Source of the DNA: a virus
Strand: one strand, 5' to 3'
Length of the DNA: 42,417 bases
Virus genome (UHGV): UHGV-0385671
Part shown: piece by piece, positions 1 through 42,417 of the stretch
How the letters are laid out: each line of letters opens with the position of its first letter
Position numbering within the stretch: position 1 is the first letter of the stretch
Notes under the pieces: model-generated
Told to the model about the DNA's origin: nothing
The model's database searches: none
What the model saw: only the letters and a program-made list of their open reading frames with translations
Translations under genes and position numbers: made by a program

Positions 1-844
1 AAATATTACTGATAAATTAGTTGTTAAATATGATGGCCCCGCACTAGCAGATCATAAAATAGATTTGGATGTTTTAACTGAGTCATTGAATGGACTAAAC
101 AACTTGCTTAAAGAAGTTAATTTGGTTGTCAATGGCACTAGTGAGTGTATTAATGTTGAGGTTGAGCCTTTTAAAGAAGGCTCATTTGAGTATTTGATTG
201 ATGTTATTCAAAATCCACTTGACCATTTGAATATATTAAGCATTATTGGGCTTGGAGGTACAGCTGCACTCGCAGCAGGAAATACTCTCATTGACTTAAT
301 TCGTCAGATCAATGGTAGGCAAATAAAACGGTTGACTTTAACAGCGGAAGGAGACTGTAAAATAGTTATGGATGATGGTGAGGAAATTATAGCCCCGTCA
401 TATTTCCGGCCTTTACTTGCCTCACCAAGCATACGCAAATCCTTATCGAAGTTAATTCATAATCCTTTGCAAAAGGAAGGATACGAATCGCTTAAAATTT
501 CAACTCAACAGGGGGTTGAGCTGATTAAGGTGCACGAAGATAATATTGAACCGTTCAGATATAGGCGCGTTCCTGTAGTGCAGTCCTTGTCTGAAAGGGT
601 GATTGAAGAGGCTCTAATCACATTTTTGACTATTCATAAGGATAAAAACACAGGCTGGCGAGTCAACTATGGCGATGACACAATCAGCGTGTCTATAGAA
701 GATACTGAGTTCTTACAACGTGTTAGTACGGGAAGAGAACCTGGTGTTTTTAGTGATGCTTACTTCGTTGATTTGCTCGTCCGTGAGAACTTGAATTCGC
801 TGGACAAAACGTACATAGTTGTTAAAGTACACGGCATCTTATAG
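1..844 (+). CDS. C-terminal part of junction-spanning hypothetical protein (about 290 aa in total), AT-rich accessory cassette gene 1
   Basis: Frame open from position 2 with no upstream stop; ORF track gives 65..844 but the frame is continuous from the window start. No recognised motif. Confidence 0.55.
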   Translation, partial: NITDKLVVKYDGPALADHKIDLDVLTESLNGLNNLLKEVNLVVNGTSECINVEVEPFKEGSFEYLIDVIQNPLDHLNILSIIGLGGTAALAAGNTLIDLIRQINGRQIKRLTLTAEGDCKIVMDDGEEIIAPSYFRPLLASPSIRKSLSKLIHNPLQKEGYESLKISTQQGVELIKVHEDNIEPFRYRRVPVVQSLSERVIEEALITFLTIHKDKNTGWRVNYGDDTISVSIEDTEFLQRVSTGREPGVFSDAYFVDLLVRENLNSLDKTYIVVKVHGIL

Positions 845-867
845 TAGATTCACATGGGGAGGGGGCT

Positions 868-1116
868 ATGATTGCTTTTGCTTTTTGGCTGGCTTTTTTT
901 AGCCTGCTTCCCGTACTATATTGGGTTCTTAAGATGGGGTTTGACCGGTTACGCTTTGCGCTTATGCCTAAACATCATCTTGTTCTTGAATGTGTTGACT
1001 CAGAAGGAGTTGTCCGTCGCGATGTCGTTGATGTCTCTTCTGATGATGAATTTTACAAAATTGCAATGAATGCCATTCGTGCTGGAAGATCAGTCAAAGG
1101 AGGGACGTTTGAGTAG
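868..1116 (+). CDS. Small membrane protein (82 aa, one N-terminal TM helix), accessory cassette gene 2
   Basis: ATG 868 preceded by GGGGAGGGGG SD; N-terminus MIAFAFWLAFFSLLPVLYWVL is hydrophobic; 23 nt after gene 1 stop. Confidence 0.5.
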   Translation: MIAFAFWLAFFSLLPVLYWVLKMGFDRLRFALMPKHHLVLECVDSEGVVRRDVVDVSSDDEFYKIAMNAIRAGRSVKGGTFE

Positions 1117-1639
1117 CGCCTCTAAACCTGATAGCTACGAAAAAGTCCCTCTGATTTCTAATGTTGCTGCTGGTGGCATCACTGGTTTTTTAACATTACT
1201 GGTGTCCTCGTGGGACGGTCGTTTTCCGTATATTGGTTCTGATTTAAATACAATAAAGCCATTTCTTTTATTAATGCTTCCCAGTTGCGCTATGTTTCTG
1301 GCACATTGGATAAAGTCGATTGGGTTTAAATGGTCCTTAGGTAGCGTTAATCGACAGTTATTAAGCATTAATAAGAAGAAAGAAAAAGAACTTCGCCGTG
1401 ATATTGAAAAGTACAAAAATGTTATTTCTAATGAAAAGATAGAGGACTTTAAAAGTCAACTTGAACAAGTATTACAAGATCGTCATGATATTATTTCTAA
1501 TAATTATGCACAGAAACTAAGAGAAAGAAATTATACACAAGAAAAATATCATGAGCATAAACAAACCGCTGCAAATGATAATATTGAGCTGCAAGGCATA
1601 CTGGAGAATCAGAAGTTCAATCAAAAAGGCATTGACTAA
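1070..1639 (+). CDS. Membrane protein with two predicted TM segments and a C-terminal coiled-coil-like region, accessory cassette gene 3 (alternative TTG start at 1109 after an AAGGAGG SD)
   Basis: Overlaps gene 2 end; hydrophobic stretches VAAGGITGFLTLLVSSW and IKPFLLLMLPSCAMFLAHWI; Lys/Glu-rich heptad-like C-terminus. Confidence 0.5.
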   Translation: MPFVLEDQSKEGRLSSASKPDSYEKVPLISNVAAGGITGFLTLLVSSWDGRFPYIGSDLNTIKPFLLLMLPSCAMFLAHWIKSIGFKWSLGSVNRQLLSINKKKEKELRRDIEKYKNVISNEKIEDFKSQLEQVLQDRHDIISNNYAQKLRERNYTQEKYHEHKQTAANDNIELQGILENQKFNQKGID

Positions 1640-1643
1640 ATTT

Positions 1644-1940
1644 TTATAATATCCTCTCTAGGTTCTTGCTATCCAGCACCACTACGGTAAAGCCCAGTTT
1701 TCGCAGACGTTCATGTTCGCGCAACTGGTCAGGCCGTGGTGGCTTGCCGGGTGATTTACATTCAACGAAAAAGATACGACCACCTGGTAGCAGGACAATG
1801 CGATCCGGTACCGAGCGGTGACCGGGAGATACAAACTTAAAGGCCACTCCGCCAGCTTTTTTCACTTCAGCGACGAGGTGCTTTTCGATAAGGCTTTCAC
1901 GTTCATAGGCCATCTGAATCCCACTCTTCAAAAAGCACAT
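1644..1940 (-). CDS. VRR-NUC domain nuclease
   Basis: PD-(D/E)XK-like motif PDRIVLLPGGRIFFVECK and overall VRR-NUC pattern; 98 aa; sits in the replication module. Confidence 0.8.
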   Translation of the reverse strand: MCFLKSGIQMAYERESLIEKHLVAEVKKAGGVAFKFVSPGHRSVPDRIVLLPGGRIFFVECKSPGKPPRPDQLREHERLRKLGFTVVVLDSKNLERIL

Positions 1941-2202
1941 TCAATTCCAGTTTCTCTGCCAACGCGTTTTCTGCACGTGCGCCGGCAGAGTACTCCCACT
2001 CTTTGAGCATATAAATCGTATCGGCACAGCGAAGCATTGTGAGGCAGATGTCCATATACTGAGCCTGTGTCAAACCATTGGGTACAGTTGCGGGGTTAAG
2101 CACAACATATCCCTTGTCCGTTAGCTTCTTTGCTGCGGAATGAAAAGCCGGGCGGTTAAATTGCTCGTAACCGCTCATCGGCCCGGCAACGTAAACGATC
2201 AT
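1903..2202 (-). CDS. DUF4406 / nucleoside 2-deoxyribosyltransferase-like protein
   Basis: N-terminal VYVAGPMSG motif and NPA motif typical of this family as I recall it; 99 aa. Confidence 0.65.
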   Translation of the reverse strand: MIVYVAGPMSGYEQFNRPAFHSAAKKLTDKGYVVLNPATVPNGLTQAQYMDICLTMLRCADTIYMLKEWEYSAGARAENALAEKLELNVLFEEWDSDGL

Positions 2203-2414
2203 TCTTCGACCACCTTACGCTTTTCACGCATATTCTGCATCAGGCAAAAATCAGATCTGCGTTCACTCCATTCCTGATTCAATTCGTGATGTGATTCGCG
2301 GTTGGCTTTTGCCCAGACCTTCGCTGCCCGGTCATATTCGCCGGATTGTTCAAGTCGCAAAGCCTCCCTTGCAGCCCTGTAATAAAGTGGATTGTCCCGG
2401 TATTTAAATGACAT
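2199..2414 (-). CDS. Small hypothetical protein (71 aa), possibly ANR-like small regulator
   Basis: ORF with 4-nt overlap to downstream gene in operon; helical pattern PLYYRAAREALRLEQSGEYDRAAKVWAKA; family assignment tentative. Confidence 0.4.
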   Translation of the reverse strand: MSFKYRDNPLYYRAAREALRLEQSGEYDRAAKVWAKANRESHHELNQEWSERRSDFCLMQNMREKRKVVEE

Positions 2415-2419
2415 AGGAG

Positions 2420-4483
2420 TTAATCCTTACGGTAGTGGTACGCCTCAAAACCGCCAGCGTTCAGTGGGATATCGGGCGCCCATTCGGGGTTAGTGGAGAG
2501 AAGCGCGGAAAGCGCTTTATCGTTGAAATCTTCTGTGTCAGGTGCTTCGGTGATCACCTCGTCGTGTACCGTCAGCACAATGCTGTAACCGGCATCTTCG
2601 ATAAGCGGCATGTTTCCGGCCAGAACGTCGCGGGCGGCCGCCTGGGTGACGTTCTCCACCAGCTTTCCGCCGTAGGTTTTGAGTCGTTGCCATTTACGCG
2701 AATAAGAGTTAACACCCATGTAGGTGATATTCCCTTGTTCGATAACCGGAGACGGGTAGCATACAGCGCGTCCGGATGGTAGCTGTATGCGTAGCCACGC
2801 GCCATCGCGGCGGATTTTAAGATAACCGCAATACAATGTTTTTTGCGGTGTGGCGATTGCAGTGCGGACGGTGCGCTCCAGTTCGTACCAGAAATCACAG
2901 GTCGCGGGATGCGCCCGGCGCCAGAGACGTTTAAGTGAGTCGCAGGCGATAAATACCCGTTCAGAAAGGCCGTAGGTTGACTTACGTTTAACCGATTCGC
3001 CGTACCAGCTTTTCGCCTCGCGGATAACATCGCGGGGAATGTTTGGCAGTGCAGCGTTTGCCAGCTCGTCGAGATCGAGACCGTAAACCAGTGCAAAAGT
3101 GATGAAGGCCGACACACCACCACCATAACCCAGACCGAGTTCCATGACTTTACCGATCTGACGCATGCGTTTATCAACATCATCTGGTGCAATATCAAAA
3201 GCTTTTGCATACGCCAGTTTATATAAGTCCGGACCCGTTCCGGCGTCGTACTCTCTGAATGCATTCAGTTTCCATTCTTCTCCTGCCAGCCATGACAGCA
3301 TACGGCCTTCAATGTTCGACAAGTCACTTACCACCAGTTTTTTGCCTGTTGGCGCGATAATGCAGCCACGTAACGCTGAACTGGTTAGTTCCATGATATT
3401 GTCAAACAGCAGGTCTGCACATCCGGCTTTCAGTGCTTCGATGCCTTCGTCTATTTGTTCCTGTTTTAGTGAAGGGCGGGGAAGGTTCTGGGGCTGGAAT
3501 AGCCGTCCGGCCCAGCGCCCGGTACGCGACGCCCCGCAGAACTGTAGCGTACCGCGTAAGCGCCCGTCGTGGCTTACGCCTTTCATTAGTGCCTTGTATT
3601 TACTGGTGCTGGTAGTACTGGCTTGCAGGCGGATAGCCAGCAGTTCTTTCACGGCAGATGGTAAATCGGGGTCGGCTATACGACGTTCTAGGGTACTGCG
3701 TTGCATGTCTGGTAGCTCCACACCGTAGGATTCAACGATGTGCTTAATCAACGCGTCCCGTTGTGTGGCTGCCTGCACTTCGCCATCAGTCATTTCCTGT
3801 GTACGCTTTGCCAGGCGCTTTTGCTCCTGGTCTACCGCTTCGATCGCAGCGCGCGCGAGTTGCATGTCCATGCAGACGCCCCGGTCGTTGATCTGCTGAT
3901 CACGATGCCAGAGCGCCAGCTCTGTCCCCTGATAATTCCACTTCGGCAGACGTTTATAGACTTCGCGCATTGCCTCGATATCCAGTCCGGCGTAAGCAAC
4001 AAAGCGCCGCCATTCTTCCGGGTGGGTTTTACTGGTGGCCCGACGCAGTTTGCTGTTTTTCGGGCGTGGCTTACAGAACAGCTGGATCAGCGCTTTACCT
4101 TCTTTGTCCTTCGCTTTGTCTTGCGGGACGCCTAGTACTTCGCAGAGTTCCCCCAGAGACCCCGGGAGACCGTGCGCCAGCGCCTGCACCATCGTGTCGC
4201 GCCAACGTTCGACTGGCGGTGCCAGTCGCGGCATTGCATAACGCAGAACGGTGCGGTCGAAGTGAGAGTTATGGAAATAAAGCAGGGTTTCAGGGTCTGC
4301 GATTGCTTCGTATAAGCCGTGTGGAATACCACCACCGGCAGTGATATCCCACACGTTTACTGGCCCGTCGTTGATAGCCCATGCGAAAAGCATCACTTCA
4401 ACGCCTTCGGCATACGCATGGGTACCGTTGTTGATCGGAATGTCACAATAGGTTTCCAGGTCGCCCCATAGTATATTGGACAT
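2420..4483 (-). CDS. Family A DNA polymerase with N-terminal 3'-5' exonuclease domain
   Basis: 687 aa; DnaQ-like exo motif near N-terminus (GDLETY) and PolA-like palm region; GAGGA SD 8 nt upstream of ATG. Confidence 0.9.
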
Positions 4484-4544
4484 AAAATATCCTCATATGG
4501 TATATGGTTAAATGCTAGATATCATGAATTAAAGGAGACAACTA

Positions 4545-5234
4545 ATGACTGTGGGTAATAAGAGACAGCCTAATGGATTACCTGAATATTATTGTCACCG
4601 TGGTAACGACATAAAAGATGCGATAGTTCGGGATTTTACTATTCAGCCTGTTGCACACCTGAAACTTATTACTGGACAAACTAAAACCAGTTATTCCGGT
4701 TATCCGTTAACCGATCAGTACTATTGTTTTTCATTTAAAAAACGCTCTGATGAAAATTGTACAGGGGCTTTTTTCTGTGGTAGAGATGTTGCAAAGGATT
4801 TCATTCGGCGTATCGGTTGTACAGAGCTGCCGTTATTTAATCCTATGAAATCGGATACCAGTGCAGCAATAGAACGTTCCGGTTCTGGCTCAGGTAGTTC
4901 TGGTATTACTGTCAAGCCAAATGCTGACAAAAAGCTATTTATAGACGCAGTTCGTCTGTTAATGACGCTGTGGGATTCAACAAGTAAGGGACAAACCCCA
5001 CTGGCGTCGGTTCTTAATGAAGCAATTTCTGGTGGTATAGATAAACCTCCAGAAATTAGACATGTAGTGGCGGTTAATACAATGTTGGGTAACACAAAAA
5101 ATACTTTAACTGGTCTGCTGGATAAAGCAAGAGCGAAGTATCCTGATGTGTTATTCAGAGATTTTGATTTCACGCCTCTTAACGAGATTGTAAAACGTTC
5201 AAAATCATATAATAAGCATCCCCCTTGTTATTGA
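4545..5234 (+). CDS. Hypothetical Cys-rich protein with Gly/Ser linker, encoded antisense inside the leftward replication operon
   Basis: Strong SD AAGGAGA 7 nt upstream of ATG 4545; Cys/His cluster at N-terminus (CHRGN..C..C..C), SGSGSGSSG linker; lower GC by eye than neighbours. Confidence 0.6.
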   Translation: MTVGNKRQPNGLPEYYCHRGNDIKDAIVRDFTIQPVAHLKLITGQTKTSYSGYPLTDQYYCFSFKKRSDENCTGAFFCGRDVAKDFIRRIGCTELPLFNPMKSDTSAAIERSGSGSGSSGITVKPNADKKLFIDAVRLLMTLWDSTSKGQTPLASVLNEAISGGIDKPPEIRHVVAVNTMLGNTKNTLTGLLDKARAKYPDVLFRDFDFTPLNEIVKRSKSYNKHPPCY

Positions 5235-5869
5235 GTATCAGACACTGTATTGGTAGGAAGGCCTATCATTTCATTTAATGTCTCTCGATGTACCGCTGGT
5301 GCTAAAGGGACTGGCGGTGCGTCTGTTGGAAGCAGTTCTTTAGCTTCGGGCCATACATCCAGTAATCGTTTTACTGTCCGAACTTTATTTAGAGCCGCGC
5401 TGACGTTCTGTATGATTTCGGTTTCATCACTTTTAATTTGTGTGTAGAGAGCATCAAAGCTATAAAACTCCGTTACCAGAGGATCTTCGCCAAGTAGAGT
5501 AAATTCTGCAGGTGCTATTTTATTAATATGCTCGGGGGCTCCTGATTCATAACCTCTGTAGTTGCCATTGAAATAAATGTTTGCTCTGGCTCCAGCCAGA
5601 TTGAGATATATGCAGCAATCTTTTCGAATTAAAGAACTATTGGTTTTTAATGAATCAGGGATTTTTGTGACCATGGATTCAATCTTTTTTATATTTTTTA
5701 ATATTTCAGCTTCTTTCTCTACGCCCCCGATAGCTGCAAGCCGAACACGTTCGGCCCATTCAACACGAGCAGCTCGTAGTGCTGATTTACGTTTGGGGAT
5801 ACCCGCTTTCTCAAGTGCGTTATTGATGATTTGAGTTTTAAGGTGATTAGTTAATACGGGCTGTGACAT
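5228..5869 (-). CDS. Hypothetical early protein (213 aa); start chosen at ATG 5869 rather than the GTG at 5899
   Basis: GAGGGAAAG SD upstream of ATG 5869; the longer GTG start lies inside a perfect hairpin. Confidence 0.55.
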   Translation of the reverse strand: MSQPVLTNHLKTQIINNALEKAGIPKRKSALRAARVEWAERVRLAAIGGVEKEAEILKNIKKIESMVTKIPDSLKTNSSLIRKDCCIYLNLAGARANIYFNGNYRGYESGAPEHINKIAPAEFTLLGEDPLVTEFYSFDALYTQIKSDETEIIQNVSAALNKVRTVKRLLDVWPEAKELLPTDAPPVPLAPAVHRETLNEMIGLPTNTVSDTQ

Positions 5870-5889
5870 TATACTTTCCCTCATGAGAT

Positions 5890-5910
5890 CCCCCAGCACG
5901 TAGCTGGGGG
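5890..5910. other. Perfect 8-bp stem-loop (CCCCCAGC-ACGTA-GCTGGGGG) in the 5' leader of gene 5228..5869
   Basis: Inverted repeat read directly; followed on the plus strand by a U-rich tract, so it could terminate antisense transcripts or act as a processing or translational element. Confidence 0.4.
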
Positions 5911-5920
5911 ATGAATATTT

Positions 5921-6469
5921 TTAAATTAGTGCTTCAGCATCAGCACCTTCGCTGATATCGTCAAAATCGTCAGCGCTTGCCACTCCGCCGCCAGCGAATG
6001 CATCGCCGTCTCGCAGGAACTGGACTCCGCCGAGTGAGGCATTAATGCGTTTACCGAAATTATTGTCCTGTGCCCAGATATCGATAACGGCGTTTACATA
6101 GCACCCTGCATAGGGACGTCCATCAGCCTGAATTAGTGGCGAACGATCGCGATCAAGAACAGCTGGGCGCGCTTTGTTAGCAGCATTCAGGAAGAAATTA
6201 CCGGGAAAGCCTTCATACTCTGCTTTTTCATCACCATCATGTAGGCACAGATTGAGTTTTTTCTCCAGCTGGCTATAAATGGGCTCCCACTTTTCTCCCC
6301 ATTTTTCCTTCGCTACCTGCTTCATAGCTTTACGGATTTCTTCCAGTTGTGGGTGTTTGGGTGACATTAAAAATACTGCGGAGAAACGCGGATCGCCTTC
6401 GCCGTTTACAGTTTTAGCTTCAAACAGAGACGGGAAGGCCAGACGAACATTGTTCAGCTTCAGTTTCAT
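5921..6469 (-). CDS. DUF2815-family phage protein (commonly paired with DUF2800; putative ssDNA-binding)
   Basis: N-terminus MKLKLNNVRLAFPSLFEA and gene order next to DUF2800 and PolA. Confidence 0.7.
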   Translation of the reverse strand: MKLKLNNVRLAFPSLFEAKTVNGEGDPRFSAVFLMSPKHPQLEEIRKAMKQVAKEKWGEKWEPIYSQLEKKLNLCLHDGDEKAEYEGFPGNFFLNAANKARPAVLDRDRSPLIQADGRPYAGCYVNAVIDIWAQDNNFGKRINASLGGVQFLRDGDAFAGGGVASADDFDDISEGADAEALI

Positions 6470-6484
6470 GGGTATTTCCTTAAA

Positions 6485-7786
6485 TCAGATGAGGTCTGCG
6501 GTTAGCGTATCGTCGGATACGTCGTCGAAATCATTTACAGGGTTGATATTGAGTGCGGGGCGTGGGTCTGACTCGGGAACGACGGTGGGTTTACCATCAG
6601 CTCGTGTTATCAGTGCCTCGACTTTTGACCAACGGCGCGGACTGGCCTTTTTGATAAGTTTTTCGGCTTTTGTGGGACTAATAAGTTTAAAGTCGAATAC
6701 TTCTTCAGTTTTGTACCTGAACTGGTCTTTCAGCAGCGCGCGGGCGGCTTCTTCATCGCTCCAGGCGCGATTACCCTGTTTACCAGTAACCAACTTAAAG
6801 CCCGGTACCGGATGCCCGGCGTTCAGCTCACTGTTCACCCGGTCGCGCACAGCCTTTAGCCAGGATTCAATAAAGTCGGCCTGGCTGTAGATCTCCGCCA
6901 GTTCCTCGATTGTCAGAAGCGGTACGCGCGAGCTGGCATCAGTGATGATTTCACTAACCGGTTTGGTCAGGTCTTCGAAATCGCTGGCAGCAGTTTGCAT
7001 GTGCTGCATTTTCTGAGCAATGCAGACTGCTTTGGCTTTGCAGAATCGGCACTGTTTTTCCCCGGGGGTGAAGTTTTCCAGCGGCAGGGTTTCGACGCCT
7101 TCGCAATCGGCGATGTTGAACATCACGATTACACTGGCTGCCGCTTCCTGCGCCCGTTCGCCGAACGCCTGGAGCTCTTCCACCGTCAGAGCCCACTCTG
7201 AAACGTGGTTAAGCCGCGGCTGGTGGATGAACAGGCGCACCGTCTCGAAGTCGTACAGCATGCTGAACTGTTCGAGTGCGCCAAGGGCATACAGCTGCAG
7301 CTGCTCGTTCTGCTCGGCGTCGACCCGCACACCCTTACCGTATTTCAGATCGTGGATCTGCAGCTCGTTGCCCGCGATGATTACGCCGTCGGCGGTACCG
7401 AATGACTCGTCTACGCCCACGATATGGGAGAAGTCGACACGCTGCTCGACCAGCAGCTCATTGCCCTGCGCCAGCGCCCAAACAGTGTCGACGTAACGAC
7501 CAACGGCTTCGACCATTTCCTCATCTACCTGCGGGCCGGAAGTATCATCCGGGTGCTCAGCAAGAGGATAGGATCCGAGGAACATCGCGACGGTGCAACC
7601 TGCATAGTGCTCCGGGTGGCTCTGGCGGTTGCGCAGCACCTTTTCGGCAAGTGCATGCGCTGCAGTGCCCTCGATTGCGAAAGTTGTTTCTTTATCCGGT
7701 TGTGTGGCCTCCAGCGCCAGACTTCCTGGGCAGCGCATCCATCGATGCGCTGATGATGGAGAAAGTTGTGCGTGAACGTCTGGCAT
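6485..7786 (-). CDS. DUF2800 PD-(D/E)XK nuclease, Cas4-like with C-terminal Cys cluster
   Basis: N-terminal [15 protein letters not shown] motif and C-terminal [10 protein letters not shown] four-Cys cluster. Confidence 0.8.
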
Positions 7787-7788
7787 GA

Positions 7789-8691
7789 TTAACCCTCCAG
7801 TGCTTTTTCAGCCAGGGTGATTACTTCAGCGAGATTTTCATCCGTTACTTCACCAAGTTTCCTGGCTCCCTGTTTTTCCAGAATTGCAATAGCTTCTGCC
7901 CGGTAACCCCCTTTTGCTAACTGGAGGATCAACCCTTCAGCTTGTTTGCGTAGTGCCGCGAAATCAATTGTATGGTCATCTTTGGCGTCATTATTCTGAC
8001 TGGAATTTGCTGCGTCTCTGCGTGCAAATTCTTCCTGCAGCTGAAGGTACTCAACACGGTTGATCTCGATATGGCCTTTTTTAAGCATCTCGTTCAACTT
8101 GCGTAAGGTGTGGAGTTCACTGGCTGCTGTGCCGGATACATTTTTGACGTAAAACGGCCCCGTGCGTTCTCCATCTTTGTTACTGGCCTTTTTCGGCTTA
8201 ACTTCATCACGCCCATCTGCAGGTGCATCAAGTAGCTGCTCGGCAAAAGCACGTCGCTCGCCGATGGTTGGCAGGTCGTCCCAGAACTTAAGAATGTTAC
8301 GGGACAGGTCCAGGAGAGCAGGTTTAAGCAGCGCTCTGGCTCGTTTGACGCCCTGTAATGCGCTGTCGAGAGCATCAATCTGAACTACTCGTTTATCGCC
8401 TTCAGCATCACGGTAGGCAACAGCACGTTGCAGCATGTCTTCTGTGATAGGGGTGGCTACCGGGTAGAAACCAGCCAGTGCGATAACGTCGCTGAACTCC
8501 AGATCATCCAGTGTCATTGCCGCTGACATATTTTCAGTTTCAGTTGCTGTATCCCGACATTCCTGCACTCGTGAAATCGTGTCAGGATGCATAACAATAC
8601 CTGATGCCATTGTGCGGATAAGACGTTCAAGCAGCGCATTATGTTGTGCCAGAAGTTGATTATTAAGTTCTAGACTGGTTTCTAAACTCAT
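7789..8691 (-). CDS. Hypothetical early protein (300 aa)
   Basis: Long ORF in operon with 1-4 nt overlaps to neighbours; no recognised motif. Confidence 0.55.
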
Positions 8692-8870
8692 ACTGTGGTC
8701 CTCGCTACAAGGAGAATGAAAGTGATGATCAGACCGAGCGCAGTGGCAACGGCCAGACCGGTCATCAAATCGAAGTTTTTACGGCGATAACGGAGAACAT
8801 CGCGCCCCGTCAGTCTATGGATGTGTTCAGGTTTCATCGGTTGTATTCCTTTTTTCATATCGGGGAGCAC
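8688..8870 (-). CDS. Small early membrane protein (60 aa, C-terminal TM helix)
   Basis: C-terminal hydrophobic stretch LAVATALGLIITFILLV; overlaps downstream gene by 4 nt. Confidence 0.45.
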   Translation of the reverse strand: MLPDMKKGIQPMKPEHIHRLTGRDVLRYRRKNFDLMTGLAVATALGLIITFILLVARTTV

Positions 8871-8896
8871 GCTGTTGCGAGTGCGCTTTCAGACAT

Positions 8897-8922
8897 AAAA
8901 AAGCCCGTCACTTGAGGCGGGC
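8897..8922 (-). terminator. Intrinsic terminator on the minus strand between the first early gene and the rest of the leftward operon (tL1-like position)
   Basis: GC stem GCCCG/CGGGC followed on the minus strand by UUUUUU. Confidence 0.45.
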
Positions 8923-8964
8923 AAAGACTACACACAGCAATTACATGGAGGATTCAGAGGATTG

Positions 8965-9159
8965 TTATGGGGGAAGGACGACGGTATCCATTCGGTTAAA
9001 ACAAGTATTGGTCGCAGAACCTGTATGTTTGTTAACTAGAGTCAGGCTAACGTTATGCTGGTCGCGGTCAGTTTTTTGGGTAACCTCCATTATCCGTTTT
9101 CCACTGAATTCAATTTTGTCGCCGATAGCCAGGTCATTAACCAGTTTATATTTAGGCAT
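8965..9159 (-). CDS. Small first gene of the leftward early operon (64 aa), function unknown
   Basis: ATG 9159 preceded by GAGGAA SD; first gene downstream of the PL-like region and immediately followed by a terminator. Confidence 0.5.
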   Translation of the reverse strand: MPKYKLVNDLAIGDKIEFSGKRIMEVTQKTDRDQHNVSLTLVNKHTGSATNTCFNRMDTVVLPP

Positions 9160-9445
9160 CTTGTGATTCCTCATTCAGTTCACTTTAGTGGTTCGGCGGC
9201 TTCGACTTGTATTAATTAGACAGTGCTTCGCCGCACCCCAAAGGGAACTTACTGATCCGTATTGCCGACATCCTGTCCCGCCACGGTCCCGACGCATGGT
9301 TTAGAGTCGCGCCGTTCGACTTGTGGCTAAAGATACAATTTGAGTTGTATTGTGTAAACCACAAATATGGTATTTTGTAGGGTGTGAATACTACTTTATT
9401 GATATTTAAGTGAATTTAATTTGTAAGACTTTACAAATGGGGTAA

Positions 9446-9465
9446 GGGAGGCTGTTACGCCTCCC
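9446..9465 (-). terminator. Possible terminator hairpin downstream of the repressor gene
   Basis: 7-bp stem GGGAGGC/GCCTCCC with 6-nt loop 20 bp after the CI stop; trailing U-tract is weak. Confidence 0.3.
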
Positions 9466-9484
9466 GATATTTACGGTGGGAATA

Positions 9485-10108
9485 CTAACGTTTACGGCGG
9501 TAAATACGGTGTTCGATCATTACACCTATGATCTGTAAGTTCATATCTGCACTACGAAAAATAGGGTAATCAGGATTTAGGGGGATTAATTCAAAGTCGT
9601 CGATGCCGATTCCTAATGGGCGGTATTTTTTAAATGTAGCTTCGTGACCGTCGTTTTTGGCGACAACAAACTCCCCTGGTGCAGGACATAGATCAGGATC
9701 GATGATAACGATGTCTCCTTCTTTAAACTCTGGTTGCATGCTGTCGCCATCAATACGTAATGCGAAGCATGTTTCTGGAATGTCAGAGTCTGCCAAAATA
9801 TATTCAAATTCCCCTGTCAGATCTGTTATGTCTCTTGCTTCTGTAAGCTCTCCTGCCTGAACGTAACTTAATATAGGTATGCGTCTGGTACTTATCTCTG
9901 TGAGAGGCATAATATTTTTACCGTTCAGTAGCCAGTCTGGGCTACATTTCAAGGCCTTAGCCAAATCCAGAAGATTGCGTGGCTTTCTGGTTCGTCCACT
10001 TTCGATGGATTCTATGGATTGTTGGCTAACCCCTGCAGAATTCGCTACTTCCACTTGAGTCATTCCTAATTCCAAACGACGTGCTTTAAAACGGGCTGCG
10101 AGAGACAT
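9485..10108 (-). CDS. CI-like repressor: XRE HTH plus S24 (LexA-like) self-cleaving peptidase domain
   Basis: HTH QVEVANSAGVSQQSIESIESG; Ala-Gly cleavage site in VQAGEL; GDSM and KK catalytic dyad; AGGA SD upstream of ATG 10108 (ORF track start 10198 is probably too long). Confidence 0.9.
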   Translation of the reverse strand: MSLAARFKARRLELGMTQVEVANSAGVSQQSIESIESGRTRKPRNLLDLAKALKCSPDWLLNGKNIMPLTEISTRRIPILSYVQAGELTEARDITDLTGEFEYILADSDIPETCFALRIDGDSMQPEFKEGDIVIIDPDLCPAPGEFVVAKNDGHEATFKKYRPLGIGIDDFELIPLNPDYPIFRSADMNLQIIGVMIEHRIYRRKR

Positions 10109-10131
10109 GGGATTAGTCCTTCTGGGTTGTA

Positions 10132-10153
10132 TTAATGTGTATACCCACATTAA
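10132..10153. promoter_or_regulatory. Palindromic operator candidate (TTAATGTG-N6-CACATTAA) in the CI/Cro divergent promoter region
   Basis: Perfect 8-bp inverted arms with 6-bp spacer read directly. Confidence 0.5.
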
Positions 10154-10167
10154 AAACAATTTTTGTT

Positions 10168-10202
10168 GTATTTGACAAACCCCATTCGTTGTTGTCAAAT
10201 AC
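10168..10202. promoter_or_regulatory. Second inverted repeat (GTATTTGACAA ... TTGTCAAATAC) carrying TTGACA -35-like hexamers facing both directions
   Basis: 11-bp arms are exact reverse complements; each arm contains TTGACA. Confidence 0.5.
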
Positions 10203-10228
10203 CACTAAAATTGTATGAGGTAAAAGCA

Positions 10229-10441
10229 ATGACCTTAGCGACCCGAGTAAAAGAACGACGTAAAGAACTCAAAATGACGCAAGTTACGTTGGCTGAGCTC
10301 ACAGGAGTGAGCCAGCAGGCAATAAACAGAATTGAAAGTGGTGTTATTGCTCGACCACGTTATCTTCTTGAAATGTCTATAGCATTGGATTGCGACCCTA
10401 ATTGGCTGTTGTATGGCTCACAAAACGATAAAAAGGCTTAA
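10229..10441 (+). CDS. Cro-like XRE-family HTH regulator
   Basis: ATG 10229 after GAGG SD; HTH MTQVTLAELTGVSQQAINRIESG; divergent from the repressor. Confidence 0.8.
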   Translation: MTLATRVKERRKELKMTQVTLAELTGVSQQAINRIESGVIARPRYLLEMSIALDCDPNWLLYGSQNDKKA

Positions 10442-10444
10442 CCC

Positions 10445-12637
10445 ATGTCCGATAGCAAACCATGGGGAGCTACGCCTGATGAGTGGTTTCATTTCGACCT
10501 GGTATTGGGGAGAACTGATCATCTTCTCCCAGTTGTATGTAACCCCGGTGCGACCATATCCCCTGACAGTAAACTGAAAGCGCTGGGTAAGACGCCAAGT
10601 CGCTATAACCGGGACCGCCAGGTCACCGGTATTGCTCAATGGACCGGACATGTTGTTACTGAGCATGATTTTGCCCGCTGGTCGAATGAACCGGATTATG
10701 GCATCTGCGTGCGTACAGGCCATGGCTGGCTGGCGCTGGACTGCGATAGCGAAGATGAAGACATTCAGGCAGATATTCGCAAAACGCTTGTGCAACTTCT
10801 GGGGGAGTTGCCGCCGCGACGCTGGCGAGCAAACAGTAATAAGTGTCTGTATCTGCTGGCCGTTGATGGTGATTTCCGTAAGCGTATCCATCGCCTGGCG
10901 GGGGATATGGGCATTATCGAGTTGCTGGCGAACGGGCAGCAGTTCGTTGCCTGCGGTACGCACAGCAGCGGTGCGCGTATTGAATGGGACGGCGGTTTGC
11001 CGGATGAACCTCCGGCTATTACTGGTGAGCAGCTTGAAACGCTGTGGCAGCGCCTGGCTGAACAACTCCCTGTGTCGGTAACCACCGAAGCGGGCAACAC
11101 GAAGATGCGCGACCGATCAGCATTCACGCCCGGCGCGACGGATGATACAGCTGAATATCTTGATGCCAATGGCTGGACGCTGCTGGATGGCGCAAACGGT
11201 GAACGATATATCCGCTGTCCGTTTGAAGACGGCCACAGTAGCGGGGGCGACCCAACAAGTACAGTTTATTTTCCTGCGGGAACTGCGGGCTTTGAGCAGG
11301 GGCATTTTAAATGCCTACATGCCAGTTGCGCGCATCGTGATGACGGAGATTTCCTGAATGCCATCGGGATCCGCAACGACGATTTCGAAGATCTGACCAG
11401 CATCGAAGTGGCGGAACCTTTACCGCTGCCTGCTTTCGAGCGTGATAAATGGGGGCGTATCGAGGCAACCATCAGCAACGCAGCCAAAGCAGTAGTACGC
11501 CCTGATTTTGTGGACATCGATATTCGCTTTGACCAGTTCCGCGACGAAATCATGTTTGCCCCGGCAGGATCCGGACAATGGCGGGCATTCACCGATGCGG
11601 ATTATGCGCGCCTGCGCATCACGATGGAAAAGCGGGGATTTAAACCTGTTGGCCGTGAACTTATTCGCGATGTGGTGTTACTTGCAGCCGATGAACAACC
11701 ATTCGATTCAGCAATCACCTGGCTGAACGGACTGGAGTGGGATGGCGTGCCGCGCATCGAATGTTTCTACCATACGCACTTCGGTACCGCCGACACGCCT
11801 TATACCCGTGCGGTGTCTATGTACATGTGGACCGCGTTGGCGGGGAGAGTACTGGAGCCAGGCATCAAAGCGGATATGGTGCCGATCCTCGTTGGTCCGC
11901 AGGGCTGCGGTAAGTCTTCCGGAGTGGAGGCACTGAGCCCTGATCCTGCGTTTTTTACTGAAATCTCTTTTGCCGAAAAAGACGATGATCTCGCTCGAAA
12001 AATGCGTGGTCGGCTGGTGGCAGAGATTGGTGAACTGCGCGGACTTAATACCAAAGAGCTGGAGTCAATCAAAGCGTTTGTGACGCGTACTCACGAAAAC
12101 TGGATCCCGAAATACCGGGAGTTCGCCACCCAGTTTCCTCGTCGCCTGGTGTTCGTTGGTACCACCAATGAGGACGAATTCCTTGCGGACAAGACTGGTA
12201 ACCGTCGCTGGCTCCCCGTGGAAGTGTCGAAAGTCGACGTGAAAGCGATAAAAAGAGATCTCCTTTTACTTTGGGCTGAGGCTCGTGAGGTGTTTCAGCG
12301 TCTGGGGGGGATCCAGTTCCGTGAGGCTGAACAACTGGCAGCGAGTGTCCATGAACAGTACACCATCAAGGATGCTTGGCTTGAAACGGTAGAGAAATGG
12401 CTCGACACGCCAGACCTGATGACTAATGAACTTCCGCGAAATTGCGAATTTTTACGCGCAAGTGATGTTTTGCGTGATGCGATTGGGCTAAATCCTGACC
12501 GCATCGGAAAACGCGAAGAAATGCGAATTAGTAATGTTTTGCAAAATTGCGGGTATAAGCGTGCTCAAAGGCGAATTGGGGGGAAAATGACTCGAATTTT
12601 TGAGGCGGTGTCCCAACCTGTACCAGCCTCAAAATAG
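10445..12637 (+). CDS. Replication initiator: primase-polymerase N-terminal domain fused to a D5/VirE-like P-loop NTPase (helicase)
   Basis: 730 aa; Walker A VGPQGCGKSS; N-terminal region matches the bifunctional primase/polymerase pattern as I recall it; first gene of the rightward early operon after cro. Confidence 0.8.
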   Translation: MSDSKPWGATPDEWFHFDLVLGRTDHLLPVVCNPGATISPDSKLKALGKTPSRYNRDRQVTGIAQWTGHVVTEHDFARWSNEPDYGICVRTGHGWLALDCDSEDEDIQADIRKTLVQLLGELPPRRWRANSNKCLYLLAVDGDFRKRIHRLAGDMGIIELLANGQQFVACGTHSSGARIEWDGGLPDEPPAITGEQLETLWQRLAEQLPVSVTTEAGNTKMRDRSAFTPGATDDTAEYLDANGWTLLDGANGERYIRCPFEDGHSSGGDPTSTVYFPAGTAGFEQGHFKCLHASCAHRDDGDFLNAIGIRNDDFEDLTSIEVAEPLPLPAFERDKWGRIEATISNAAKAVVRPDFVDIDIRFDQFRDEIMFAPAGSGQWRAFTDADYARLRITMEKRGFKPVGRELIRDVVLLAADEQPFDSAITWLNGLEWDGVPRIECFYHTHFGTADTPYTRAVSMYMWTALAGRVLEPGIKADMVPILVGPQGCGKSSGVEALSPDPAFFTEISFAEKDDDLARKMRGRLVAEIGELRGLNTKELESIKAFVTRTHENWIPKYREFATQFPRRLVFVGTTNEDEFLADKTGNRRWLPVEVSKVDVKAIKRDLLLLWAEAREVFQRLGGIQFREAEQLAASVHEQYTIKDAWLETVEKWLDTPDLMTNELPRNCEFLRASDVLRDAIGLNPDRIGKREEMRISNVLQNCGYKRAQRRIGGKMTRIFEAVSQPVPASK

Positions 12638-12788
12638 AGGTTGGTACATTTTAACTAATTGAATTTAAAGGCAAGTACCAACTGTACCATCTGTACCAAC
12701 CTAATTACTAAGAACCCCATATATATAAGTCGCTTGGGGAAAAGGTTTGAAAAGAGCTGGTACAGGTGGGTACAGGTTGGTACAGGCC
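12619..12788. repeat. Iteron array and AT-rich spacer: putative origin of replication
   Basis: TGTACCA heptamer three times in direct orientation (12675..12700), three times inverted as GGTACAGG at exact 10-bp spacing (12759..12788), flanking a 58-bp AT-rich spacer; extra copies at 12619 and 12643. Confidence 0.6.
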
Positions 12789-12914
12789 GAACAAGTAATT
12801 TTTTGCACATAACAGCGTGTAATAAGCGAATCGGAACTGCGTTATCCACACCCACGGATAAACAAACGTGGTTCTCAGAAAATTTTTTCGTAGCAAAACG
12901 TAGAGGTCAGAGCT

Positions 12915-13349
12915 ATGCGTAATATTCAACAGGTTTTAGAGCGCTGGGGTGGCTGGGCTGCCAATAGCAACACCACAGTGAGCTGGGCTCCAATAGCGGC
13001 GGGATTTAAAGGGCTGGTAGTCAGCAGCTCGCCTGGCAGGCTGAGTTGCTGTGACGACGATGGCCTGATTATCGATGCTTGCGTCTGTCGGCTGCAGCAG
13101 GTCCGTAAGCCTGAGGAACTGGACGTCATTATGCTGTACTACGTCTACGGGTTAAGCAAACGTGAGATAGGGCGGCGGCGTCGCTGTTCTGAAGGATTTA
13201 TCCGCCAGCAGTTGCAGGTAGCTGAGGGATTCATTGAGGGGTGTCTCTGCATGCTGGGTGTGAGCCTTCAGATGGATCCTGAGGTCGAAATTCAAAGGGA
13301 CGAAAAAAGTATTAGTGCGCTACGCAAAAACTGCGCTACGCTGGTATGA
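12915..13349 (+). CDS. Q-like late-gene antiterminator
   Basis: Position between replication and lysis genes; recalled resemblance to the small Q antiterminator family (MR.IQ.VLERWG.WAA..., CCDDD, AEG.IEG motifs). Confidence 0.6.
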   Translation: MRNIQQVLERWGGWAANSNTTVSWAPIAAGFKGLVVSSSPGRLSCCDDDGLIIDACVCRLQQVRKPEELDVIMLYYVYGLSKREIGRRRRCSEGFIRQQLQVAEGFIEGCLCMLGVSLQMDPEVEIQRDEKSISALRKNCATLV

Positions 13350-13628
13350 GTTGAATTTCTGACCTCAACGAAGAGCTCCAAATCATTGGGGCTTTTTTAA
13401 TGCTCTATTCTCAGTAAAAGTTAATAAAACAGGGTTTTCGTCGCGAAAAAACGCTATGCAGTTTTTGCCCTTTTTTATGCACCTTTTATTCACTCGAATT
13501 TCGCCATTCTGGACCACTTAAGTTGATTAAATAGGCCTTTCATCGCAAATCTATTGCGAGCGGTGATCGTGTGGTTCCTATAACGTACATTATGTTAAAT
13601 AACCTCCTTTTTTAACAAATTTAACAAG

Positions 13629-13651
13629 GTTCGCTATGGCGAACTTTTTTT
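13629..13651 (+). terminator. Intrinsic terminator (tR'-like) between Q and the lysis cassette
   Basis: 6-bp stem GTTCGC/GCGAAC, 4-nt loop, followed by TTTTTTT. Confidence 0.7.
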
Positions 13652-13752
13652 GTATTCAGGGCCCACCGAAGGACGGCTCATAACCCAATCCTACGGGCGT
13701 ATACGCAGGGCCCGCCTTTCAACAACACCCCGTAATGGCGGAGGTGGGAAGT

Positions 13753-14094
13753 ATGAAAATGCACAATGCTCCTCATTCCTGGCCTGACTTACTGGAACTC
13801 TTACAAAGTTGGTGGCGTGGAGATACGCCGTTGGGCGCAGTGGTTATGTCAATTGTTATGGCTGGTTTGCGCATTGCCTATTTTGGCGGTGGCGGCGGCT
13901 GGAAACGAAAAACGCTTGAGATTTTGCTCTGTGGTGCTCTGACGCTGACCTTTGCATCCGCTCTTGAGTATGTTGGATGGCCTAAATCGCTTTCTGTTGC
14001 CATTGGTGGTGGTGTTGGGCTGATCGGTGTCGATGCTATTCGTGGGGCTGCAATGCGAGTAATCGGTAACAAGTTTGGTGGCTCTAAGGAGTAA
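13753..14094 (+). CDS. S: Holin, lambda S-like with dual-start Met-Lys-Met motif
   Basis: GGAGG SD 8 nt upstream of ATG 13753; MKM start; three hydrophobic segments; immediately upstream of endolysin. Confidence 0.8.
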   Translation: MKMHNAPHSWPDLLELLQSWWRGDTPLGAVVMSIVMAGLRIAYFGGGGGWKRKTLEILLCGALTLTFASALEYVGWPKSLSVAIGGGVGLIGVDAIRGAAMRVIGNKFGGSKE

Positions 14095-14097
14095 TTC

Positions 14098-14574
14098 ATG
14101 CAGACACTAAATTCCCAACGTAAAGCTTTCCTGGATATGGTGGCATGGTCAGAAGGAACGGATAACGGGCGACAACCGACACGTAATCACGGTTATGACG
14201 TTATCGTCGGAGGTGAGTTGTTCACTGATTACTCCGATCACCCTCGCAAACTTGTCACGCTAAACCCGAAGCTTAAATCAACAGCTGCAGGCCGGTATCA
14301 GCTTCTTTCACGCTGGTGGGATGCCTACCGCAAGCAGCTTGGCCTGAAAGATTTTTCGCCAGAAAGTCAGGACGCTGTGGCGCTGCAGCAGATTAAAGAG
14401 CGTGGCGCTTTACCGATGATTGACCGTGGCGATATTCGTCAGGCAATCGACCGTTGCAGCAATATCTGGGCGTCGTTACCTGGTGCAGGTTACGGTCAGT
14501 ATGAACATAAAATCGGTGACCTGATTTCCAAGTTTAAAGATGCTGGTGGGGTGGTAAATGAAGCTGACTTATAA
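14098..14574 (+). CDS. R: Endolysin, lambda R-type lytic transglycosylase
   Basis: 158 aa; near residue-for-residue match to my recollection of lambda R (QRKAFLDM.AWSEGTDNGRQ.TRNHGYDVIVGGELFTDYSDHPRKLVTLNPKLKST). Confidence 0.9.
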   Translation: MQTLNSQRKAFLDMVAWSEGTDNGRQPTRNHGYDVIVGGELFTDYSDHPRKLVTLNPKLKSTAAGRYQLLSRWWDAYRKQLGLKDFSPESQDAVALQQIKERGALPMIDRGDIRQAIDRCSNIWASLPGAGYGQYEHKIGDLISKFKDAGGVVNEADL

Positions 14575-15082
14575 GATTGTCATCGCGGCACTTTTCTTCT
14601 CTGCCCTTGGGGCGCTCGTCTGGTCTGCAAACCATTACCACAGCAAGTATCAGGCACAAAAGTTGCGGGCTGATAAAGCGGAAGGTGAAGCTGAATATCA
14701 AGGGAAAGTGATAGCTAATCAGGCATTAAACTTCAATCGTTTTAACCAGATAGCAGAAAACGCAAGCCGATTAAATTCTCTGGTCGACATCGGTCACGAG
14801 AAGAAAGTCATCAAATACCGTGAGGTTCTGCTCCGTGAAAAGAACTGTGATTTCCCTGTTCCTGCTGATATTGCTGTCGGGTTGCTCAACTACGCGAACC
14901 GTTTACGCGCCAGCGCATTGCACGCCGATTCCGGGGACATTGACTCAGCCAGTGATCGTGCCACTACCACCAGAACGTTGACATATTGCCAGGCTGTTCT
15001 GTGGATTAACCCACTGTTGGCAGCCATCGAGAAGGCGAATAACCAGTTGGCTGGTGTCCGACAAATAGAACAGTCCCGGTAA
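14558..15082 (+). CDS. Rz: Rz-like inner-membrane spanin
   Basis: N-terminal TM helix, periplasmic coiled coil, position after R with overlap. Confidence 0.8.
   Translation: MKLTYKIVIAALFFSALGALVWSANHYHSKYQAQKLRADKAEGEAEYQGKVIANQALNFNRFNQIAENASRLNSLVDIGHEKKVIKYREVLLREKNCDFPVPADIAVGLLNYANRLRASALHADSGDIDSASDRATTTRTLTYCQAVLWINPLLAAIEKANNQLAGVRQIEQSR
14835..14981 (+). CDS. Rz1: Rz1-like outer-membrane lipoprotein spanin embedded in the +1 frame of Rz (GTG start)
   Basis: GAGG SD 9 nt upstream of GTG 14835; lipobox LLSGC, proline-rich mature part (VKRTVISLFLLILLSGCSTT...PLPPER); too short for the ORF track. Confidence 0.6.
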   Translation: MKRTVISLFLLILLSGCSTTRTVYAPAHCTPIPGTLTQPVIVPLPPER

Positions 15083-15143
15083 TAGCATTACAGAAGCTCT
15101 TCCAGGAGGGGCTTCGATAATGACCTGATAACTGGAAAATAAA

Positions 15144-15716
15144 ATGACTAAGAAGCTGAAAGCAAAACACGAGGTGTTTTGTCGCGAGTTTCTTGTCGAT
15201 CTGAATGCTACACAAGCAGCTATTCGCGCAGGCTATGCCTCCAGGCGAGCACATGTTACGGGGGCTGAACTATATGGTAAACCTGAGATACGCGCCCGCA
15301 TTAACGAGCTAAAGCAGGAGCGTATTGATCAACTAGGCATTGATGCGAATTATGTGCTAATGCGACTGGTTGAGATCGACAGGCTCGATGTGGCTGACAT
15401 CCTGGAGGACGATTTAAGTATTAAGCCTCTGTCTGCGTGGCCGGAATCGTGGCGTCGGTACCTAAGTGGATTTAACCTCGCTGAAATGTTTGAGGGGCGA
15501 GGAGATGACAGAGAAATGGTCGGGCTCCTTAAAAAGATTAAGTGGCCTGATAAGGTTAAAAACCTTGAGTTGCTTGGGCGCCATGTTTCTGTTCAGGCGT
15601 TTAAAGACAACGTCAAAAATGAAGTGACTGGCGCTGATGGAGGACCAGTCAGAACAGAAATTACCAACTTAACGCCGGAGCAGGCTGCAGAGGCGTATAG
15701 AAAAATGATGGGGTGA
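15144..15716 (+). CDS. Terminase small subunit
   Basis: 190 aa; N-terminal pattern AKHEVFCREFLVDLNATQAAIRAGY typical of terminase small subunits; precedes terL. Confidence 0.8.
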   Translation: MTKKLKAKHEVFCREFLVDLNATQAAIRAGYASRRAHVTGAELYGKPEIRARINELKQERIDQLGIDANYVLMRLVEIDRLDVADILEDDLSIKPLSAWPESWRRYLSGFNLAEMFEGRGDDREMVGLLKKIKWPDKVKNLELLGRHVSVQAFKDNVKNEVTGADGGPVRTEITNLTPEQAAEAYRKMMG

Positions 15717-15717
15717 T

Positions 15718-15734
15718 AGCCGCATGTTGCGGCT
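15718..15734. terminator. Hairpin between convergent terS and the antisense micro-protein gene (possible bidirectional terminator)
   Basis: 7-bp stem AGCCGCA/TGCGGCT with 3-nt loop; U-rich tracts follow on both strands. Confidence 0.4.
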
Positions 15735-15741
15735 ATGTATT

Positions 15742-15954
15742 TTAGGCTTGCTTTGGTCGAGTAATACGGCCAAGAGCTTTAATTGCAGCGACTTTGACGT
15801 TGTGATTTAAGTCTGAAGATAAAGCAAGTAAGCGATTTACATGAGCTGGCGTTGCTGAAGCACTCTCACCGAGAGCATAAATTGCAGACAATTTTACTTC
15901 GTTGTTAAGGTCGTTGGTTAATTCCAACAACTTAGCACTAACTGCTGGTGTCAT
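15742..15954 (-). CDS. 70-aa protein with two tandem HEAT/PBS-lyase-like repeats, antisense between terS and terL
   Basis: AGGAGG SD 4 nt upstream of ATG 15954; internal tandem repeat LLELTNDLNNEVKLSAIYALGESA / LLALSSDLNHNVKVAAIKALGRIT; sits in a 309-bp terS-terL gap. Confidence 0.55.
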   Translation of the reverse strand: MTPAVSAKLLELTNDLNNEVKLSAIYALGESASATPAHVNRLLALSSDLNHNVKVAAIKALGRITRPKQA

Positions 15955-16025
15955 AAAACCTCCTGTAATTGGTACATAAACACTATCAACTTTGTTACGC
16001 AAAAACTCAATGCCTGGAATTGTTT

Positions 16026-17648
16026 ATGTCTATTCCGTTTAAATTCGACTTCAGGAACCCTGATTACCAGATGGTTTTTGAATGGCGGATGGAACGCTTA
16101 CAGCGCATTCGCCAGAACCCTGAAATATTGCCAGCACTAAAACAGTTTTACCGAACCAACCCGGCTCAGTTCATCATCGACTGGGGCATGACAACGGACC
16201 CGCGTAATATTGATTATGGCCTGCCGGTAACCATTCCGTTTTTACTCTTCCCTAAGCAGGAGGAGTGGATCCACTGGATTATGGAACGCTGGAGCAATCG
16301 GGAGAATGGTATTACCGAAAAATCCCGTGAAATGGGGCTCAGTTGGACCGCGATCGGACTGGCCTGCTCGCTCTGCCTCTTCAACAAAGAGATGGTGATC
16401 GGTTTCGGCTCCCGTAAAGAGGAATACGTCGACAGCACCGGTGACCCGAAGGCGCTGTTCTGGAAGGCGCGCAAGTTCGTGGAAACGCTGCCCATCGAGT
16501 TTCGAGGTTCGTGGAGCGAGAAGAAGCACGCGCCATATATGCGTGTTGAGTTTCCTGAAACTGGTGCCGTTATCAAAGGCGAGGCTGGCGATAATATTGG
16601 TCGTGGTGACCGTACCACGCTTTATCTGGTTGATGAGGCTGCATTCCTTCAGCGTCCTCTGCTGATTGATGCGGCGTTGTCACAAACGACGCGTTGCCGT
16701 ATCGACCTGAGTTCAGTTAACGGCATGGCTAACCCGTTCGCTCAGAAGCGTCATGGCGGGAAGATTCCGGTATTCACATTCCACTGGCGGGATGATCCTC
16801 GCAAGGATGAAGAGTGGTATCGCAGGGAATGCGAGAAAATCGATAATCCGGTGGTGGTGGCACAGGAACTTGATCTGAACTACAGCGCATCAGCGGAAGG
16901 CGTCCTGATTCCATCCGAATGGGTACAGGCTGCCGTTGATGCGCATATCAAACTGGGTATCCAGCCAACAGGCAAACGACTTGGCGCGATGGATGTCGCT
17001 GATGAAGGCAGGGACAAAAATGCCTTTTCCACCCGTCATGGCTTCCTCCTGGAAAATGTGCGGGAATGGTCTGGTGTGGGCAGCGACATTTATCAGTCCG
17101 TCGAGAAGGTCTTCGGTTTTTGCGAACAGGACAACCTCGAAGAGTTTCGCTTTGACGAGGACGGGCTGGGCGCTGGCGTTCGCGGCGATGCTCGCGCTAT
17201 CAACGAACTGCGTAACGCTGCGCGCCGACCGTCAATACTCGCCACACCGTTTCGAGGTAGTGGCGCGGTATTTGATCCGGATGATGAAGCTGTTCGCGGG
17301 GACAACGGGCAAGCCGCACGTCTGAACAAGGACTTCTTCGCTAACGCCAAAGCCCAGAGCTGGTGGCGGTTACGTAAACTTTTTCAGAATACCTGGCGCG
17401 CCGTGGTTGAAGGTATGGCTTACAACCCGGACGAAATCATCTCAATCAGCAGTAGCATGGCACTCAAAGATAAACTCATCATCGAGCTTTCGCAGCCGAC
17501 CTATTCCATTAATGGTGTGGGAAAAATCGTTATTGATAAACAGCCTGATGGAACCCGATCGCCAAACCTTGCCGACTCGGTGATGATCAACTATGCCCCA
17601 ATGAATTCAGCCCTGAACATCTGGGAGCTGCTAGGGAGACAGGCCTGA
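16026..17648 (+). CDS. Terminase large subunit
   Basis: Walker B-like LYLVDEAAF, size and position between terS and portal; start at ATG 16026 preferred over the TTG at 15969 in the ORF track. Confidence 0.8.
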
Positions 17649-26782: not shown

Positions 26783-28760
26783 AACTATTAAAGATTTCCT
26801 CGTCTCGCTTGGCTTCAGTGTGGATGATGCAGGAGCGAAAAAGTTCGGTTCTGTCCTCGCCGGTACAACTGTAAATGTCATCAAAATGGGGCTGGCCGTT
26901 GAAGGAACTGCACTGTCCGTGGTGGCCTTCACGGCTAAGATCGCCTCCGGTCTGGATAATCTTTACTGGGCGTCACAGCGCACCGGCGCGACGGTCCATG
27001 GAATTCAGTCTATTGGCTATGCGGTTTCGCAGGTTGGCGGCAGTGTGGACGCTGCGCGATCTTCTCTGGAAAGCCTCTCCCGGTTTATTCGTAACAATCC
27101 CGGGGCGGAAGGCTTCCTGAATCGCCTTGGTGTACAGACCCGTGACGCCAGCGGTAACATGCGCGACATGGCCGCTATCTTTACGGGCGTCGGCCAGAAG
27201 CTCAGCAGCATGCCGTATTACCGGGCTAACCAGTATGCGCAGATGCTGGGCATTGACGAAAATACCCTCATGGCGATGCGCCGGGGTGTCGGCGGTTTCT
27301 CCGGGCAGTACAGCGCAATGGCGAAGGCTATCGGCTTCAATGCTGACGAGGCGGCCAGAAGTTCCAACAAATTCATGACCTCACTGCGCGAGTTCGGCGC
27401 GATGGCAGGCATGGCCCGTGACAAAATCGGCTCTAATCTTGCGGGTGGGCTTGCGGGTTCGCTGGACACCCTGCGCCGCCATATCCTGGACAACTTCCCT
27501 CGTATCGAGCAGACCCTGACGAAAGCCATAAAAGGCATTCTGGCGCTCGGGGATATTATCGGGCGGCTGTTCTTCAGACTGATTGAAGGAACATCAAGCC
27601 TCATCACCTGGTGGCAATCGCTGGATAAGCAAACGCGGGAGCTCATCTCGCTGTTTGGCGCGCTGACGATTGCGCTGCGCATTCTGAACAGTACGTTCTG
27701 GATGTCGCCGATTGGCCTCATTACCGCGCTGGCGGCGGGGATTGCCCTCCTGTGGGAGGACTATCAGACCTGGAAGGAAGGCGGCGATAGCTTGATTGAC
27801 TGGGGCAAGTGGAAGCCGGAAGTCGACGCCGCGCTGAAGATGGTTCGTGACCTTAAAACGACCGTTAACGACCTGGTGAAAGCGCTGGCGAAACTGCTCA
27901 ATATTGACCCTAAATCATGGTCCCTGAAGTGGGATTTCAGCAACTTCATCGACCAGATGGGCGAATTCAGCAAAATGCTGAACATGATCGCCGACCTGCT
28001 CAACTCTATCAAAGATGGCCGCTGGGCTGATGCCGTCAGCATCGGCAAACAGATACTTAATCAGGGCAGCGAAAATCCGTCAGTGATGCCGATGGTTACA
28101 GACAGCGCTAACAGTACTGCAGACTGGATTAAAGAGCACTGGGGATTCGATCCCCGCAGCGTGGGCCGGACGGTACGCGGCTGGTTTGGTGATGATGAGC
28201 CGGAACAATATGCACAGGCTACGAAACGAGGGGAACGGAATAACAATCCGGGAAACCTTAATTTTGCTGGTCAGGCAGGGGCTTCTCTTGAACGCCCGGG
28301 CGGGCGATTTGCCAGATTTGAAACTGCTTTTGATGGATTACGGGCTCTTGCTCGTCAGTTAATGCTGTACGCCGGACGGGGAATAAACAGTGTGGAGAAA
28401 ATTATCTCTACCTGGGCACCTGCGTCTGATAATAACAACACAACTGCGTATATCAGGGCTGTATCGCAACGACTGGGAGTGGATCCCCGGGCTGCCCTGA
28501 ATATGAGCGATCCGCAAACCATGTCAGCATTGATGAGCAGCATTATCCAGCATGAAAATGGAAGAAATATCTATTCTCGAGAGCTGATTAATAAGGCTGC
28601 CGTGGCGGGAATTAGTGGCAAAATGACAGAGGTTAACCAGCAAAATACTTACCACATTTATGGTGGCGGAGATCCGCACGCTGTCGGTAATGAGGTTGCA
28701 CGTCGGCAACAGTCTGCAAATGCTCAGGTCATGCGAAGTAATCAGGTGAGGGTGGGTTAG
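26772..28760 (+). CDS. Tail tape measure protein
   Basis: 662 aa, low-complexity helical N-terminal half; GGAGAGAGG SD upstream of ATG 26772. Confidence 0.8.
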   Translation: MNAETIKDFLVSLGFSVDDAGAKKFGSVLAGTTVNVIKMGLAVEGTALSVVAFTAKIASGLDNLYWASQRTGATVHGIQSIGYAVSQVGGSVDAARSSLESLSRFIRNNPGAEGFLNRLGVQTRDASGNMRDMAAIFTGVGQKLSSMPYYRANQYAQMLGIDENTLMAMRRGVGGFSGQYSAMAKAIGFNADEAARSSNKFMTSLREFGAMAGMARDKIGSNLAGGLAGSLDTLRRHILDNFPRIEQTLTKAIKGILALGDIIGRLFFRLIEGTSSLITWWQSLDKQTRELISLFGALTIALRILNSTFWMSPIGLITALAAGIALLWEDYQTWKEGGDSLIDWGKWKPEVDAALKMVRDLKTTVNDLVKALAKLLNIDPKSWSLKWDFSNFIDQMGEFSKMLNMIADLLNSIKDGRWADAVSIGKQILNQGSENPSVMPMVTDSANSTADWIKEHWGFDPRSVGRTVRGWFGDDEPEQYAQATKRGERNNNPGNLNFAGQAGASLERPGGRFARFETAFDGLRALARQLMLYAGRGINSVEKIISTWAPASDNNNTTAYIRAVSQRLGVDPRAALNMSDPQTMSALMSSIIQHENGRNIYSRELINKAAVAGISGKMTEVNQQNTYHIYGGGDPHAVGNEVARRQQSANAQVMRSNQVRVG

Positions 28761-29347
28761 TGGATATTATCTCTACACTTTTTCATCAGCAGAGCAGAAA
28801 AATAGGAATGATTGTTCCCAGTGTTGTTATTTCAGAGAAGCATACAGATATGCTTGAAATAACAGAGCATCCGGTAGAGGTCGGGGCTGCTGTCGCTGAT
28901 CATGCCTATAAAAAACCGTCAGAAGTGGTGATGGAGGTTGGTTTCGCCGGTGGCGGCGCATTGCTGGATTTTGCCAGTAACCTGACGGCTACCAGCCTGC
29001 TCGGCCTGAGTCCTCAGCAGACGTATCAGGAGCTACTGGATCTGCAGGAAAGCCGTATCCCCTTCGATGTGGTAACCGGTAAACGGCTGTACAGCAACAT
29101 GTTGATCCGGGCGCTGGAAGTGACGACGGACAAGACAACCGAAAACGTCCTGTCCGCCGTCCTCACCCTGAGGGAGGTCCTTATCTCCCGGACACAGCAG
29201 ATCACCGTCGCGGATAAAACCAACATGAAGGAAGGGGCCAGCACGTCGGCGGTACAGAACAGCGGCAACAAAACCACAAAGCCTCCAGATACTTCACTGC
29301 TGAAAAGCATCACGGGTAACGTGGCGTCATTACTGGGGGGCGGTTGA
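28760..29347 (+). CDS. Putative tail/baseplate protein (GTG start coupled to tape measure stop)
   Basis: 195-aa ORF; TAGTG overlap. Confidence 0.5.
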   Translation: MDIISTLFHQQSRKIGMIVPSVVISEKHTDMLEITEHPVEVGAAVADHAYKKPSEVVMEVGFAGGGALLDFASNLTATSLLGLSPQQTYQELLDLQESRIPFDVVTGKRLYSNMLIRALEVTTDKTTENVLSAVLTLREVLISRTQQITVADKTNMKEGASTSAVQNSGNKTTKPPDTSLLKSITGNVASLLGGG

Positions 29348-29649
29348 TGACAATTCAGGAAATTCCGCTGACAGCGGATAACCAGCAGTTCAGTATCGTC
29401 CTGAGCGGTGTCACCTGGCGGATTAACATCATATGGCGCGATCTTTACTGGATTATGGACCTGCAGAACGACAGAGGGGAGCCGGTAATCTCCGGTATTC
29501 CTCTCGTCACCGGTGCTGACCTGCTGGCGCAGTACGCCTGTATGGGGCTTGGTTTTAAGATGGTGGTGGTCTGCGATGACAATACACAGGATTATCCCAC
29601 GAAAACTGACCTGGGCGGCCGCAGTCATTTACTGGTATCAACGGAGTAA
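29347..29649 (+). CDS. Putative tail/baseplate protein
   Basis: ATG 29347 overlaps upstream stop (TGATG); about 100 aa. Confidence 0.5.
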   Translation: MTIQEIPLTADNQQFSIVLSGVTWRINIIWRDLYWIMDLQNDRGEPVISGIPLVTGADLLAQYACMGLGFKMVVVCDDNTQDYPTKTDLGGRSHLLVSTE

Positions 29650-29651
29650 GC

Positions 29652-30719
29652 ATGTCACAAAACTGGATGAGACATTTCGAGCTGCAGCTTGTGGATGGGA
29701 ACGGTCAGGGAATTGAGCTAAGTGATTTCAAAGTCACCTTTACGATCGACTGGTTCAACATCAGCAGCGCGTCCCGGGTAGGGACTATCAAAATTTATAA
29801 CCTCTCGGCAGATACTGTGAACCGAATTACCGGGCAGGAGTTTTCGAAAGTGCGTCTGATGGCGGGTTACGACGGTATCGCGCCGGAGGTGTCGGCAAGC
29901 GACGTAGTGACCGTGCGGGAGGTTGATGCGGCGGACGTGGGCCAGAGTGATGGCCGCAACTACGGACTGATTTTCAGCGGTGAAATTCGCTACTCGGTCA
30001 CAGGAAAAGACAGTCCGGTTGATTCCTACGTCCTGATTCAGGCAGCCGATACAGATCTGGCTTTTGCCACCAGTATAACCTCACAGACGCTGGCTGCCGG
30101 TTACACAGTCGCGGATGTGAACCGTGCGCTGATGAAAGACTTCGAAGCCAAAGGCGCGACCGAAGGCCTGACGCCTGAAATGCCTGCTACTGTATTCCCC
30201 CGAGGGCGGGTACTCTTTGGCATGACGCGGCATCTTATGGATAATGTAGCCGGGCAATGTGGCGCAACATGGCAATTCGTGGACGGTCAGCGCCAGATGG
30301 TGGCGAATAACGAATATGTTCACGAAGCGATTGTGCTCAACAGTGCTACCGGGCTTATTGGCATGCCGCAGCAGACTATCGGTAACGGCGTAAACGTCCG
30401 CGCGCTTATTAATCCGAACATCCGGGTTAACGGGCTCATTCAGCTGGATCAGGCTTCCGTGTATCGTATCGCGCTGTCGAACAACGATATCGCGATGGCC
30501 GGTGGGCAGATCACCGACCAGAACACGGACGGAAATATCACGCTAAGCGGCACCACATCGCAGCCTGCCAGCATCGCAACGGATGGCGTTTATATTGTGC
30601 GCGGGATTATGTACACTGGCGACACAAGGGGGCAGGCGTGGTACATGGATATGATGTGTGAAGCACGTGGCGCGGCTGATCTACTTTCGTCCTCAGCGCA
30701 GCAAAGGATTTATTCATGA
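29652..30719 (+). CDS. Putative baseplate hub-like protein
   Basis: 355 aa; GGAG SD; position between tape measure and spike. Confidence 0.5.
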   Translation: MSQNWMRHFELQLVDGNGQGIELSDFKVTFTIDWFNISSASRVGTIKIYNLSADTVNRITGQEFSKVRLMAGYDGIAPEVSASDVVTVREVDAADVGQSDGRNYGLIFSGEIRYSVTGKDSPVDSYVLIQAADTDLAFATSITSQTLAAGYTVADVNRALMKDFEAKGATEGLTPEMPATVFPRGRVLFGMTRHLMDNVAGQCGATWQFVDGQRQMVANNEYVHEAIVLNSATGLIGMPQQTIGNGVNVRALINPNIRVNGLIQLDQASVYRIALSNNDIAMAGGQITDQNTDGNITLSGTTSQPASIATDGVYIVRGIMYTGDTRGQAWYMDMMCEARGAADLLSSSAQQRIYS

Positions 30720-31063
30720 AGCGTATGAAGTTAGTTTTGACAATTTCGTTATTATTTTCTTGTTCAGCAGCTTTTGCTGATTTGCAATGCGGCGGATATC
30801 TACTTCATGCAGCTGATAACGGTTGGACAAAAATCAACGGTGAACAGGTAACATCACAGAAGATTACGTTTCTTGGTAAGAAAGATGACTGGGACAACGT
30901 TAAAACTAACATGGGCCTGATGCCTTCTCGCGATGGCAACAATTACGGCTTTGAGTTTGTGAAGCGTAACGGAAAAGCTTTCCTGAACGTCCAGCTTCTG
31001 CAGAACAGCATGGATGCGCCTAAAATCATCGGATCATTCCCTTGTAAAAAGGCGTTACGCTAA
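30716..31063 (+). CDS. Secreted small protein (115 aa) inserted in the baseplate module and translationally coupled to the hub gene
   Basis: ATGA overlap with upstream stop; AAGGA SD; signal peptide MKRMKLVLTISLLFSCSAAFA with AFA cleavage motif; AT-rich by eye. Confidence 0.6.
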   Translation: MKRMKLVLTISLLFSCSAAFADLQCGGYLLHAADNGWTKINGEQVTSQKITFLGKKDDWDNVKTNMGLMPSRDGNNYGFEFVKRNGKAFLNVQLLQNSMDAPKIIGSFPCKKALR

Positions 31064-31158
31064 AGTTTGATGTCAATCTTCCGAGATGAGCGCTTTAAGG
31101 TTGACGAGATATTGTTCAAAGTTCACAATCACAATCCCTTTAGTAAGAGAAATAATCC

Positions 31159-31932
31159 ATGGCGGCAGGCATCCCATTAGAAAAAGCGCAAAAATATATT
31201 GAACAATTCAATGCGCTTCTATTGGATAGGGAAAGTTTAGATCCCTTCACTGAAAAGAAAATTCGAGAGGAACTTTCTGTCTCTCCAACGCCTGCTACCA
31301 ACATTGCACTATCTTATCTGGATGCAATAACCGGAAAGATTGAAAGCGCGTTACGTTATCTCAGGATAAGCCTAGAAGTAAACGATGTAACGTTGGCAAT
31401 GCACTATCATCACATTTTAATTAATACATTTAGCTATAATGAACTCAAGGATGTCTATGTCCCGCTGGCAAAGAAGTATCGGACAAAACTCTTTAGTCAC
31501 AACGCATACAGTTGGGCGTACCGTTGCGGCGAGCGTGAACAGTTAAAATTTTATATGGAAGAGCACATTAAGCTTCTTTCTGAATCAGAAGGCAGGAGTA
31601 ATGCTATGAAGCACAAAGAAGAACTCCTTGCAGAAATGGATAATTTCTATAGCGCCACACAGTGCTCGAAGGAACAGTTCCAGACCTTAGCATCCATAAT
31701 CTGGGGCTTGCTAAGTGAATACAAGGCTACGACAGGTTTCGTTCAGCTTAGTGGAAGCGGTTGCTATGTTGTTGATATTAAAAATCTTGAGCCTAAAACT
31801 ATTGCCAAAATGAACTTCGACTTGGCTGATAGAGTCTGCGCTGAATCTAAACTGGATGATTGTTCCCTGTTAGCTAGATTTACCTCTCCGCGTCAGTTGC
31901 ATACGGGGGTGAGCTACCATGTCGGTAACTAG
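31159..31932 (+). CDS. Hypothetical helical protein (257 aa), first gene of a two-gene AT-rich insert
   Basis: ORF overlapping the next gene by 14 nt; no recognised motif. Confidence 0.5.
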   Translation: MAAGIPLEKAQKYIEQFNALLLDRESLDPFTEKKIREELSVSPTPATNIALSYLDAITGKIESALRYLRISLEVNDVTLAMHYHHILINTFSYNELKDVYVPLAKKYRTKLFSHNAYSWAYRCGEREQLKFYMEEHIKLLSESEGRSNAMKHKEELLAEMDNFYSATQCSKEQFQTLASIIWGLLSEYKATTGFVQLSGSGCYVVDIKNLEPKTIAKMNFDLADRVCAESKLDDCSLLARFTSPRQLHTGVSYHVGN

Positions 31933-32314
31933 CAATCAGATTCTCGATACCGCTCGATTATGTCTGTCTGAAAATATTGAGAGTGGATTTCGAAGCGCTA
32001 TCTCAAGGGCGTATTACAGTATGTTACATGAGTCTATTAGCTCACTTACTGCCATACCGCATTTTACCCATGAGCATCACAAAAATACTGTGGGTTATAT
32101 GTCAACGCCCTCAGAGTGCAAATCAGAGCCATACCCGACAAATACACTGAAATCCCTAGCTTTCGTACTTCGCCAGTGGCGGGATGCTAGAAATGAAGCT
32201 GACTATGATCTGACGAATGTGACTGTTTCGAAAGAGATGGGACAGGATGCAATCGAGGCTGCTGAACTCTATTTTGAGCGCTGGGAACAGCTAAAGTCTG
32301 CTAGAGTTTCATGA
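31919..32314 (+). CDS. HEPN-like protein (131 aa), tentative
   Basis: Helix motif SRAYYSMLHESI and C-terminal R-N-x-x-D-Y (ARNEADYD) resemble HEPN-family signatures from memory; followed by a strong terminator. Confidence 0.45.
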   Translation: MSVTSNQILDTARLCLSENIESGFRSAISRAYYSMLHESISSLTAIPHFTHEHHKNTVGYMSTPSECKSEPYPTNTLKSLAFVLRQWRDARNEADYDLTNVTVSKEMGQDAIEAAELYFERWEQLKSARVS

Positions 32315-32331
32315 ATAAAATTAACGTTATC

Positions 32332-32354
32332 AAACCCGCTTCGGCGGGTTTTTT
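32332..32354 (+). terminator. Intrinsic terminator closing the baseplate insert
   Basis: AAACCCGC-TTCG-GCGGGTTT hairpin followed by TTTTTT. Confidence 0.8.
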
Positions 32355-32373
32355 GCTTTCTGGAGCCTACTAA

Positions 32374-33126
32374 ATGGCAGTATCTGACCAGACCCGCAGC
32401 GGCGACCTTGCCGAAACATTCAAATCTGAACGGGAAACAACAAAGAACCAGATCCGTGTCGCCTTGCCTGGCATTATTCAGTCATTCGATCCTGATGCGG
32501 TGACGGCAGTTGTGCAGCCTGCTATCCGTTCGGTTGAAAAGGATAATGACGGCAACCGCATTACCAAAAATTACCCATTGCTGGTGGATGTGCCAGTGGT
32601 ATTCCCGCGCGGCGGAGGATGTACGCTAACGTTCCCAGTTAAAGCCGGTGATGAATGTTTGGTGATTTTTGCCGATCGTTGTATTGATTTCTGGTGGCAG
32701 AGTGGCGGGATACAGGAGTCGGTCGATGACAGAATGCATGATTTATCGGATGCGTTTTGTATTGTCGGTCCCCAGTCGCAGGCAAGGAAGATTAGCGGTA
32801 TTAATACCAGTGCCACACAGTTGCGTAGTGATGACGGCAGCACCTATTTTGAGCTTAATCCTGATATCAGGAAAATTAAAATTGTCGCTCCAGGTGGTCT
32901 TGATGTGGTTGCCCCTCTGGCTGATTTTTCTGAGAAAGTAACCATTCATGGCCTGTTAACCTGGATGGGGGGTATGGTGGGATCTGTGGTTTCTGGTGTG
33001 GCTTCAAAAATCACTGGTGCTGTTGAGTTTTTGGGGAGCGTGAAGGCTAATGGCAAGCCAATCGATGATACACACACTCATGGTGGTGTTCAGCGTGGTG
33101 GAAGCAGTACCGACGGGGTAAACTGA
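32374..33126 (+). CDS. Baseplate central spike protein (gpV / Mu gp45-like)
   Basis: TGGAG SD; 250 aa; C-terminal HTHGG; position before W-like and J-like genes. Confidence 0.6.
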   Translation: MAVSDQTRSGDLAETFKSERETTKNQIRVALPGIIQSFDPDAVTAVVQPAIRSVEKDNDGNRITKNYPLLVDVPVVFPRGGGCTLTFPVKAGDECLVIFADRCIDFWWQSGGIQESVDDRMHDLSDAFCIVGPQSQARKISGINTSATQLRSDDGSTYFELNPDIRKIKIVAPGGLDVVAPLADFSEKVTIHGLLTWMGGMVGSVVSGVASKITGAVEFLGSVKANGKPIDDTHTHGGVQRGGSSTDGVN

Positions 33127-33479
33127 TGCGATACAGACGTGAAGACGCCGATGGCGATTACACCTTTGGCAGCGGTGATGACACCTGGCTGATTAACTCG
33201 CCTGAGGCCGTAGCGCAGGCTGTGAAAACGCGATTCGAATTGTGGTATGGGCAATGGTTTCTTGATACCACAGAGGGAACACCGTGGATCCAGTCCGTGC
33301 TGGGCAGGCAAAAACCAGAAACTTACAACCTGGCGATCAGAAAACGCATTCTGGAAACGCAGGGCGTTAAATCAATCCTCTCTTTCAATACGACGGTGGA
33401 TACCACGACCCGACGTGTCATGTTTTCCGCTGAAATCGACACTCTCTATGGAATAACGACTGTTACATCGGAGGCGTAA
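33126..33479 (+). CDS. Baseplate protein (W / Mu gp46-like)
   Basis: ATGA overlap; 117 aa; position. Confidence 0.5.
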   Translation: MRYRREDADGDYTFGSGDDTWLINSPEAVAQAVKTRFELWYGQWFLDTTEGTPWIQSVLGRQKPETYNLAIRKRILETQGVKSILSFNTTVDTTTRRVMFSAEIDTLYGITTVTSEA

Positions 33480-34678
33480 TGGCTCTGAACCTTGATTCTC
33501 TCGGTTTATCTGCAAAGGTAACCGCGGAGGGGATCAGTGCGCCTGATTATCAGACGATACTCAGCACCCTGATTAGCTATTTTCAGCAGATTTATGGTAG
33601 TGATGCCTACCTCGAACCGGACAGTAAAGACGGTCAGATGGTGGCTCTGATGGCGCTGGCGATTCATGATGCCAATAATACTGCGATAACTGTCTACAAC
33701 TGTTTTTCACCGGCAACCGGCTATGGGGTTGCACTGACCAGTAACGTGAAAATAAATGGTATTTCACGTAAAGGCGCGACGAATTCTACGGTTGATTTGC
33801 TTCTTACAGGAACTGCCGGAACAACCATCATTAATGGCAGCGTGAAAGACAGTAATAATGTGATATGGCGTTTGCCTGCTTCAGTGGTGGTCGGCGTGGA
33901 TGGTACAGTGATGGTGACCGCAACATGTTCCGTCAGTGGTGCAGTGGCGGCGCTGGCTGGAACTATCACTGAAATTAATACGCCAACCCGTGGCTGGGTT
34001 TCGGTAACCAATCCTGCTGCAGCTACTGTGGGCACTCCGGCAGAAACTGACGCGGAGTTACGTATCCGCCAGTCGCAGAGTGTTGCGTTGCCATCAATAA
34101 CCCCATTTGAAGCACTGGATGGTGCTGTTTCTAATGTTACCGGTGTAACCCGCCACAAACTCTATGAAAACGATACTGGTTCGGAGGACGGTAACGGGTT
34201 ACCGCCACACTCTGTTGCTGTAATTGTGGATGGCGGTGATGTGACGGATATTGCTCAGGCTATCAGAGGGAATAAAGGCCAGGGGATAGCCACTCACGGT
34301 ACAACATCCGTTACGGTTCCGGATAAATACGGCAATCCCCATGTAATCAAGTTCTCGCGTTCCAGTAATGTACCTGTTTATGCCCGGATCAAATTAAAAG
34401 TTTTTACGGGTTATACCTCACAGATAGGGCAGCAGATCCAGCAGGCTATTTCCGACTATATCAATAGTCTGACGATTGGTGATTCGGTCCTTTTAAGTCG
34501 CATTTACTCACCGGCGAATCTTGGCGTGGTGAGTGGCGGGAATGCACGCTATTACGATATTCAGGAACTGACGATTGGGAAATCCCCGGGGGCTTTGTCG
34601 TCATCAAACATTGATATCAGATACAACGAATCTGCGTCCTGTACCCCGGGAAATATCGTTATAACGGTGGAGTCATGA
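33479..34678 (+). CDS. Baseplate J-like protein
   Basis: 399 aa; overlaps neighbours; position before the tail fibre genes. Confidence 0.55.
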   Translation: MALNLDSLGLSAKVTAEGISAPDYQTILSTLISYFQQIYGSDAYLEPDSKDGQMVALMALAIHDANNTAITVYNCFSPATGYGVALTSNVKINGISRKGATNSTVDLLLTGTAGTTIINGSVKDSNNVIWRLPASVVVGVDGTVMVTATCSVSGAVAALAGTITEINTPTRGWVSVTNPAAATVGTPAETDAELRIRQSQSVALPSITPFEALDGAVSNVTGVTRHKLYENDTGSEDGNGLPPHSVAVIVDGGDVTDIAQAIRGNKGQGIATHGTTSVTVPDKYGNPHVIKFSRSSNVPVYARIKLKVFTGYTSQIGQQIQQAISDYINSLTIGDSVLLSRIYSPANLGVVSGGNARYYDIQELTIGKSPGALSSSNIDIRYNESASCTPGNIVITVES

Positions 34679-35355
34679 GCAAATACACCGAACTAATCAC
34701 GAACTACCACGCCACCAAACCTAAATTTCTTGCACATGTTGATCTGATGACCCGGCCGCTTATTGATGTTGCGGCTGCGACCAGAGGGCTGATTACTGCA
34801 TTTGATATTGACTCTGCGGTTGGTGTGCAACTTGACATTCTGGGATTGTGGATCGGACGTAGCCGTGTTGTCAGCCAGCCTATCTCAGGTGTCTATTTCA
34901 GCTGGGATACCGACGGGCTTGGATATGATCAGGGTGTATGGCAGGGACCATACGATCCTGATTCAGGATACATGTATCTCAGCGATGAAACTTATCGTGT
35001 CATTCTTAAAGCGAAGATTGCGATTAATAACTGGGACGGACGGAATGATTCGCTTCCGGCAATTCTTGACGCGGCAACAGCAGGATCCGGGGTACGAATG
35101 CAGATAGTCGATAACCAGGACATGACGATATCGGTCTGGGTCTTTCCTGATACTGATATTTCAGATGTATCGCATGAGTTAATTGCGGCAATTAAACAGG
35201 GGTATCTCACAGTAAAAGCCGCCGGGGTATGGGCGGGTGGCATTGAAACACCTTCGGTGGAAACCCCATCGGAAGGTTCAAAATTTTTTGGTTTTGATAT
35301 GGATAACGAATTCATCAGTGGTTTTGATGTAGGGGCATGGGGAGTATTACTCTGA
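34675..35355 (+). CDS. Tail protein, YmfQ/DUF2313-like (Mu gp48-like)
   Basis: 226 aa; ATGA overlaps; position. Confidence 0.55.
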
Positions 35356-36452
35356 TGGCAAAAAATGACTTTAAAGCATTCGCAACGGGTAAAAATGCCA
35401 ATGTTATGTCGCAGGAGGAATGGGAAGCGTTGCCTGCGCTTTTATCCGGATTTACAGCAGGGAAAGCATCCAGTGCGCAAGTCAATAAGGTTATTCGACA
35501 GGCCAGCTTTATTGCATCTGCAATGGCACAATATACAGCAAATGAAAGTGGACTGGATGTACAGGACGATGGCGATCAGGCCGGCTTTATCGCAAAAATG
35601 TCGTCTGCATTAGATAAGAACTATCAGAGAATTAATGCCATACTTACCGCACTTGCTAATCTTTCAGCATCCGAAAACAAATTACCGTATTTTACCAATC
35701 AAGATACCGCTAATTTGGCTGACCTGACACAGGTTGGGCGAGATATTTTGGCAAAAAGCTCTGTTGCTGATGTCCTTAAATATCTTGGTTTGGAAAATAA
35801 TTCGACCTTTCCTGTAGGTGCCCCGATCCCGTGGCCATCAGATACAGTTCCATCTGGTTATGCTCTGATGCAGGGACAGACTTTTGACAAGTCTGCATAC
35901 CCGAAACTTGCAGCCGCTTATCCGTCAGGCGTGATCCCTGATATGCGTGGCTGGACGATTAAGGGCAAGCCCGCCAGTGGTCGTGCCGTATTGTCTCAGG
36001 AACAGGACGGCATTAAATCGCACACCCACAGCGCCAGTGCTTCAGATACAGATTTAGGGACAAAAAACACATCATCGTTTGATTATGGAACTAAATCTAC
36101 GAATAACACTGGTGCGCATACCCATAGCGTTAGCGGAACAGCAGCTTCAGCAGGTGCACATACGCATCCGATATCTCAGGGGGATAATGCTAACGTTAGC
36201 TCCGGTAGAGTAGCTTCGTCGAACTCTGCTCAAACTCACTTAGGTGCAACGAATTCTGCTGGCGCGCATACCCACTCAGTATCAGGTACCGCAGCAAGTG
36301 CTGGGGCGCATACACATACTGTCGCTATTGGTGCACATACGCACTTTGTTGCGATTGGTTCACATGGACACACCATCACCGTTAACGCTGCTGGTAACGC
36401 GGAAAACACCGTCAAAAACATCGCATTTAACTATATTGTGAGGCTTGCATAA
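35355..36452 (+). CDS. Tail fibre protein with C-terminal His-x-His repeat tip (StfE-like)
   Basis: GGGGAG SD 9 nt upstream of ATG 35355; six HxH motifs (GAHTHS x4, GAHTHF, GSHGHT); followed by tfa. Confidence 0.75.
36111..36317 (+). repeat. Two copies of a 19-codon segment encoding identical [19 protein letters not shown] with 13 of 19 codons synonymously different
   Basis: Copy 1 at 36111..36167, copy 2 at 36261..36317; includes AGC/TCA serine codon-family switches. Confidence 0.7.
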
Positions 36453-37024
36453 TGGCATTCAGAATGAGTGAACAATCACGGACCATAAAAATTTATAATC
36501 TGCTGTCCGGAACTAATGAATTTATTGGTGAAGGTGATGCATATATTCCACCCCATACAGGGCTGCCTGCAAACAGTACCGATATTGCACCGCCAGATAT
36601 TCCGGCTGGCTTCGTGGCTGTTTTCAACAGTGATGAGGCATTGTGGCATCTCGTTGAAGACCATCGGGGAAAAACCGTCTATGACGTGGCTTCCGGCGAC
36701 GCGTTATTTATTTCTGAACTTGGCCCATTACCGGAAAACGTCACCTGGTTGTCGCCGGATGGGGAGTTTCAGAAGTGGAACGGCACAGCCTGGGTGAAAG
36801 ATGCAGAAGGAGAAAAACTGTTCCGGATCCGGGAGGCGGAAGAGAAAAAGGCAAGATTAATCCAGGAAGCGACTGATAACATAACAATTCTGCAGGATGC
36901 TGTTAATTTTGAAATGGCAACTGATGAGGAAGTATCGATGCTATCTTCCTGGAAAAAATACCGGGTATTAGTGAGTCGGATTGATATAAATACAGCTCCG
37001 GATATTGTATGGCCAGAGCTGTGA
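36452..37024 (+). CDS. tfa: Tail fibre assembly protein (Tfa; e14 TfaE-like)
   Basis: N-terminus [61 protein letters not shown] matches my recollection of E. coli e14 TfaE. Confidence 0.85.
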
Positions 37025-37034
37025 TTAAACGGAA

Positions 37035-37580
37035 TTATGTGTGAGATGAGTTATAAATAATTTCAGAGTGAAATTTAGTAATGAATGTGGAGTCATCAGG
37101 AATGTCATGCAGTACCAATGCATGAGCTCCTATTTTTACATCATTCCCTATATGCACTTTGCCACCAAGGATGGTGGCGTTACAGCCAATGGTTACATTA
37201 TTTCCTATGACAATATCCATATCATTAAATTCACCGCGAAGTCCAATAGTTACTCCAGGCTTAATTGAACAATTTTCACCTATTGTAACTTTGTGACCGA
37301 TAACAACGCCATTGAGATAAGATATGTCAAACCCTTTACCAATATTTACAGTTAAGGGAACGGTTACATTGTATTTATCAAGAATGAAACGTTCTATTTT
37401 TCCCGCAATCTTCCGACAGTATCCGCCTTTATCAAAAAGGTATTTGGCTATGCGCCACCAAAATAAATAACGTAATCTTCTGTGTTTTATTGCGCGAACA
37501 ATTGCTTTTCGCCAGGAGAAAGGGCGTTTATAACCTATTACTTCATAGTGTATACACTTTTTAAGTTCACTAATATTCAT
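37035..37580 (-). CDS. Left-handed beta-helix (hexapeptide-repeat) acetyltransferase, WcaB/serine acetyltransferase-like; candidate surface-polysaccharide modifier
   Basis: Tandem hexapeptide repeats (VVIGHKVTIGENCSIKPGVTIG..., IVIGNNVTIGCNATILGGKVHIGNDVKIGAHALV); AT-rich; convergent with tfa. Confidence 0.7.
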   Translation of the reverse strand: MNISELKKCIHYEVIGYKRPFSWRKAIVRAIKHRRLRYLFWWRIAKYLFDKGGYCRKIAGKIERFILDKYNVTVPLTVNIGKGFDISYLNGVVIGHKVTIGENCSIKPGVTIGLRGEFNDMDIVIGNNVTIGCNATILGGKVHIGNDVKIGAHALVLHDIPDDSTFITKFHSEIIYNSSHT

Positions 37581-37661
37581 ATGTCTATTATTCAGTAAAG
37601 ATAATTCTGTAACTTATTATTATATTAAGTTTAATGAGATTTTTCTACAGTTTACTGTCTT

Positions 37662-37793
37662 ACTCTCACGCCGGAGCAATGGGCGCAGGCTGGACGACAA
37701 ATTGCATCAGGAGTTTCTCGCCAGAAAGTGGCGATCATCTATGATGTTGGCGTATCGACTTTGTATAAGAAGTTTCCGGTCGGAGATGAATGA
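37662..37793 (+). pseudogene. 3' remnant of a Pin/Gin/Hin-family DNA invertase gene (C-terminal HTH only; catalytic domain missing)
   Basis: Frame encodes LTPEQWAQAGRQIASGVSRQKVAIIYDVGVSTLYKKFPVGDE, aligning with my recollection of the Pin C-terminus (LTKAEWEQAGRLLAQGIPRKQVALIYDVALSTLYKKHP); in-frame stop 27 nt upstream, no start. Confidence 0.65.
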
Positions 37794-37874
37794 AACCGTG
37801 GCACGTCGTATGCAAGAACGTGCCACGACTGGCTGATAAGCTTGTAAAAATCTTGAACAGGGAGTGGAGCATTT

Positions 37875-38522
37875 CTATGAAGCTAATTTGTTTAATTTCA
37901 TTTGTAGCGACTTTACTTCTTGGTCGATAATGTTGAATCCCTTATTGACGGCATCTCTTAGCTCTGCATCAATATTTTTTATCCCTTGAGCATAATCTAC
38001 CATTACATCTATTTTTTCATCATGTAATCTCTTATACATGGTTTTATCTTTGTTATTGTCAGCCATACCAATAAGGATTTTTTCATAATCCTCAATGAGT
38101 TTGTTGTTTCCTTTAAATGATTGTATTAATGACCGTGAATATGTGTAGATATTAATTATTGAGTCTCTGGCAGAATCATTTAGTTTTGCAATGACATTCG
38201 CATTTTGCTCATAGAATGTGAAATTATCATCCCCTACAGGGAAAGTGAGAATTAACATCTGTCCGGGTTTGATATTATCAATGTGTGTTTTCATCCTTTT
38301 ATTATATAAATTGATTAGGGTGAAAACTTCTCCCTTAACACCTTTTAATACTGAAAGTTGCAATTCAAGGGATTCTCTTTCTGTCTCTACTTTAGACAGC
38401 TTAGCTTGTTGGGTAACTCCTTTTAGGGTAAACCATCCGCCAATAAGAGTACCAACTAGAGCTGTGAGGGAGGAGGATAACCATCCAGGAATGCTATTTA
38501 AAAAATTACTAAATTCACTCAT
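37875..38522 (-). CDS. Membrane-anchored hypothetical protein (215 aa; N-terminal TM helix, coiled coil, C-terminal domain)
   Basis: Hydrophobic WLSSSLTALVGTLIGGWFTL near N-terminus; AT-rich; between invertase remnant and integrase. Confidence 0.55.
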   Translation of the reverse strand: MSEFSNFLNSIPGWLSSSLTALVGTLIGGWFTLKGVTQQAKLSKVETERESLELQLSVLKGVKGEVFTLINLYNKRMKTHIDNIKPGQMLILTFPVGDDNFTFYEQNANVIAKLNDSARDSIINIYTYSRSLIQSFKGNNKLIEDYEKILIGMADNNKDKTMYKRLHDEKIDVMVDYAQGIKNIDAELRDAVNKGFNIIDQEVKSLQMKLNKLAS

Positions 38523-38582
38523 TATAAGTACTCGCTAATATTGAACGATATATATATATCAAATTATTATAAAACTCGTCAG

Positions 38583-39014
38583 CTACTGGAGAAGGCTACC
38601 TGAACTTCGATCTATTCCTGCATCCATATAGTTGATGGTCTTCTGGAGCTCTTCGATTAGGGCAACAGCTTTTGCTCGAGAAATGCATATTAGTTGATCC
38701 GGAAATTCTTGTAAGGACCAGTTTGGTATACTGGCCATGTTATCAGTGAAGGATGCAGACAAGTAAACTTCATTGGTAACCAGAGAATAGCTTACCTCAA
38801 AATTGGTGAGCTCCGGCAAACTGCTAATGTTTGACTCTTTTCTGCGCATAACGTTATCCAGGACTGTGATTATGTACAGGTGATGGTCTTCAATTTTGAA
38901 GAGGGAGTCAAGGGGAGTCTCAAATGAACCGTTATAGAAAGGGGGGATCTTTGTGTTGCTGAACTTATGCAAAATTTTTTTGCACCATAAATCCAACAAC
39001 ACATTCAATAACAC
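38583..39014 (-). CDS. Hypothetical protein (143 aa; start uncertain, alternative ATG at 38849)
   Basis: AT-rich ORF upstream of and co-oriented with 37875..38522; no convincing SD for the longest start. Confidence 0.45.
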   Translation of the reverse strand: MLLNVLLDLWCKKILHKFSNTKIPPFYNGSFETPLDSLFKIEDHHLYIITVLDNVMRRKESNISSLPELTNFEVSYSLVTNEVYLSASFTDNMASIPNWSLQEFPDQLICISRAKAVALIEELQKTINYMDAGIDRSSGSLLQ

Positions 39015-39317
39015 ATTGCTGTATTACTATGAAAATAAATGTGTTTTTATTTGATCTCACACATATCACAATTAATACAGCGTTTAGTAATTAGTAAAGA
39101 CATTTCAATGAATTACCGTTAAATCATTTTAAAATCAGTAAGTTGTATCGAGTTTGTATGCTTTACTGTCATTAACTTACTGTATGTTGATCCAGTGTAT
39201 TTAACCTTGATAAACTCAGTCCAGCAACACAAAACCGCAACACATTACATTTTGTCCCGTAGAAAAGACTTGTATGTGTGAGCTTGTTTTCTGCGCCTAC
39301 GCAGATAAGGATTGAGA

Positions 39318-40715
39318 ATGCCGCGCACTGTAACACATAATCCGGATAGCCCCAATAATGACGATGTTTTAGCCGCATCTGAAAAATGGGACGCCTGTAA
39401 ACCCCCCTATACCAGCGCACACATGAAAATCTGTGTTGCTGCCGCCAAAATCATCCTCGCTGCTTCCGGTGTGGCTCGCCGTTCCAAATACGAAAAAGAG
39501 AACTATCTCCGTATCGATTTCAGCAAAGCCGGTAAGGTTACATTTTACGCCGAGTTTCCAAAAAAGATGGGCCTCAAAGGTAAAAAGCTCGGCGAGTGGC
39601 CGGAGCTCGCTATCCAGCTGGCGCGCGAAAAAGCGCTAGGTATGGCTGACGGTGGCCTGCGGGCAGAGTCCGTACATGCAGCGCTGGAAATGTACCGGGA
39701 TGACCTCAAAGCCAAAGTCGCACGGCAGAAGCTGAGCCCGGACAGTTTCACAACCTACGGGGTGCGTATAGACCGGATTAAAGCAACGTTCGGCGAGCGC
39801 GAGGTGTTCAGCGACGTAACATACAATCGGCTGGTGGAAGTGCTGGACGAGTGGATCGCCACTCGCTCGAACAATAACGCCCTGGAGTTGTTTGCCGAGC
39901 TCCGTCGGTTCTGGAAGTTCTGCGCACCTACTCTTTGCAACGGCCGCAATGTTGCCGCCAGTCTGCCAGATGATTATGTTTCCTCCCGCGTACAGAAACC
40001 TACCCCCACACGGCTTTTTACCGATATTGAATCAATCGCCCGACTCTGGCTCAATGTTGCTGCCTGCGCCTCTGTACACCAGAAGAATGCTGTTCGCTTC
40101 ATGATCATCACTGGCGTTCGTCCGATTAATGTCCATAACCTGCGCTGGGACTACGTTCACGAGGAGGCTGGTGAAATTGTTTATCCGGAAGGGGTTATCG
40201 GCATGCGAGGGGCTATGAAAACACAAAAGGCTTTCCGCCTGCCGATAACGCCTGAGATCCGGCGGATTATCGACGAGCAGAAAGCCTGGCGTGATTCAGT
40301 TCCTGAGTGCAATAGGGATTATGTATTTTTGCAGCCACGTGATCCAATGCAGCCATTTTCAAAACGATCACTGGATAAGCTAGTGAAAACATACAGCCCG
40401 GACGGGGCTGTAAAAGGAATAAAACATGATGGGACTGTTAAAGGGAAAGACGGTGCATTTAATACTATGTGCCGTAAATTCCTTAAGAGCAATGTTATTG
40501 CCTTGATGAAGGAAAGAGGCTATTCCCGCTCAGACCGAAGGGAAATCAGCCTCCTTTGCCTTCATCACTCCAGCAAGTCAGATGACCCGATGGCAGAACA
40601 TTACGACTTTTCTGATGAGATTTTACAGGAAGAGATTGCGTTGAAGCGCGAAGCTTTCGAAGCTCACGAGCGGAGCATACTTGCGCAGGTGGCATTGCTA
40701 CGACGGCGAGGTTAA
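39318..40715 (+). CDS. int: Tyrosine integrase (P4-like family)
   Basis: AAGGA SD upstream of ATG 39318; catalytic-region motifs TGVRPINVHNLRWDYV, MKTQKAFRLPI, LCLHHSSKS, EHYDFS. Confidence 0.8.
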   Translation: MPRTVTHNPDSPNNDDVLAASEKWDACKPPYTSAHMKICVAAAKIILAASGVARRSKYEKENYLRIDFSKAGKVTFYAEFPKKMGLKGKKLGEWPELAIQLAREKALGMADGGLRAESVHAALEMYRDDLKAKVARQKLSPDSFTTYGVRIDRIKATFGEREVFSDVTYNRLVEVLDEWIATRSNNNALELFAELRRFWKFCAPTLCNGRNVAASLPDDYVSSRVQKPTPTRLFTDIESIARLWLNVAACASVHQKNAVRFMIITGVRPINVHNLRWDYVHEEAGEIVYPEGVIGMRGAMKTQKAFRLPITPEIRRIIDEQKAWRDSVPECNRDYVFLQPRDPMQPFSKRSLDKLVKTYSPDGAVKGIKHDGTVKGKDGAFNTMCRKFLKSNVIALMKERGYSRSDRREISLLCLHHSSKSDDPMAEHYDFSDEILQEEIALKREAFEAHERSILAQVALLRRRG

Positions 40716-40912
40716 TACCGGCTGCGACACTTTTGAATAAAAGCGTCTACATTGCGGCGCTCATAACGAACTACTTTTGCACTGAAACGAATTGGTGCCA
40801 GGATAGCCCGATGACGATGCTTAATATTCCACTCACATAGCGTTTTCTGTGTAATACCTAACTTTTGGCATACTTCATCCGGGGTGAGTAAATCGTCGGG
40901 TTTCTCGCTCAT
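40712..40912 (-). CDS. AlpA-family HTH protein (likely excisionase/regulator)
   Basis: 66 aa; LTPDEVCQKLGITQKTLCEW and VVRYERRNVDAFI pattern; 4-nt overlaps with the helicase gene and convergent with int. Confidence 0.7.
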   Translation of the reverse strand: MSEKPDDLLTPDEVCQKLGITQKTLCEWNIKHRHRAILAPIRFSAKVVRYERRNVDAFIQKCRSRY

Positions 40913-42306
40913 GCTATACCTCTCTTTTTCATGGCATCGAGCAGGATGTCCTGCACTGTTCGTTTTGAGTTGCGCCGCTCCATCACCATTTCGTCCATAG
41001 TGTCGGCAGCAATAATGTGGTGAATAAATACCGGACGATTGTGTCCGGCCTGTATCTGCCTGGTGGGGCCGATACGTTCAATAATTTGCTGATATTGCTC
41101 CAGGTCCCACCAGTGTGAGAAAAATACCAGTATATTCCCGCCGTCCTGCATGTTCAGGCCGTGGCCCGCGCTGGCTGGGTGTGCAAAGAGAACAGGAATC
41201 TTTCCGGAATTCCAGTCGCGCAGTGTCTGTGGATCCTGGTCGAGGTGACGACCGCGAGGGAATGCTTTAAGCAAGCGTTCAAGATCGTGTTTCCAGTGAT
41301 AAGCAACCAGCACAGGTGCGCCAGCTGCTTCGGTCAGTATGCTGTCCAGCGCCTGTAGTTTGGTGTCATGCAGTTCTGACCAACTTCCGGTGTCGTCTGT
41401 GTATACTGCGCCACTGGCGATTTGAAGACACTTCAGTGTCTTTGCCGCGGCGTTCGGTGCTTCGATACCTTCGCCATTCAGCTCGAGGAACATTTCCTTT
41501 TCCATTTCACGATACTGCTGACGGGCCTTCGGCGGCATATCCACGCGGATTACGTTATGGATGGGGTCTTTGATATCGAACCAGTCGGCCGCATCCAGCG
41601 AGAGGGTCACATCGGCTAATGCTCGCTGTATTTCACCCTGTGAGTGAGCAAAAGGCTCCAGTTTAGTCCAGCTCTGTCCCGGAAACTGTATCGAGTTGAA
41701 CCAGCGTGAGGTAAACGCGCCGTAAGTGCGCCCGAGACGTTGCCCTTGGTCCACAAACCACGATTGTCCCCACAAATCTACCAGGCCGTTCGGTGCTGGC
41801 GTACCGGTGAGATTTATCCAGCGCCGGACATACTTATGCGCCACTTTGCCCAGCGCCGCCGCGCGCTTACCACCACCTCGCAGCCGGAAGGATTTTAGCC
41901 GGGTGCTTTCATCTGGAATGACAATACCGAACGGCCATCGTTCTCCCAATTCTTCAACCAGCCAGACAAGGTTATCGTAGTTGATGGTGAACACGCTTGC
42001 GTTGCTGTTCGCCAGCGCCGTAGAGCGCGCTTTGGCATTACCAACAATCGGCTGCACCTCGATATTGCGCAAATGCCCCCACTTCACTGCTTCATCCGGC
42101 CAGGTGTTTGCTGCAACACGTAGCGGCGCGAGGACCAGTGCGGGGCGTGTTTCTGCCCCTGCCATAAAAAGATCTTCCAGCGCAGTGAGCGTTGCCACGG
42201 TTTTACCCATTCCCATGCCTGCCCAGATGTTGCAGCGCATAATGTCGATTTGATGATTGATGATGAGATCTTGGTAGGGGTGAGGTGAAAATATAGCATA
42301 GTCCAT
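40909..42306 (-). CDS. SNF2-family helicase (superfamily 2 ATPase)
   Basis: Walker A GMGMGKT, DEAD-like box IPDEST, C-terminal helicase motifs; GGAGATA SD upstream of ATG 42306. Confidence 0.8.
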   Translation of the reverse strand: MDYAIFSPHPYQDLIINHQIDIMRCNIWAGMGMGKTVATLTALEDLFMAGAETRPALVLAPLRVAANTWPDEAVKWGHLRNIEVQPIVGNAKARSTALANSNASVFTINYDNLVWLVEELGERWPFGIVIPDESTRLKSFRLRGGGKRAAALGKVAHKYVRRWINLTGTPAPNGLVDLWGQSWFVDQGQRLGRTYGAFTSRWFNSIQFPGQSWTKLEPFAHSQGEIQRALADVTLSLDAADWFDIKDPIHNVIRVDMPPKARQQYREMEKEMFLELNGEGIEAPNAAAKTLKCLQIASGAVYTDDTGSWSELHDTKLQALDSILTEAAGAPVLVAYHWKHDLERLLKAFPRGRHLDQDPQTLRDWNSGKIPVLFAHPASAGHGLNMQDGGNILVFFSHWWDLEQYQQIIERIGPTRQIQAGHNRPVFIHHIIAADTMDEMVMERRNSKRTVQDILLDAMKKRGIA

Positions 42307-42373
42307 GGTATTGTATCTCCATGAATGAACTTATGTAGTAATAGCTTAATTATTTATTTCGAAAGGAACAGTT

Positions 42374-42417
42374 ATGACCTCAGCTTATACAGATGTCCAG
42401 CAAGAAGAAAATATTAC
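42374..42417 (+). CDS. N-terminal fragment of junction-spanning hypothetical protein (accessory cassette gene 1); continues at 1..844
   Basis: ATG at 42374 preceded by AAAGGAA Shine-Dalgarno; MTSAYTDVQQEENIT then runs off the window end in the same frame as ORF 1..844. Confidence 0.5.
   Translation, partial: MTSAYTDVQQEENI
42409..42417. repeat. 9-nt terminal identity (aaatattac) with positions 1..9; signature of a circular or overlapping-end sequence
   Basis: Last 9 nt aaatattac equal first 9 nt; reading frame of ORF 42374.. continues into 1..844 with or without collapsing the repeat. Confidence 0.7.

What the first reader, a model, noticed from the sequence alone, without database searches (positions are those of the whole stretch)
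1..42417. Window is a complete circular or circularly permuted phage genome, not a chromosomal prophage
The first 9 nt (aaatattac) are identical to the last 9 nt. The ORF starting at ATG 42374 (good SD) runs off the 3' end and continues in the same frame at position 2, through to the stop at 844; the frame is preserved whether or not the 9-nt repeat is collapsed. A full gene set is present and no host-like genes flank it.
Basis: seen in the sequence. Interest (0 to 1): 0.6.

Follow-up and report, generated by a model that had tools for sequence, protein, structure and literature searches.

The report
Complete temperate coliphage genome, circularised
The window is one full turn of the circular map of a known temperate E. 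coli phage that normally integrates at the host gene yfhL; the 9 bases repeated at its two ends are a leftover of circularising the sequence, so the finding is correct but ordinary.

Summary
The first and last 9 nt are identical (AAATATTAC), and this is the only end overlap (chance about 4e-6). The ORF starting at ATG 42374 reads through the join to TAG 842-844.

Public sequences show the two ends are neighbours. The joined sequence with a single copy of the 9-mer is 100% identical to E. coli chromosomal prophages, where it encodes a 292-aa protein. No sequence examined carries the duplicated 18-mer.

The window is not arranged as an integrated prophage. It contains an intact attP at 39057-39073 (17-bp core), next to a tyrosine integrase and an excisionase-like gene. 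In lysogens the same DNA is split at this core and sits between yfhL and yfhH. Collapsed to 42,408 bp and rotated at attP, the window is colinear and 99.9-100% identical to the whole prophage of strain Z1322HEC0009, apart from one IS66 insertion there.

So this is a complete, intact-looking temperate myovirus genome in excised or circular form, opened at an arbitrary point inside an accessory gene. The terminase resembles headful types, which points to circularly permuted virion DNA; that is inferred, not shown.

The phage is already in public databases, so interest is low. The gene cut by the window ends is a candidate anti-phage defence gene (PADLOC PDC-S42).

The parts
1..9 (.). First copy of the terminal 9-mer AAATATTAC
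   Evidence: It is single-copy in all public relatives.
42409..42417 (.). Second copy of the terminal 9-mer, a redundant circularisation overlap
   Evidence: The duplicated 18-mer is absent from all 18 fetched loci.
42374..42417 (+). 5' end of the junction-spanning ORF (292 aa once the 9-mer is collapsed), with SD AAGGA at 42363-42367
   Evidence: The same gene is called as 292 aa in chromosomal copies.
10..844 (+). Remainder of the junction-spanning ORF, a candidate defence protein (PADLOC PDC-S42, weak DUF7946)
   Evidence: The AlphaFold model has pLDDT 84 and no solved-fold match.
868..1639 (+). Two small accessory ORFs downstream (82 aa at 868-1116; 189 aa at 1070-1639, or 176 aa as annotated by RefSeq, starting about 1111). 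Together with the junction ORF they form a low-GC block.
   Evidence: phrog_15510, phrog_15878, both of unknown function. The block is replaced by other genes in vB_EcoM-611R5.
39057..39073 (.). attP core TCACACATATCACAATT, identical in attB, attL and attR
39047..39103 (-). Phage-borne replacement 5' end of host yfhL (MSLLITKRCINCDMCE...). It fuses to the yfhL body at attL after integration.
   Evidence: yfhL is annotated as intact in lysogens.
39318..40715 (+). Tyrosine integrase (465 aa)
   Evidence: Pfam Phage_integrase E 4e-07; RefSeq annotation. It is always next to yfhL in lysogens.
40712..40912 (-). Small HTH_17 protein, probably the excisionase
40909..42306 (-). SNF2/DEAD-type helicase, the last complete gene before the window's 3' end
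1644..8691 (-). Leftward replication module: VRR-NUC, DUF4406, ANR regulator, family A DNA polymerase (2420-4483), Nmad5, DUF2815, and DUF2800/PD-(D/E)XK nuclease (6485-7786)
9485..12637 (.). Immunity and early region: CI/LexA-like S24 repressor (9485-10198, minus strand), Cro-like HTH (about 10229-10441, plus strand), VapE-type primase/helicase (10445-12637, plus strand)
12915..15082 (+). Antiterminator Q and the lysis cassette (holin, GH24 endolysin, Rz)
15144..19114 (+). Packaging genes: TerS (Terminase_2, 15144-15716), TerL (16026-17648), portal (Phage_portal_3, 17648-19114)
18966..37024 (+). Head, contractile tail, baseplate, tail fibre and tail-fibre assembly genes (myovirus type)
37035..39014 (-). 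Low-GC accessory genes between the tail fibres and attP: hexapeptide acetyltransferase (37035-37580), a remnant invertase HTH, and two hypothetical ORFs

Best explanation
The window is the complete 42,408-bp genome of a temperate E. coli myovirus. It is written as one turn of its circular map, opened at an arbitrary point inside an accessory gene, with 9 nt of the opening point written at both ends.

The phage lysogenises through a tyrosine integrase that recombines a 17-bp attP core (39057-39073) with the same 17 bp in the first codons of the host gene yfhL. The phage carries a replacement promoter-proximal end of yfhL, so the gene stays intact after integration.

After induction the phage excises to the circle seen here and replicates with its own family A polymerase, VapE primase and SNF2 helicase module. 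It is most probably packaged by a headful mechanism from concatemers. That would give circularly permuted, terminally redundant virion DNA, which assembles as a circle.

Shown here: the contiguity of the ends, the att sites, the completeness and the gene content. Inferred: the headful packaging and the assembly origin of the 9-nt overlap.
For: End overlap and ORF continuity.

Single-copy junction in public sequences: 100% identity in two E. coli chromosomes and at least 97.6% in 17 genomes; five IMG/VR prophage contigs hold it internally; nine loci carry the exact 879-nt ORF and none carries the duplication.

Chromosomal matches to window 37000-41000 break at 39057-39093, with yfhL on one side and yfhH on the other. 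The attP, attB, attL and attR sequences share the 17-bp core with arms swapped as expected.

The rotated window is colinear and 99.9-100% identical to the full prophage of NZ_CP148570.1, apart from one IS66 insertion.

Integrase, HTH_17, S24 repressor, polymerase, primase, helicase, TerS, portal and tail genes are all present.

The TerL nuclease half matches Sf6 gp2 (4idh, E 2e-27) and the TerLs of P22-like and APSE phages. TerS belongs to Terminase_2.

The window ends lie about 15 kb from the terminase genes, as expected for an arbitrary break rather than a packaging end.

yfhL is a published prophage insertion site (PMC12029490).
Against: No other attP-form copy was found in IMG/VR or the JGI metagenomes, nor among the 24 longest contigs encoding the identical integrase. 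The circular form therefore rests on this one record.

Nine nt is not the overlap left by common assemblers (k-mer sized), so the exact origin of the duplication is unexplained.

Headful packaging is inferred only from moderate TerL and TerS similarity. Packaging signals could not be identified in SEN34, the distant named relative (PMC5261728).

No reads are available, so a cycle extracted from an assembly graph of a lysogen cannot be excluded.
Confidence: 0.9

Rival explanations
1. The window is an integrated prophage cut out at its boundaries. The 9-nt direct repeats would then be the att core or a target-site duplication.
For: Direct repeats at both ends of a phage-sized segment are what attL and attR or a target-site duplication look like. 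The same phage does occur as a chromosomal prophage.
Against: In chromosomes the 9-mer is single-copy in the middle of a 292-aa ORF, with phage DNA on both sides. The real att core is the 17-mer at 39057, and the host flanks are yfhL and yfhH. The integrase lies next to the internal attP, not at a window end. No transposase is present.
Confidence: 0.01
2. The 9-mer is a genuine physical end of linear virion DNA. It would be either a 9-nt cohesive end written at both ends of the record or a very short direct terminal repeat.
For: Cohesive ends of 9-12 nt exist in other phages (own knowledge: lambda 12 nt, mycobacteriophage L5 9 nt). A single copy in prophages is also what a cos or terminal-repeat phage would show.
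Against: The site lies inside the coding sequence of a low-GC accessory gene that is missing from close relatives. It is about 15 kb from terS and terL, whereas cos and pac sites normally sit beside or within terS. The TerL nuclease half groups with Sf6 and P22-like headful enzymes. Relatives that lack this gene would lack the site while keeping 98.5%-identical TerL.
Confidence: 0.03
3. The circle is a computational artefact: a cycle pulled from the assembly graph of a lysogen (or a tandem double lysogen) through the repeated att core, with no free circular phage DNA in the sample.
For: attL and attR share 17-37 identical bases, which a small-k graph would collapse into a cycle. The attP form was not found anywhere else. 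One 208-kb ENA contig ends about 40 nt from the att core, 299 nt upstream of the integrase, which shows that assemblies do branch or break at this site.
Against: Usual assembly k values (55 or more) exceed the 17-bp core. The window lacks the IS insertion and frameshifts seen in chromosomal copies and has every long gene intact. Even if true, the sequence would still equal the excised genome, so the biological reading would not change.
Confidence: 0.06

Closest known systems
Prophage at yfhL in E. coli Z1322HEC0009 (NZ_CP148570.1, about 4214376-4259485) and S1-IND-01-A (NZ_CP145657.1)
   Same: Same phage: 99.9-100% identity over the entire 42,408 bp, with the same gene order, the same junction ORF, and the same integrase and att core.
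   Different: It is integrated, so it is permuted at attP and flanked by yfhL and yfhH. The Z1322HEC0009 copy also carries an IS66 insertion with an 8-bp duplication between xis and the helicase, five indel positions that give annotated frameshifts, and G instead of A at the base after the core.
Escherichia phages vB_EcoM-606R2, 611R5 and 689R2 (ON470579, ON470588, ON470582)
   Same: They are 96-98% identical over about two thirds of the genome: the replication, lysis, packaging, head and tail modules, and the same integration locus.
   Different: Those records are prophage cut-outs that start at the helicase gene and run into the host genes yfhH, pgpC and tadA. They carry other accessory genes (a hypothetical protein and a TIR-like protein) where the window has the PDC-S42 block, and a different tail-fibre and invertase region.
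Salmonella phage SEN34 (genus Brunovirus) and Citrobacter phage Omnitron
   Same: The structural and packaging module is 84-87% identical at nucleotide level over about 8.5 kb. SEN34 is a temperate myovirus with lambda-like regulation (PMC5261728).
   Different: Only about a third of the first 25 kb aligns. SEN34 has a lambda-type O replication gene, whereas the window has a polymerase A, VapE and SNF2 module. Membership of the same genus was not established.
Headful (pac) packaging of P22 and Sf6-type phages
   Same: The TerL C-terminal half is homologous to Sf6 gp2 (4idh, E 2e-27). Terminase_2 TerS is present, and the genome has no identifiable fixed ends.
   Different: Only residues about 249-521 align and identity is about 30%. 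The portal and head are of a different type (DUF1073, DUF2213). The pac site and the permutation have not been demonstrated.

Membership tests
Excised/circular form of an integrase-dependent temperate phage | Intact attP (P arm, core, P' arm) contiguous in the sequence, next to the integrase gene | tested here: met
   The core is at 39057-39073 with both arms. The arms are separated into attR and attL in lysogens. The integrase lies at 39318-40715.
Excised/circular form of an integrase-dependent temperate phage | The sequence ends are adjacent to each other in independent copies of the element | tested here: met
Excised/circular form of an integrase-dependent temperate phage | Content equals the full attL-to-attR span of the prophage | tested here: met
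   every base of the 42,408-bp circle aligns with the prophage at 99.9-100%.
Excised/circular form of an integrase-dependent temperate phage | Physical evidence of a circular or permuted molecule (reads or PCR across the junctions) | not testable with these tools
   No reads are available. No second attP-form contig was found.
Integrated prophage bounded by att or target-site direct repeats | The terminal direct repeats are the recombination core, and host DNA abuts them | tested here: not met
   The 9-mer is single-copy inside a phage ORF in chromosomes. The att core is a different, internal 17-mer.
cos phage with cohesive ends | Genome ends beside the terminase genes, with a cos-type TerL | tested here: not met
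   The ends lie about 15 kb from terS and terL. TerL's nearest solved relative is the headful enzyme Sf6 gp2.
Headful-packaging (pac) phage | TerL and TerS homologous to characterised headful terminases | tested here: inconclusive
   Partial homology to Sf6 gp2 and to P22-like and APSE TerLs at about 30-35% identity. TerS belongs to Terminase_2.
Headful-packaging (pac) phage | Circularly permuted, terminally redundant virion DNA | not testable with these tools
   This needs virion DNA reads or restriction analysis.
Plasmid prophage (P1, N15 or SSU5 type) | Partition or protelomerase genes, and occurrence as an extrachromosomal replicon | tested here: not met
   All 159 junction matches in complete E. 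coli genomes are on chromosomes and none is on a plasmid. No par or tel genes are annotated.
Transposable (Mu-like) phage | DDE transposase, variable insertion sites and a short target duplication | tested here: not met
   No transposase is present. The insertion site is fixed at yfhL in every lysogen examined.
Genus Brunovirus (SEN34-like) | At least 70% nucleotide intergenomic similarity to the exemplar (the ICTV genus threshold as stated in PMC12945033) | tested here: inconclusive
   Only about 33% of the first 25 kb aligns to SEN34, at 83.6% identity. A full VIRIDIC-type value was not computed, but the threshold is very unlikely to be reached.
PADLOC candidate defence system PDC-S42 (junction ORF) | Full-length match to the PDC-S42 profile | tested here: met
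   PDLC05015, E 4.7e-40, residues 17-288 against profile positions 5-286 of 302.
PADLOC candidate defence system PDC-S42 (junction ORF) | Demonstrated protection against phage infection | not testable with these tools
   The PDC families are candidates only (own knowledge of PADLOC-DB). No paper was found.

The most novel reading that the evidence does not exclude
The low-GC three-gene block cut by the window ends may be a phage-borne anti-phage (superinfection-exclusion) system of an uncharacterised kind. The block comprises the 292-aa PDC-S42/DUF7946 protein, an 82-aa ORF and a 176-189-aa ORF. It sits in a swappable hotspot between the SNF2 helicase and the VRR-NUC gene, where sister phages carry a TIR-like protein instead. 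The main protein has a confident predicted fold with no solved-structure relative.
Probability: 0.35. Interest if true: 0.35.

Novelty: already known. Interest (0 to 1): 0.12.

Why it matters
The main value is for bookkeeping. The window should be treated as a complete phage genome of 42,408 bp, not 42,417 bp, with one real gene split across its ends. The 9-nt repeat should not be read as a terminal repeat, a cos end or an att site. Anything found in this window should be interpreted in the context of a temperate, yfhL-integrating E. coli myovirus. The phage itself is already represented in public genomes at 99.9-100% identity, so the topology call adds no new biology. Three side observations are modestly useful leads: the replacement 5' end of yfhL at attP, the candidate defence block at the junction, and the module exchange relative to the vB_EcoM-6xx phages.

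Tried and rejected
- I searched for other attP-form copies with exact patterns spanning attP, using both the A variant and an A/G-degenerate version. There were no hits in IMG/VR or in the JGI metagenomes.
- I looked up the identical integrase in public assemblies. The 24 longest contigs read were all the chromosomal attL form; shorter contigs of 20-50 kb could not be inspected.
- Two E. coli records seemed to cover the attP region contiguously (H81, H82). They are a degraded prophage remnant with IS5 and IS1, not an intact attP.
- I tested whether the window is the induced urinary coliphage '923' of PMC12945033. That assembly is only 15,102 bp, so it is not.
- No paper was found for vB_EcoM-606R2 or for PDC-S42.
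- A Foldseek search of the junction protein's model against the PDB gave nothing below E 0.01. There were only local OB-fold-like matches of about 90 residues, which I do not interpret.
- The window has no tRNA genes and no long direct or inverted repeats.
- I considered and rejected the att/target-duplication, cos-end, plasmid-prophage and Mu-like readings; the reasons are in the rival explanations and membership tests.
Full report
**Observation.** The window begins and ends with AAATATTAC. A script confirmed that this is the only suffix-prefix overlap up to 200 nt. The 9-mer occurs nowhere else on either strand, and the chance of such an end match from the window's base composition is about 3.9e-6. 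The ORF starting at ATG 42374 has an AAGGA Shine-Dalgarno 6 nt upstream. It leaves the 3' end after 14 codons plus 2 nt, resumes in frame at position 2 and stops at TAG 842-844. Joined with the 9-mer collapsed it encodes 292 aa. Uncollapsed it encodes 295 aa with NIT duplicated. The description is accurate.

**Are the two ends really neighbours?** I built the collapsed junction (700 nt of the 3' end plus window 10-909) and searched all complete RefSeq E. coli genomes.
- It is 100% identical in one piece to two chromosomes (NZ_CP148570.1 and NZ_CP145657.1).
- It is at least 97.6% identical over its full length in 17 genomes.
- All 159 matching places are chromosomal and none is on a plasmid.
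- A 46-nt exact pattern across the join occurs inside five IMG/VR prophage contigs.
- RefSeq and other gene callers annotate this gene as 292 aa.

The ends are therefore contiguous in nature, and the 9-mer is a single-copy sequence written twice. The true unit is 42,408 bp.

**Is the window arranged as a prophage?** It is not. Matches of window 37000-41000 to E. coli chromosomes fall into two classes that break at 39057-39093. The left part (tail-fibre assembly, acetyltransferase, hypotheticals) lies next to yfhH. The right part (integrase, HTH, helicase) lies next to yfhL. Direct comparison gives textbook att sites:
- attP (window): ...tttgatcTCACACATATCACAATTaatacagcg...
- attB (K-12): ...ttcgggtTCACACATATCACAATTgatgcattt...
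- attL: host left arm plus phage right arm.
- attR: phage left arm plus host right arm.

Most lysogens examined carry exactly the window's right arm at attL. The core lies in codons 11-16 of yfhL. The phage carries a substitute start of the gene (MSLLITKRCINCDMCE, against host MALLITKKCINCDMCE), so an intact 86-aa YfhL is annotated in lysogens. yfhL is a published prophage insertion site (PMC12029490). The window thus contains an uninterrupted attP. Beside it lie a 465-aa tyrosine integrase (39318-40715; Pfam Phage_integrase) and a 66-aa HTH_17 protein that is probably the excisionase.

**Completeness.** I collapsed the window to 42,408 bp, rotated it at attP and aligned it to the prophage of NZ_CP148570.1. 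It aligns end to end at 99.9-100% identity. The only structural difference is an IS66 element in the chromosomal copy, with an 8-bp overlap of the flanking alignments that marks its target duplication. Genes annotated as frameshifted or partial in that chromosome are intact ORFs in the window: DNA polymerase, DUF2800, VapE, a baseplate protein, baseplate J and the tail fibre. The gene set is that of a functional temperate myovirus:
- S24/HTH repressor and a Cro-like protein;
- family A DNA polymerase, DUF2800 PD-(D/E)XK nuclease, DUF2815, VapE primase/helicase, SNF2 helicase and VRR-NUC;
- antiterminator Q, holin, endolysin and Rz;
- TerS (Terminase_2), TerL, portal (Phage_portal_3), head, contractile tail, baseplate, tail fibre and tail-fibre assembly protein.

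No tRNA genes and no long repeats were found.

**Relatives.** The closest deposited phages are vB_EcoM-606R2, 611R5 and 689R2, at 96-98% identity over about two thirds of the genome. Those records are prophage cut-outs that begin at the helicase gene and end in the host genes yfhH, pgpC and tadA. This independently places the family at the same chromosomal site. The structural module is 81-87% identical to Salmonella phage SEN34 (Brunovirus), Citrobacter phage Omnitron and Hafnia phage yong1. SEN34 is a temperate myovirus whose packaging signals were not identified (PMC5261728).

**How it most likely works.** The att sites and genes show that the phage integrates at yfhL by tyrosine recombination and excises to a 42.4-kb circle. 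Packaging is inferred. The C-terminal half of TerL is homologous to the headful terminase gp2 of Sf6 (4idh, E 2e-27) and to another solved large-terminase nuclease domain (8dkr). In the phage collection it matches the TerLs of P22-like phages, APSE and PB1-like phages at about 30-35% identity. TerS is of the Terminase_2 family. The window ends lie about 15 kb from these genes, inside an accessory gene that close relatives lack while keeping 98.5%-identical TerL. That location makes a cos or terminal-repeat end at the 9-mer very unlikely. A headful phage gives circularly permuted, terminally redundant DNA, which assembles into a circle that software opens at an arbitrary place. That fits what is seen. 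Why exactly 9 nt remain is not explained by common assembler overlaps.

**What cannot be settled.** No second attP-form sequence was found in IMG/VR or the JGI metagenomes, nor among the 24 longest contigs encoding the identical integrase. Two apparent full-coverage chromosomal hits were a degraded remnant. Without reads I cannot separate three possibilities: permuted virion DNA, an excised circle in an induced culture, or a cycle extracted from an assembly graph through the att repeat. All three give the same sequence and the same biological reading.

**The gene at the join.** The 292-aa protein matches PADLOC's candidate defence family PDC-S42 over its full length (E 4.7e-40) and weakly matches DUF7946. 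It has about 40 homologues, nearly all unnamed and mostly from Enterobacterales. An AlphaFold model built on 24 sequences is confident (pLDDT 84, pTM 0.71) but has no solved-structure match below E 0.01. Together with two small ORFs (phrog_15510 and phrog_15878, both of unknown function) it forms a 39-41% GC block in a genome that is otherwise mostly 46-57% GC. In vB_EcoM-611R5 the block is replaced by other genes, and that phage also carries a TIR-like protein nearby. This looks like an exchangeable accessory or defence hotspot, and it is the only part of the finding with some residual novelty.

**Verdict.** The phage is an ordinary integrating temperate phage that is abundant as a prophage. 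The 9-nt repeat is a representation artefact rather than a biological terminal repeat. The physical form of the source molecule is untested. The phage is already present in public databases at 99.9-100% identity, so novelty is nil and interest is low.

Noticed in passing
window 42374-42417 + 10-1639: The gene split by the window ends matches the PADLOC candidate defence family PDC-S42 (E 4.7e-40). It heads a low-GC three-ORF block that is replaced by other genes in sister phages, which also carry a TIR-like protein nearby. The predicted fold is confident but has no solved relative.
   Followed up: partly
window 39047-39103 (minus strand) and attP core 39057-39073: The phage integrates into the 5' end of the yfhL coding sequence rather than the more usual 3' end. 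It supplies a new upstream region and the first 10 codons (2 amino-acid changes), so yfhL expression in lysogens may come under phage-derived control. In the free phage this segment is an 18-codon mini-ORF.
   Followed up: partly
window 39074; loci L004, L007, L008, L015: The att region is polymorphic. The window and most lysogens have A after the 17-bp core. One strain has G. Two IMG/VR prophages have a host-like stretch extending about 20 nt further into the P' arm, which suggests variable crossover points or gene conversion at attL.
   Followed up: partly
L002 1801-4416 (NZ_CP148570.1), corresponding to window about 40944-40951: An IS66 element (tnpA, tnpB, tnpC) with an apparent 8-bp target duplication is inserted at the xis-helicase boundary of the otherwise identical chromosomal prophage, within the last codons of the helicase ORF. 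It is absent from the window.
   Followed up: partly
window 31159-32314: Two ORFs (257 and 131 aa; the 257-aa one matches phrog_17809, unknown function) form a 41.6% GC island in the middle of the baseplate module. This is probably a moron.
   Followed up: no
window 37035-38522: A 36-37% GC segment after the tail-fibre genes encodes a hexapeptide-repeat acetyltransferase (possibly an O-antigen or surface-modifying moron), a 215-aa ORF with no family match, and a remnant of an invertase HTH. Sister phages have an invertible tail-fibre segment with a DNA invertase at this position.
   Followed up: partly
L018 (ENA ERZ28436098 NODE_9, 208,604 bp), locus 1-300: This chromosomal contig ends about 40 nt from the att core, 299 nt upstream of the integrase. 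An assembly break there would be expected if attL and attP forms coexisted in the sample.
   Followed up: no
L001 40486-42739 (ON470588.1) and the equivalent ends of ON470579.1: The GenBank 'complete genome' phage records vB_EcoM-611R5 and 606R2 include the host genes yfhH, pgpC and tadA at one end and start abruptly at the helicase gene. They are therefore prophage-prediction cut-outs, not virion genomes.
   Followed up: yes
window 1644-8691 and 10445-12637: The replication module (family A polymerase, DUF2800 nuclease, DUF2815, Nmad5 'nucleotide modification' protein, VapE, SNF2, VRR-NUC) differs from the lambda-type O gene reported for SEN34. The family is therefore mosaic: a shared virion module with different replication modules.
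   Followed up: no

What the first reader, a model, noticed from the sequence alone, without database searches (positions are those of the whole stretch)
1..1639. Junction-spanning AT-rich three-gene cassette inserted in the replication region (candidate undescribed accessory or defence system)
Three co-oriented plus-strand genes (42374 through 844, 868..1116, 1070..1639) sit between two minus-strand replication operons (SNF2 helicase/AlpA and PolA..VRR-NUC). They are visibly AT-rich relative to neighbours and have strong SDs. They encode a roughly 290-aa soluble protein, an 82-aa single-pass membrane protein and a 2-TM coiled-coil protein, none with a motif I recognise. Orientation, composition and membrane components fit a moron or exclusion cassette rather than core replication.
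Basis: partly seen in the sequence, partly recalled or inferred. Interest (0 to 1): 0.8.

Follow-up and report, generated by a model that had tools for sequence, protein, structure and literature searches.

The report
Mobile three-gene prophage defence candidate
Three co-transcribed genes in an E. coli prophage (a non-enzymatic protein with predicted beta-barrel folds, plus two small membrane proteins) form a mobile accessory cassette that also sits in unrelated phages and mobile elements, which makes it a credible but untested anti-phage defence candidate.

Summary
Three plus-strand genes lie between the minus-strand SNF2/AlpA and PolA..VRR-NUC operons of an E. coli prophage: A (292 aa, split by the window junction), B (82 aa) and C (176 aa, start revised to TTG 1109). 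The cassette is 37.8% GC against 49.7% elsewhere, and all three genes are under purifying selection (dN/dS 0.05-0.15). Sibling prophages at the same yfhL site carry Rha/Arc genes in exactly this slot.

The A-B-C triad recurs, in the same order, in at least eight unrelated contexts. These include lambdoid prophages next to the integrase, a Pantoea myovirus tail module, a non-tailed PM2-like Vibrio prophage, and an Aeromonas element beside a type I RM/SoFic island.

A is not unknown. It matches PADLOC candidate PDC-S42 (4.7e-40) and NCBIfam LAPAL_fam, a family of about 4,400 clusters, none tested. It has no catalytic-looking invariant residues. Its model shows OB-like barrels and a conserved glycine-rich hydrophobic helix. 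PADLOC lists the family as single-gene; the membrane partners B and C are specific to this clade and have no family match outside PHROGs.

Best reading: a defence or exclusion moron with Rex-like logic, a cytoplasmic sensor plus membrane effectors. The mechanism is inferred, not shown.

The parts
42293..42373 (+). Left boundary of the cassette and 5' untranslated/promoter region of gene A. It includes the divergent start of SNF2 and the SD AAGGA 8 nt before the ATG.
   Evidence: Homology to sibling prophages ends at 42292. Sequence read. The consensus sigma-70 scan found no strong promoter here, so the promoter is not located.
42374..42417 (+). Gene A, first 44 nt (residues 1-14 and two bases of codon 15). 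It continues at window position 10.
   Evidence: Junction reconstruction gives a 292-aa ORF. It is identical to the continuous chromosomal gene WP_032171074.1.
1..9 (.). Nine-base duplicate of window 42409-42417 (AAATATTAC). This is a circularisation overlap, not part of the gene.
   Evidence: The chromosomal copies encode 292 aa, not 295.
10..844 (+). Gene A, remainder. It is a member of the PDC-S42 / LAPAL family. Predicted parts are an N-terminal domain with the long 'LAPAL' helix (to about 211), a glycine-rich hydrophobic segment plus basic motif (233-337), a middle beta-barrel-like domain (about 323-535) and a C-terminal OB-like barrel (about 575-838). The family-invariant W231-R232 lie at 656-661.
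868..1116 (+). Gene B, 82 aa. It has an N-terminal single TM helix (residues about 2-22), then basic residues and an acidic tail of about 55 aa that is predicted cytoplasmic. A strong SD (GGGGAGGGGG) precedes the start.
   Evidence: phrog_15510 at 2.4e-55. No Pfam, PADLOC or NCBIfam hit. It always follows A in the short clade.
1109..1639 (+). Gene C, 176 aa from TTG 1109 (the maximal ORF starts at ATG 1070). It overlaps the end of B by 8 nt. It has two moderately hydrophobic helices (residues about 15-34 and 50-72) and then a long charged helical C-terminal region of about 90 aa.
   Evidence: PGAP start. (phrog_15878 matches from residue 14 of the long ORF). Also (all-helical, low-confidence model).
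1640..1648 (.). Right boundary of the cassette. The stop of C abuts the convergent stop of VRR-NUC (1644), and no terminator hairpin is present.
   Evidence: Homology to siblings resumes at 1641-1648. No terminator was found in the scan.

Best explanation
The region is a self-contained mobile accessory cassette (a moron). It sits in a variable slot of a temperate E. coli myovirus integrated next to yfhL, and it most likely protects the lysogen against other phages by defence, abortive infection or exclusion.

Proposed mechanism; every step here is inferred and none is shown. Protein A is a non-enzymatic cytoplasmic sensor. Its two OB-like beta-barrels would bind a phage-derived cue, such as ssDNA or replication intermediates, or a phage protein. 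A would be coupled to the inner-membrane proteins B (single-pass, cytoplasmic tail) and C (helical hairpin plus long cytoplasmic helical region). The coupling would run through A's conserved glycine-rich hydrophobic helix and the cytoplasmic domains of B and C. Activation would make the complex permeabilise or depolarise the inner membrane and stop the infection. This is the same logic as lambda RexA/RexB, but the proteins are unrelated.

What is shown: the genes themselves, purifying selection, the strict A-B-C linkage, the mobility of the unit, the replacement of the slot in sibling prophages, membership of the PDC-S42 candidate family, and predicted folds and topologies.

What is inferred: the defence phenotype, the ligand, the assembly of A with B and C, and the membrane effect.
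For: - Discrete module. Boundaries are sharp at 42292 and 1641-1648, and sibling prophages at the same att site carry Rha/Arc genes instead. The cassette is 37.8% GC against 49.7% elsewhere.
- It is rare: 19 of 5,426 complete E. coli genomes carry it.
- The A-B-C order and spacing are conserved down to 29% A identity across unrelated backbones:
  - lambdoid prophages, directly after the integrase (E. coli, Klebsiella);
  - a Pantoea myovirus tail module, where the unit has its own terminator and a promoter-like motif upstream;
  - a virome contig, after the tape-measure gene;
  - a non-tailed Vinavirales Vibrio prophage, next to the integrase;
  - between two serine recombinases;
  - a Photobacterium chromosome;
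  - an Aeromonas primase/Mob element.
- Defence neighbours. The Aeromonas copy is about 640 bp from a type I RM operon with an embedded SoFic (6e-118) and an Mrr_N gene. Another copy is followed by a gene resembling the retron 2TM_IV effector (7e-9).
- A matches PADLOC PDC-S42 (4.7e-40), and all 47 sampled relatives do too. PDCs were nominated because they are embedded in RM, BREX, DISARM or Hma systems.
- All three genes are under purifying selection. They remain intact in two chromosomal prophage copies that carry IS insertions, frameshifts or truncated genes elsewhere.
- A has no catalytic-type invariant residues (G, G, W, D, F only). It has OB-like barrels and a family-wide hydrophobic Gly-rich helix followed by a basic motif.
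- The positive-inside rule places the soluble parts of B and C in the cytoplasm with A.
- The prophage has its own holin and endolysin elsewhere, so B and C are not its lysis genes.
Against: - No experiment exists for this cassette or for any PDC-S42 member. Literature searches for PDC-S42, DUF7946, LAPAL and the accessions found nothing.
- PDC status is purely computational.
- Only two of about ten contexts have recognisable defence neighbours.
- B and C match nothing in PADLOC.
- The C model has low confidence (pLDDT 66).
- The hydrophobic helices of A and C are only marginally hydrophobic on a translocon-type scale.
- No convincing promoter was found in the window copy.
- Long-clade relatives work without B or C. 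B and C could therefore be regulators or anchors rather than effectors.
Confidence: 0.55

Rival explanations
1. Superinfection exclusion at the envelope. B and C, with A, would sit in the inner membrane and block genome injection by incoming phages, as T4 Imm/Sp or P22 SieA do, rather than sensing infection and aborting it. This is a sub-type of defence and overlaps the best explanation.
For: There are two small membrane proteins and the location is that of a prophage moron. B is an 82-aa N-terminally anchored protein.
Against: The largest and most conserved component is a 292-aa protein with nucleic-acid-type OB-like folds that is predicted to be cytoplasmic. Solo long-clade relatives lack membrane partners altogether. 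There is no similarity to lambda SieB (hhalign probability 0.8%).
Confidence: 0.15
2. A lysogenic-conversion or host-fitness moron unrelated to phages, for example envelope stress tolerance or an interaction with the host or competitors, or an addiction/stabilisation module that penalises loss of the element.
For: Location and composition show only that it is accessory cargo. Most contexts have no defence neighbour. One Aeromonas copy lies beside T6SS hcp-PAAR-vgrG. A Salmonella long-clade relative sits next to a hok toxin gene.
Against: The triad is divergent from the T6SS genes rather than downstream of them. Its carriers are almost exclusively phages and integrative elements of many kinds, and the family was nominated from inside RM, BREX or DISARM loci. 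No toxin- or antitoxin-type domain was detected.
Confidence: 0.2
3. A phage structural or assembly protein (the NCBIfam name is 'putative phage structural protein'), or an ssDNA-binding replication accessory factor of the PolA module.
For: NCBIfam NF053583 carries that name. Two copies lie inside tail-gene modules. The OB-like folds resemble those of SSB, RPA and LEF-3. The window copy sits in the replication region.
Against: The same triad lies next to integrases in lambdoid phages, in a tail-less PM2-like Vinavirales prophage, and on non-phage elements. Sibling prophages with near-identical replication and tail genes lack it. It points against the replication operons, and in Pantoea and Photobacterium it has its own terminator. 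No replication-protein family matches.
Confidence: 0.04

Closest known systems
PADLOC phage defence candidate PDC-S42 (Payne et al., bioRxiv 10.1101/2024.01.29.577857)
   Same: Protein A matches the PDLC05015 model over its full length (E=4.7e-40). All 47 sampled relatives match it too, up to 1.3e-112. Size (about 300 aa) and single-domain architecture agree.
   Different: PDC-S42 is listed as a single-gene candidate and has not been tested. Here, and throughout the 'short' clade, A is always followed by two membrane-protein genes that PADLOC does not model. The window copy is in a prophage slot and is not embedded in an RM, BREX or DISARM system.
NCBIfam NF053583, 'LAPAL motif-containing putative phage structural protein', with Pfam DUF7946 and phrog_3243
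   Same: A scores 194 bits against a cut-off of 60. The motif lies in the long N-terminal helix; the family consensus reads ..DVxxLAPALLAL... phrog_3243 matches at 1.5e-99.
   Different: The 'structural protein' label is not supported by the distribution of the gene (see rivals). DUF7946 matches only the N-terminal 60-70 residues and falls below Pfam's cut-off (22.3 against 27 bits).
Lambda RexA/RexB abortive-infection (exclusion) system
   Same: The logic and layout are similar. A cytoplasmic non-enzymatic protein of about 280-290 aa is co-transcribed in a prophage with small inner-membrane protein(s). This rests on established knowledge of Rex; the gene sizes were read.
   Different: There is no sequence relationship. 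hhalign gives probability 0.1% for A against RexA and 0.4% for C against RexB. RexA is not among the top structural matches. There are two membrane partners here instead of one 4-TM protein.
Defence effectors made of TM helices plus a small ligand-binding beta-barrel (for example CBASS Cap15). This comparison comes from my own knowledge and was not tested here.
   Same: The concept is shared: a beta-barrel binding domain coupled to hydrophobic helices that disrupt the membrane on activation. A combines OB-like barrels with a conserved Gly-rich hydrophobic helix.
OB-fold ssDNA-binding proteins (RPA70, SSB, PriB, baculovirus LEF-3)
   Different: Sequence identity is 5-13% and there is no sequence-family match. 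The N-terminal LAPAL domain and the hydrophobic segment have no counterpart in these proteins. The genomic behaviour is that of cargo, not of a replication gene.

Membership tests
PADLOC PDC-S42 (candidate defence family) | Protein matches the PDC-S42 HMM | tested here: met
   PDLC05015 matches at E=4.7e-40, residues 17-288 against profile positions 5-286 of 302. All 47 relatives match as well.
PADLOC PDC-S42 (candidate defence family) | Single-gene system | tested here: not met
   In every short-clade locus examined, A is followed by B-like and C-like genes. Only long-clade relatives are solo.
PADLOC PDC-S42 (candidate defence family) | Found embedded in or next to RM, BREX, DISARM or Hma systems | tested here: inconclusive
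   One Aeromonas copy lies about 640 bp from a type I RM with SoFic and Mrr_N. Another lies next to a 2TM_IV-like gene. The window copy and most others have no defence neighbour.
PADLOC PDC-S42 (candidate defence family) | Confers phage resistance | not testable with these tools
   No experimental report was found.
NCBIfam NF053583 LAPAL_fam | Score above the curated cut-off | tested here: met
   194.2 bits against a cut-off of 60.
NCBIfam NF053583 LAPAL_fam | Role as a phage structural protein, as the name implies | tested here: not met
   The gene is present in tailed and tail-less prophages and in non-phage elements, is absent from sibling prophages, and lies outside structural modules in most loci.
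Pfam DUF7946 | Score above the gathering threshold | tested here: not met
   22.3 bits against 27, and only profile positions 2-71 of 183 are covered. 13 of 47 relatives match at E<=0.01.
Lambda Rex (RexA/RexB) | Homology of the soluble and membrane components | tested here: not met
   hhalign probability is 0.13% for RexA and 0.36% for RexB.
Lambda Rex (RexA/RexB) | Infection-triggered membrane depolarisation | not testable with these tools
   This needs membrane-potential assays in infected cells.
SieB-type exclusion proteins | Homology to lambda SieB | tested here: not met
   hhalign probability is 0.83%.
Moron (autonomous accessory transcription unit in a phage genome) | Present or absent among otherwise collinear related phages, with deviant base composition | tested here: met
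   for the slot replacement. for 37.8% against 49.7% GC.
Moron (autonomous accessory transcription unit in a phage genome) | Own promoter and terminator | tested here: inconclusive
   Clear intrinsic terminators follow C in the Pantoea and Photobacterium copies. None is present in the window copy, and no consensus promoter was found upstream of A.
Phage lysis cassette (holin/spanin) | Membrane proteins adjacent to the endolysin in the late region | tested here: not met
   The prophage has a lambda-family holin and a GH24 endolysin elsewhere. B and C lie in the early region on the opposite strand.
OB-fold nucleic-acid-binding proteins | Five-stranded barrel with a helix between strands 3 and 4 | tested here: met
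OB-fold nucleic-acid-binding proteins | Binds ssDNA or another nucleic acid | not testable with these tools
   This needs an EMSA or similar assay with purified A.

The most novel reading that the evidence does not exclude
The triad would be a new kind of abortive-infection system with no enzyme in it. A tandem-OB-fold sensor carrying a glycine-zipper-like helix would assemble with two dedicated small membrane proteins into a phage-triggered membrane lesion. The solo long-clade relatives (the bulk of a family of about 4,400 clusters) would do the same job alone. The same module would be exchanged between tailed phages (Duplodnaviria), PM2-like non-tailed phages (Varidnaviria) and integrative elements.
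Probability: 0.3. Interest if true: 0.75.

Novelty: new variant of a known kind. Interest (0 to 1): 0.55.

Why it matters
If the triad protects against phages, it would turn a large family into a characterised defence family. That family has about 4,400 clusters at 50% identity, is catalogued and is entirely untested (PDC-S42 / LAPAL). It would also show that the PADLOC model is incomplete for one clade, because the two obligatory membrane partners are missing from it. The protein appears to have no catalytic site, and its whole-chain fold has no solved counterpart, so the mechanism would probably be informative: sensing by OB-like barrels and output through the membrane. The distribution is a clean example of one cargo module moving between phages of two viral realms and other mobile elements. 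It also corrects a misleading database name ('phage structural protein').

Tried and rejected
- Replication accessory or structural protein: rejected on distribution.
- Lysis cassette: rejected, because the prophage has its own holin and endolysin.
- Homology to lambda RexA, RexB or SieB: hhalign probabilities are below 1%.
- Known defence systems for B and C: no PADLOC, Pfam or NCBIfam hits. Only PHROGs of unknown function match.
- AFDB50 fold search: the library was unavailable.
- Structure of C: the model is low-confidence and all-helical, so it was not searched further.
- Literature: no papers mention PDC-S42, DUF7946, the LAPAL motif, the RefSeq accessions or phrog_3243. The stored copy of supplementary Table S8 of the PADLOC paper is cut off before S42.
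- Wider locus harvests gave little. The broad alignment had no stretch conserved enough to scan with. The genome scan gave 2 loci and the metagenome scan 8, mostly short.
- T6SS effector/immunity reading of the Aeromonas copy: rejected, because the triad is divergent from hcp-PAAR-vgrG rather than downstream of it.
- Promoter in the window copy: the consensus scan found none in 42100-42417.
Full report
**What is in the sequence**

The window is a circularly permuted copy of an E. coli prophage. Its first nine bases repeat its last nine (AAATATTAC). Removing the repeat gives a continuous 879-nt gene A (42374..42417 joined to 10..844; 292 aa). It is identical to WP_032171074.1 in E. coli chromosomes, where the region is uninterrupted and the prophage is integrated beside yfhL.

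Gene B is 868..1116 (82 aa). Gene C is an ORF from 1070, but it almost certainly starts at TTG 1109 (176 aa). That start lies just after AAGGAGGG and overlaps the end of B by 8 nt. It is the start used by PGAP, by the PHROG profile and by most homologues.

The three genes are on the plus strand. They lie between the minus-strand SNF2 helicase/AlpA genes and the minus-strand VRR-NUC...PolA operon. The cassette is 37.8% GC and the rest of the window 49.7%. Against diverged alleles, dN/dS is 0.055-0.072 for A, 0.12-0.15 for B and 0.058-0.067 for C, so all three are functional genes.

**It is a replaceable module, not part of the replication machinery**

Sibling prophages at the same yfhL site keep integrase, AlpA, SNF2, VRR-NUC and PolA at 97-100% protein identity. 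Between SNF2 and VRR-NUC they carry a Rha-family regulator, a small ORF and two Arc-family genes. Nucleotide homology to these siblings stops at window 42292 and resumes at 1641-1648, which is exactly at the edges of the three-gene unit.

Only 17 of 5,426 complete E. coli genomes carry this allele, and two more carry a 70%-identical one. In two chromosomal copies the prophage is decaying while the triad stays intact. One has a frameshifted PolA and DUF2800 gene and an IS66 insertion; the other has an IS2 in the spike gene and a truncated tail fibre. The prophage has its own lambda-type holin and GH24 endolysin, so B and C are not its lysis genes.

**The same three-gene unit travels widely**

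Wherever a relative of A from the 'short' clade was found (A identity 29-92%), a B-like gene of 80-85 aa and a C-like gene of 134-176 aa follow it. Order and spacing are the same and the architectures match, even where C identity has fallen to about 20%.

Flank clustering, together with the Vibrio prophage and the L060 metagenome contig found later, gives at least eight unrelated contexts:
- this PolA/SNF2 myovirus;
- lambdoid prophages of E. coli, Klebsiella and Citrobacter, directly after the integrase;
- a Pantoea ananatis myovirus, inside the tail/baseplate module, with a clear intrinsic terminator and a promoter-like motif upstream;
- a virome contig, after the tape-measure gene;
- a low-GC contig, between two serine recombinases;
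- a Photobacterium chromosome near metH;
- an Aeromonas primase/Mob element;
- a 14.4-kb non-tailed Vinavirales (PM2-like) prophage of Vibrio cyclitrophicus, next to its integrase.

The most distant B homologue found is still preceded by the C-terminus of an A-family gene and followed by a C-like gene. One natural copy has C truncated by an IS66 element.

**Links to defence**

A matches the PADLOC model PDC-S42 over its full length (E=4.7e-40), and all 47 sampled relatives match it too. PDCs are 'phage defence candidates' nominated only because homologues are embedded inside Hma, BREX, DISARM or type I RM loci. They are untested, and no paper in the library mentions PDC-S42.

The Aeromonas copy lies about 640 bp from a type I RM operon that contains SoFic (6e-118) and an Mrr_N gene. 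Another copy is followed by a gene that matches the retron-type 2TM_IV effector model (7e-9). Most other copies have no recognisable defence neighbour. Their positions are the classical cargo positions of temperate phages: the integrase end, the ends of tail modules, and the hypervariable regions of non-tailed Vibrio prophages, which PMC12715192 links to defence.

**What the proteins look like**

A belongs to a large family. The search found 4,423 clusters at 50% identity with E<=1e-3 and 866 with E<=1e-30. The 150 best hits are all 275-354 aa and match A over essentially its whole length. NCBI calls the family 'LAPAL motif-containing putative phage structural protein' (194 bits against a cut-off of 60). 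The distribution above contradicts the 'structural' part of that name.

The family-invariant residues are two glycines, a tryptophan, an aspartate and a phenylalanine. The nearly invariant ones include three arginines. This is not a catalytic-looking set.

An AlphaFold2 model (pLDDT 83.4) shows four parts:
- an N-terminal strand, long helix and hairpin domain; the helix carries the LAPAL motif;
- a poorly resolved glycine-rich hydrophobic segment (residues 90-114, ILSIIGLGGTAALAAGNTL...), followed by a basic motif; both features are conserved family-wide;
- a middle barrel-like domain;
- a C-terminal domain with canonical OB-fold strand and helix order.

B has one unambiguous N-terminal TM helix and a tail of about 55 aa that the positive-inside rule places in the cytoplasm. 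C has two moderately hydrophobic helices and then a highly charged helical region of about 90 aa (18 K/R, 17 D/E), also cytoplasmic by the same rule. The C model is all-helical but has low confidence. On a translocon-type scale, with values recalled from memory, A's segment is about as hydrophobic as C's first helix. A could therefore be peripherally or conditionally membrane-associated.

B and C match only PHROGs of unknown function. The B family is small and confined to the taxa that carry the triad.

**Two clades**

Relatives of 300-320 aa with an insertion of about 20 residues just before the hydrophobic segment (the 'long' clade) lack B and C. One is a solo gene next to hok at a prophage end in Salmonella. 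Others have unrelated neighbours. This fits PADLOC's single-gene listing. It also suggests that A carries the core activity and that B and C are clade-specific partners.

**Most likely function and mechanism**

The shown facts are mobility, slot replacement, strict three-gene linkage, purifying selection, retention in decaying prophages, candidate-defence family membership, occasional defence neighbours, absence of catalytic motifs, and membrane partners with cytoplasmic domains. Together they fit a defence or exclusion moron best.

I propose Rex-like logic. A would sense a phage cue through its OB-like barrels, and together with B and C it would compromise the inner membrane. This is an analogy of design only. 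hhalign shows no relationship to lambda RexA, RexB or SieB. I put the defence or exclusion function at about 0.55, plus about 0.15 for a pure injection-block variant. The specific membrane-lesion mechanism is at about 0.3.

The alternatives are a non-phage fitness or addiction function (about 0.2) and a structural or replication role (about 0.04, largely refuted by distribution).

**Novelty and verdict**

The gene family is already catalogued (PADLOC, NCBIfam, PHROGs, and partly Pfam DUF7946). However, nothing is known about it, the database name is probably wrong, and I found no record of the obligatory three-gene form. I rate it a new variant of a known kind: a candidate prophage defence system.

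It is worth testing. It is one of many untested candidates, but it stands out for four reasons: it has no enzyme, its whole-chain architecture has no solved counterpart, its family is very large, and it has spread across two viral realms.

Noticed in passing
window 1-9 and 42409-42417: The window's two ends share a 9-bp direct repeat (AAATATTAC). This is an overlap left by circularising the assembly. It would insert three spurious codons (NIT) into gene A if the ends were simply joined.
   Followed up: yes
window 4545-5234 (+): A second AT-rich (39-41% GC), oppositely oriented orphan gene (229 aa) lies between PolA and the Nmad5 gene. It has no Pfam or PADLOC hit. Sibling prophages carry a different gene of about 200 aa, or that gene plus a BRO-N gene, in this slot. 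This looks like another variable cargo slot in the replication region.
   Followed up: partly
window 37001-39300: An AT-rich block (34-39% GC) lies beside the integrase/attachment end. It holds orphan minus-strand ORFs of 215 aa (37875-38522) and 143 aa (38583-39014) with no Pfam or PADLOC hit. This is probably further prophage cargo.
   Followed up: partly
L001 (NZ_CP148570.1) 3867-6482 and L040 (NZ_CP145657.1) 42159-44774, 6482-7710: Chromosomal copies of this prophage carry an IS66-family element between the AlpA-like gene and SNF2. They also carry a frameshifted PolA and DUF2800 gene (L001), or an IS2 in the spike gene and a truncated tail fibre (L040). The three-gene cassette is 100% intact in both.
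   Followed up: partly
L004 (E. coli O157:H16 CP062876.1) 9142-12565: In one lambdoid-prophage copy of the triad, gene C is cut to 93 aa by an IS66-family insertion. This is a natural knock-out that could serve as a comparison strain.
   Followed up: no
L014 7424-7944 and 8951-9646; L019 7200-7946: Long-clade relatives of A lack B and C but have other neighbours. In L014 there are two divergent small multi-TM proteins (95 and 78 aa) and a proline-rich protein with a C-terminal winged helix that gives only sub-threshold winged-HTH matches, one of them to AbiEi_4. In L019 there is a 248-aa soluble protein with no hits. Whether these are functional partners is unknown.
   Followed up: partly
L059 (Vibrio phage 10N.286.45.F8_PE001, PQ189332.1) 1276-2880: A PM2-like, non-tailed Vinavirales prophage of only 14.4 kb devotes about 1.6 kb next to its integrase to the same A-B-C triad. 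This shows cargo exchange between tailed and non-tailed phages.
   Followed up: yes
window 5228-5899 (-), with neighbouring genes listed in L001/L040: The replication module combines PolA, VRR-NUC, DUF4406, an ANR-family regulator, Nmad5 (1.7e-54), DUF2815, DUF2800, SNF2 and VapE primase-helicase genes. The Nmad5 'nucleotide modification associated' gene hints at DNA modification by this phage.
   Followed up: no

What the first reader, a model, noticed from the sequence alone, without database searches (positions are those of the whole stretch)
1644..8691. PolA / DUF2800 / DUF2815 / VRR-NUC / DUF4406 replication module in a lambda-type temperate phage, with its SNF2 helicase separated
This gene set is, to my knowledge, more typical of certain virulent phages, yet here it sits in the early-left operon of a phage with CI/Cro, Q-like regulator and integrase. 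The SNF2 helicase (40909..42306) is separated from the rest by the junction cassette, suggesting the cassette inserted into a once-contiguous module. The DUF4406 protein raises the possibility of nucleotide metabolism or DNA modification.
Basis: partly seen in the sequence, partly recalled or inferred. Interest (0 to 1): 0.45.

Follow-up and report, generated by a model that had tools for sequence, protein, structure and literature searches.

The report
Known phage replication module with cargo slots
This stretch is the DNA-replication and recombination gene set of a common E. coli prophage; the gene set is already known from many temperate and virulent phages, so the finding is ordinary, and swappable accessory genes sit between its core genes.

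Summary
The window is a circularised temperate E. coli myophage. It is 100% identical to a prophage beside yfhL, and the module occurs in 159 of 5,426 complete E. coli genomes.

With the VapE primase-helicase across cI/cro, the genes form a self-contained, T7-like replisome plus recombination set. This is the published duf2800-gp2.5-polA (Enc34-type) module.

It is not specific to virulent phages. The same order occurs in Staphylococcus phiSa2wa, Streptococcus 315.6 and Burkholderia vB_E332, all with integrases, and in 51 bacterial-genome loci.

The cassette idea is supported. VRR-NUC and SNF2 lie less than 200 bp apart in 10 of 35 loci. Close relatives carry different cargo at sharp breakpoints, and only 17 E. 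coli genomes carry this cassette. DUF4406, Nmad5 and the orphan ORF are likewise gene-sized, independently assorting cargo.

The DNA-modification idea is weak. DUF4406 has a deoxyribosyltransferase/DNPH1-like fold with the catalytic motif. Nmad5 shows no enzyme fold, no other modification genes are present, and both families occur in phages not known to modify their DNA.

The parts
7789..8691 (-). Conserved 300-aa protein of unknown function; first large gene of the early-left operon; core of the module in Enterobacterales
   Evidence: PHROG 6784 (1.5e-179, unknown function). No Pfam, NCBIfam or PADLOC hit. 588 homologous clusters, all named hypothetical. Syntenic in L002, L006-L010, L014 and L040.
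6485..7786 (-). DUF2800 Cas4/RecB-like PD-(D/E)XK exonuclease
   Evidence: Pfam DUF2800 2.7e-110 and PDDEXK_1 3.2e-11; PHROG 69 exonuclease 4e-136. Sequence shows the HDLK and QLQLY motifs and a C19...C246-x2-C249-x5-C255 cysteine pattern.
5921..6469 (-). DUF2815 / gp2.5-like ssDNA-binding and annealing protein with an acidic C-terminal tail
   Evidence: Pfam Enc34_ssDNA-bd 7.6e-44; PHROG 112 7.7e-57; PDB 4jg2 and 5odj at E 2e-16 and 5e-16. The tail reads ...ADDFDDISEGADAEALI.
5888..5912 (+). Terminator-like hairpin that would act on the + strand only, in the DUF2815/Nmad5 spacer
   Evidence: 10-bp stem with 7 G-C pairs, followed by GAATATTTTT on the + strand; the - strand side has no T-run. 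Its function is inferred.
5228..5869 (-). Nmad5-family protein; accessory cargo of slot 1; function unknown
4545..5234 (+). Opposite-strand orphan ORF (229 aa); accessory cargo of slot 1
   Evidence: No hit in Pfam, PHROGs, NCBIfam or PADLOC. GC 39%. PGAP annotates it as a hypothetical protein. Together with Nmad5 it is present in 26 E. coli genomes.
2420..4483 (-). Family A DNA polymerase with a 3'-5' proofreading exonuclease domain and no 5'-3' exonuclease
   Evidence: Pfam DNA_pol_A 5e-13; PHROG 17 8.9e-126. Motifs read: DLE, NSHFD and YAGLD (Exo I-III); DLSNIEGR (A); [15 protein letters not shown] (B); VHDE (C).
2199..2414 (-). ANR/PerC-like small regulator; core of the module in Enterobacterales
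   Evidence: NCBIfam ANR_neg_reg 9.8e-20; Pfam PerC 1.5e-3 (sub-threshold); PHROG 2227. Conserved in L006-L014 and L040.
1903..2202 (-). DUF4406, a minimal nucleoside 2-deoxyribosyltransferase/DNPH1-like protein; accessory cargo of slot 2; overlaps both neighbouring genes
   Evidence: Pfam 9.7e-34; PHROG 355 1.1e-42. AlphaFold2 pLDDT 88.6. Foldseek hits to deoxyribosyltransferases, DNPH1/Rcl, BcmB and MilB with TM about 0.7 and probability 1.0. S72-x-G74-x3-E78-x3-A82 is invariant. It is a gene-sized indel relative to L006-L008.
1644..1913 (-). VRR-NUC nuclease (junction- or flap-resolving PD-(D/E)XK enzyme)
   Evidence: PHROG 93 endonuclease 7.4e-33; Pfam VRR_NUC 1.5e-3, below the cut-off; PGAP name VRR-NUC. 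Motif PD46...E59-C-K61.
42374..42417 (+). Start of cassette gene 1; the gene continues at window position 10 because the last 9 bases repeat the first 9
   Evidence: Alignment to the prophage copy L001 18323-19201.
1..844 (+). Rest of cassette gene 1 (292 aa in all), a candidate anti-phage defence protein
   Evidence: PADLOC PDC-S42 4.7e-40; PHROG 3243. GC 39%.
868..1116 (+). Cassette gene 2 (82 aa); hydrophobic N-terminus
   Evidence: PHROG 15510, unknown function. Sequence.
1109..1639 (+). Cassette gene 3 (176 aa); hydrophobic segments plus a charged helical tail
   Evidence: PHROG 15878, unknown function. PGAP coordinates. GC 35%.
40909..42306 (-). SNF2-family helicase/translocase; last enzyme of the module
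   Evidence: Pfam SNF2-rel_dom 5.1e-12 and Helicase_C; PHROG 62 1e-157. GMGKT, DEST and TGTP motifs.
40712..40912 (-). Excisionase-like (AlpA-type) HTH protein
   Evidence: PHROG 4745, and PHROG 66 and 1553 (excisionase).
39312..40715 (+). Tyrosine integrase next to the attachment site at yfhL
   Evidence: Pfam Phage_integrase 4e-7; PHROG 1 1.6e-26. The integrated copy lies beside yfhL.
9485..10108 (-). cI-type repressor (HTH + S24 self-cleaving peptidase)
   Evidence: Pfam Peptidase_S24 2.6e-21 and HTH_3 1.4e-12. PGAP coordinates.
10229..10441 (+). Cro-type HTH regulator
   Evidence: Pfam HTH_3 3.6e-14. PGAP coordinates.
10445..12637 (+). Primase-helicase (N-terminal primase, C-terminal VapE/D5-type helicase); the replication initiator of the set
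   Evidence: Pfam VapE-like 2.3e-60; PHROG 1156 DNA primase (residues 5-315) 4e-40; PHROG 256 helicase 3e-146; PDB 7pds 8e-34.
12915..13349 (+). Q-type late antiterminator
   Evidence: Pfam Phage_antitermQ 8.7e-51.

Best explanation
The interval is the early-left operon of a widespread temperate E. coli myophage. With the primase-helicase in the early-right operon, it encodes a self-contained replication and recombination set of the known duf2800-gp2.5-polA (Enc34 / phi12 / 315.6) type.

Inferred sequence of events: after the repressor is cleaved, the right operon makes the VapE primase-helicase, which opens and primes the phage origin. The left operon makes:
- a proofreading family A polymerase;
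- a gp2.5-like ssDNA-binding and annealing protein;
- a Cas4-like exonuclease, which with the annealing protein forms a two-part recombinase occupying the place of lambda exo/bet;
- a VRR-NUC junction or flap nuclease;
- an SNF2 translocase, for fork or branch remodelling.

Gene for gene this matches the T7 set (gp4, gp5, gp2.5, gp6, gp3).

The core genes are orf300, DUF2800, DUF2815, PolA, ANR, VRR-NUC and SNF2. Three junctions between them act as cargo slots that different relatives fill differently. In this phage:
- slot 1 holds Nmad5 plus an opposite-strand orphan ORF;
- slot 2 holds DUF4406;
- slot 3 holds a three-gene, low-GC, opposite-strand cassette whose first gene matches a candidate defence family.

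Cargo on the opposite strand is probably expressed in the lysogen, in the manner of a moron. Cargo on the operon strand (Nmad5, DUF4406) is probably an early lytic accessory, such as nucleotide-pool clean-up, host takeover or counter-defence.

Shown: gene identities, motifs, synteny, slot variability and distribution. Inferred: all activities and all expression timing.
For: - Family assignments and catalytic motifs.
- Temperate status: 100% identity to a prophage between yfhL and yfhH. The module is in 159 of 5,426 complete E. coli genomes, always chromosomal.
- Conserved order DUF2800-DUF2815-[slot 1]-PolA-[slot 2]-VRR-NUC-[slot 3]-SNF2, with VapE beyond cI/cro, in 51 bacterial-genome loci and in the phages vB_E332, phiSa2wa and 315.6.
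- Published descriptions of the module: PMC8093625 (duf2800-gp2.5-polA, no separate ssb gene, also in phages of Gram-negative bacteria) and PMC5686142 (Enc34 module: primase, transcription factor, polymerase, VRR-NUC, helicase).
- Functional equivalence to lambda Red + O/P: SEN34 shares the virion genes at about 83% nucleotide identity but carries exo/recT/gam and O/P at the same positions.
- Cargo slots: slot lengths are 43-2720, 10-6639 and 25-2460 bp. Homology breakpoints fall at gene boundaries: 42279/1648, 1913/2203-2213 and 4483/5921.
- Cargo GC is 35-43%, except DUF4406 at 49%, which is within the core range of 49-56%.
- The accessory genes assort independently in E. coli: 73, 59, 26 and 17 of the 159 module-bearing genomes.
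- Relatives carry other cargo: a CAP12/Pycsar TIR protein, a C5 methyltransferase, SprT-like and Bro-N proteins.
- PDC-S42 match for cassette gene 1.
Against: - No experiment bears on any activity.
- The promoter scan is at chance level, so lysogenic expression of the opposite-strand cargo is not shown.
- The origin of replication was not located.
- orf300 and the ANR-like protein are conserved parts of the set with no assigned role.
- Pfam scores VRR-NUC below its curated cut-off.
- The bacterial-genome loci were taken as prophages from context (cI-like genes, large chromosomal contigs). An integrase was confirmed by homology only in L014.
Confidence: 0.85

Rival explanations
1. DUF4406, perhaps with Nmad5, changes the phage's DNA or nucleotide pool so that virion DNA carries a non-canonical base.
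For: - DUF4406 has the deoxyribosyltransferase/DNPH1/MilB fold and an invariant S-x-G-x3-E motif with the spacing of the DNPH1 catalytic loop.
- It sits in the early operon, overlapping both neighbouring genes.
- In M6-like phages an Nmad5 gene lies in the thymidine hypermodification cluster (PMC9476957).
Against: - No hydroxymethylase, kinase, aGPT-Pplase, glycosyltransferase, DpdA, Mom or methyltransferase appears anywhere in the PGAP annotation of the prophage or in my scans.
- The Nmad5 model has no enzyme-like neighbour in the PDB. Its conserved residues are mostly hydrophobic or Lys/Arg/Glu.
- Nmad5 and DUF4406 are not linked. The Xenorhabdus loci have Nmad5 only and Sodalis has DUF4406. 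Their E. coli counts differ, 59 against 73.
- Both families occur in phages with no known modification: HK542, mEp235, Stx phages and SPN3UB for Nmad5; N15 and a Rac-like prophage for DUF4406.
- Deleting nmad5 in a Dhillonvirus had no reported effect beyond Tmn sensitivity (PMC11846954).
Confidence: 0.06
2. DUF4406 and Nmad5 are early counter-defence or host-takeover proteins. DUF4406 would be an N-glycosidase that destroys a nucleotide-derived immune signal or a toxic nucleotide analogue. Nmad5 would be a non-enzymatic binder of a host or defence protein.
For: - Both are optional, gene-sized cargo on the operon strand.
- In the close relative 606R2, slot 2 holds a CAP12/Pycsar-type TIR protein. 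Slot 3 there holds a protein with a deoxyribosyltransferase-like NVMFELG motif (read by eye). So nucleotide-processing folds recur in these slots.
- In HK542 the Nmad5 homologue is the first gene after N, where lambdoid phages keep host-interference genes.
- Mutants that escape the Tmn defence map to nmad5, and nmad5 is toxic when cloned (PMC11846954).
- Nmad5 ends in an invariant peptide within a low-confidence tail, as protein-docking tails do.
Against: - It rests on context only; no substrate or target is known.
- DUF4406 could equally serve ordinary nucleotide salvage or pool sanitation, like DNPH1.
- The same folds are used by defence effectors, so the direction (defence or counter-defence) is open.
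Confidence: 0.3
3. The module was recently captured from a virulent phage and is foreign to this temperate lineage.
For: - Most isolated enterobacterial phages with DUF2800 are virulent siphoviruses: Chi-like, Jersey-like, Kagunavirus and Dhillonvirus.
- The closest named relative by virion genes, SEN34, has a lambda-type module instead.
Against: - The core module's GC (49-56%) matches the virion genes (52-55%).
- The whole int-xis-SNF2...cI-cro-VapE layout is shared with prophages of Pectobacterium, Serratia, Xenorhabdus, Limnobaculum, Acinetobacter and Burkholderiales, and with Burkholderia phage vB_E332.
- The best DUF2800 matches outside E. coli are in temperate phages. Virulent enterobacterial phages match at only 29-32% identity.
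Confidence: 0.04
4. The int / primase-helicase / polymerase region is a separate satellite or integrative element nested in the prophage, not the phage's own replication module.
For: VapE-type primases and integrases are typical of phage satellites.
Against: - There is one integrase, one cI/cro switch and one attachment site.
- The module lies between int and cI in the same operon as xis.
- Relatives conserve it together with the virion genes.
- No other replication genes exist in the genome.
Confidence: 0.02

Closest known systems
duf2800-gp2.5-polA / Enc34-type replication module (Enterobacter phage Enc34, Chi-like and 'Nazgul-like' phages; PMC5686142, PMC8093625)
   Same: Same families: DUF2800 nuclease, DUF2815 SSB, family A polymerase, small transcription factor, VRR-NUC, SNF2 helicase, primase-helicase. 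No separate ssb gene.
   Different: Those phages are virulent siphoviruses with all genes in one block. Here the set is split across a cI/cro switch, ends at xis/int, and carries three cargo slots.
Temperate Gram-positive phages with the same module: Staphylococcus phiSa2wa/phi12-type (Triavirus) and Streptococcus prophage 315.6
   Same: They have an integrase and the order DUF2800-DUF2815-PolA...VapE...VRR-NUC-SNF2.
   Different: All genes are on one strand downstream of cro, and VapE lies between PolA and VRR-NUC. VRR-NUC and SNF2 are about 50 bp apart. Protein identity is 32-46%.
Burkholderia phage vB_E332 (PQ789818)
   Same: Identical layout: int - xis-like HTH - SNF2 ... VRR-NUC - PolA ... 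DUF2815 - DUF2800 ... repressor / cro - primase-helicase. Protein identity is 44-60%.
   Different: Its slots hold two DNA methyltransferases, an HNH endonuclease and an exonuclease-like protein. It has no Nmad5, no DUF4406 and no PDC-S42 cassette, and its virion module is different.
Escherichia phages vB_EcoM-606R2 / 611R5 / 689R2 (ON470579 and others) and the yfhL prophages of E. coli FDAARGOS_144 and 97-3250
   Same: Same phage type: core module 89-98% nucleotide identity, virion genes 97%.
   Different: The slot contents differ. 606R2 has a membrane protein in slot 1, a CAP12/Pycsar TIR protein in slot 2 and two same-strand ORFs in slot 3. FDAARGOS_144 and 97-3250 keep Nmad5 and DUF4406 but have a single different ORF in slot 3.
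Salmonella phage SEN34 (Brunovirus)
   Same: Virion module about 83% nucleotide identity over 60% of the query. Lambdoid regulation with integrase, Q and lysis genes.
   Different: It has lambda-type exo/recT/gam/kil and O/P replication genes where this phage has the PolA-type set.
Bacteriophage T7 replisome (gp4, gp5, gp2.5, gp6, gp3); comparison from my own knowledge
   Same: Same division of labour: primase-helicase, family A polymerase, gp2.5-like SSB with an acidic tail, exonuclease, junction-resolving endonuclease.
   Different: The helicase is VapE/D5-type, not DnaB-type. The nucleases belong to other families. There is an additional SNF2 protein. No thioredoxin-binding loop was examined.

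Membership tests
duf2800-gp2.5-polA (Enc34-type) phage replication/recombination module | DUF2800 PD-(D/E)XK nuclease | tested here: met
   Pfam 2.7e-110; nuclease and 4-Cys motifs.
duf2800-gp2.5-polA (Enc34-type) phage replication/recombination module | DUF2815/gp2.5-like SSB immediately downstream of the nuclease | tested here: met
   Pfam 7.6e-44; PDB 5odj 5e-16. There is a 15-bp gap between the two genes.
duf2800-gp2.5-polA (Enc34-type) phage replication/recombination module | Family A polymerase downstream with intact exonuclease and polymerase motifs | tested here: met
   It is separated from the SSB by the 1.4-kb slot 1.
duf2800-gp2.5-polA (Enc34-type) phage replication/recombination module | VapE/D5-type primase-helicase in the same phage | tested here: met
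duf2800-gp2.5-polA (Enc34-type) phage replication/recombination module | VRR-NUC followed by SNF2 helicase | tested here: met
   Both are present in the right order, but 1,745 bp apart instead of less than 200 bp.
duf2800-gp2.5-polA (Enc34-type) phage replication/recombination module | No separate classical ssb gene in the phage | tested here: met
   None in the PGAP annotation of the identical prophage. Not every small ORF was scanned.
Lambdoid-type temperate phage | Divergent cI (S24) / cro switch, Q antiterminator, integrase with excisionase, integrated copies in host chromosomes | tested here: met
Lambdoid-type temperate phage | N-type early antiterminator and nut sites | not tested
   No candidate was recognised. 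The 8838-9484 spacer was not analysed.
Phage DNA hypermodification system | A base-modifying enzyme at nucleotide level (hydroxymethylase / ThyA-like, PurZ, 7-deazaguanine synthesis genes) | tested here: not met
   None in the Pfam, NCBIfam or PHROG scans of the module, or in the PGAP annotation of the whole prophage.
Phage DNA hypermodification system | DNA-level transferases (glycosyltransferase, aGPT-Pplase, DpdA, Mom, methyltransferase) | tested here: not met
   None found (same calls). Relatives do carry methyltransferases in the slots.
Phage DNA hypermodification system | Non-canonical bases in virion DNA | not testable with these tools
   Needs LC-MS or restriction profiling.
Nucleoside 2-deoxyribosyltransferase / DNPH1 (Rcl) / MilB N-glycosidase superfamily (for DUF4406) | Flavodoxin-like deoxyribosyltransferase fold | tested here: met
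   AlphaFold2 pLDDT 88.6. Foldseek hits 2a0k, 6evs, 9da6, 4fyi and 4jen with TM 0.64-0.74 and probability 1.0. The protein is shorter (99 aa against 120-158).
Nucleoside 2-deoxyribosyltransferase / DNPH1 (Rcl) / MilB N-glycosidase superfamily (for DUF4406) | Catalytic Glu nucleophile in an S-x-G-x3-E loop, plus an N-terminal Tyr | tested here: inconclusive
   S72, G74, E78 and A82 are invariant and Y4 nearly so. The spacing equals that of the DNPH1 loop as I recall it. No residue-level structural superposition was available.
Nucleoside 2-deoxyribosyltransferase / DNPH1 (Rcl) / MilB N-glycosidase superfamily (for DUF4406) | N-glycosidic bond cleavage or transfer activity | not testable with these tools
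   Needs an enzyme assay.
Nmad5 (PF18757) | Match to the family profile | tested here: met
   1.7e-54 over the full profile length.
Nmad5 (PF18757) | A role in nucleotide or DNA modification, as the name implies | tested here: inconclusive
   No enzyme-like fold neighbour. No fusions among the best 150 of 2,409 clusters. It occurs in lambdoid phages that lack modification genes.
PADLOC candidate defence system PDC-S42 (cassette gene 1) | Match to the PDC-S42 profile | tested here: met
   4.7e-40 over residues 17-288.
PADLOC candidate defence system PDC-S42 (cassette gene 1) | Protection against phage infection | not testable with these tools
   No paper in the library mentions PDC-S42.

The most novel reading that the evidence does not exclude
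The junctions of this replication module would be dedicated slots for early-expressed proteins that process nucleotides. This phage has DUF4406, a minimal DNPH1-like N-glycosidase. Close relatives have a CAP12/Pycsar-type TIR protein or another deoxyribosyltransferase-like protein. These proteins would neutralise nucleotide-based bacterial immunity, either its signals or toxic nucleotide analogues. Nmad5 would be a non-enzymatic partner or decoy that defence systems such as Tmn have learned to sense.
Probability: 0.12. Interest if true: 0.55.

Novelty: already known. Interest (0 to 1): 0.15.

Why it matters
It matters little for discovery. The module is published, NCBI's pipeline annotates it with the same family names in 159 complete E. 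coli genomes, and its presence in temperate phages has been on record since the Staphylococcus phi12 and Streptococcus 315.6 genomes.

The useful outcome is a clean map separating core from cargo.
- The three slots are natural places to look for prophage-borne defence or counter-defence genes.
- They point to cheap experiments on uncharacterised proteins: DUF4406, Nmad5, the 229-aa orphan and the PDC-S42 cassette.
- The pair SEN34 / this phage is a tidy example of a lambda-type Red + O/P set being exchanged for a self-contained polymerase set behind the same virion genes.

Tried and rejected
- Sequence searches of DUF4406 and Nmad5 against the PDB, singly and (for DUF4406) as a profile, gave nothing meaningful.
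- A profile search of 1.8 billion representatives for Nmad5 fusions found only stand-alone proteins among the best 150.
- The homologue search for orf300 returned 588 clusters, all hypothetical and without a Pfam domain.
- Promoter-like sites were at chance level (14 found against 14.2 expected), so own promoters for the opposite-strand ORFs could not be argued.
- Rfam and tRNA scans of the window were empty.
- The paper that named the Nmad domains (PMC3763556) is not held, and no paper mentions PDC-S42.
- I considered a beta-clamp-binding reading of the Nmad5 C-terminal peptide (LNxMIGLP). I dropped it because the match to the QLxLxL consensus is poor.
- I considered a nested satellite and rejected it: there is one integrase, one switch and no second replication system.

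Full report
**What the window is**

The region 1644-8691 is found in 159 of 5,426 complete E. coli genomes, always on the chromosome and nearly always once. In 53 of them at least 80% of the region is covered.

The phage has:
- a cI repressor with an S24 peptidase domain, and a divergent cro;
- a Q antiterminator (Pfam 8.7e-51);
- a tyrosine integrase and an excisionase-like protein.

Its virion genes are 97% identical to the vB_EcoM-606R2 group. They are about 83% identical over 60% of the query to the virion genes of Salmonella phage SEN34, genus Brunovirus.

**Check of the observation**

| Gene | Coordinates | Evidence |
|---|---|---|
| DUF2800 / PD-(D/E)XK | 6485-7786 | Pfam 2.7e-110 |
| DUF2815 / Enc34 SSB | 5921-6469 | Pfam 7.6e-44; PDB 5odj 5e-16 |
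| Family A polymerase | 2420-4483 | Pfam 5e-13; PHROG 17 9e-126 |
| DUF4406 | 1903-2202 | Pfam 9.7e-34 |
| VRR-NUC | 1644-1913 | Pfam only 1.5e-3, below cut-off; PHROG 93 7e-33; PGAP uses the same name |
| SNF2 | 40909-42306 | PHROG 62 1e-157 |

The sequences carry the expected motifs:
- Exo I-III and polymerase motifs A, B and C in the polymerase.
- HDLK, QLQLY and a C...CxxCxxxxxC cysteine pattern in DUF2800.
- PD...ECK in VRR-NUC.
- GMGKT, DEST and TGTP in SNF2.
- An acidic ...ADDFDD... tail on the SSB.

- Nmad5, 5228-5869, Pfam 1.7e-54.
- An ANR/PerC-like 71-aa regulator, 2199-2414, NCBIfam 9.8e-20.
- A conserved 300-aa protein of unknown function, 7789-8691.
- A + strand 229-aa ORF, 4545-5234, with no hit in any library.

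The primase-helicase across the switch belongs to the same functional set. It spans 10445-12637, with an N-terminal primase (PHROG 1156, 4e-40) and a C-terminal VapE helicase (Pfam 2.3e-60; PDB 7pds 8e-34).

**What it is**

The gene set is the module described as duf2800-gp2.5-polA. It typically lacks a separate ssb gene and is found in phages of both Gram-positive and Gram-negative bacteria (PMC8093625). It also matches the Enc34 'replication module' of primase, transcription factor, polymerase, VRR-NUC and helicase (PMC5686142).

Gene for gene it matches the division of labour of the T7 replisome: primase-helicase, family A polymerase, gp2.5-like SSB, exonuclease and junction endonuclease. 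That comparison is from my own knowledge. An SNF2 translocase is added.

A natural control supports the functional reading. SEN34 shares the virion genes but has exo/recT/gam/kil in the early-left operon and O/P in the early-right operon. These are exactly the positions where this phage has DUF2800/DUF2815/PolA/VRR-NUC/SNF2 and VapE.

**Is it unusual in a temperate phage? No.**

DUF2800 homologues occur in 1,765 phage records. They include virulent enterobacterial siphoviruses and also classic temperate phages.
- Staphylococcus phiSa2wa and Streptococcus 315.6 carry an integrase and the order DUF2800-DUF2815-PolA-...-VapE-...-VRR-NUC-SNF2.
- Burkholderia phage vB_E332 has the very same layout as the window: int, xis-like HTH, SNF2..., VRR-NUC, PolA..., DUF2815, DUF2800..., repressor/cro, primase-helicase.
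- A scan of one genome per bacterial species with the polymerase found 51 loci. They lie in Trabulsiella, Pectobacterium, Pluralibacter, Xenorhabdus, Serratia, Limnobaculum, Sodalis, Acinetobacter, many Burkholderiales, alpha-proteobacteria and Firmicutes, and they keep the same order.
- The core genes have the same GC content as the virion genes, 49-56% against 52-55%. Composition therefore gives no sign of recent capture.

**The cassette and the other cargo**

On the circle, the VRR-NUC stop (1644) and the SNF2 start (42306) are 1,745 bp apart. The interval holds three + strand ORFs with 35-43% GC:
- 42374..844, 292 aa, which runs across the window ends;
- 868-1116;
- 1109-1639.

The first ORF matches the PADLOC candidate defence family PDC-S42 (4.7e-40). 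The other two have hydrophobic segments, judged by eye.

Across 35 loci that have both genes, the VRR-NUC/SNF2 spacing ranges from 25 to 2,460 bp. It is under 200 bp in 10 of them: Staphylococcus, Streptococcus, three other Firmicutes, Mycoavidus, Parasutterella, Sutterella, Dongia and one unclassified.

E. coli prophages that are 95-98% identical on both sides (FDAARGOS_144 and 97-3250) carry a single, different + strand ORF of 236 or 195 aa. The breakpoints are the same, 42279 and 1648. Only 17 E. coli genomes carry this cassette, always at 99.3% identity or more.

Two more slots exist.
- Slot 1, between DUF2815 and PolA, is 43-2,720 bp across the loci. Here it holds Nmad5 and the orphan ORF (GC 41% and 39%). 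In 606R2 it holds a membrane protein instead, and in many relatives it is nearly empty.
- Slot 2, between PolA and VRR-NUC, holds the conserved ANR-like gene. Here DUF4406 is added as an exact gene-sized insert that overlaps both neighbours. Trabulsiella, Pectobacterium and Pluralibacter relatives lack it, and 606R2 has a CAP12/Pycsar-type TIR protein there (Pfam 2.9e-31).

Other relatives fill the slots with a C5 DNA methyltransferase, or with SprT-like, Bro-N or Arc-like proteins.

Within E. coli the accessory genes assort independently among the 159 genomes that carry the module:

| Accessory element | E. coli genomes |
|---|---|
| DUF4406 | 73 |
| Nmad5 (two alleles) | 59 |
| Nmad5 + orphan ORF unit | 26 |
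| Three-gene cassette | 17 |

**The modification idea**

DUF4406 folds with high confidence (pLDDT 88.6). Its nearest solved structures are nucleoside 2-deoxyribosyltransferases, DNPH1/Rcl and the CMP N-glycosidases BcmB and MilB, with TM 0.64-0.74.

Its invariant S72-x-G74-x3-E78-x3-A82 has the spacing of the DNPH1 catalytic loop as I recall it, and Y4 and D51 are nearly invariant. An active N-glycosidase or transferase acting on a nucleoside or nucleotide is therefore likely. This is an inference.

That is nucleotide metabolism, not evidence of modified DNA.
- No hydroxymethylase, kinase, glycosyltransferase, aGPT-Pplase, DpdA, Mom or methyltransferase is present in the phage.
- DUF4406 homologues occur in 696 phage records, including N15, a Rac-like prophage and many actinophages.
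- The conserved positions of Nmad5 are largely hydrophobic or charged. They include an invariant WPEAKELLP...LNxMIGLP stretch in a low-confidence tail.
- The Nmad5 family is large, with 2,409 clusters, and the best 150 are all stand-alone proteins.
- Nmad5 homologues sit in lambdoid phages that have neither PolA nor modification genes. In HK542 the homologue is the first gene after N, and in SPN3UB it lies in the nin region.
- Nmad5 and DUF4406 are not linked across loci.
- The only experimental data are from a Dhillonvirus: mutants that escape the Tmn defence map to nmad5, the gene is toxic when cloned, and its deletion does not abolish Tmn sensitivity (PMC11846954). In M6-like phages it merely lies in the hypermodification cluster (PMC9476957).

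**Verdict**

The feature is a known module in a common prophage, so the interest is low. What remains open is the function of the accessory genes in the three slots. The most interesting reading still allowed is that the same-strand cargo (DUF4406, Nmad5, and the TIR and deoxyribosyltransferase-like proteins of relatives) counters nucleotide-based immunity. I give that about 12%.

Noticed in passing
window 42374-42417 + 1-1639: The three-gene + strand cassette has low GC. Its first protein (292 aa, running across the window ends) matches the PADLOC candidate defence family PDC-S42 (4.7e-40). The two downstream proteins look membrane-anchored by eye. It is present in only 17 of 5,426 E. coli genomes.
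   Followed up: partly
window 1-9 and 42409-42417: The window ends repeat 9 bases (AAATATTAC). This is a circular-assembly overlap, so the 'junction' is an artefact of linearisation.
   Followed up: yes
window 4545-5234 (+) and 5888-5912 (+): The orphan 229-aa ORF is convergent with Nmad5 and has no hit in four profile libraries. A strong + strand terminator-like hairpin lies 650 nt downstream. A transcript from this ORF would therefore run antisense across the whole Nmad5 gene before ending.
   Followed up: partly
window 5228-5869: Nmad5 proteins share an invariant C-terminal WPEAKELLP...LNxMIGLP stretch in a low-confidence tail, which looks like a docking peptide. The predicted fold has no enzyme-like neighbour.
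   Followed up: partly
L002 (ON470579) 38874-39635 and 40365-40856; L041 11359-12291: Close relatives carry other nucleotide-processing folds in the same slots, on the operon strand. One is a CAP12/Pycsar-type TIR protein (Pfam 2.9e-31). The others are proteins with a deoxyribosyltransferase-like '...NVMFELGMRLA...' motif, which was read by eye and has no Pfam hit.
   Followed up: partly
L010 12807-13337; L019 12085-12663: Slot proteins of a Xenorhabdus and an Acinetobacter relative contain a motif reminiscent of the beta sliding clamp ('ATNGH' / 'STDGHRG'). This was seen by eye only and not scanned successfully.
   Followed up: no
L062 (Salmonella phage SEN34, NC_028699) 24500-32100: SEN34 shares the virion module with this phage but has lambda-type exo/recT/gam/kil and O/P genes. 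This is a clean swap of replication modules.
   Followed up: yes
L001 14224-16839 and L061 7982-9210 (E. coli S1-IND-01-A): In this strain the otherwise identical prophage is interrupted in two places. An IS66-family element (ISCro1) lies between xis and the 3' end of SNF2, and an IS2 lies in the tail spike gene. That copy is probably defective.
   Followed up: partly
window 37035-39014 (-): A low-GC (36-37%) block lies between the tail-fibre genes and the attachment site. It holds a serine-acetyltransferase-like protein (181 aa) and two unknown ORFs (215 and 143 aa), probably lysogenic-conversion or moron genes.
   Followed up: no
window 39312-40715 (+): The integrase is long (467 aa) and is transcribed opposite to the excisionase-like gene, with 4 bp of overlap at the 3' ends. 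A 10-of-12 promoter-like match lies at its annotated start.
   Followed up: no
window 7789-8691 (-): The 300-aa first gene of the early-left operon is conserved in 588 protein clusters across E. coli, Salmonella, Citrobacter and Enterobacter prophages. It has no family assignment at all.
   Followed up: partly

What the first reader, a model, noticed from the sequence alone, without database searches (positions are those of the whole stretch)
4545..5899. Cys-rich plus-strand gene embedded antisense in the leftward replication operon, convergent with an unknown early gene
ORF 4545..5234 has a strong AAGGAGA SD, is divergent from polA with only about 60 bp between starts, and overlaps the 3' end of minus-strand gene 5228..5869 by 7 nt. 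It has an N-terminal Cys/His cluster, a Gly/Ser linker and looks more AT-rich than its neighbours. It interrupts what would otherwise be one contiguous minus-strand operon, so polA needs its own promoter or read-through.
Basis: seen in the sequence. Interest (0 to 1): 0.55.

Follow-up and report, generated by a model that had tools for sequence, protein, structure and literature searches.

The report
Swappable accessory gene beside phage polymerase
The plus-strand ORF is a real, conserved gene of unknown function (Pfam family UCP028583) that sits in a frequently swapped cargo slot of a temperate E. coli phage and, in other bacteria, often lies next to anti-phage defence genes, so it is a reasonable but untested candidate for a new phage-conflict gene.

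Summary
ORF 4545..5234 (+, 229 aa) has an AAGGAGA Shine-Dalgarno sequence. Its start lies 61 bp from the polA start, and it overlaps minus-strand gene 5228..5869 by 7 nt.

That neighbour is not unknown: it is an Nmad5-family gene.

The ORF is a true gene:
- dN/dS is 0.10-0.16.
- It belongs to the uncharacterised family PF27729/UCP028583, with 421 clusters at 50% identity.
- The AlphaFold model is confident (pLDDT 83) and has no convincing fold match.

The "Cys/His cluster" is not a conserved metal site.

The gene occupies a hypervariable slot between polA and the ssDNA-binding gene. Near-identical E. coli prophages carry at least six alternative contents there, four of them plus-strand genes.

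A TGnTATATGGTT promoter-like motif upstream is invariant in all copies examined. Relatives in Dickeya, Enterobacter and Morganella are isolated islets that keep scraps of polA and Nmad5 around an intact ORF.

More distant members sit beside or inside Lamassu, Avs4, SIR2, type I R-M and a PD-lambda-2-like operon.

Best reading: an autonomously expressed prophage moron acting in phage-host conflict, probably defence. The mechanism is unknown.

Interest is moderate.

The parts
4545..5234 (+). CDS of 229 aa, family PF27729/UCP028583. It has an N-terminal alpha/beta domain (residues ~14-100), a disordered Gly/Ser loop (104-121) and a C-terminal six-helix domain (127-223).
   Evidence: ORF. Family membership. 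dN/dS 0.10-0.16. AlphaFold model with pLDDT 82.8 and pTM 0.81.
4532..4538 (+). Shine-Dalgarno sequence AAGGAGA, 7 nt upstream of the ATG.
   Evidence: Read directly from the sequence.
4498..4509 (+). Conserved TGGTATATGGTT, an extended -10-like element (TG, one base, then TATATG). It is the putative promoter of the cargo gene. A TTGGAC/TGGACA -35-like hexamer at 4476-4482 overlaps the polA start codon.
   Evidence: Invariant in 10 aligned upstream regions. These include the decayed chromosomal islets and a relative that carries a different cargo gene. The consensus promoter scan did not call it, because the hexamer ends in G. Its function is inferred.
4511..5254 (.). The ORF229 cassette as defined against relatives that carry an 89-aa membrane protein plus Nmad5 instead.
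   Evidence: Homology to L006 stops at 4510 and resumes at 5255.
4484..5920 (.). The whole variable slot between the polA start codon and the DUF2815 stop codon.
   Evidence: Homology to phage vB_EcoM-689R2 (L001) stops exactly at 4483 and resumes at 5921. At least six alternative contents occur in E. coli prophages.
5228..5869 (-). Nmad5-family gene (213 aa), convergent with the ORF. The two stop regions overlap by 7 nt.
   Evidence: PF18757 with E 1.5e-54 and phrog_1965. RefSeq gives it the same name. The same convergent overlap (4 nt) occurs in a prophage whose ORF homologue is 73% identical.
5888..5912 (+). GC-rich 10-bp hairpin followed by a T-run (5916-5922) on the plus strand only. It is a candidate terminator for the plus-strand transcript after it has crossed Nmad5 in antisense. 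On the minus strand it has no U-run.
   Evidence: Terminator scan. Folding gives dG -20.8 kcal/mol with z about -5 on both strands. Present in variants a and b.
5251..5268 (+). Weak hairpin followed by TTTCATTT just after the ORF stop codon. It is not convincing as a terminator.
   Evidence: The fold has z -1.2.
2420..4483 (-). Family A DNA polymerase (687 aa). It forms the left border of the slot and is divergent from the ORF.
5921..6469 (-). DUF2815/Enc34-type ssDNA-binding protein. It forms the right border of the slot.
   Evidence: PF10991 with E 7.6e-44.

Best explanation
ORF 4545..5234 is a self-contained accessory gene (a 'moron') of the uncharacterised family UCP028583/PF27729. It sits in a hypervariable cargo slot between polA and the Nmad5/ssDNA-binding genes of a temperate enterobacterial phage.

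Shown here:
- It is a real gene under purifying selection.
- It is compositionally foreign.
- It is exchanged for unrelated genes in near-identical phages.
- It is preserved on its own in other genera after the flanking phage genes have decayed.

Inferred:
- It is transcribed rightwards from its own conserved extended -10-type promoter (TGGTATATGG, 4498-4507) while the leftward early operon is repressed in the lysogen.
- Because its 3' end overlaps Nmad5, its transcript probably runs antisense through Nmad5 to the hairpin at 5888-5912.
- It is probably silenced by transcriptional collision once the early operon fires.

Most likely function (inferred from genomic association only): a role in phage-host conflict, most probably protecting the lysogen against other phages. 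It would act as a non-enzymatic two-domain binding protein, that is, a sensor, blocker or adaptor, rather than as an enzyme.

Confidence, step by step:
- About 0.9 that it is a real autonomous accessory gene in a cargo slot.
- About 0.45 that its function is anti-phage defence or superinfection exclusion.
For: Real gene:
- 17 close homologues and 421 family clusters.
- dN/dS 0.10-0.16.
- Confident two-domain model, pLDDT 82.8 and pTM 0.81.

Moron features:
- GC 0.39-0.41 against 0.50-0.59 for the flanks.
- Exact breakpoints at the polA start and the ssb stop.

The slot holds at least six alternative contents in E. coli prophages whose flanks are about 95-99% identical:
- This ORF plus Nmad5, in 26 of 157 genomes.
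- An 89-aa membrane protein plus Nmad5.
- A 209-aa membrane protein.
- A 166-aa protein.
- A further variant with a shorter span, not examined in detail.
- A BRO-N protein.

Long residence in the slot:
- polA|ORF|Nmad5 is kept in a prophage whose ORF homologue is 73% identical.
- polA|ORF|DUF2303 is found in a Pantoea-type lineage at 56-58% identity.

Retention after prophage decay:
- Islets in Dickeya, Enterobacter and Morganella keep an intact ORF.
- On the left they retain only tens of nucleotides of polA, and on the right an Nmad5 3' remnant (seen in the Dickeya islet and L015; faint in Enterobacter, none evident in the Morganella-type islets).

Promoter-like motif: invariant in all 10 upstream regions aligned, including the islets.

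Defence neighbourhoods of family members:
- Adjacent to a complete Lamassu system, LmuA/C/B.
- Directly after Avs4, E 2e-166.
- Next to a large SIR2 protein.
- Third gene of a HigB-like + Xre/M78 operon, inside a type I R-M locus. The middle gene matches PD-Lambda-2_B at E 1.5e-38.
- In an operon after a methylase-specificity fusion and PDC-S32.

A second plus-strand low-GC cargo in the same phage matches the defence candidate PDC-S42.
Against: - There are no expression data and no phenotype.
- The ORF matches no PADLOC model, no PHROG and no NCBIfam.
- It has no known fold, so no biochemical mechanism can be read from it.
- Several contexts show nothing defence-related (L005, L015).
- The promoter-like hexamer ends in G and failed the consensus scan.
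- There is no convincing terminator directly after the ORF.
- Some copies are truncated: P0013 and P0015.
Confidence: 0.5

Rival explanations
1. It is a counter-defence (anti-defence) protein that the phage uses against a host immune system. It would bind and inhibit a defence component such as Lamassu or a SIR2 effector.
For: - It is a small, non-enzymatic protein with a novel fold, in a rapidly exchanged phage accessory slot next to replication genes.
- Family members lie beside Lamassu, SIR2 and Avs4. An inhibitor or immunity partner could also sit there.
Against: - It is on the opposite strand to the early lytic operon, with its own conserved promoter-like element.
- It is kept intact under purifying selection in chromosomal islets with no phage left.
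- It lies inside operons of defence-type genes.
Confidence: 0.15
2. It is a nucleic-acid-binding regulator. It would control neighbouring conflict genes or, in the phage, the divergent polA/cargo promoter region. It would be analogous in role to the regulators often found next to diverse defence systems.
For: - Both domains are mildly basic, with median pI 8.7 and 8.9 over 133 members.
- Conserved Lys and aromatic residues lie on the N-domain sheet.
- It appears beside many unrelated systems.
Against: - It has no HTH, wHTH or other known DNA-binding family.
- Isolated islets keep the gene without any partner operon.
Confidence: 0.15
3. It is a replication accessory factor that works with the adjacent family A polymerase or with Nmad5.
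For: - It lies immediately next to polA and Nmad5 in three diverged phage lineages.
Against: - It is on the opposite strand.
- It is absent from most near-identical phages, which keep polA.
- Most family members are nowhere near a polymerase or Nmad5.
- The islets keep the ORF while polA and Nmad5 are deleted.
Confidence: 0.04
4. It is a zinc-finger or metal-binding protein built around the N-terminal Cys/His cluster.
For: - Cys17, His38 and Cys78 are conserved in 71-89% of members.
Against: - Those positions are replaced by Leu, Tyr, Val and Ala in many members.
- The other Cys/His positions are not conserved.
- No zinc-finger Pfam family matches.
- Only Gly79 and Asn178 are invariant.
Confidence: 0.05

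Closest known systems
Prophage 'morons' (autonomous extra genes inserted between conserved phage genes, as defined for HK97/lambda-like phages; from my own knowledge)
   Same: - It has a foreign base composition.
- Its presence or absence falls precisely between the same two genes in close relatives.
- It has its own promoter-like element.
- Its orientation is independent of the surrounding operon.
   Different: - Expression in the lysogen has not been shown.
- There is no clean terminator directly after the gene. Instead its 3' end overlaps the convergent Nmad5 gene.
Defence and accessory hotspots of temperate phages and satellites, such as the P2/P4 hotspots, and exclusion genes embedded in early operons, such as lambda rexAB and sieB (from my own knowledge)
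   Same: - It is a fixed slot flanked by conserved core genes, holding many unrelated alternative cargo genes.
- These include small membrane proteins typical of exclusion functions.
   Different: - None of the cargo genes at this slot matches a validated defence system.
- The slot lies inside a polA-type replication module.
PD-lambda-2 (Vassallo et al. 2022, PMC9519451): a HigB-like protein, an Xre-peptidase fusion, and a third component needed for defence
   Same: - A family member at 33% identity (P0017) sits in the third position of an operon.
- That operon has a HigB-like gene and an Xre/M78 gene matching PD-Lambda-2_B at E 1.5e-38.
- In the paper, component C is needed for defence but not for toxin neutralisation.
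   Different: - P0017 and the window ORF hit no PADLOC model at E<=1, which would include any PD-Lambda-2 C-component model the library holds.
- The window gene stands alone, with no A or B partners.
Pfam PF27729 / PIRSF UCP028583 (uncharacterised conserved protein)
   Same: - The window protein and all its homologues carry this precomputed family assignment.
   Different: - The family has no described function.
- No paper in the library mentions it.

Membership tests
PF27729 / UCP028583 | Significant match to the family model over the full length. | tested here: met
   A precomputed PF27729.1 assignment is attached to the 99%-identical cluster representative and to all 17 homologues. The family name appears. 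A profile built from the homologues retrieves 421 clusters, 87 of them at E<=1e-30. The local Pfam copy lacks this model and returned nothing.
Prophage moron | Base composition differs from the flanking phage genes. | tested here: met
   GC is 0.385-0.415 against 0.50-0.59.
Prophage moron | Present or absent between the same two genes in closely related phages. | tested here: met
   The breakpoints fall exactly at 4483 and 5921 against L001, and at 4510 and 5255 against L006. Only 26 of 157 E. coli genomes that match the flanks carry this version.
Prophage moron | Has its own promoter and terminator. | tested here: inconclusive
   A conserved extended -10-like TGnTATATGGTT is present, but the consensus scan did not call it. 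The hairpin after the stop codon is weak, at z -1.2. The strong plus-strand terminator-like hairpin comes only at 5888-5912.
Prophage moron | Expressed from the repressed prophage. | not testable with these tools
   This needs RNA-seq or 5' RACE in lysogens.
Known anti-phage defence systems (PADLOC-DB v2) | Match to a model of a known or candidate defence protein. | tested here: not met
   The only hit is IetA at E 0.034 over 50 residues. Nine other family members give no hit at E<=1.
PD-lambda-2 component C | Sequence match to a PD-Lambda-2 third-component model, if PADLOC holds one, together with A and B partners. | tested here: not met
   The distant member P0017 has A-like and B-like partners, but no family member gave any PADLOC hit at E<=1; I did not confirm that the library holds a C-component model. 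The window gene has no such partners.
Zinc-finger / Cys-His metal site | Conserved set of 3-4 Cys/His ligands and a match to a zinc-finger family or fold. | tested here: not met
Nmad5 (the convergent neighbour 5228..5869) | Full-length match to PF18757. | tested here: met
   E 1.5e-54, covering residues 6-205 of 213 and positions 3-206 of the 206-position model. RefSeq uses the same name.

The most novel reading that the evidence does not exclude
UCP028583/PF27729 is a previously unrecognised stand-alone anti-phage protein family, or a portable sensor/effector module that plugs into different defence systems. It has a fold with no solved or viral-predicted relative, it is carried by prophages in a dedicated cargo slot, and it is retained by hosts after the prophage decays.
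Probability: 0.35. Interest if true: 0.7.

Novelty: new member of a known kind. Interest (0 to 1): 0.5.

Why it matters
If the gene protects lysogens, it would add a widespread single-gene family with a new fold to the list of anti-phage systems (421 clusters at 50% identity, from Enterobacterales to a Treponema MAG and Dyella). It would also mark the polA|ssb junction of this phage group as a defence hotspot, like those of P2 and P4.

The decayed islets are a clean natural experiment. They suggest that hosts select for the gene itself: the ORF stays intact while polA and Nmad5 are reduced to scraps.

If it has no such role, the finding is just a well-documented moron of unknown function.

Tried and rejected
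Searches that gave nothing for the ORF:
- The local Pfam copy, PHROGs, NCBIfam and PADLOC.
- A scan of 46 diverse members against Pfam at E<=1, which gave only scattered single hits.
- A profile search against PDB sequences, with zero hits at E<=10.
- Foldseek against viral predicted structures, with nothing at E<=0.001.
- Papers mentioning PF27729, UCP028583 or the RefSeq protein accessions: none.
- Rfam and tRNA scans of the window: none.

Searches that could not be run or returned little:
- The AFDB Foldseek library was not available.
- The genome and metagenome scans that did run returned only 4 loci each.

Ideas rejected:
- The ORF and Nmad5 are an obligate pair. Nmad5 occurs with a different cargo gene, and the ORF occurs with DUF2303 or alone.
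- The alternative cargo in vB_EcoM-689R2 is a diverged homologue. BLASTP gave E = 10.
- The antisense ORF 4721..5173 is the real gene. Conservation and dN/dS fit the plus-strand frame.

Full report
**1. What is in the sequence**

The window is a circularly permuted, complete temperate phage genome. It matches an E. coli prophage inserted between yfhL and yfhH at 99.8-100% identity. The two ends of the prophage meet at 39057-39093.

- AAGGAGA lies at 4532-4538.
- There are 61 bp between its start and the start of the divergent family A polymerase gene (2420..4483, minus strand).
- It overlaps minus-strand gene 5228..5869 by 7 nt.
- RefSeq annotates the same two CDSs with the same overlap.
- GC falls to 0.385-0.42 over about 4400-5900, against 0.50-0.59 in polA. 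The dip covers both the ORF and its convergent neighbour.

**2. The neighbours**

- The 'unknown early gene' is an Nmad5-family gene (PF18757, E 1.5e-54; phrog_1965).
- To its right lie a DUF2815/Enc34-type ssDNA-binding gene and a DUF2800 PD-(D/E)XK nuclease gene.
- The only experimental paper on Nmad5 that I found reports point mutations in nmad5 of Dhillonvirus phages that let them escape the Tmn defence system. Its biochemical role is not established (PMC11846954).

**3. The ORF is a real gene**

- It has 17 close homologues at 33-99% identity in E. coli, Dickeya, Enterobacter, Morganella, Providencia and metagenomes. All carry the precomputed Pfam assignment PF27729, named UCP028583.
- A profile of these finds 421 clusters at 50% identity. 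Nearly all are stand-alone proteins of 200-230 aa.
- Pairwise dN/dS is 0.10-0.16 wherever dS is not saturated.
- AlphaFold gives a confident model, with pLDDT 82.8 and pTM 0.81. It has an N-terminal alpha/beta domain (two helices, three strands, one helix; residues 14-100), a disordered Gly/Ser loop (104-121) and a six-helix C-terminal domain.
- Family-wide conserved motifs are AHxKLLxGQxKxS, TDxYYxFxY, GxFxCG, LPLFNPL and VNTII. Only Gly79 and Asn178 are invariant.
- The Cys/His 'cluster' is not a conserved metal site. Cys17, Cys78 and His38 are kept in 71-89% of members and are otherwise replaced by hydrophobic residues. The remaining Cys/His positions are not conserved.

**4. No known family or fold**

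- Nothing matched in the local Pfam copy, PHROGs, NCBIfam or PADLOC.
- Nothing matched in PDB by sequence.
- Foldseek against viral predicted structures gave nothing at E<=0.001.
- The AFDB library could not be searched.

**5. The gene sits in a cargo slot**

Against phage vB_EcoM-689R2, homology (98%) stops exactly at the polA start codon (4483) and resumes exactly at the DUF2815 stop codon (5921). In between, that phage carries an unrelated plus-strand 209-aa membrane protein and no Nmad5.

Against E. coli C11, homology runs to 4510 and resumes at 5255. That prophage has an 89-aa plus-strand membrane protein in place of the ORF, and it keeps Nmad5.

Among the 157 complete E. coli genomes that match the flanks:
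- 26 carry this version.
- About 32 carry the 89-aa version.
- Most carry the 209-aa version.
- Rarer versions include a 166-aa plus-strand gene and a minus-strand BRO-N gene.

A plus-strand cargo gene inside the leftward operon is therefore the rule for this phage group, not an exception. The early leftward transcript must normally read through an antisense cargo gene to reach polA (inference). The promoter scan gives no evidence for a separate polA promoter: 3 sites were found, against 3.9 expected from shuffles.

**6. Long residence and retention**

- A prophage whose ORF homologue is 73% identical keeps the order polA | ORF (+) | Nmad5 (-), with a 4-nt overlap.
- A Pantoea-type lineage (polA about 70% identical, ORF 56-58% identical) has polA | ORF (+) and then, where checked (L014), DUF2303 rather than Nmad5; window Nmad5 finds no match in any of the four loci.

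The 'chromosomal' homologues in Dickeya, Enterobacter and Morganella lie at unrelated loci, but they share an islet of about 850-880 bp. It runs from about 130-155 nt upstream of the start to 4-32 nt after the stop.
- The left end of the islet is a decayed remnant of the polA 5' end plus the intergenic region.
- In the Dickeya islet and L015 the right end shows a remnant of the Nmad5 3' end; the trace is faint in Enterobacter and not evident in the Morganella-type islets.
- The ORF inside is intact and under purifying selection.

I read this as selection for the gene itself after loss of the phage. The similar islet boundaries suggest one decay event followed by spread, rather than many independent decays.

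**7. Expression signals (inferred)**

- The block TG(G/A)TATATGGTT (window 4498-4509) is invariant in ten aligned upstream regions. These include the islets, where polA is gone, and the relative with a different cargo gene.
- It has the form of an extended -10 element (TG, one base, then TATATG). A TGGACA hexamer lies 18 nt upstream and overlaps the polA start codon.
- The hexamer ends in G, so the consensus scan did not call it.
- There is no convincing terminator right after the stop codon (z -1.2).
- The first strong plus-strand terminator-like structure is the hairpin at 5888-5912 followed by a T-run. It has dG -20.8 kcal/mol and z about -5, and it has a U-run on the plus strand only.
- Together with the convergent overlap, this predicts a lysogen transcript that runs antisense across Nmad5. 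It also predicts mutual interference with the early operon.

**8. Functional clue from neighbours**

Outside the phage slot, family members lie in the following contexts:

| Locus | Context |
|---|---|
| L024-26 | Next to a complete Lamassu system, LmuA/LmuC/LmuB (E 1.7e-168, 5e-43, 1.8e-235) |
| L040 | Directly after Avs4 (E 1.9e-166) |
| L038/39 | After a fragment matching a PADLOC DRT-associated DUF1848 model |
| Dickeya (L002) | Next to a 1056-aa SIR2 protein |
| Enterobacter (L012) | About 5 kb from a LmuB_C/MC3 gene pair |
| L003/L004 | Third gene of a HigB-like + Xre/M78-peptidase operon inside a type I R-M locus |
| L031-33 | 4-nt overlap after a methylase-specificity fusion and a PDC-S32 gene |
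| L042 | Before TerB_N and ArfC genes |
| L027-30 | In a prophage |
| L005, L015 | No defence neighbour |

In L003/L004 the middle gene matches PD-Lambda-2_B at E 1.5e-38. In the published PD-lambda-2 system, the third component is required for defence but not for toxin neutralisation (PMC9519451).

This is a suggestive association with defence islands, but the sample is small and has no background control.

In the same phage, another plus-strand low-GC cargo matches the defence candidate PDC-S42. It wraps around the window ends, with its visible part at 65..844.

**9. Verdict**

- The gene is best described as a moron of family UCP028583 in a hypervariable slot.
- I put about 0.9 on its being a real autonomous accessory gene, and about 0.45 on its being an anti-phage defence or exclusion gene.
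- The rival readings are counter-defence, a regulator, and a replication accessory factor.
- The kind of feature is well known: a prophage moron or hotspot cargo gene.
- The family itself is uncharacterised and has no recognisable fold, which makes it a worthwhile experimental candidate rather than a surprise.

Noticed in passing
window 39057-39093; also 39057-40951 and 40944-42417: The window is a circularly permuted whole phage genome. The right end of the prophage and the integrase side overlap by 37 bp at 39057-39093, which is the likely att core. The integrase, excisionase-like HTH and DEAD/DEAH helicase genes follow. The IS66 element present in the reference strain's prophage is absent here.
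   Followed up: partly
window 42374-42417 joined to 1-844, then 868-1116 and 1070-1639 (+): There is a second plus-strand, low-GC (0.33-0.42) cargo block inside the leftward operon, between the helicase and VRR-NUC genes. Its first gene matches NCBIfam LAPAL_fam (E 1e-48) and the PADLOC defence candidate PDC-S42 (E 1e-32). Two small, probably membrane, proteins follow.
   Followed up: partly
window 1903-2414 (-), compared with L001 3105-3866 and L006 1295-2056: A second variable slot lies just downstream of polA. This phage has an ANR-family gene plus a DUF4406 gene there, whereas close relatives carry a TIR-domain protein.
   Followed up: no
window 5888-5912: A GC-rich 10-bp hairpin lies between the DUF2815 stop codon and the Nmad5 start codon. 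It has dG -20.8 kcal/mol and z about -5, with a U-run on the plus strand only. In strain ECZP248 an IS1 element has inserted in this Nmad5-DUF2815 interval (L034 2103-2800) and leaves the ORF intact.
   Followed up: partly
L002 5850-6720, L012 6850-7720, L013 6860-7700, L008 100-930: Islets of about 850-880 bp sit at unrelated chromosomal sites in Dickeya, Enterobacter and Morganella. Each holds an intact ORF homologue with a decayed scrap of polA on the left; a scrap of Nmad5 on the right is clear in the Dickeya islet only. How such a small unit spread with similar boundaries is unexplained. I did not look for terminal repeats or a mobility gene at the islet ends.
   Followed up: partly
window about 37033-37578 (-): A minus-strand serine acetyltransferase gene sits just after the tail-fibre and assembly genes, near the prophage end. 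It may be a lysogenic-conversion gene. Coordinates were transferred from the RefSeq annotation of the near-identical prophage.
   Followed up: no
window 4721-5173 (-): A 150-aa GTG-start ORF lies antisense inside the plus-strand gene. Conservation and dN/dS fit the plus-strand frame, so this ORF is most likely spurious.
   Followed up: partly
L003 3660-5741 and L004 742-2823: A metagenomic operon, from a cluster that includes a Treponema MAG protein, has a HigB-like gene, an Xre-HTH/M78 peptidase gene (PD-Lambda-2_B, E 1.5e-38) and a UCP028583 member. It lies between type I R-M hsdR and hsdS/M genes. This is a PD-lambda-2-like system with a different third component.
   Followed up: partly

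What the first reader, a model, noticed from the sequence alone, without database searches (positions are those of the whole stretch)
8897..9159. N-like arrangement: small first early gene followed by an intrinsic terminator
The first gene downstream of the PL-like region (64 aa) is followed after about 45 nt by a GC-stem plus U6 terminator on the same strand, before the remaining early genes. This mirrors the lambda N-tL1 logic, but the protein lacks an obvious Arg-rich motif, so it may be a different kind of antiterminator or an unrelated early function with attenuation.
Basis: partly seen in the sequence, partly recalled or inferred. Interest (0 to 1): 0.5.

Follow-up and report, generated by a model that had tools for sequence, protein, structure and literature searches.

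The report
Phage early terminator mimics host RprA
The small gene and the terminator are real, but the terminator is a phage copy of the business end of the host small RNA RprA (predicted to silence the biofilm regulator csgD), and read-through is most likely driven by an HK022-type 'put' RNA at the start of the transcript, not by the small protein.

Summary
Observation confirmed. A 64-codon gene (9159-8965, minus strand) is followed 42 nt later by a GC hairpin (8922-8903) and U6 (8902-8897), ahead of the early-left replication and recombination genes.

Interpretation only partly right. The protein is not N-like. It has 3 Arg, no Arg-rich motif, and a confident all-beta EF-P/eIF5A domain-I-like barrel. 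It is one of at least four alternative cargos in this slot.

Three findings change the picture:
- The transcript from the operator-controlled PL-like promoter (9358-9330) begins with a roughly 72-nt element (9323 to about 9252). It is about 80% identical to HK022 putL and keeps the published critical residues and compensatory pairs. HK022 put is a protein-independent antiterminator RNA.
- The terminator is the 3' end of an RprA-like module (Rfam RprA, 49.7 bits, E about 1e-4). The 23 nt before the hairpin loop are identical to E. coli RprA nt 60-82.
- This module sits at the same position in more than 120 viral contigs and in 74 of 78 relatives sampled by synteny. It lies behind three different leader types, and the hairpin covaries.

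The conserved core is the experimentally defined anti-csgD site I of RprA. Pairing to rpoS and to csgD site II is lost. I found no prior description. Expression and function remain untested.

The parts
9485..10111 (-). CI-type repressor gene (HTH_3 plus Peptidase_S24)
   Evidence: Pfam and PHROG matches. The ORF comes, starting at the internal ATG of the 9485-10198 ORF.
9446..9465 (-). Hairpin GGGAGGC-GUAACA-GCCUCCC just after the repressor stop codon. Possible weak end of the repressor transcript; the U-run is poor.
   Evidence: Read. Not tested further.
9330..9358 (-). PL-like sigma-70 promoter TTTACA-17-TATCTT, with the operator palindrome ATACAATTTGAGTTGTAT (9333-9350) between the hexamers
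   Evidence: Promoter scan. The palindrome occurs at only three places around the immunity region: 9333, 10154 and 10199. Repeats D1, I1 and I2.
9252..9323 (-). put-like antiterminator RNA, a homologue of HK022 putL, starting at the inferred transcription start
   Evidence: Alignment A3 with HK022 putL has 79% mean column identity. The put pattern is unique in the window, with 0 expected. Residues named as critical in PMC9378689 are kept: A9, the -10-like AACCAU with U28, and G35/G36 (my numbering). Compensatory pairs occur in stem II across the window, putL and putR, at 4 of 17 pairs.
9175..9251 (-). Rest of the 5' leader. It holds a second copy of ACAAGTCGAA (9210-9201; the first is at 9324-9315).
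   Evidence: The fold is not better than shuffles (z -0.98).
8965..9159 (-). 64-aa cargo gene encoding an all-beta EF-P/eIF5A domain-I-like (KOW-type) barrel. Not N-like.
   Evidence: No Pfam or PHROG family.
8893..8991 (-). RprA-like RNA module (whole Rfam match). Its 5' 27 nt overlap the end of the 64-aa gene.
   Evidence: cmscan RF00034 gives 49.7 bits (gathering score 70) at E 1.4e-4 and 3.8e-5. Alignment with K-12 rprA.
8919..8941 (-). Conserved core AUUGCUGUGUGUAGUCUUUGCCC, identical to E. coli RprA nt 60-82. It is the anti-csgD site Ib seed plus the U-rich Hfq-type stretch.
   Evidence: It is complementary to csgD 5'UTR -98..-84. The experimental basis is PMC3465796.
8897..8922 (-). Intrinsic terminator: hairpin 8922-8903 and U6 at 8902-8897
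   Evidence: dG -8.6 kcal/mol; covariation over 51 variants.
8688..8837 (-). First gene after the terminator: 49-aa membrane protein (phrog_11981). It is followed by the 300-aa protein gene (7789-8691) and the DUF2800 PD-(D/E)XK exonuclease gene (6485-7786).
10154..10216 (.). Right-hand operators (10154-10171 and 10199-10216) flanking a PR-like promoter for the Cro-like gene (10229-10441)

Best explanation
**What it is.** This is the start of the early-left operon of a temperate E. coli phage, built on the HK022 plan rather than the lambda plan.

**Promoter and put RNA.** When the CI-type repressor leaves its operator, RNA polymerase starts at about 9323. The first roughly 72 nt it makes are a put-type RNA. 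By homology with HK022, this RNA binds the polymerase and makes it resistant to terminators. No phage protein is needed.

**Cargo slot.** The transcript then crosses a variable slot. In this phage the slot holds a 64-aa beta-barrel protein of unknown role.

**RprA-like module.** Next comes a conserved module that copies the 3' domain of the host small RNA RprA. The module has three parts: a seed, a U-rich stretch, and a GC hairpin with a U-tail.

**Two fates for the polymerase.** Polymerases carrying put read through and express the replication and recombination genes. Polymerases that do not carry put stop at 8897. The released RNA has a 3' end that is an RprA(60-105)-like, Hfq-type small RNA. 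It could act as it is or after RNase E trimming.

**Predicted target.** The invariant core is the part of RprA shown experimentally to pair with site I of the csgD leader. That part is also sufficient, as RprA60-105, to lower csgD mRNA and protein. So the predicted action is repression of csgD, and probably dgcM, which means repression of curli and biofilm matrix during induction or infection. Activation of rpoS is not predicted.

**Shown versus inferred.**
- Shown: sequence homology to putL and to RprA; conservation, covariation and synteny of the module; complementarity to csgD.
- Inferred: transcription start, put activity, termination efficiency, Hfq binding, processing, and regulation of csgD.
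For: **put element**
- Alignment to HK022 putL, directly after the -10 hexamer.
- The put pattern is unique in the window, with 0 expected.
- Compensatory changes in stem II across the window, putL and putR.
- Properties of put are taken from PMC9378689.

**RprA homology**
- cmscan gives 49.7 bits over the full model. The core is identical to K-12 RprA nt 60-82.

**Distribution and conservation**
- Among eight representative loci, drawn from several unrelated phage types, seven have the module about 400-650 nt downstream of a CI-type repressor gene on the same strand and just before the first early-left genes. The eighth (L121) lies before lysis-like genes instead.
- In a sample chosen by synteny, not by the core sequence, 74 of 78 loci carry the module. 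Of these, 56 are exact and 18 have single substitutions.
- The hairpin covaries.
- The sequence upstream of the module is unrelated between phage classes. There is therefore no conserved promoter of its own, and read-in from PL is implied.

**Target prediction**
- The core is a 13-nt Watson-Crick complement (15 nt with G.U pairs) of csgD -98..-84.
- Window RNA against csgD site I gives -31.1 kcal/mol, z -5.45, with 0 of 300 shuffles as good. RprA itself gives -30.2.
- Mika et al. 2012 map anti-site I to RprA nt 60-97 and show that RprA60-105 alone down-regulates csgD.

**Precedents**
- StxS arises from terminated PR' transcripts.
- Lambda PreS is an Hfq-dependent small RNA in the early-left operon.
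Against: - No expression data exist for this phage. The 5' end, the abundance and the Hfq binding of any terminated RNA are unknown.
- If put works well, few polymerases stop here, so the yield of small RNA could be low.
- The window's hairpin is among the weakest variants (-8.6 kcal/mol, one C.A mismatch, only six U).
- The Rfam score is below the gathering score, and the 5' two thirds of RprA are not matched.
- csgD site II pairing is not retained (-11.1 kcal/mol, no better than shuffles). In Mika et al., translational inhibition was relieved when two of the three sub-sites Ia, Ib and II were damaged.
- The invariance of the 22-mer is partly by construction, because the search was for exact matches. 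The synteny sample contains many near-identical phages.
- A few relatives carry truncated cores (L126, L129) or none (L131, L161, L181).
Confidence: 0.6

Rival explanations
1. One reading: the 64-aa protein is a new kind of antiterminator that acts on the terminator behind its own gene, as lambda N acts at tL1.
For: It is the first gene after the PL-like promoter, with a terminator directly behind it. Its fold class, the KOW-type barrel, is the class of the NusG C-terminal domain; that link is my own knowledge, and the fold evidence is. In Klebsiella and Salmonella relatives it keeps the same position behind different immunity regions.
Against: - It has no Arg-rich motif.
- A put homologue already accounts for read-through.
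- Phages with the same put, the same terminator and the same downstream operon carry other cargo, or almost none, in this slot (L005, L017/L033, L020).
- Others have antisense genes there (611R5).
- The fold is generic among small phage proteins.
Confidence: 0.05
2. The module is only a terminator, or only a recombination 'linker'. On this view the RprA-like sequence was captured from a host. It persists because it is a good stop signal or a shared junction that lets mosaic phages exchange immunity and early-left modules. It has no action in trans.
For: The module lies exactly at a mosaic boundary. Similarity to related phages ends at about 8949, and other breakpoints lie at about 9326. It joins unrelated upstream and downstream blocks. 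There is no expression evidence.
Against: - A linker or a plain terminator does not need 23 nt identical to the most conserved, target-pairing part of RprA.
- The hairpin next to the core varies freely while the single-stranded core does not.
- Some lineages (L123, L013) extend the complementarity to csgD from 15 to 19 pairs. That looks like selection on pairing.
Confidence: 0.25
3. The RNA is a full functional RprA replacement, activating RpoS translation like RprA, DsrA, ArcZ and StxS.
For: The Rfam alignment spans the whole model. Several relatives keep RprA's AUCCCCUGA stretch (L028, L023, L042).
Against: - Predicted pairing of the window RNA, and of five other phage variants, with the rpoS leader is no better than shuffles (z -0.9 to +0.6). 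RprA finds its known site with z -2.0.
- The AACGAAUU stretch that pairs with rpoS is absent.
- Stem-loop 1 is absent.
Confidence: 0.05

Closest known systems
HK022 putL (polymerase-utilisation antiterminator RNA) and the HK022 PL-putL-nun arrangement
   Same: Position directly after PL. About 80% identity over roughly 72 nt. A two-stem layout with compensatory changes. The critical residues A9, U28 and G35/G36 are retained. The first gene after put is a dispensable gene that plays no part in antitermination.
   Different: - No putR counterpart was found in the rightward operon.
- The gene in the nun position is an unrelated beta-barrel protein.
- HK022 has no RprA-like module.
- The stem II bulge seems to move from U68 to an A two positions on (my reading).
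E. coli RprA, especially its natural 3' fragment RprA60-105 (Rfam RF00034)
   Same: - 23 nt identical to RprA 60-82.
- An equivalent GCCC-initiated terminator hairpin and U-tail.
- The same predicted duplex with csgD sites Ia and Ib.
- RprA60-105 is sufficient to down-regulate csgD (PMC3465796).
   Different: - Phage-borne, and read into from PL rather than from an RcsB-dependent promoter.
- Stem-loop 1, anti-site II and the rpoS-pairing stretch are missing or replaced.
- The score is below Rfam's gathering score.
StxS of Shiga-toxin phages (short PR' transcript ended at tR', trimmed by RNase E to an Hfq-bound small RNA)
   Same: A regulatory RNA that is a by-product of an antiterminated phage promoter and its first terminator. 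It mimics a host core small RNA function (PMC7547250).
   Different: StxS lies in the late (PR', Q-dependent) region, is made in lysogens and activates rpoS. The element here lies in the early-left (PL, put) region, is predicted to be made on derepression and is predicted to target csgD.
Lambda PreS (LPR1), an Hfq-dependent small RNA in the early-left operon
   Same: An early-left operon small RNA with a GC-rich hairpin and a poly-U end, expressed in the lytic cycle (bioRxiv 10.1101/2024.10.31.621285).
   Different: No sequence relation. PreS lies between ea10 and ral and targets dnaN and alaS.
Lambda nutL-N-tL1
   Same: An operator-controlled PL, a cis-acting RNA signal at the start of the transcript, a small first gene, and then an intrinsic terminator before the remaining early genes.
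   Different: There is no boxA/boxB in the window and no Arg-rich protein. The signal is put-type. Relatives instead carry a perfect rrn-type boxA and a long structured leader.

Membership tests
Lambda N-type protein antiterminators | N-terminal arginine-rich motif in a small, basic, largely unstructured protein | tested here: not met
   3 Arg in 64 aa, at most 2 per 15-residue window, K+R 9 against D+E 7. Confident all-beta fold, pLDDT 92.3.
Lambda N-type protein antiterminators | nut site (boxA plus a boxB hairpin) between the promoter and the gene | tested here: not met
   The window leader has no boxA consensus; it aligns to HK022 putL instead. boxA occurs only in relatives.
Lambda N-type protein antiterminators | The protein is required for read-through, so it is conserved together with the terminator and the operon | tested here: not met
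   The same put, terminator and operon occur with other cargo or almost none. 611R5 has antisense genes in the slot.
put antiterminator RNA (HK022 type) | Lies just downstream of an early promoter, on the transcribed strand | tested here: met
   It starts about 7 nt after the -10 hexamer of the operator-controlled promoter, in register with HK022 PL-putL.
put antiterminator RNA (HK022 type) | About 70 nt forming two stem-loops, with pairing maintained | tested here: met
   RNAalifold on the window, two relatives, putL and putR gives 17 pairs, 4 of them with changes on both sides. A5-U17 becomes U5-A17, read.
put antiterminator RNA (HK022 type) | Residues whose mutation abolishes activity (A9, U28 within the -10-like NANNAT, G35) | tested here: met
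   All are identical in the alignment. The residue list is from PMC9378689. The numbering is my inference from that paper's text.
put antiterminator RNA (HK022 type) | Binds the beta' zinc-binding domain and suppresses termination without protein factors | not testable with these tools
   Needs in vitro transcription, or rpoC mutants in vivo.
RprA (Rfam RF00034) | Score at or above the family's gathering score (70 bits) | tested here: not met
   49.7 bits in the window. 54.5 bits for the variant in L054.
RprA (Rfam RF00034) | Conserved 3' region (nt 60-105): seed, U-rich stretch and terminator | tested here: met
   23 nt identical, an equivalent hairpin and a U6 run.
RprA (Rfam RF00034) | 5' stem-loop 1 and the stem-loop 2 seed that pairs with rpoS, hdeD and csgD site II | tested here: not met
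   The 5' half aligns poorly. Duplexes with rpoS and with csgD site II are no better than shuffles.
RprA (Rfam RF00034) | Chromosomal locus between ydiK and ydiL, with an Rcs-dependent promoter | tested here: not met
   The element lies in a phage early operon, and the sequence upstream is coding. The K-12 locus is shown.
Hfq-dependent small RNA (3' module) | GC-rich terminal hairpin preceded by a U-rich stretch and followed by a U-tail | tested here: met
   GUCUUU, then the hairpin, then U6. Hfq binding itself was not tested.
EF-P / eIF5A domain I (KOW-like barrel) | Fold similarity | tested here: met
   All 50 listed PDB matches (the top 50) are EF-P or eIF5A family proteins, with query-normalised TM-scores of 0.71-0.84.
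EF-P / eIF5A domain I (KOW-like barrel) | Significant sequence similarity to the family | tested here: not met
   No Pfam hit. The best PDB profile hit is EF-P domain I, in register (29-58 to 29-58, with R32 on R32), but E = 0.22.

The most novel reading that the evidence does not exclude
A large set of temperate enterobacterial phages has captured the target-pairing 3' domain of the host small RNA RprA. They have fixed it as the first terminator of the early-left operon. There it sits behind at least three different leader RNAs: put, a boxA-type leader and an STnc100-like leader. On this reading, every round of induction or infection releases an Hfq-type small RNA. That RNA shuts down csgD, and with it curli and biofilm matrix, without switching on RpoS. 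The phage would be using a host regulatory seed to strip the matrix that traps virions or shields neighbouring cells.
Probability: 0.4. Interest if true: 0.75.

Novelty: new variant of a known kind. Interest (0 to 1): 0.62.

Why it matters
- **A new phage-host link.** If the terminated early transcript is a working RprA60-105 mimic, phage induction would be tied directly to the master regulator of curli and biofilm. The link would run through a seed already validated by compensatory mutations in the host RNA. This is immediately testable with existing csgD reporters.
- **A wider principle.** It would extend the StxS idea, that antiterminated phage promoters are a source of regulatory RNAs, from the late promoter to the early-left promoter.
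- **A case of capture.** It would be a clear example of a phage capturing part of a core host small RNA.
- **A natural set of leader RNAs.** The same module sits behind put, boxA-type and STnc100-like leaders. This offers a set of candidate antiterminator RNAs at one genomic position for comparison.
- **Annotation.** The module scores below Rfam's gathering score, and no ncRNA was listed under the matching region in the E. coli RefSeq genomes shown.

Tried and rejected
- **Known families for the small protein.** Pfam and PHROGs gave nothing. A profile search of PDB sequences gave only a non-significant EF-P hit.
- **tRNA or attachment-site origin of the GC-rich leader.** No tRNA is present in the window.
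- **Other Rfam families.** The only other matches are spurious. The mir-223 hits at 10141-10229 are the operator palindromes. The SCARNA18 and anti-hemB hits are weak.
- **Pas small RNAs of EPEC (PasA-D).** These were rejected on position. They lie in the nin, Q or structural regions, and the paper does not mention RprA.
- **STnc100.** It matches a different leader type in L054, not the window.
- **putR.** I looked for a second put in the rightward operon and found none.
- **rpoS activation.** The predicted pairing is not significant.
- **K-12 CPS-53.** I checked whether it carries the module, which would give access to K-12 RIL-seq data. It does not.
- **First synteny search.** The first search in genome contigs failed for lack of good peptide patterns. 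The second returned only three loci.
- **Leader fold.** The predicted structures of the leader and of the module are not more stable than shuffles (z -0.98 and -0.23), so single-sequence energy gives no support either way.
- **Literature.** I found no paper describing a phage RprA homologue.

Full report
**1. What is there**

The window is a temperate E. coli phage or prophage. It is 98% identical over parts of this region to induced phages such as vB_EcoM-611R5.

The immunity region holds these genes:
- a CI-type repressor (HTH plus S24 peptidase) at 9485-10111, minus strand;
- a Cro-like gene at 10229-10441, plus strand;
- a VapE-type primase-helicase at 10445-12637.

To the left, on the minus strand, the order is:
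- a 64-codon ORF at 9159-8965;
- a hairpin with a U6 run at 8922-8897;
- a 49-aa membrane protein gene;
- a 300-aa protein gene;
- a DUF2800 PD-(D/E)XK exonuclease gene;
- further on, by comparison with 611R5, a DNA polymerase gene.

The 'PL-like region' is also supported. TTTACA-17-TATCTT lies at 9358-9330 on the minus strand. The perfect palindrome ATACAATTTGAGTTGTAT lies between the hexamers, and it recurs twice around the rightward promoter.

**2. The small protein is real but not N-like**

Evidence that it is a real gene:
- Only eight homologue clusters exist, at 66-95% identity, in E. coli, Klebsiella and Salmonella.
- In those genomes it is always the first ORF behind the repressor of phages of this same family, although the immunity regions differ.
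- Differences fall 15:6:28 by codon position.
- AlphaFold2 gives a six-stranded all-beta model with pLDDT 92.3.

Evidence on what it resembles:
- All 50 listed PDB matches (the top 50) are EF-P or eIF5A family proteins, matched at the N-terminal KOW-like domain, with query-normalised TM-scores of 0.71-0.84.
- A sequence profile finds EF-P domain I first and in register, with R32 aligned to the R32 of EarP-type EF-P. The E-value is 0.22, so this is not significant.
- Pfam finds nothing.
- Many small, uncharacterised phage proteins share the fold, so the fold says little about function.

Evidence that it is not N-like: it has three arginines and no Arg-rich stretch.

**3. The leader is a put RNA**

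I fetched HK022 to compare leaders. The window sequence from the -10 hexamer onward aligns to HK022 PL-putL with 79% mean column identity.

I numbered the RNA so that the residues named in the cryo-EM paper fall into place (A3, A9, C18, C26, U28, G29, G35, G36, U68, C72; PMC9378689). On that numbering the window keeps three critical features:
- A9;
- the -10-like AACCAU at +23..+28, including U28;
- the G35/G36 junction.

A5-U17 is replaced by U5-A17, and C41-G66 by U41-A66. RNAalifold on the window, two relatives, putL and putR finds 17 pairs, four of them with changes on both sides. A put-specific pattern occurs once in the window and never in shuffles. I found no putR.

According to PMC9378689, put suppresses both intrinsic and Rho-dependent terminators. 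It needs no phage protein, and it acts over at least 10 kb. This explains how the early-left genes can lie behind a terminator. It also removes the need for an N analogue.

**4. The terminator is the end of an RprA-like module**

An E-value scan of Rfam matched RprA over its full length at 8991-8893, with 49.7 bits against a gathering score of 70 and E = 1.4e-4.
- The 5' part is weak.
- AUUGCUGUGUGUAGUCUUUGCCC is identical to E. coli RprA nt 60-82.
- The hairpin is equivalent to the RprA terminator hairpin.

Similarity to the related phages ends at about 8949, just upstream of this block. The module is therefore a unit separate from the ORF.

**5. Distribution of the module**

- The upstream sequences fall into many unrelated classes.
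- I examined eight representative loci. In seven, the module lies on the repressor's strand, about 400-650 nt downstream of the repressor gene and just before the first early-left genes. This holds for phages whose early-left genes differ from the window's, such as the CPS-53/yfdPQR-like group. In the eighth (L121) the module lies before lysis-like genes instead.

*Synteny sample.* Exact matching makes the core look invariant by construction. I therefore resampled through the neighbouring 300-aa protein.
- Of 78 loci with enough upstream sequence, 56 have the exact 22-mer within 420 nt.
- 18 have a single substitution.
- 4 lack it.
- Many of these phages are close relatives, so the numbers are not independent counts.
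- More distant relatives show a 2-nt deletion (L126), a shortened core (L129, Pluralibacter) or no module (L131, Sodalis).

*Hairpin.* It has 51 distinct versions. All four Watson-Crick pair types occur at stem position 5, and predicted dG runs from -5.4 to -15.7 kcal/mol. The window's -8.6 kcal/mol with U6 is at the weak end.

**6. Three leader types precede the same module**

I counted motifs within 1.5 kb upstream in the 124 loci that have the exact core:

| Leader motif upstream of the module | Loci |
|---|---|
| put | 14 |
| boxA and/or GCCCCG..GGGGC hairpin | 34 |
| hairpin with an AGGCA loop (CCGGG/CCCGG or GGUGG/CCACC) | 47 |
| boxA and AGGCA hairpin together | 1 |
| none of these patterns | 33 |

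- The boxA group splits into 25 loci with both motifs, 6 with the hairpin alone and 3 with boxA alone. The boxA is a perfect rrn-type sequence (GCTCTTTAACAA). It is followed by a conserved leader of about 190 nt that ends in the GCCCCG..GGGGC hairpin.
- The AGGCA hairpin also occurs in Rfam STnc100.

In the synteny sample the split is 40 boxA, 24 put and 14 unassigned.

The slot between the leader and the module carries different cargo in different phages:
- this 64-aa gene;
- an unrelated 64-aa gene (L028, L129);
- a 174-aa gene (L020);
- about 270 nt with no convincing ORF (L017/L033);
- almost nothing (L005);
- genes on the opposite strand (611R5).

The ORF is therefore cargo. The leader and the module are the constant parts.

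**7. What the module is predicted to do**

Mika et al. 2012 (PMC3465796) established three points:
- csgD site I (-119..-84) pairs with RprA nt 60-97, and site II pairs with nt 28-45. Both pairings were confirmed by compensatory mutations.
- dgcM (ydaM) pairs with RprA nt 45-75.
- RprA60-105, 'the highly conserved region', is sufficient to lower csgD mRNA and protein when overproduced.

The phage core compares as follows:
- It is a 13-nt Watson-Crick complement (15 nt with G.U pairs) of csgD -98..-84.
- The window RNA is predicted to bind site I as RprA does: -31.1 against -30.2 kcal/mol, z -5.45, with 0 of 300 shuffles as good.
- The L123 and L013 types extend the helix to 19 pairs.
- Pairing with csgD site II is not retained.
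- Pairing with the rpoS leader is not retained either. The six phage variants give z -0.9 to +0.6, while RprA gives z -2.0 at its known site.

The prediction is therefore a csgD-silencing half of RprA without the RpoS-activating half. Because upstream sequences differ between classes, the module has no conserved promoter of its own. The RNA would arise from PL transcripts that stop at 8897. This is the way StxS arises from PR' transcripts that stop at tR' (PMC7547250).

**8. Caveats**

- Nothing here shows expression, Hfq binding or regulation.
- Efficient put action would reduce termination at this site.
- The window's hairpin is weak.
- The module could be kept mainly as a terminator and as a recombination junction.
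- Single-sequence folding energies are uninformative.

**9. Novelty**

put elements and phage small RNAs born at terminators are both known. I found no paper that describes a phage-borne RprA homologue or a phage small RNA aimed at csgD:
- no paper holds 'RprA-like';
- papers that mention both RprA and prophage or lambdoid do not describe one;
- the 2025 review of phage small RNAs mentions neither RprA nor csgD nor curli;
- the 2026 Pas/STnc100 survey does not mention RprA.

No ncRNA was listed under the matching region in the E. coli RefSeq genomes shown. K-12's CPS-53 remnant has lost the module. That may be why K-12 interactome studies did not meet it.

**10. Verdict**

- Observation: confirmed.
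- N-like interpretation: only the terminator-needs-antitermination logic survives.
- Most likely mechanism: put-driven read-through of an RprA-mimic terminator. The terminated product is a candidate csgD-silencing small RNA.
- The 64-aa protein is an unrelated cargo gene.

Noticed in passing
L123 2690-2990; L129 about 1830-2065; L131 about 1835-2020; L001 7040-7260 (minus strand): Relatives replace put with a different conserved leader. It has a perfect rrn-type boxA (GCTCTTTAACAA) right after their PL, about 170 nt of conserved sequence, and then the hairpin CGCCCCGAUGAUGGGGCG. It is conserved as far as a Sodalis prophage whose neighbouring protein is only 30% identical. It gave no Rfam match at gathering score in L013 and L028. 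It may be an undescribed antiterminator leader; no N-like gene follows it.
   Followed up: partly
L002, L054 and 45 other loci, 20-60 nt upstream of the RprA-like core: A third leader type carries a hairpin with an invariant AGGCA loop and compensatory stems (CCGGG/CCCGG against GGUGG/CCACC). The same hairpin is part of Rfam STnc100, which matched L054 at 48.9 bits. STnc100-like leaders therefore occur at the early-left position as well as near Q.
   Followed up: partly
window 8965-9159 (-): The 64-aa protein aligns in register with EF-P domain I. Its invariant Arg32 falls on the Arg32 that EarP rhamnosylates in some EF-Ps, and its loop K29-D31-R32-D33-H35 is invariant in the family. The sequence evidence is not significant (E = 0.22). 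A role as an EF-P domain-I decoy is only a guess.
   Followed up: partly
window 9315-9324 and 9201-9210: The 10-mer ACAAGTCGAA (minus strand) occurs at the first bases of the put RNA and again 114 nt downstream, near the end of the leader. E. coli genomes H11-H13 share the window sequence only up to about 9326. The first copy therefore coincides with a mosaic breakpoint.
   Followed up: no
L020 (also L026, L038), between put and the RprA-like module: In these phages the cargo slot holds a 174-aa ORF (MITVKRAEYLSALTCAGVKG...) instead of the 64-aa gene. Its function was not examined.
   Followed up: no
L028 and L129, just upstream of the module: A different, unrelated 64-aa ORF (MNTYELTTKYLPTFEVVENGPDATDYV...) occupies the slot. 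As in the window, its stop codon lies inside the C-rich 5' part of the RprA-like module, so translation would end within the putative small-RNA precursor.
   Followed up: no
window 10141-10229: Rfam 'mir-223' matches occur on both strands (32.8 and 28 bits). They are the 23-nt inverted repeat of the rightward operators, not an RNA gene.
   Followed up: yes
L001 1-465 (ON470588 3105-3866), a region flanking the window's counterpart: The closely related phage 611R5 carries a gene annotated as a TIR-like domain protein next to its DNA polymerase gene in the early-left arm. I did not check whether the window has it.
   Followed up: no
L054 13004-13148: The viral contig carrying the STnc100-like leader ends next to the host SraC/RyeA-SdsR/RyeB small-RNA locus. 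From my own knowledge this locus is a prophage insertion hot spot.
   Followed up: no
L121 about 5250-5320: One exact copy of the RprA-like core lies in a different context. It sits upstream of lysis-like genes and near a tRNA, not next to a repressor.
   Followed up: no

What the first reader, a model, noticed from the sequence alone, without database searches (positions are those of the whole stretch)
12619..12788. Iteron-type putative origin immediately after the primase-helicase gene
TGTACCA occurs three times in direct orientation and three times inverted (as GGTACAGG at exactly 10-bp spacing), flanking a 58-bp AT-rich spacer, with two more copies overlapping the 3' end of the replication gene. 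This is the classic iterons plus DNA-unwinding-element architecture.
Basis: partly seen in the sequence, partly recalled or inferred. Interest (0 to 1): 0.55.

Follow-up and report, generated by a model that had tools for sequence, protein, structure and literature searches.

The report
Prophage replication origin with swappable iterons
The repeats just after the primase-helicase gene of this E. coli prophage are very probably its replication origin, of the kind known from staphylococcal and E. coli phage satellites, and related phages carry at least a dozen versions in which the repeat sequence and a few residues at the end of the helicase change together.

Summary
Nine copies of TGTACCAAC (at most 1 mismatch) lie in 12609-12786, against five in the other 42 kb (Poisson P about 5e-10).

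The layout is:
- two direct copies plus one inverted copy around the stop codon of the 730-aa gene;
- a 25-bp stretch of 20% GC;
- three direct copies 9 bp apart;
- a 56-bp spacer holding an ATATATATAA tract;
- three inverted copies 10 bp apart.

The gene encodes Prim-Pol, a VapE/SF3 helicase and a C-terminal winged helix. Its closest solved relative is SaPI1 Rep, a self-loading initiator helicase whose origin has this same layout.

The main evidence is comparative. In 75 related IMG/VR loci the layout is constant. The repeat sequence falls into 10 classes, each tied to one or a few closely similar variants of the motif GKxx[R/K]x[W/F] on the wing of the winged helix. One relative (L007) has 97-98% identical immunity and primase DNA up to 60 nt before the stop, yet all its repeats differ. 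Repeat class is independent of cI/cro and of the downstream gene. The rule predicted the repeats in independent genomes (5 of 5) and in a reverse search (20 of 20).

I read this as a SaPI/PICI-type origin inside a full-size prophage: a new member of a known kind. Replication itself was not tested.

The parts
10445..12637 (+). Gene for the 730-aa primase-helicase-initiator. Domains: Prim-Pol (aa 53-185), VapE/SF3 helicase (aa 427-639), C-terminal winged helix (aa ~644-721), disordered tail (aa 722-730).
   Evidence: Pfam VapE-like E 2.3e-60. Prim-Pol PF09250 E 3.6e-10. phmmer to 7PDS SaPI1 Rep1 E 8e-34. AF2 model pLDDT 93.5. Foldseek top hit 7PDS, TMq 0.78.
12584..12607 (+). Codons for the second strand of the wing (K714-M-T-R-I-F-E-A721). 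This is the proposed specificity determinant, GKxx[R/K]x[W/F].
   Evidence: Strands 285-292 and 295-302 of the model correspond to aa 704-711 and 714-721. The motif tracks the iteron class in 75 loci. The L007-versus-window identity break starts about 60 nt before the stop.
12609..12628 (+). Outer-left iterons 1 and 2, direct (TGTCCCAACC degenerate, TGTACCAGCC). They lie inside the ORF and encode the tail S-Q-P-V-P-A.
   Evidence: The equivalent copies in other classes likewise encode the tail or hold the stop codon.
12639..12648 (-). Outer-left iteron 3, inverted (GGTTGGTACA). With 12619-12630 it forms a 12-bp palindrome around the stop codon.
   Evidence: Inverted repeat I9. Terminator-like site 12619-12648. 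RNA hairpin -23.5 kcal/mol, z -3.6. The direct-direct-inverted arrangement is conserved as far as a Burkholderiales MAG.
12649..12673 (.). First AT-rich stretch (20% GC), between the outer and inner left iteron sets.
   Evidence: The sequence ttttaactaattgaatttaaagg is conserved in most enterobacterial classes.
12674..12701 (+). Inner-left iteron triple, direct, 9-bp spacing (AGTACCAAC TGTACCATC TGTACCAACC).
   Evidence: Family D5. Three head-to-tail 9-mers are found in every class.
12702..12757 (.). Central spacer, the proposed unwinding element. It holds CCCCA (12715-12719), ATATATATAA (12719-12728), TGGGG (12735-12739) and GGAAAAGGTT (12738-12747). GC is 36%.
   Evidence: The spacer sequence is conserved across iteron classes while the iterons differ. 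The (TA)n length varies in 2-bp steps among near-identical loci. The GGA[AG]A[AG]?GGTT motif is present in 70 of 75 loci and occurs once in the window.
12758..12786 (-). Right iteron triple, inverted, 10-bp spacing (TGGTACAGGT GGGTACAGGT TGGTACAGG). The middle copy is degenerate.
   Evidence: Three or four inverted copies are found in every class, and the middle copy is degenerate in several classes.
12789..12807 (.). Conserved right-flank element GAACAAGTAATTTTTTGCA, of unknown role. It may be part of the origin or a promoter element.
   Evidence: Variants of GTAATTT[A/T]TTGCA or TTTTTGCA lie 15-25 nt right of the last iteron in nearly all loci, including YeP4 and the Burkholderiales MAG.

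Best explanation
The region 12609-12807 is the vegetative replication origin of this E. coli prophage. It is of the SaPI/PICI Pri-Rep type.

The adjacent gene encodes one polypeptide that is primase (Prim-Pol), replicative SF3/VapE helicase and origin-binding initiator (C-terminal winged helix).

Inferred mechanism, by analogy with SaPI Rep:
- After induction the protein is made from the early rightward operon.
- Its winged helices bind the 9-10-bp iterons. Specificity comes mainly from the second beta-strand of the wing (K714-MTRIF-719 here).
- Hexamers assemble on the two oppositely oriented triples either side of the conserved (TA)n spacer.
- The spacer melts, the helicases load themselves, and the Prim-Pol domain primes synthesis by the host polymerase.

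The outer direct-direct-inverted set around the stop codon is a third binding site for the same protein, with an auxiliary or regulatory role.

Shown here:
- the repeats and their enrichment;
- the domain make-up and the homology to SaPI Rep;
- the conserved layout;
- the strict co-variation of iteron sequence with the wing motif, independent of all neighbouring modules.

Inferred, not shown: binding, melting, helicase loading and replication.
For: 1. Enrichment. Nine of 14 window hits to TGTACCAAC (at most 1 mismatch) lie in 176 bp, P about 5e-10.

2. Protein. It has VapE and Prim-Pol. Its nearest solved structure is SaPI1 Rep1 (7PDS), by sequence E 8e-34 and by fold E 6.5e-22, TMq 0.78 over 347 columns. 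The C-terminus models as helix-helix-helix-beta-hairpin at pLDDT above 90.

3. Literature. SaPI Reps bind iterons through a C-terminal winged helix. The iterons lie immediately downstream of rep, split by an AT-rich centre, with the two sides in opposite orientation (PMC9371898). E. coli PICIs have the same layout, and the EcCICFT073 pri-rep-ori segment drives plasmid replication (PMC6092414).

4. Layout. It is conserved in APSE-2, Yersinia phage YeP4 and 75 IMG/VR loci, with different iteron sequences.

5. Covariation. There are ten iteron classes, each tied to its own variant or close variants of the wing motif, across 75 loci.

6. Natural swap. Between L007 and the window, cI-cro is 97% identical and the primase 98% identical up to -60 nt. 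The cassette from -60 to +155 is 59% identical, and identity returns to 93-100% up to the Q start.

7. Independence from neighbours. The class is independent of cI/cro: the same class occurs with 32-39% identical immunity regions. It is also independent of the downstream gene, Q or HTH.

8. Prediction tests. In GTDB genomes 5 of 5 known wings had the predicted iterons. New wings came with new or related iterons, including a Burkholderiales MAG at 51% protein identity with the same layout. In the reverse search of all IMG/VR for the class-A triple, 20 of 20 hits lie just after a gene ending GKMTRIF.

9. Selection within class A. Iteron cores are invariant in 44 of 47 columns, against 98 of 135 non-core columns (Fisher P 0.002).
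Against: - There is no experimental or marker-frequency evidence.
- Cumulative GC skew follows transcription direction and shows no inflection at 12.7 kb.
- The central spacer is only moderately AT-rich (36% GC), and the window has the shortest (TA) tract of its class.
- The fold search with the isolated C-terminal domain gave only weak matches to winged-helix proteins, E 0.03 or worse.
- The outer inverted pair is also a good RNA hairpin followed by UUUU, so part of the array may act in transcription.
- Covariation proves a shared specificity unit, not replication as the function.
- The wing-to-iteron relation is not strictly one-to-one in the wider set: SQRVY and VCRVW both go with TGTAACAACC.
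Confidence: 0.8

Rival explanations
1. The repeats are bound by the primase-helicase C-terminal domain, but their main job is transcriptional. In this reading the hairpin at the stop codon terminates the early transcript, and the bound protein acts as a roadblock or autoregulator that times expression of the late regulator (Q) just downstream. This could also coexist with origin function.
For: The array lies between the early operon and Q. The palindrome 12619-12648 scores as a terminator-like site and folds at -23.5 kcal/mol, z -3.6, followed by UUUU. The direct-direct-inverted set at the gene end is conserved in all classes.
Against: The T-run after the hairpin is absent in class B and in most class G loci, such as L035 and L048 (accttgcag..., acaaaaacc...). 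The array is unchanged whether Q or an unrelated HTH gene follows. The two opposed triples around a (TA)n tract have no obvious transcriptional logic, but they match the SaPI origin layout.
Confidence: 0.1
2. The repeats are operators for another DNA-binding protein of the phage (CI, Cro, Q or the alternative HTH protein) and not for the primase-helicase.
For: Short repeated inverted sites near regulatory genes are typical operators. An HTH gene or Q lies immediately downstream.
Against: The cI-cro intergenic operators are TATTTGACAA / TTGTCAAATA, which are unrelated to the iterons. Identical iteron classes occur with unrelated cI-cro regions (32-39% identity), and different classes occur with 97% identical cI-cro. 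The class is independent of whether Q or the HTH gene follows. The class tracks only the last roughly 20 codons of the primase-helicase.
Confidence: 0.03
3. The region encodes a small protein (like 'P4' annotated over the equivalent region of APSE phages) or a structured RNA, and the repeats are incidental to that.
For: ORFs of 66-87 codons overlap the region on both strands. APSE-2 annotates a 73-codon 'P4' gene there.
Against: The (TA)n tract inside these ORFs varies in 2-bp steps among near-identical loci (run lengths 11, 13 and 17 nt in class B, and several lengths in class A), which shifts any reading frame. The whole cassette is replaced between classes while the layout is kept. There is no Rfam match at E up to 1.
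Confidence: 0.02

Closest known systems
SaPI / PICI Pri-Rep-ori replicons (SaPI1, SaPIbov1, SaPI5; E. coli EcCICFT073)
   Same: - The initiator is a self-loading SF3/VapE helicase with a C-terminal winged helix, here fused to a primase as in SaPI5.
- The origin lies immediately 3' of the gene.
- Two sets of short iterons in opposite orientation flank an AT-rich centre.
- The initiator and its iterons form cognate specificity pairs.
Sources: PMC9371898 and PMC6092414. Homology was measured here.
   Different: - The host element is a full-size prophage of about 36-42 kb with its own lysis and structural genes, not a satellite. YeP4 and APSE are isolated phages with the same module.
- The iterons are 9-10 bp, not 5-6 bp.
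- There is an extra direct-direct-inverted set across the stop codon, so iteron DNA also encodes the protein's tail.
- The central spacer is a conserved sequence, (TA)n plus GGAAAGGTT, not just AT-rich DNA.
Satellite phage P4 alpha protein with ori and crr
   Same: One polypeptide combines a primase, an SF3-type helicase and a C-terminal origin-binding domain. It binds short repeats (from my own knowledge, octamers of the TGTTCACC type) in direct and inverted orientation.
   Different: The P4 primase is of a different type (from my own knowledge), whereas this one is a Prim-Pol/AEP domain. P4 needs a second, distant repeat cluster (crr). No second cluster of the iteron exists in this window. 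No P4 alpha structure appeared among the fold or sequence matches.
Archaeal plasmid pRN1 ORF904 replicon
   Same: The domain order is the same: Prim-Pol then SF3 helicase. The essential cis element lies within 166 bp directly downstream of the replication gene (abstract of PMC4234260, seen; PMC2777425 listed).
   Different: It is an archaeal plasmid. I did not examine whether it has comparable opposed iteron triples or whether its sequence is related.
Lambdoid O/ori-lambda and iteron plasmids (RepA, pi, TrfA)
   Same: The general logic is shared: initiator-specific iterons next to an AT-rich region, some iterons overlapping the initiator's own gene, and initiator and iterons exchanged together as a specificity module among related phages.
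   Different: Those initiators are not helicases and must recruit host DnaB (through P or DnaA/DnaC), and their iterons are 17-22 bp. Here there is no O/P pair. The one DnaA box nearby (12842-12850) is not conserved with the array.

Membership tests
SaPI/PICI-type Pri-Rep origin | Origin placed immediately 3' of the initiator (rep or pri-rep) gene | tested here: met
   The iterons run from 29 nt before to 149 nt after the stop codon at 12635-12637. The position is the same in all related loci.
SaPI/PICI-type Pri-Rep origin | Two sets of iterons in opposite orientation flanking an AT-rich region | tested here: met
   A direct triple at 12674-12701 and an inverted triple at 12758-12786 flank a 56-bp spacer of 36% GC that holds ATATATATAA.
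SaPI/PICI-type Pri-Rep origin | Initiator homologous to SaPI Rep (SF3/VapE self-loading helicase) | tested here: met
   phmmer to 7PDS gives E 8e-34 over aa 393-657. Foldseek gives E 6.5e-22, TMq 0.78.
SaPI/PICI-type Pri-Rep origin | C-terminal winged-helix domain that reads the iterons | tested here: inconclusive
   The model has winged-helix topology, three helices plus a beta hairpin, at pLDDT above 90. The isolated domain matches winged-helix proteins only weakly, E 0.03 or worse. Contact with DNA was not tested.
SaPI/PICI-type Pri-Rep origin | Cognate specificity between initiator and its own iterons | tested here: met
   This was tested by covariation only. Ten classes in 75 loci each go with their own wing-motif variant or variants. 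A cassette swap occurs in a 97-98% identical background. Predictions held 5 of 5 and 20 of 20.
SaPI/PICI-type Pri-Rep origin | The gene-plus-origin segment drives autonomous replication; the protein binds and melts the origin | not testable with these tools
   This needs cloning, band-shift and footprinting experiments.
Phage-inducible chromosomal island (the element type, not the replicon) | Small satellite island lacking its own structural and lysis genes | tested here: not met
   The window carries Q, a holin and a long run of + strand ORFs from about 14 to 37 kb that look like virion genes but were not individually checked. Relatives are 35-45-kb viral contigs and isolated phages.
P4 alpha / ori-crr | Second distant cis-required repeat cluster (crr) | tested here: not met
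   The only hits to the iteron outside 12609-12786 are five scattered single copies.
Iteron plasmid / DnaA-dependent origin | Conserved DnaA boxes as part of the origin | tested here: not met
   A perfect TTATCCACA lies at 12842-12850, but it is present in only 20 of 76 loci, those examined being of the Q-type downstream module.
Lambda-type origin | O-type initiator plus P-type helicase loader | tested here: not met
   The early rightward operon holds only an HTH gene and the 730-aa primase-helicase before Q.

The most novel reading that the evidence does not exclude
The last roughly 8 structured residues of the initiator (the second strand of the winged-helix wing, GKxx[R/K]x[W/F]) and all 9-10 iterons form a single recombination unit of about 220 bp, because the first iterons overlap the stop codon. 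This unit has been swapped or stepwise co-evolved into at least 12 specificities on otherwise near-identical phages.

The natural series gives a readable recognition code. F or Y at the aromatic position goes with ...CAAC and W with ...CCAC in all but one class, and intermediates such as class F keep a mixture of old and new iterons. Its biological role would be to give co-resident prophages and satellites private origins.

It would also show that the 'PICI-only' origin layout is a general phage replicon, spread from Enterobacterales to Burkholderiales.
Probability: 0.5. Interest if true: 0.6.

Novelty: new member of a known kind. Interest (0 to 1): 0.45.

Why it matters
- **Origin assignment.** The result gives a concrete, testable origin and initiator to a widespread group of enterobacterial prophages. 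In one search, 42 of 5,426 complete E. coli genomes carry at least 80% of this 4.8-kb module. Relatives include the APSE phages of aphid symbionts and hosts in Xenorhabdus, Morganella, Arsenophonus and Burkholderiales. I found no paper in the searched library that describes an origin for this group.
[quoted passage not shown] That bears on where satellite replicons came from.
- **Specificity series.** The natural set of matched wing and iteron variants in near-isogenic backgrounds is a ready-made data set for working out how a winged helix reads DNA, and for building orthogonal replicons.
- **Annotation.** The 'P4' gene annotated in APSE genomes probably lies over non-coding origin DNA.

Tried and rejected
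- **GC skew.** It follows gene orientation and has no inflection at the site, so it is uninformative.
- **Intrinsic terminator as the main explanation.** The hairpin is real. The T-run is missing in class B and in most class G loci, such as L035 and L048, so I kept this only as a minor, non-exclusive rival.
- **CI/Cro operator idea.** The operators in the cI-cro gap are TATTTGACAA-type, and immunity regions assort independently of iteron class.
- **DnaA-dependent origin.** The perfect DnaA box at 12842-12850 travels with the Q-type downstream module, not with the iterons.
- **Known RNA family.** There is no Rfam match.
- **Coding ORF over the region.** It is incompatible with the (TA)n length changes.
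- **Fold search with the isolated C-terminal domain.** It returned only weak winged-helix matches. P4 alpha and plasmid Rep structures did not appear.
- **Sigma-70 promoter scan.** It found nothing between the iterons and Q. By eye, the conserved TTGCA element has no suitably spaced -10.
- **Iteron arrays without the gene.** I looked for origin-only elements that might parasitise the initiator. All 20 IMG/VR hits to the class-A triple have the cognate gene.
- **Literature.** No description of this origin was found. The APSE comparative paper used only an automatic origin predictor.
Full report
**1. What is in the sequence**

The window is an E. coli prophage. The interval 9400-14200 is 100% identical to strain S1-IND-01-A, and 42 of 5,426 complete genomes hold at least 80% of it. 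Gene order around the finding:
- an S24/LexA-type repressor, 9485-10198 (-);
- a Cro-like HTH gene (+);
- a 730-aa ORF, 10445-12637 (+);
- a 277-bp gap;
- antiterminator Q, 12915-13349;
- a holin.

The repeats sit at the end of the 730-aa ORF and in the first half of the gap. Exact TGTACCA occurs 9 times in the window, 6 of them in 12619-12784. The fuller unit TGTACCAAC with at most 1 mismatch occurs 14 times, 9 of them in 12609-12784. For the 7-mer with at most 1 mismatch the Poisson probability of the cluster is 5e-10.

The order of elements is:
- TGTCCCAACC and TGTACCAGCC, direct, inside the ORF;
- the TAG stop codon;
- GGTTGGTACA, inverted;
- 25 bp of 20% GC;
- AGTACCAAC, TGTACCATC and TGTACCAACC, direct, 9-bp spacing;
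- a 56-bp spacer (36% GC, window 49%) with CCCCA-ATATATATAA-...-TGGGG-GGAAAAGGTT;
- TGGTACAGGT, GGGTACAGGT and TGGTACAGG, inverted, 10-bp spacing.

**2. The neighbouring protein**

The 730-aa protein has three recognisable parts:
- a Prim-Pol primase domain, aa 53-185, E 3.6e-10;
- a VapE/SF3 helicase domain, aa 427-639, E 2.3e-60;
- a C-terminal domain that AlphaFold models with high confidence as three helices followed by a beta hairpin, aa 644-721, which is the winged-helix topology. The last nine residues are disordered.

The only solved structure found by sequence is 7PDS, Rep1 of the staphylococcal island SaPI1 (E 8e-34). It is also the top fold match (E 6.5e-22, TMq 0.78, 347 aligned columns). 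It is followed by other Prim-Pol/SF3 helicases: NrS-1, ASFV PrimPol and poxvirus D5/E5. The isolated C-terminal domain matched winged-helix proteins only weakly (E 0.03 or worse), so the fold class is plausible but not proven by that search.

**3. What is known about that family**

PMC9371898 states the following about SaPI Reps:
- They are self-loading helicases that also act as initiators through a C-terminal winged helix.
- That domain recognises short iterons located immediately downstream of the rep ORF.
- The origin has an AT-rich centre with iterons on each side pointing in opposite directions.

PMC6092414 shows the same origin layout in E. coli PICIs. [quoted passage not shown] The window matches this layout feature by feature.

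**4. Comparative test**

*First relatives.* A distant DNA search found APSE phages of Hamiltonella and Yersinia phages YeP4-6. APSE-2 (cI, cro, P3, 'P4', Q) and YeP4 have the same gene order and the same repeat layout after the primase gene. Their repeat sequences differ: TGTAACAACC in APSE-2 and AGACAACCT in YeP4.

*IMG/VR set.* I fetched 80 IMG/VR loci encoding 71-100% identical proteins. In the 75 loci with enough downstream DNA, the layout is constant and the central spacer (…AACCCCATATATATATATAAGTCG.TT.GGGGAAAGGTTAGAAAA…) is conserved. The iterons fall into discrete classes:

| Iteron | Wing motif |
|---|---|
| TGTACCAAC | GKMTRIF |
| TGGAACCAC | GKK[C/S/R]K[V/I/L]W |
| TGTCCCAAC | GKKMRIF |
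| TGTAACCAC | GKVQRVW |
| TGTTACCAC | GKLMKVW |
| TGTATCCAC | GKVLKVW |
| AGACAACC | GKQQR[V/I]F |
| AGACCACC | GKQIRVW |
| TGTCCC[C/T]AC | GKKQRIW |
| TGTAACAAC (APSE-2) | GKVCRVW |

*Where the motif sits.* In the model this motif is the second strand of the wing (aa 714-721). The residues after it in classes A-C (for example VSQPVPASK) are translated from the first iterons themselves, so their covariation is trivial. In classes D-G the stop codon lies inside the first iteron.

*Natural swap.* Locus L007 is 97% identical to the window over cI-cro and 98% over the primase gene, up to 60 nt before the stop. It is 59% identical from -60 to +155, where every iteron is changed but the spacer is kept. 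It is again 93-100% identical up to the start of Q.

*Independence from neighbours.* The L007 iteron class also occurs with unrelated immunity regions (32-39% identity). Several classes occur with either Q or a different HTH gene downstream. The repeats are therefore linked only to the C-terminus of the primase-helicase. The cI-cro operators are TATTTGACAA-type.

*Selection.* Within class A the iteron cores are more conserved than the linkers: 44 of 47 against 98 of 135 invariant columns, P 0.002.

**5. Independent checks of the rule**

*GTDB genomes.* Loci with wings already seen, or differing from one by a single residue, had the predicted iterons:
- Trabulsiella, KCKLW with GGAACCAC;
- Morganella and Phlomobacter, QQRVF with AGACAACC;
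- Arsenophonus, VCRVW with TGTAACAACC;
- Xenorhabdus, VTRIF with TGTACCAAC.

Loci with new wings had new or related iterons:
- Pluralibacter, MTKAW with TG[T/A]AGCCAC;
- Xenorhabdus, SQRVY with TGTAACAACC;
- Arsenophonus, QTRVF with AAGACAACC.

A Burkholderiales MAG whose protein is only 51% identical has nine copies of TGTCACCAC in the same direct-direct-inverted / triple / spacer / inverted layout.

*Reverse search.* Scanning all of IMG/VR for the class-A triple gave 20 loci. In all 20 the array directly follows a gene ending GKMTRIF, including a backbone only 77% identical to the window's protein.

*Limits of the rule.* The relation is many-to-one in places: SQRVY and VCRVW share an iteron. 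The aromatic residue correlates with one base (F or Y with CAAC, W with CCAC) in all but one class. This is a lead, not a demonstrated code.

*More distant relatives.* VapE genes at about 50% identity, without Prim-Pol, sit in int-alpA-vapE islands. They show a reduced version of the layout: two GATACC, about 65-70 bp of very AT-rich DNA, then GGTATC.

**6. Rivals**

- *Terminator or roadblock.* The 12619-12648 palindrome folds well as RNA (-23.5 kcal/mol, z -3.6) and is followed by four U. The T-run is not conserved across classes, and the array does not depend on which gene follows. This may be a secondary function (confidence 0.1).
- *Operators for another regulator.* Excluded by the assortment data (0.03).
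- *Small ORF or RNA.* The (TA)n tract changes length in 2-bp steps among near-identical loci, and there is no Rfam hit (0.02).
- *Chance.* Excluded.

**7. Mechanism and confidence**

I commit to a SaPI/PICI-type origin with confidence 0.8. The inferred steps are:
- The winged helices of the primase-helicase bind the iterons.
- Hexamers assemble on the opposed triples.
- The (TA)n spacer melts.
- The helicase loads itself and the Prim-Pol domain primes.

The repeats, the homology and the specificity linkage are shown. Binding, melting and replication are inferred by analogy.

Four features remain unexplained:
- the role of the outer set around the stop codon, which is mirrored on the right side in APSE-2;
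- the conserved GGAAAGGTT motif;
- the right-flank GTAATTTTTTGCA element;
- the systematically degenerate middle copy of the right triple.

**8. Novelty**

The kind of system is known. What is new:
- its presence as the replicon of full-size temperate phages in Enterobacterales and beyond;
- the three-part iteron layout that overlaps the initiator's stop codon;
- the documented series of at least 12 matched specificities exchanged as a cassette of about 220 bp.

No paper in the searched library pairs VapE with iterons, and none was found describing an origin for APSE-type phages. I rate it a new member of a known kind, interest 0.45.

Noticed in passing
window 12842-12850 (within 12842-12863): A perfect DnaA-box consensus TTATCCACA sits about 55 bp right of the last iteron, inside an inverted repeat TTATCC-N8-GGATAA. 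It is present in only 20 of 76 related loci; the carriers whose sequence was examined have the Q-type downstream module. It therefore belongs to the region upstream of Q, not to the iteron cassette.
   Followed up: partly
window 12789-12807: The element GAACAAGTAATTTTTTGCA lies directly right of the iterons. Variants (GTAATTT[A/T]TTGCA or TTTTTGCA) are kept in nearly all loci, whichever gene follows, and also in YeP4 and a Burkholderiales MAG. No well-spaced -10 hexamer follows it, and its role is unknown.
   Followed up: partly
window 12738-12747: The motif GGAAAAGGTT lies between the (TA)n tract and the right iterons. A match to GGA[AG]A[AG]?GGTT is present in 70 of 75 loci and in the Burkholderiales MAG, and occurs only once in the whole window. 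It could be a priming site or a host-factor site.
   Followed up: partly
window 12719-12728; L003-L082: The (TA)n tract behaves like a microsatellite, with several different lengths among near-identical loci. The window has the shortest tract of its class.
   Followed up: partly
L001 3932-4153 (APSE-2 gene 'P4'): The 73-codon 'conserved hypothetical protein P4' annotated in APSE phages lies over the iteron/(TA)n region between the primase gene and Q. It is probably not a gene.
   Followed up: partly
L031, L032, L033, L039, L046 (class F); L094: These loci mix two iteron types. The inner copies are TGTATCCAC, but the copies at the stop codon and the middle right copy are TGTAACCAC (the class D type). 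The wing is VLKVW, against VQRVW in class D. This looks like an intermediate in stepwise co-evolution of protein and sites.
   Followed up: partly
L028, L037, L030, L048, L053 about +290 nt after the primase stop; L002 4517-4753: In many relatives Q is replaced at the same position by a small HTH gene (MPVVATFKTDWFRVINDITRSGIPLQEIARELDVSKSAI...). Otherwise similar phages therefore use alternative late regulators.
   Followed up: no
window 13626-13647: A terminator-like hairpin with a T-run (AAGGTTCGCTATGGCGAACTTT TTTTGT) lies between Q and the holin gene. It may be the terminator on which Q acts.
   Followed up: no
window 10160-10210: The cI-cro gap holds inverted copies of TATTTGACAA / TTGTCAAATA, the likely immunity operators. 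They are unrelated to the iterons.
   Followed up: partly
L083, L084, L085: VapE helicases about 50% identical and lacking the Prim-Pol domain sit in minimal integrase-AlpA-VapE islands. In L084 and L085 a short GATACC / AT-rich / GGTATC arrangement follows the gene, which looks like a reduced satellite-type origin. No comparable arrangement was evident in L083.
   Followed up: partly
L001 (APSE-2) 4330-3990 on the minus strand: In APSE-2 the array is fully symmetrical. A second outer set (one direct plus two inverted copies) follows the right triple. The E. coli phages have the outer set only on the left.
   Followed up: no

What the first reader, a model, noticed from the sequence alone, without database searches (positions are those of the whole stretch)
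14835..14981. Embedded Rz1-like lipoprotein gene with a GTG start, missed by the ORF track
In the +1 frame of Rz, a 48-codon ORF begins at GTG 14835 (GAGG SD 9 nt upstream) and encodes a signal peptide with lipobox LLSGC followed by a Pro-rich segment, the hallmark of o-spanins. It completes a lambda-type four-gene lysis cassette.
Basis: partly seen in the sequence, partly recalled or inferred. Interest (0 to 1): 0.45.

Follow-up and report, generated by a model that had tools for sequence, protein, structure and literature searches.

The report
Embedded outer-membrane spanin (Rz1-type) gene
The small hidden gene is real: it encodes the outer-membrane lipoprotein half of a phage "spanin" that breaks the host's outer membrane at lysis. 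It is an already catalogued type that annotation pipelines usually miss, and its tail seems to have moved onto its partner protein by a reading-frame switch.

Summary
A 48-codon ORF (14835-14981, GTG start, GAGG 9 nt upstream) lies in the +1 frame of the i-spanin gene Rz (14558-15082). It encodes MKRTVISLFLLILLSG|C plus a 32-residue Pro/Thr-rich mature part.

It is a real gene:
- All 85 related copies keep the same GTG, the same 48-codon length and the lipobox.
- Wobble-type variation follows the Rz1 frame, not the Rz frame, across the overlap.
- No other ORF in the window has a lipoprotein signal.

It is not new. It belongs to the embedded HK225/mEp237/ZF40 spanin family curated by Kongari et al. 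2018. A 98% identical 53-aa version is deposited as "lipoprotein Rz1 precursor" in two E. coli genomes. RefSeq omits it.

It is not a sequence homologue of lambda Rz1. An HMM of overlapped o-spanins (SfV, APSE, Yersinia, Klebsiella and Vibrio phages) matches Rz1 with its first half and the last 39 residues of Rz, in the other frame, with its second half. I infer that a frame switch moved the o-spanin's C-terminal helix onto the i-spanin. The 2018 survey reported no family linking embedded and overlapped architectures. One E. coli genome carries a 1-nt insertion that recreates the overlapped form.

The parts
14835..14981 (+). o-spanin gene (Rz1 analogue): 48 codons plus TGA, GTG start, +1 frame inside Rz.
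   Evidence: Sequence read. Conserved in 85 of 85 related copies, always 48 codons. Dual-coding signature across the overlap. phrog_456 'Rz-like spanin' E 8.5e-7. Homologous ORFs were curated as o-spanins in HK225 and mEp237 and annotated as o-spanin in phage LLS.
14822..14825 (+). Shine-Dalgarno-like GAGG, 9 nt upstream of the GTG start.
   Evidence: Relatives carry GGGAGA at the same place.
14835..14882 (+). Lipoprotein signal peptide (M)KRTVISLFLLILLSG. The lipobox L-S-G-C spans 14874-14885 and the lipidated Cys17 is at 14883-14885.
   Evidence: Heuristic scan. Pfam LPAM_1 scores 18.5 bits, below its cut-off of 20. The lipobox is conserved in all relatives.
14883..14978 (+). Mature o-spanin, 32 aa: CSTTRTVYAPAHCTPIPGTLTQPVIVPLPPER. 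Ser at +2, periplasmic Cys29, 7 Pro.
   Evidence: Matches positions 4-47 of an HMM built from overlapped o-spanins, E 3e-10.
14558..15082 (+). i-spanin gene (Rz analogue), 174 aa. It has an N-terminal transmembrane helix and helical periplasmic segments. A variable linker at about aa 121-140 is encoded by the same DNA as the mature part of Rz1. Cys97 and Cys144 are invariant.
   Evidence: phrog_214 E 5.5e-59. 1,808 homologues, nearly all named 'hypothetical'. Alignment invariants. Secondary structure from a low-confidence AF2 model, pLDDT 55.
14963..15079 (+). C-terminal segment of Rz (aa 136-174, TTTRTLTYCQAVLWINPLLAAIEKANNQLAGVRQIEQSR). It is homologous to the C-terminal helix of overlapped LysC/SfV-type o-spanins and is the best-conserved part of Rz.
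   Evidence: Overlapped-o-spanin HMM positions 44-82, E 3.3e-6. Pfam LysC positions 31-68. phrog_3001 E 2.4e-8. Conservation.
14973..14983 (+). Inferred frame-switch point. The Rz1 stop TGA (14979-14981) lies inside Rz codons Leu141-Thr142 (TTG ACA), which open the conserved LTYC motif.
14697..14708 (+). Recombination (mosaic) junction inside Rz. Upstream DNA is SfV-like and downstream DNA is HK225/mEp237-like.
   Evidence: Window 13780-14696 is 88% identical to SfV S-R-5'Rz. Window 14699/14708-15070 is 76% identical to mEp237/HK225.
14098..14574 (+). Endolysin of the lambda R type (lytic transglycosylase fold).
   Evidence: PDB 1AM7 E 9e-96. phrog_90 E 1e-63.
13753..14094 (+). Lambda-family holin with an M-K-M dual-start motif. 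A further in-frame ATG lies at 13735.
   Evidence: TIGR01594 135 bits against a cut-off of 55. PF05106. PGAP start in the identical prophage.
12915..13349 (+). Antiterminator Q, regulator of the late operon that contains the lysis cassette.
   Evidence: PF06530 E 9e-51.
13626..13657 (+). Intrinsic-terminator-like hairpin plus T-run between Q and the holin, in the position of lambda tR'.
   Evidence: This is a consensus match only.

Best explanation
Window 14835-14981 is a functional gene for the outer-membrane subunit (o-spanin) of a two-component spanin. It lies wholly inside, and in the +1 frame of, the inner-membrane subunit gene (i-spanin, 14558-15082).

Shown by the sequence and comparisons:
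- The ORF, its GTG start, its SD and its lipobox are present.
- Purifying selection acts in the Rz1 frame.
- The ORF is homologous to curated o-spanins.

Inferred from established spanin biology (lambda Rz/Rz1):
1. The late transcript, released by Q antitermination, is translated from GTG 14835. The GTG is formed by Rz codons Arg93 (CGT) and Glu94 (GAA). A conserved Arg codon at this position cannot supply the ATG triplet in this register, so ATG is unavailable.
2. The 16-residue signal peptide is removed by signal peptidase II after lipidation of Cys17.
3. Ser at +2 lets the Lol system send the 32-residue lipoprotein to the outer membrane.
4. There it binds the periplasmic C-terminal end of membrane-anchored Rz.
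5. After the holin and the endolysin have removed the peptidoglycan mesh, the Rz-Rz1 complexes fuse or disrupt the two membranes and complete lysis.

The pair belongs to the HK225/mEp237/ZF40 embedded family. Compared with overlapped LysB/LysC-type relatives, the o-spanin's C-terminal helix is encoded here in the Rz frame, as Rz residues about 141-174. That explains why this o-spanin is so short.
For: ORF anatomy.

Conservation: 85 of 85 related copies (36 distinct versions of start codon, upstream 22 nt and peptide) have GTG at the same codon, 48 codons, a lipobox and an SD-like GGGAGA or GTGAGG. Their Rz proteins are only 55-99% identical.

Dual coding (33 sequences below 97% identity):
- Mean nucleotide entropy at Rz codon positions 1/2/3 is 0.32/0.16/1.01 upstream of the overlap and 0.27/0.11/1.02 downstream.
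- Inside the overlap it is 0.59/0.14/0.25, and 0.78/0.15/0.23 over the mature part of Rz1. Variation has moved to the Rz1 wobble position.
- Amino-acid entropy in the overlap is 0.35 in the Rz1 frame against 0.68 in the Rz frame. In its second half the values are 0.35 against 1.08.
- There are no +1-frame stops in the 48 overlap codons, against 2.7 per 42 codons upstream.

Uniqueness: this is the only lipoprotein-signal ORF in six frames, and the shuffle frequency is 0.015%.

Family and context:
- phrog_456 E 8.5e-7 and phrog_214 E 5.5e-59.
- The homologous 48-aa ORFs of HK225 and mEp237 are listed as embedded o-spanins with a 32-aa mature part.
- LLS annotates it as o-spanin.
- BAI31869.1 and KRR57707.1 are named 'lipoprotein Rz1 precursor'.
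- The neighbouring genes are a lambda-family holin and a lambda-R endolysin.
- Deposited phage genomes vB_EcoM-606R2, -689R2, -611R5 and -683R1 carry the same Rz at 98.5% identity.
Against: - There is no direct evidence of translation, lipidation or lysis function for this or any member of the HK225 family. All spanin experiments cited in the 2018 survey were done on lambda.
- The signal-peptide call rests on a home-made heuristic. Pfam LPAM_1 scores 18.5 bits, below its cut-off of 20.
- There is no hit to the lambda Rz1 or Rz Pfam models.
- One subgroup (L031-L033) lacks the periplasmic Cys29, which is Tyr there. The presumed disulfide role of that residue is therefore not universal.
Confidence: 0.9

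Rival explanations
1. The same gene starts at the upstream GTG 14820, giving a 53-aa precursor MRFCSVKRTV..., as deposited in GenBank BAI31869.1 and KRR57707.1. The mature lipoprotein would be identical.
For: the ORF listing reports the ORF from 14820. Two GenBank records use this start. The longer N-region still passes the lipoprotein heuristic.
Against: The codon at 14820 is GGG, not a start, in most relatives, whereas 14835 is GTG in 85 of 85 copies. No SD precedes 14820, and the GAGG overlaps it. Kongari et al. chose the 48-aa form for HK225 and mEp237.
Confidence: 0.06
2. The ORF is a non-coding by-product. It stays open only because the overlapping Rz codons are constrained, and the lipobox is a coincidence.
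For: About 49% of codon-shuffled Rz genes contain some out-of-frame ORF of at least 48 codons, so length alone proves nothing.
Against: Across the overlap the Rz frame is the less conserved one (aa entropy 0.68 against 0.35). Nucleotide variation sits at the Rz1 wobble position rather than the Rz wobble position. A lipoprotein signal arises in only 0.015% of shuffles. The ORF is homologous to the N-terminal half of independently annotated o-spanins, E 3e-10.
Confidence: 0.02
3. The functional o-spanin is a longer LysC-like protein of about 83 aa. It would be made by a programmed -1 ribosomal frameshift near 14970 that joins the Rz1 N-part to the Rz C-terminal helix. The 48-aa product would be a by-product or a second isoform.
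For: An artificial fusion of the two parts matches Pfam LysC over its full length at 41.9 bits, above the cut-off of 27. One E. coli genome encodes exactly such a fusion through a 1-nt insertion, and PGAP names it LysC.
Against: No X XXY YYZ slippery heptamer occurs in the last 12 codons in any of 37 distinct sequences. The in-frame stop is kept in every copy of the embedded family (TGA in 32 distinct end sequences, TAA in 4); the only exception among the 37 is the insertion variant L092. The length is fixed at 48 codons. The fused allele occurs in a single genome.
Confidence: 0.02

Closest known systems
Embedded two-component spanins of phages HK225, mEp237 and ZF40 (family defined by Kongari et al. 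2018, PMC6139136)
   Same: The i-spanin family is the same (phrog_214), and DNA over the 3' two-thirds of Rz is 76% identical. The embedded ORF has the same 48 codons, the same GTG, the same +1 frame and the same 32-aa mature part. It is 73% identical to the mEp237 ORF (35 of 48 residues, counted by hand from the sequences; family listing).
   Different: The first 46 or so codons of the window's Rz, together with the holin and endolysin, are SfV-like rather than HK225-like (88% DNA identity to SfV). ZF40 uses an upstream ATG and has a 61-aa precursor.
Overlapped spanins of the SfV/SfII, Klebsiella Mulock, Yersinia vB_YenM, APSE and Vibrio Pm34 type, and more distantly P2 LysB/LysC (Pfam PF23793 LysC)
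   Same: The loci are collinear and homologous.
- The i-spanin mid-domain HMM hits Pm34 (E 1e-7), Yersinia (6e-7), Mulock and SfII.
- The o-spanin starts in the +1 frame of the i-spanin in these phages too.
- The N-half of their o-spanins (lipobox, TRTVYVP, PxP..LT) matches Rz1, and their C-half (LTWG..LL..L..CN.DKA.IR.IE) matches the Rz C-terminus.
   Different: In those phages the i-spanin stops at about 130 aa, and the o-spanin (mature part 67-75 aa) continues past it, which is the overlapped architecture. Here the o-spanin stops at a TGA inside the L-T codons that open the helix, and the helix is read in the i-spanin frame. The net length difference from SfV in this stretch is -12 and +11 nt. 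The 48-aa protein alone scores 16.9 bits on PF23793, below the cut-off of 27.
Lambda Rz/Rz1
   Same: Both have the embedded architecture, the +1 frame and a position directly after lambda-type S and R genes. Both o-spanins are short Pro-rich lipoproteins with a single periplasmic Cys at precursor position 29, and both i-spanins have two periplasmic Cys. The lambda positions (Rz C99 and C152, and the single Rz1 Cys) are as quoted.
   Different: No sequence similarity is detectable: there is no hit to the Pfam Rz1 or Rz (Phage_lysis) models at E up to 1-10. The start is GTG rather than ATG, and the mature part is 32 aa against 40.

Membership tests
o-spanin (outer-membrane subunit of a two-component spanin; functional class) | N-terminal signal-peptidase-II signal with a lipobox and an invariant Cys. 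| tested here: met
   (M)KRTVISLFLLILL-SG-C fits [LVI][ASTVI][GAS]C, with a charged n-region and an uncharged h-region. The lipobox is conserved in all relatives. Caveat: the test is a heuristic, and Pfam LPAM_1 scores 18.5 bits against a cut-off of 20.
o-spanin (functional class) | Outer-membrane sorting: no Asp at position +2 of the mature protein. | tested here: met
   The +2 residue is Ser and +3 is Thr. Relatives have S, G or N at +2.
o-spanin (functional class) | The gene is embedded in, overlapping with or adjacent to an i-spanin gene (N-terminal TMD, helical periplasmic domain) within a lysis cassette. | tested here: met
   The ORF lies inside Rz (phrog_214 E 5.5e-59), downstream of the holin and endolysin. 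Helices come from a low-confidence AF2 model.
o-spanin (functional class) | Required for outer-membrane disruption, and forms a complex with the i-spanin. | not testable with these tools
   This needs genetics or biochemistry. A silent-in-Rz start-codon mutant (T14836C) is proposed.
HK225/mEp237/ZF40 embedded spanin family (Kongari et al. 2018) | Sequence homology of both subunits to the family members, and the embedded architecture. | tested here: met
   Rz DNA is 76% identical to HK225 and mEp237. The 48-aa ORF is collinear with the curated o-spanins. All 85 copies are embedded.
Lambda Rz1 (Pfam lambda Rz1 lipoprotein family) | A match to the family HMM above its gathering score. | tested here: not met
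   The scans listed no lambda Rz1 family at E up to 1 or up to 10. HMMER filters may drop very weak matches.
LysC, Rz1-like lysis system protein (Pfam PF23793) | A whole-protein score of at least 27 bits over the 69-position model (lipobox, Pro-rich linker and C-terminal helix). | tested here: not met
   The 48-aa protein scores 16.9 bits and covers model positions 1-33 only. Positions 31-68 are matched by Rz residues 136-173 in the other frame, also at 16.9 bits. An artificial fusion scores 41.9 bits.
Lambda Rz (Pfam Phage_lysis family) | A match of the i-spanin to the family HMM. | tested here: not met
   No hit at E up to 1. Some homologues carry PF10828 (DUF2570) instead.

The most novel reading that the evidence does not exclude
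This embedded spanin pair, and the whole HK225/mEp237/ZF40 family, is a frame-switched relative of overlapped LysB/LysC-type pairs. An indel or indels with a net length change of 1 nt modulo 3, near the end of the ancestral i-spanin gene, would have had three effects. It removed the i-spanin stop. It made the o-spanin terminate at a latent TGA inside the Leu-Thr codons that open its C-terminal helix. It fused that helix to the i-spanin.

A functional domain would thus have been handed from one subunit of the complex to the other while the locus stayed collinear. This would be the first documented homology link between embedded and overlapped spanin architectures. The 2018 survey found none and proposed that the two architectures arose by unrelated pathways.

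The direction of the change (overlapped to embedded) is inferred only from the wider host range of the overlapped form.
Probability: 0.75. Interest if true: 0.5.

Novelty: already known. Interest (0 to 1): 0.3.

Why it matters
For annotation: 124 of 5,426 complete E. coli genomes carry this Rz gene. In every RefSeq row examined it is called 'hypothetical protein' and no o-spanin is annotated. The exact 48-aa product is absent from a collection of 15 billion proteins. This is a concrete case of a conserved, selected gene that standard pipelines skip because it is embedded and starts with GTG.

For spanin biology: the gene itself adds nothing new. The frame-switch relationship does give a natural pair of architectures in which the same C-terminal helix sits on the o-spanin (SfV, Yersinia and APSE types) or on the i-spanin (this family). 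A one-nucleotide natural revertant also exists (CP157170). Together these make it directly testable which subunit needs that helix and where the i/o contact lies.

Tried and rejected
- **Lambda Rz1/Rz membership.** No Pfam hit, so rejected.
- **NCBIfam.** Only sub-threshold generic lipoprotein matches for the ORF and nothing for Rz.
- **Upstream start GTG 14820.** Not conserved and has no SD, so rejected as the main start.
- **Internal GTG 14847.** PGAP used it for the fused allele MISLFLL.... The n-region would then lose its charges, and the Val is replaced by Ala or Ile in some relatives, so rejected.
- **Programmed frameshift or stop read-through giving a long o-spanin.** There is no slippery heptamer, the stop is kept in every embedded-family copy, and the +1 frame downstream of the stop is not conserved, so rejected.
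- **AlphaFold2 model of Rz from a 34-sequence alignment.** Mean pLDDT was 55 and pTM 0.24. I used it only for secondary-structure segments and ran no fold search.
- **Literature searches** for a published embedded/overlapped link or for further work on HK225 spanins. They returned only Kongari et al. 2018.
- **Other short 'chimeric' database proteins** (P0123, P0125, P0127, P0128). They look like frame errors or mis-called ORFs on short assemblies and were not used as evidence.

Full report
**1. What is in the sequence**

The window is a lambdoid prophage of E. coli. Its Rz region is 100% identical to NZ_CP148570 and NZ_CP145657. It is at least 95% identical in 124 of 5,426 complete E. coli genomes, and 98.5% identical in four deposited phage genomes (vB_EcoM-606R2 and relatives).

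The late region reads as follows:
- antiterminator Q (12915-13349, PF06530 E 9e-51);
- a terminator-like hairpin (13626-13657);
- a lambda-family holin (13753-14094, TIGR01594 135 bits, M-K-M dual-start motif);
- a lambda-R endolysin (14098-14574, PDB 1AM7 E 9e-96);
- a 174-aa Rz-like i-spanin (14558-15082, phrog_214 E 5.5e-59);
- small terminase (15144-15716).

Inside Rz, in the +1 frame, lies the reported ORF. GTG is at 14835 and TGA at 14979-14981, giving 48 codons. GAGG is at 14822-14825, 9 nt upstream. The product is VKRTVISLFLLILLSG|CSTTRTVYAPAHCTPIPGTLTQPVIVPLPPER.

**2. Is it more than chance?**

Length alone means little, because 49% of codon-shuffled Rz genes contain some out-of-frame ORF of at least 48 codons. 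Only 0.015% of them carry a lipoprotein signal, and the same heuristic finds no other such ORF in any frame of the 42.4-kb window.

The comparative evidence is stronger. I fetched 80 viral contigs and added annotated phage and E. coli loci plus the window itself. In 85 of 85 copies of this family the ORF is present, always embedded, always 48 codons, and always starts with GTG at the same codon. An SD-like GGGAGA or GTGAGG precedes it. The Rz proteins of these copies are only 55-99% identical.

In 33 sequences below 97% identity, the mean entropy at Rz codon positions 1/2/3 changes as follows:

| Region | pos 1 | pos 2 | pos 3 |
|---|---|---|---|
| upstream of the overlap | 0.32 | 0.16 | 1.01 |
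| downstream of the overlap | 0.27 | 0.11 | 1.02 |
| whole overlap | 0.59 | 0.14 | 0.25 |
| mature part of Rz1 | 0.78 | 0.15 | 0.23 |

The freely varying position is therefore the wobble position of Rz1, not of Rz. Amino-acid entropy over the overlap is 0.35 in the Rz1 frame against 0.68 in the Rz frame. In its second half the values are 0.35 against 1.08. There are no +1-frame stops in the overlap, against 2.7 per 42 codons just upstream. This is the signature of a translated, selected gene.

**3. Start codon**

The upstream GTG 14820 gives a 53-aa form, which is the one ORF listing reports and the one deposited in GenBank BAI31869.1 and KRR57707.1. That codon is GGG in most relatives and has no SD. 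GTG 14835 is universal.

The GTG is built from Rz codons Arg93 (CGT) and Glu94 (GAA), both nearly invariant in Rz. An Arg codon at position 93 cannot supply the ATG triplet in this register. The non-ATG start is therefore a consequence of dual coding; this is inference. More distant members use other starts: ATG in ZF40 and probably TTG in Serratia phage OS31.

**4. What it is and how it works**

The gene encodes the o-spanin of a two-component spanin.

Shown here:
- a lipobox (L-S-G-C);
- Ser at +2, with no Asp as an inner-membrane retention signal;
- a 32-residue Pro/Thr-rich mature part with one periplasmic Cys (Cys29);
- a partner i-spanin with an N-terminal transmembrane helix, helical segments, a variable linker at about aa 121-140 that shares its DNA with mature Rz1, and a highly conserved C-terminal helix at aa 143-173. 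The segment boundaries come from a low-confidence AF2 model with pLDDT 55; conservation comes.

Inferred from the lambda paradigm (Kongari et al. 2018; PMC5295617 abstract):
1. The precursor is lipidated and cut by signal peptidase II.
2. The lipoprotein is sorted to the outer membrane.
3. It binds the distal end of Rz across the periplasm.
4. Once holin and endolysin have destroyed the murein, the complex fuses or disrupts the inner and outer membranes.

**5. Comparison with what is known**

The family is already catalogued. Kongari et al. 2018 list (HK225, ZF40, mEp237) as an embedded i-spanin family and an embedded o-spanin family. Their supplementary tables give 48-aa o-spanins with a 32-aa mature part for HK225 (44772-44919) and mEp237 (42574-42721). 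These are exactly the ORFs homologous to the one here. Phage LLS annotates it as o-spanin.

The gene is therefore not new, although it is almost never annotated. RefSeq calls Rz 'hypothetical' and omits Rz1. The 48-aa sequence is absent from a collection of 15 billion proteins.

It is not a sequence homologue of lambda Rz1 or Rz, since neither Pfam model is hit. 'Rz1-like' is correct for function and layout only.

**6. An unexpected relationship**

In the first Pfam scan, the LysC model (PF23793, 69 positions) matched the ORF with positions 1-33. It matched the C-terminus of Rz, in the other frame, with positions 31-68.

I followed this up in five ways.
- **Artificial fusion.** Joining the 48-aa product to Rz residues 140-174 gives 41.9 bits on PF23793 (cut-off 27), against 16.9 bits for each half alone. 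The fusion also hits phrog_456, the family of P2 LysC, at E 3e-13.
- **tblastn of the fusion against 50,697 phage records.** Members of the embedded family match as two pieces in two frames. SfV, SfII, SfIV, Klebsiella Mulock and RothC, Yersinia vB_YenM phages, APSE, Vibrio Pm34 and others match as one piece. That piece covers residues 5-83 or slightly less of the 83-aa fusion, spans the junction, and shows 33-43% identity. In those phages the o-spanin is annotated and overlapped.
- **An HMM built only from seven such overlapped o-spanins**, searched against all 1,518 six-frame peptides of the window. It hits exactly two peptides: the Rz1 ORF (HMM 4-47, E 3e-10) and Rz residues 136-174 (HMM 44-82, E 3.3e-6). 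The next hit has E 0.32. For example, the Yersinia o-spanin ends ...LTWGNSLLLNDTLLTVIEQCNADKASIRQIEQSR..., and the window's Rz ends ...LTYCQAVLWINPLLAAIEKANNQLAGVRQIEQSR.
- **The i-spanins are collinear homologues too.** An HMM of the embedded family's mid-domain hits Pm34 (E 1.4e-7), Yersinia (6e-7), Mulock (0.003) and SfII (0.005), and no decoy peptide. These i-spanins end at about the window's Rz residue 128-130. P2 LysB matches phrog_214 only over profile positions 13-121 of 176.
- **DNA comparison with SfV.** The window lacks 12 nt that contain the SfV Rz stop codon. It has 11 extra nt between CAGCCAGT and the L-T-Y codons, a net change of -1 nt. The Rz1 stop is the TGA or TAA hidden in the Leu/Ile-Thr codons (CTG ACN, TTG ACA, ATA ACG) that open the helix.

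The simplest reading is that an indel or indels with a net length change of 1 nt modulo 3, near the i-spanin stop, converted an overlapped pair into an embedded one. That change moved the o-spanin's C-terminal helix onto the i-spanin. This is inference.

This reading explains why the mature o-spanin is only 32 aa, the shortest value I saw in the excerpts of Kongari's embedded list. The direction is inferred only from the wider host range of the overlapped form (Vibrio, Aeromonas, Hamiltonella, Yersinia, Klebsiella and Shigella phages, and P2-like phages).

[quoted passage not shown] They favoured unrelated origins for the embedded and overlapped forms. I found no later paper making the link in the searchable library.

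**7. A natural toggle**

E. coli CP157170 carries this prophage with a 1-nt insertion (A after window 14948) and a nearby A-to-G change. Rz is cut to 132 aa. A 78-aa protein joins the Rz1 N-part to the Rz C-part, and PGAP names it 'Rz1-like lysis system protein LysC' (WP_431834235.1). It occurs in one genome only, so it could be a mutation in a decaying prophage or an assembly error.

**8. Mosaicism**

The window's holin, endolysin and first 46 or so Rz codons (13780-14696) are 88% identical in DNA to SfV. From 14699/14708 to 15070 the best match is mEp237/HK225 at 76%. The Rz gene is therefore a recombinant between an overlapped-type locus and an embedded-type locus, with the junction at about 14697-14708.

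**9. Verdict**

The gene is an ordinary, already catalogued o-spanin that pipelines miss. The added value is the frame-switch homology to LysC-type spanins. It is well supported computationally but has not been tested experimentally.

Noticed in passing
window 14963-15079 together with 14835-14981: The last 39 residues of Rz, read in the Rz frame, and the Rz1 ORF, read in the +1 frame, match consecutive halves of overlapped LysC/SfV-type o-spanin profiles. This implies a frame switch that moved the o-spanin's C-terminal helix to the i-spanin.
   Followed up: yes
L092 2501-2737 (E. coli CP157170.1), equivalent to window ~14948: A natural 1-nt insertion allele fuses the Rz1 N-part to the Rz C-part, giving a 78-aa protein that PGAP names LysC, and truncates Rz to 132 aa. 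It is seen in one genome only and could be an assembly error.
   Followed up: partly
window 14697-14708: A mosaic junction lies inside Rz. Upstream DNA (13780-14696: holin, endolysin, 5' Rz) is 88% identical to Shigella phage SfV. Downstream DNA (to 15070) is 76% identical to mEp237/HK225.
   Followed up: yes
window 13735-13761: The holin ORF has three in-frame ATGs (M1 at 13735, M7 at 13753, M9 at 13759). M7-K-M9 reproduces the lambda S107/S105 dual-start (antiholin/holin) motif. PGAP starts the gene at 13753.
   Followed up: partly
window 13626-13657: A terminator-like hairpin (AAGGTTCGC-TATG-GCGAACTTT) with a T-run sits between Q and the holin, where a Q-antiterminated tR'-type terminator would be expected.
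   Followed up: no
window 15742-16002 (- strand): An 86-aa HEAT-repeat ORF (PF13646 E 4e-8) lies on the opposite strand between the small and large terminase genes. PGAP annotates the equivalent ORF in the identical prophage. This is an unusual place and fold for a phage gene.
   Followed up: no
window 10445-12637: The 730-aa protein annotated as VapE domain-containing in NZ_CP148570 is intact in the window but marked frameshifted (pseudogene) in that otherwise identical prophage.
   Followed up: no
L031-L033 (IMG/VR contigs), embedded ORF at 1718-1924: One subgroup of the family has Tyr in place of the periplasmic Cys29 of the o-spanin (…VPAPYIPIPG…) but keeps both Rz cysteines. An o-spanin disulfide is therefore not universal in this family.
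   Followed up: no
window 1-10200 and 39300-42417: The flanking context includes a PolA-like protein (2420-4483, -), a DUF2800/PD-(D/E)XK nuclease (6485-7786, -), a CI-like S24 repressor (9485-10198, -), an integrase-family protein (39312-40715, +) and an SNF2-type helicase (40909-42306, -).
   Followed up: no
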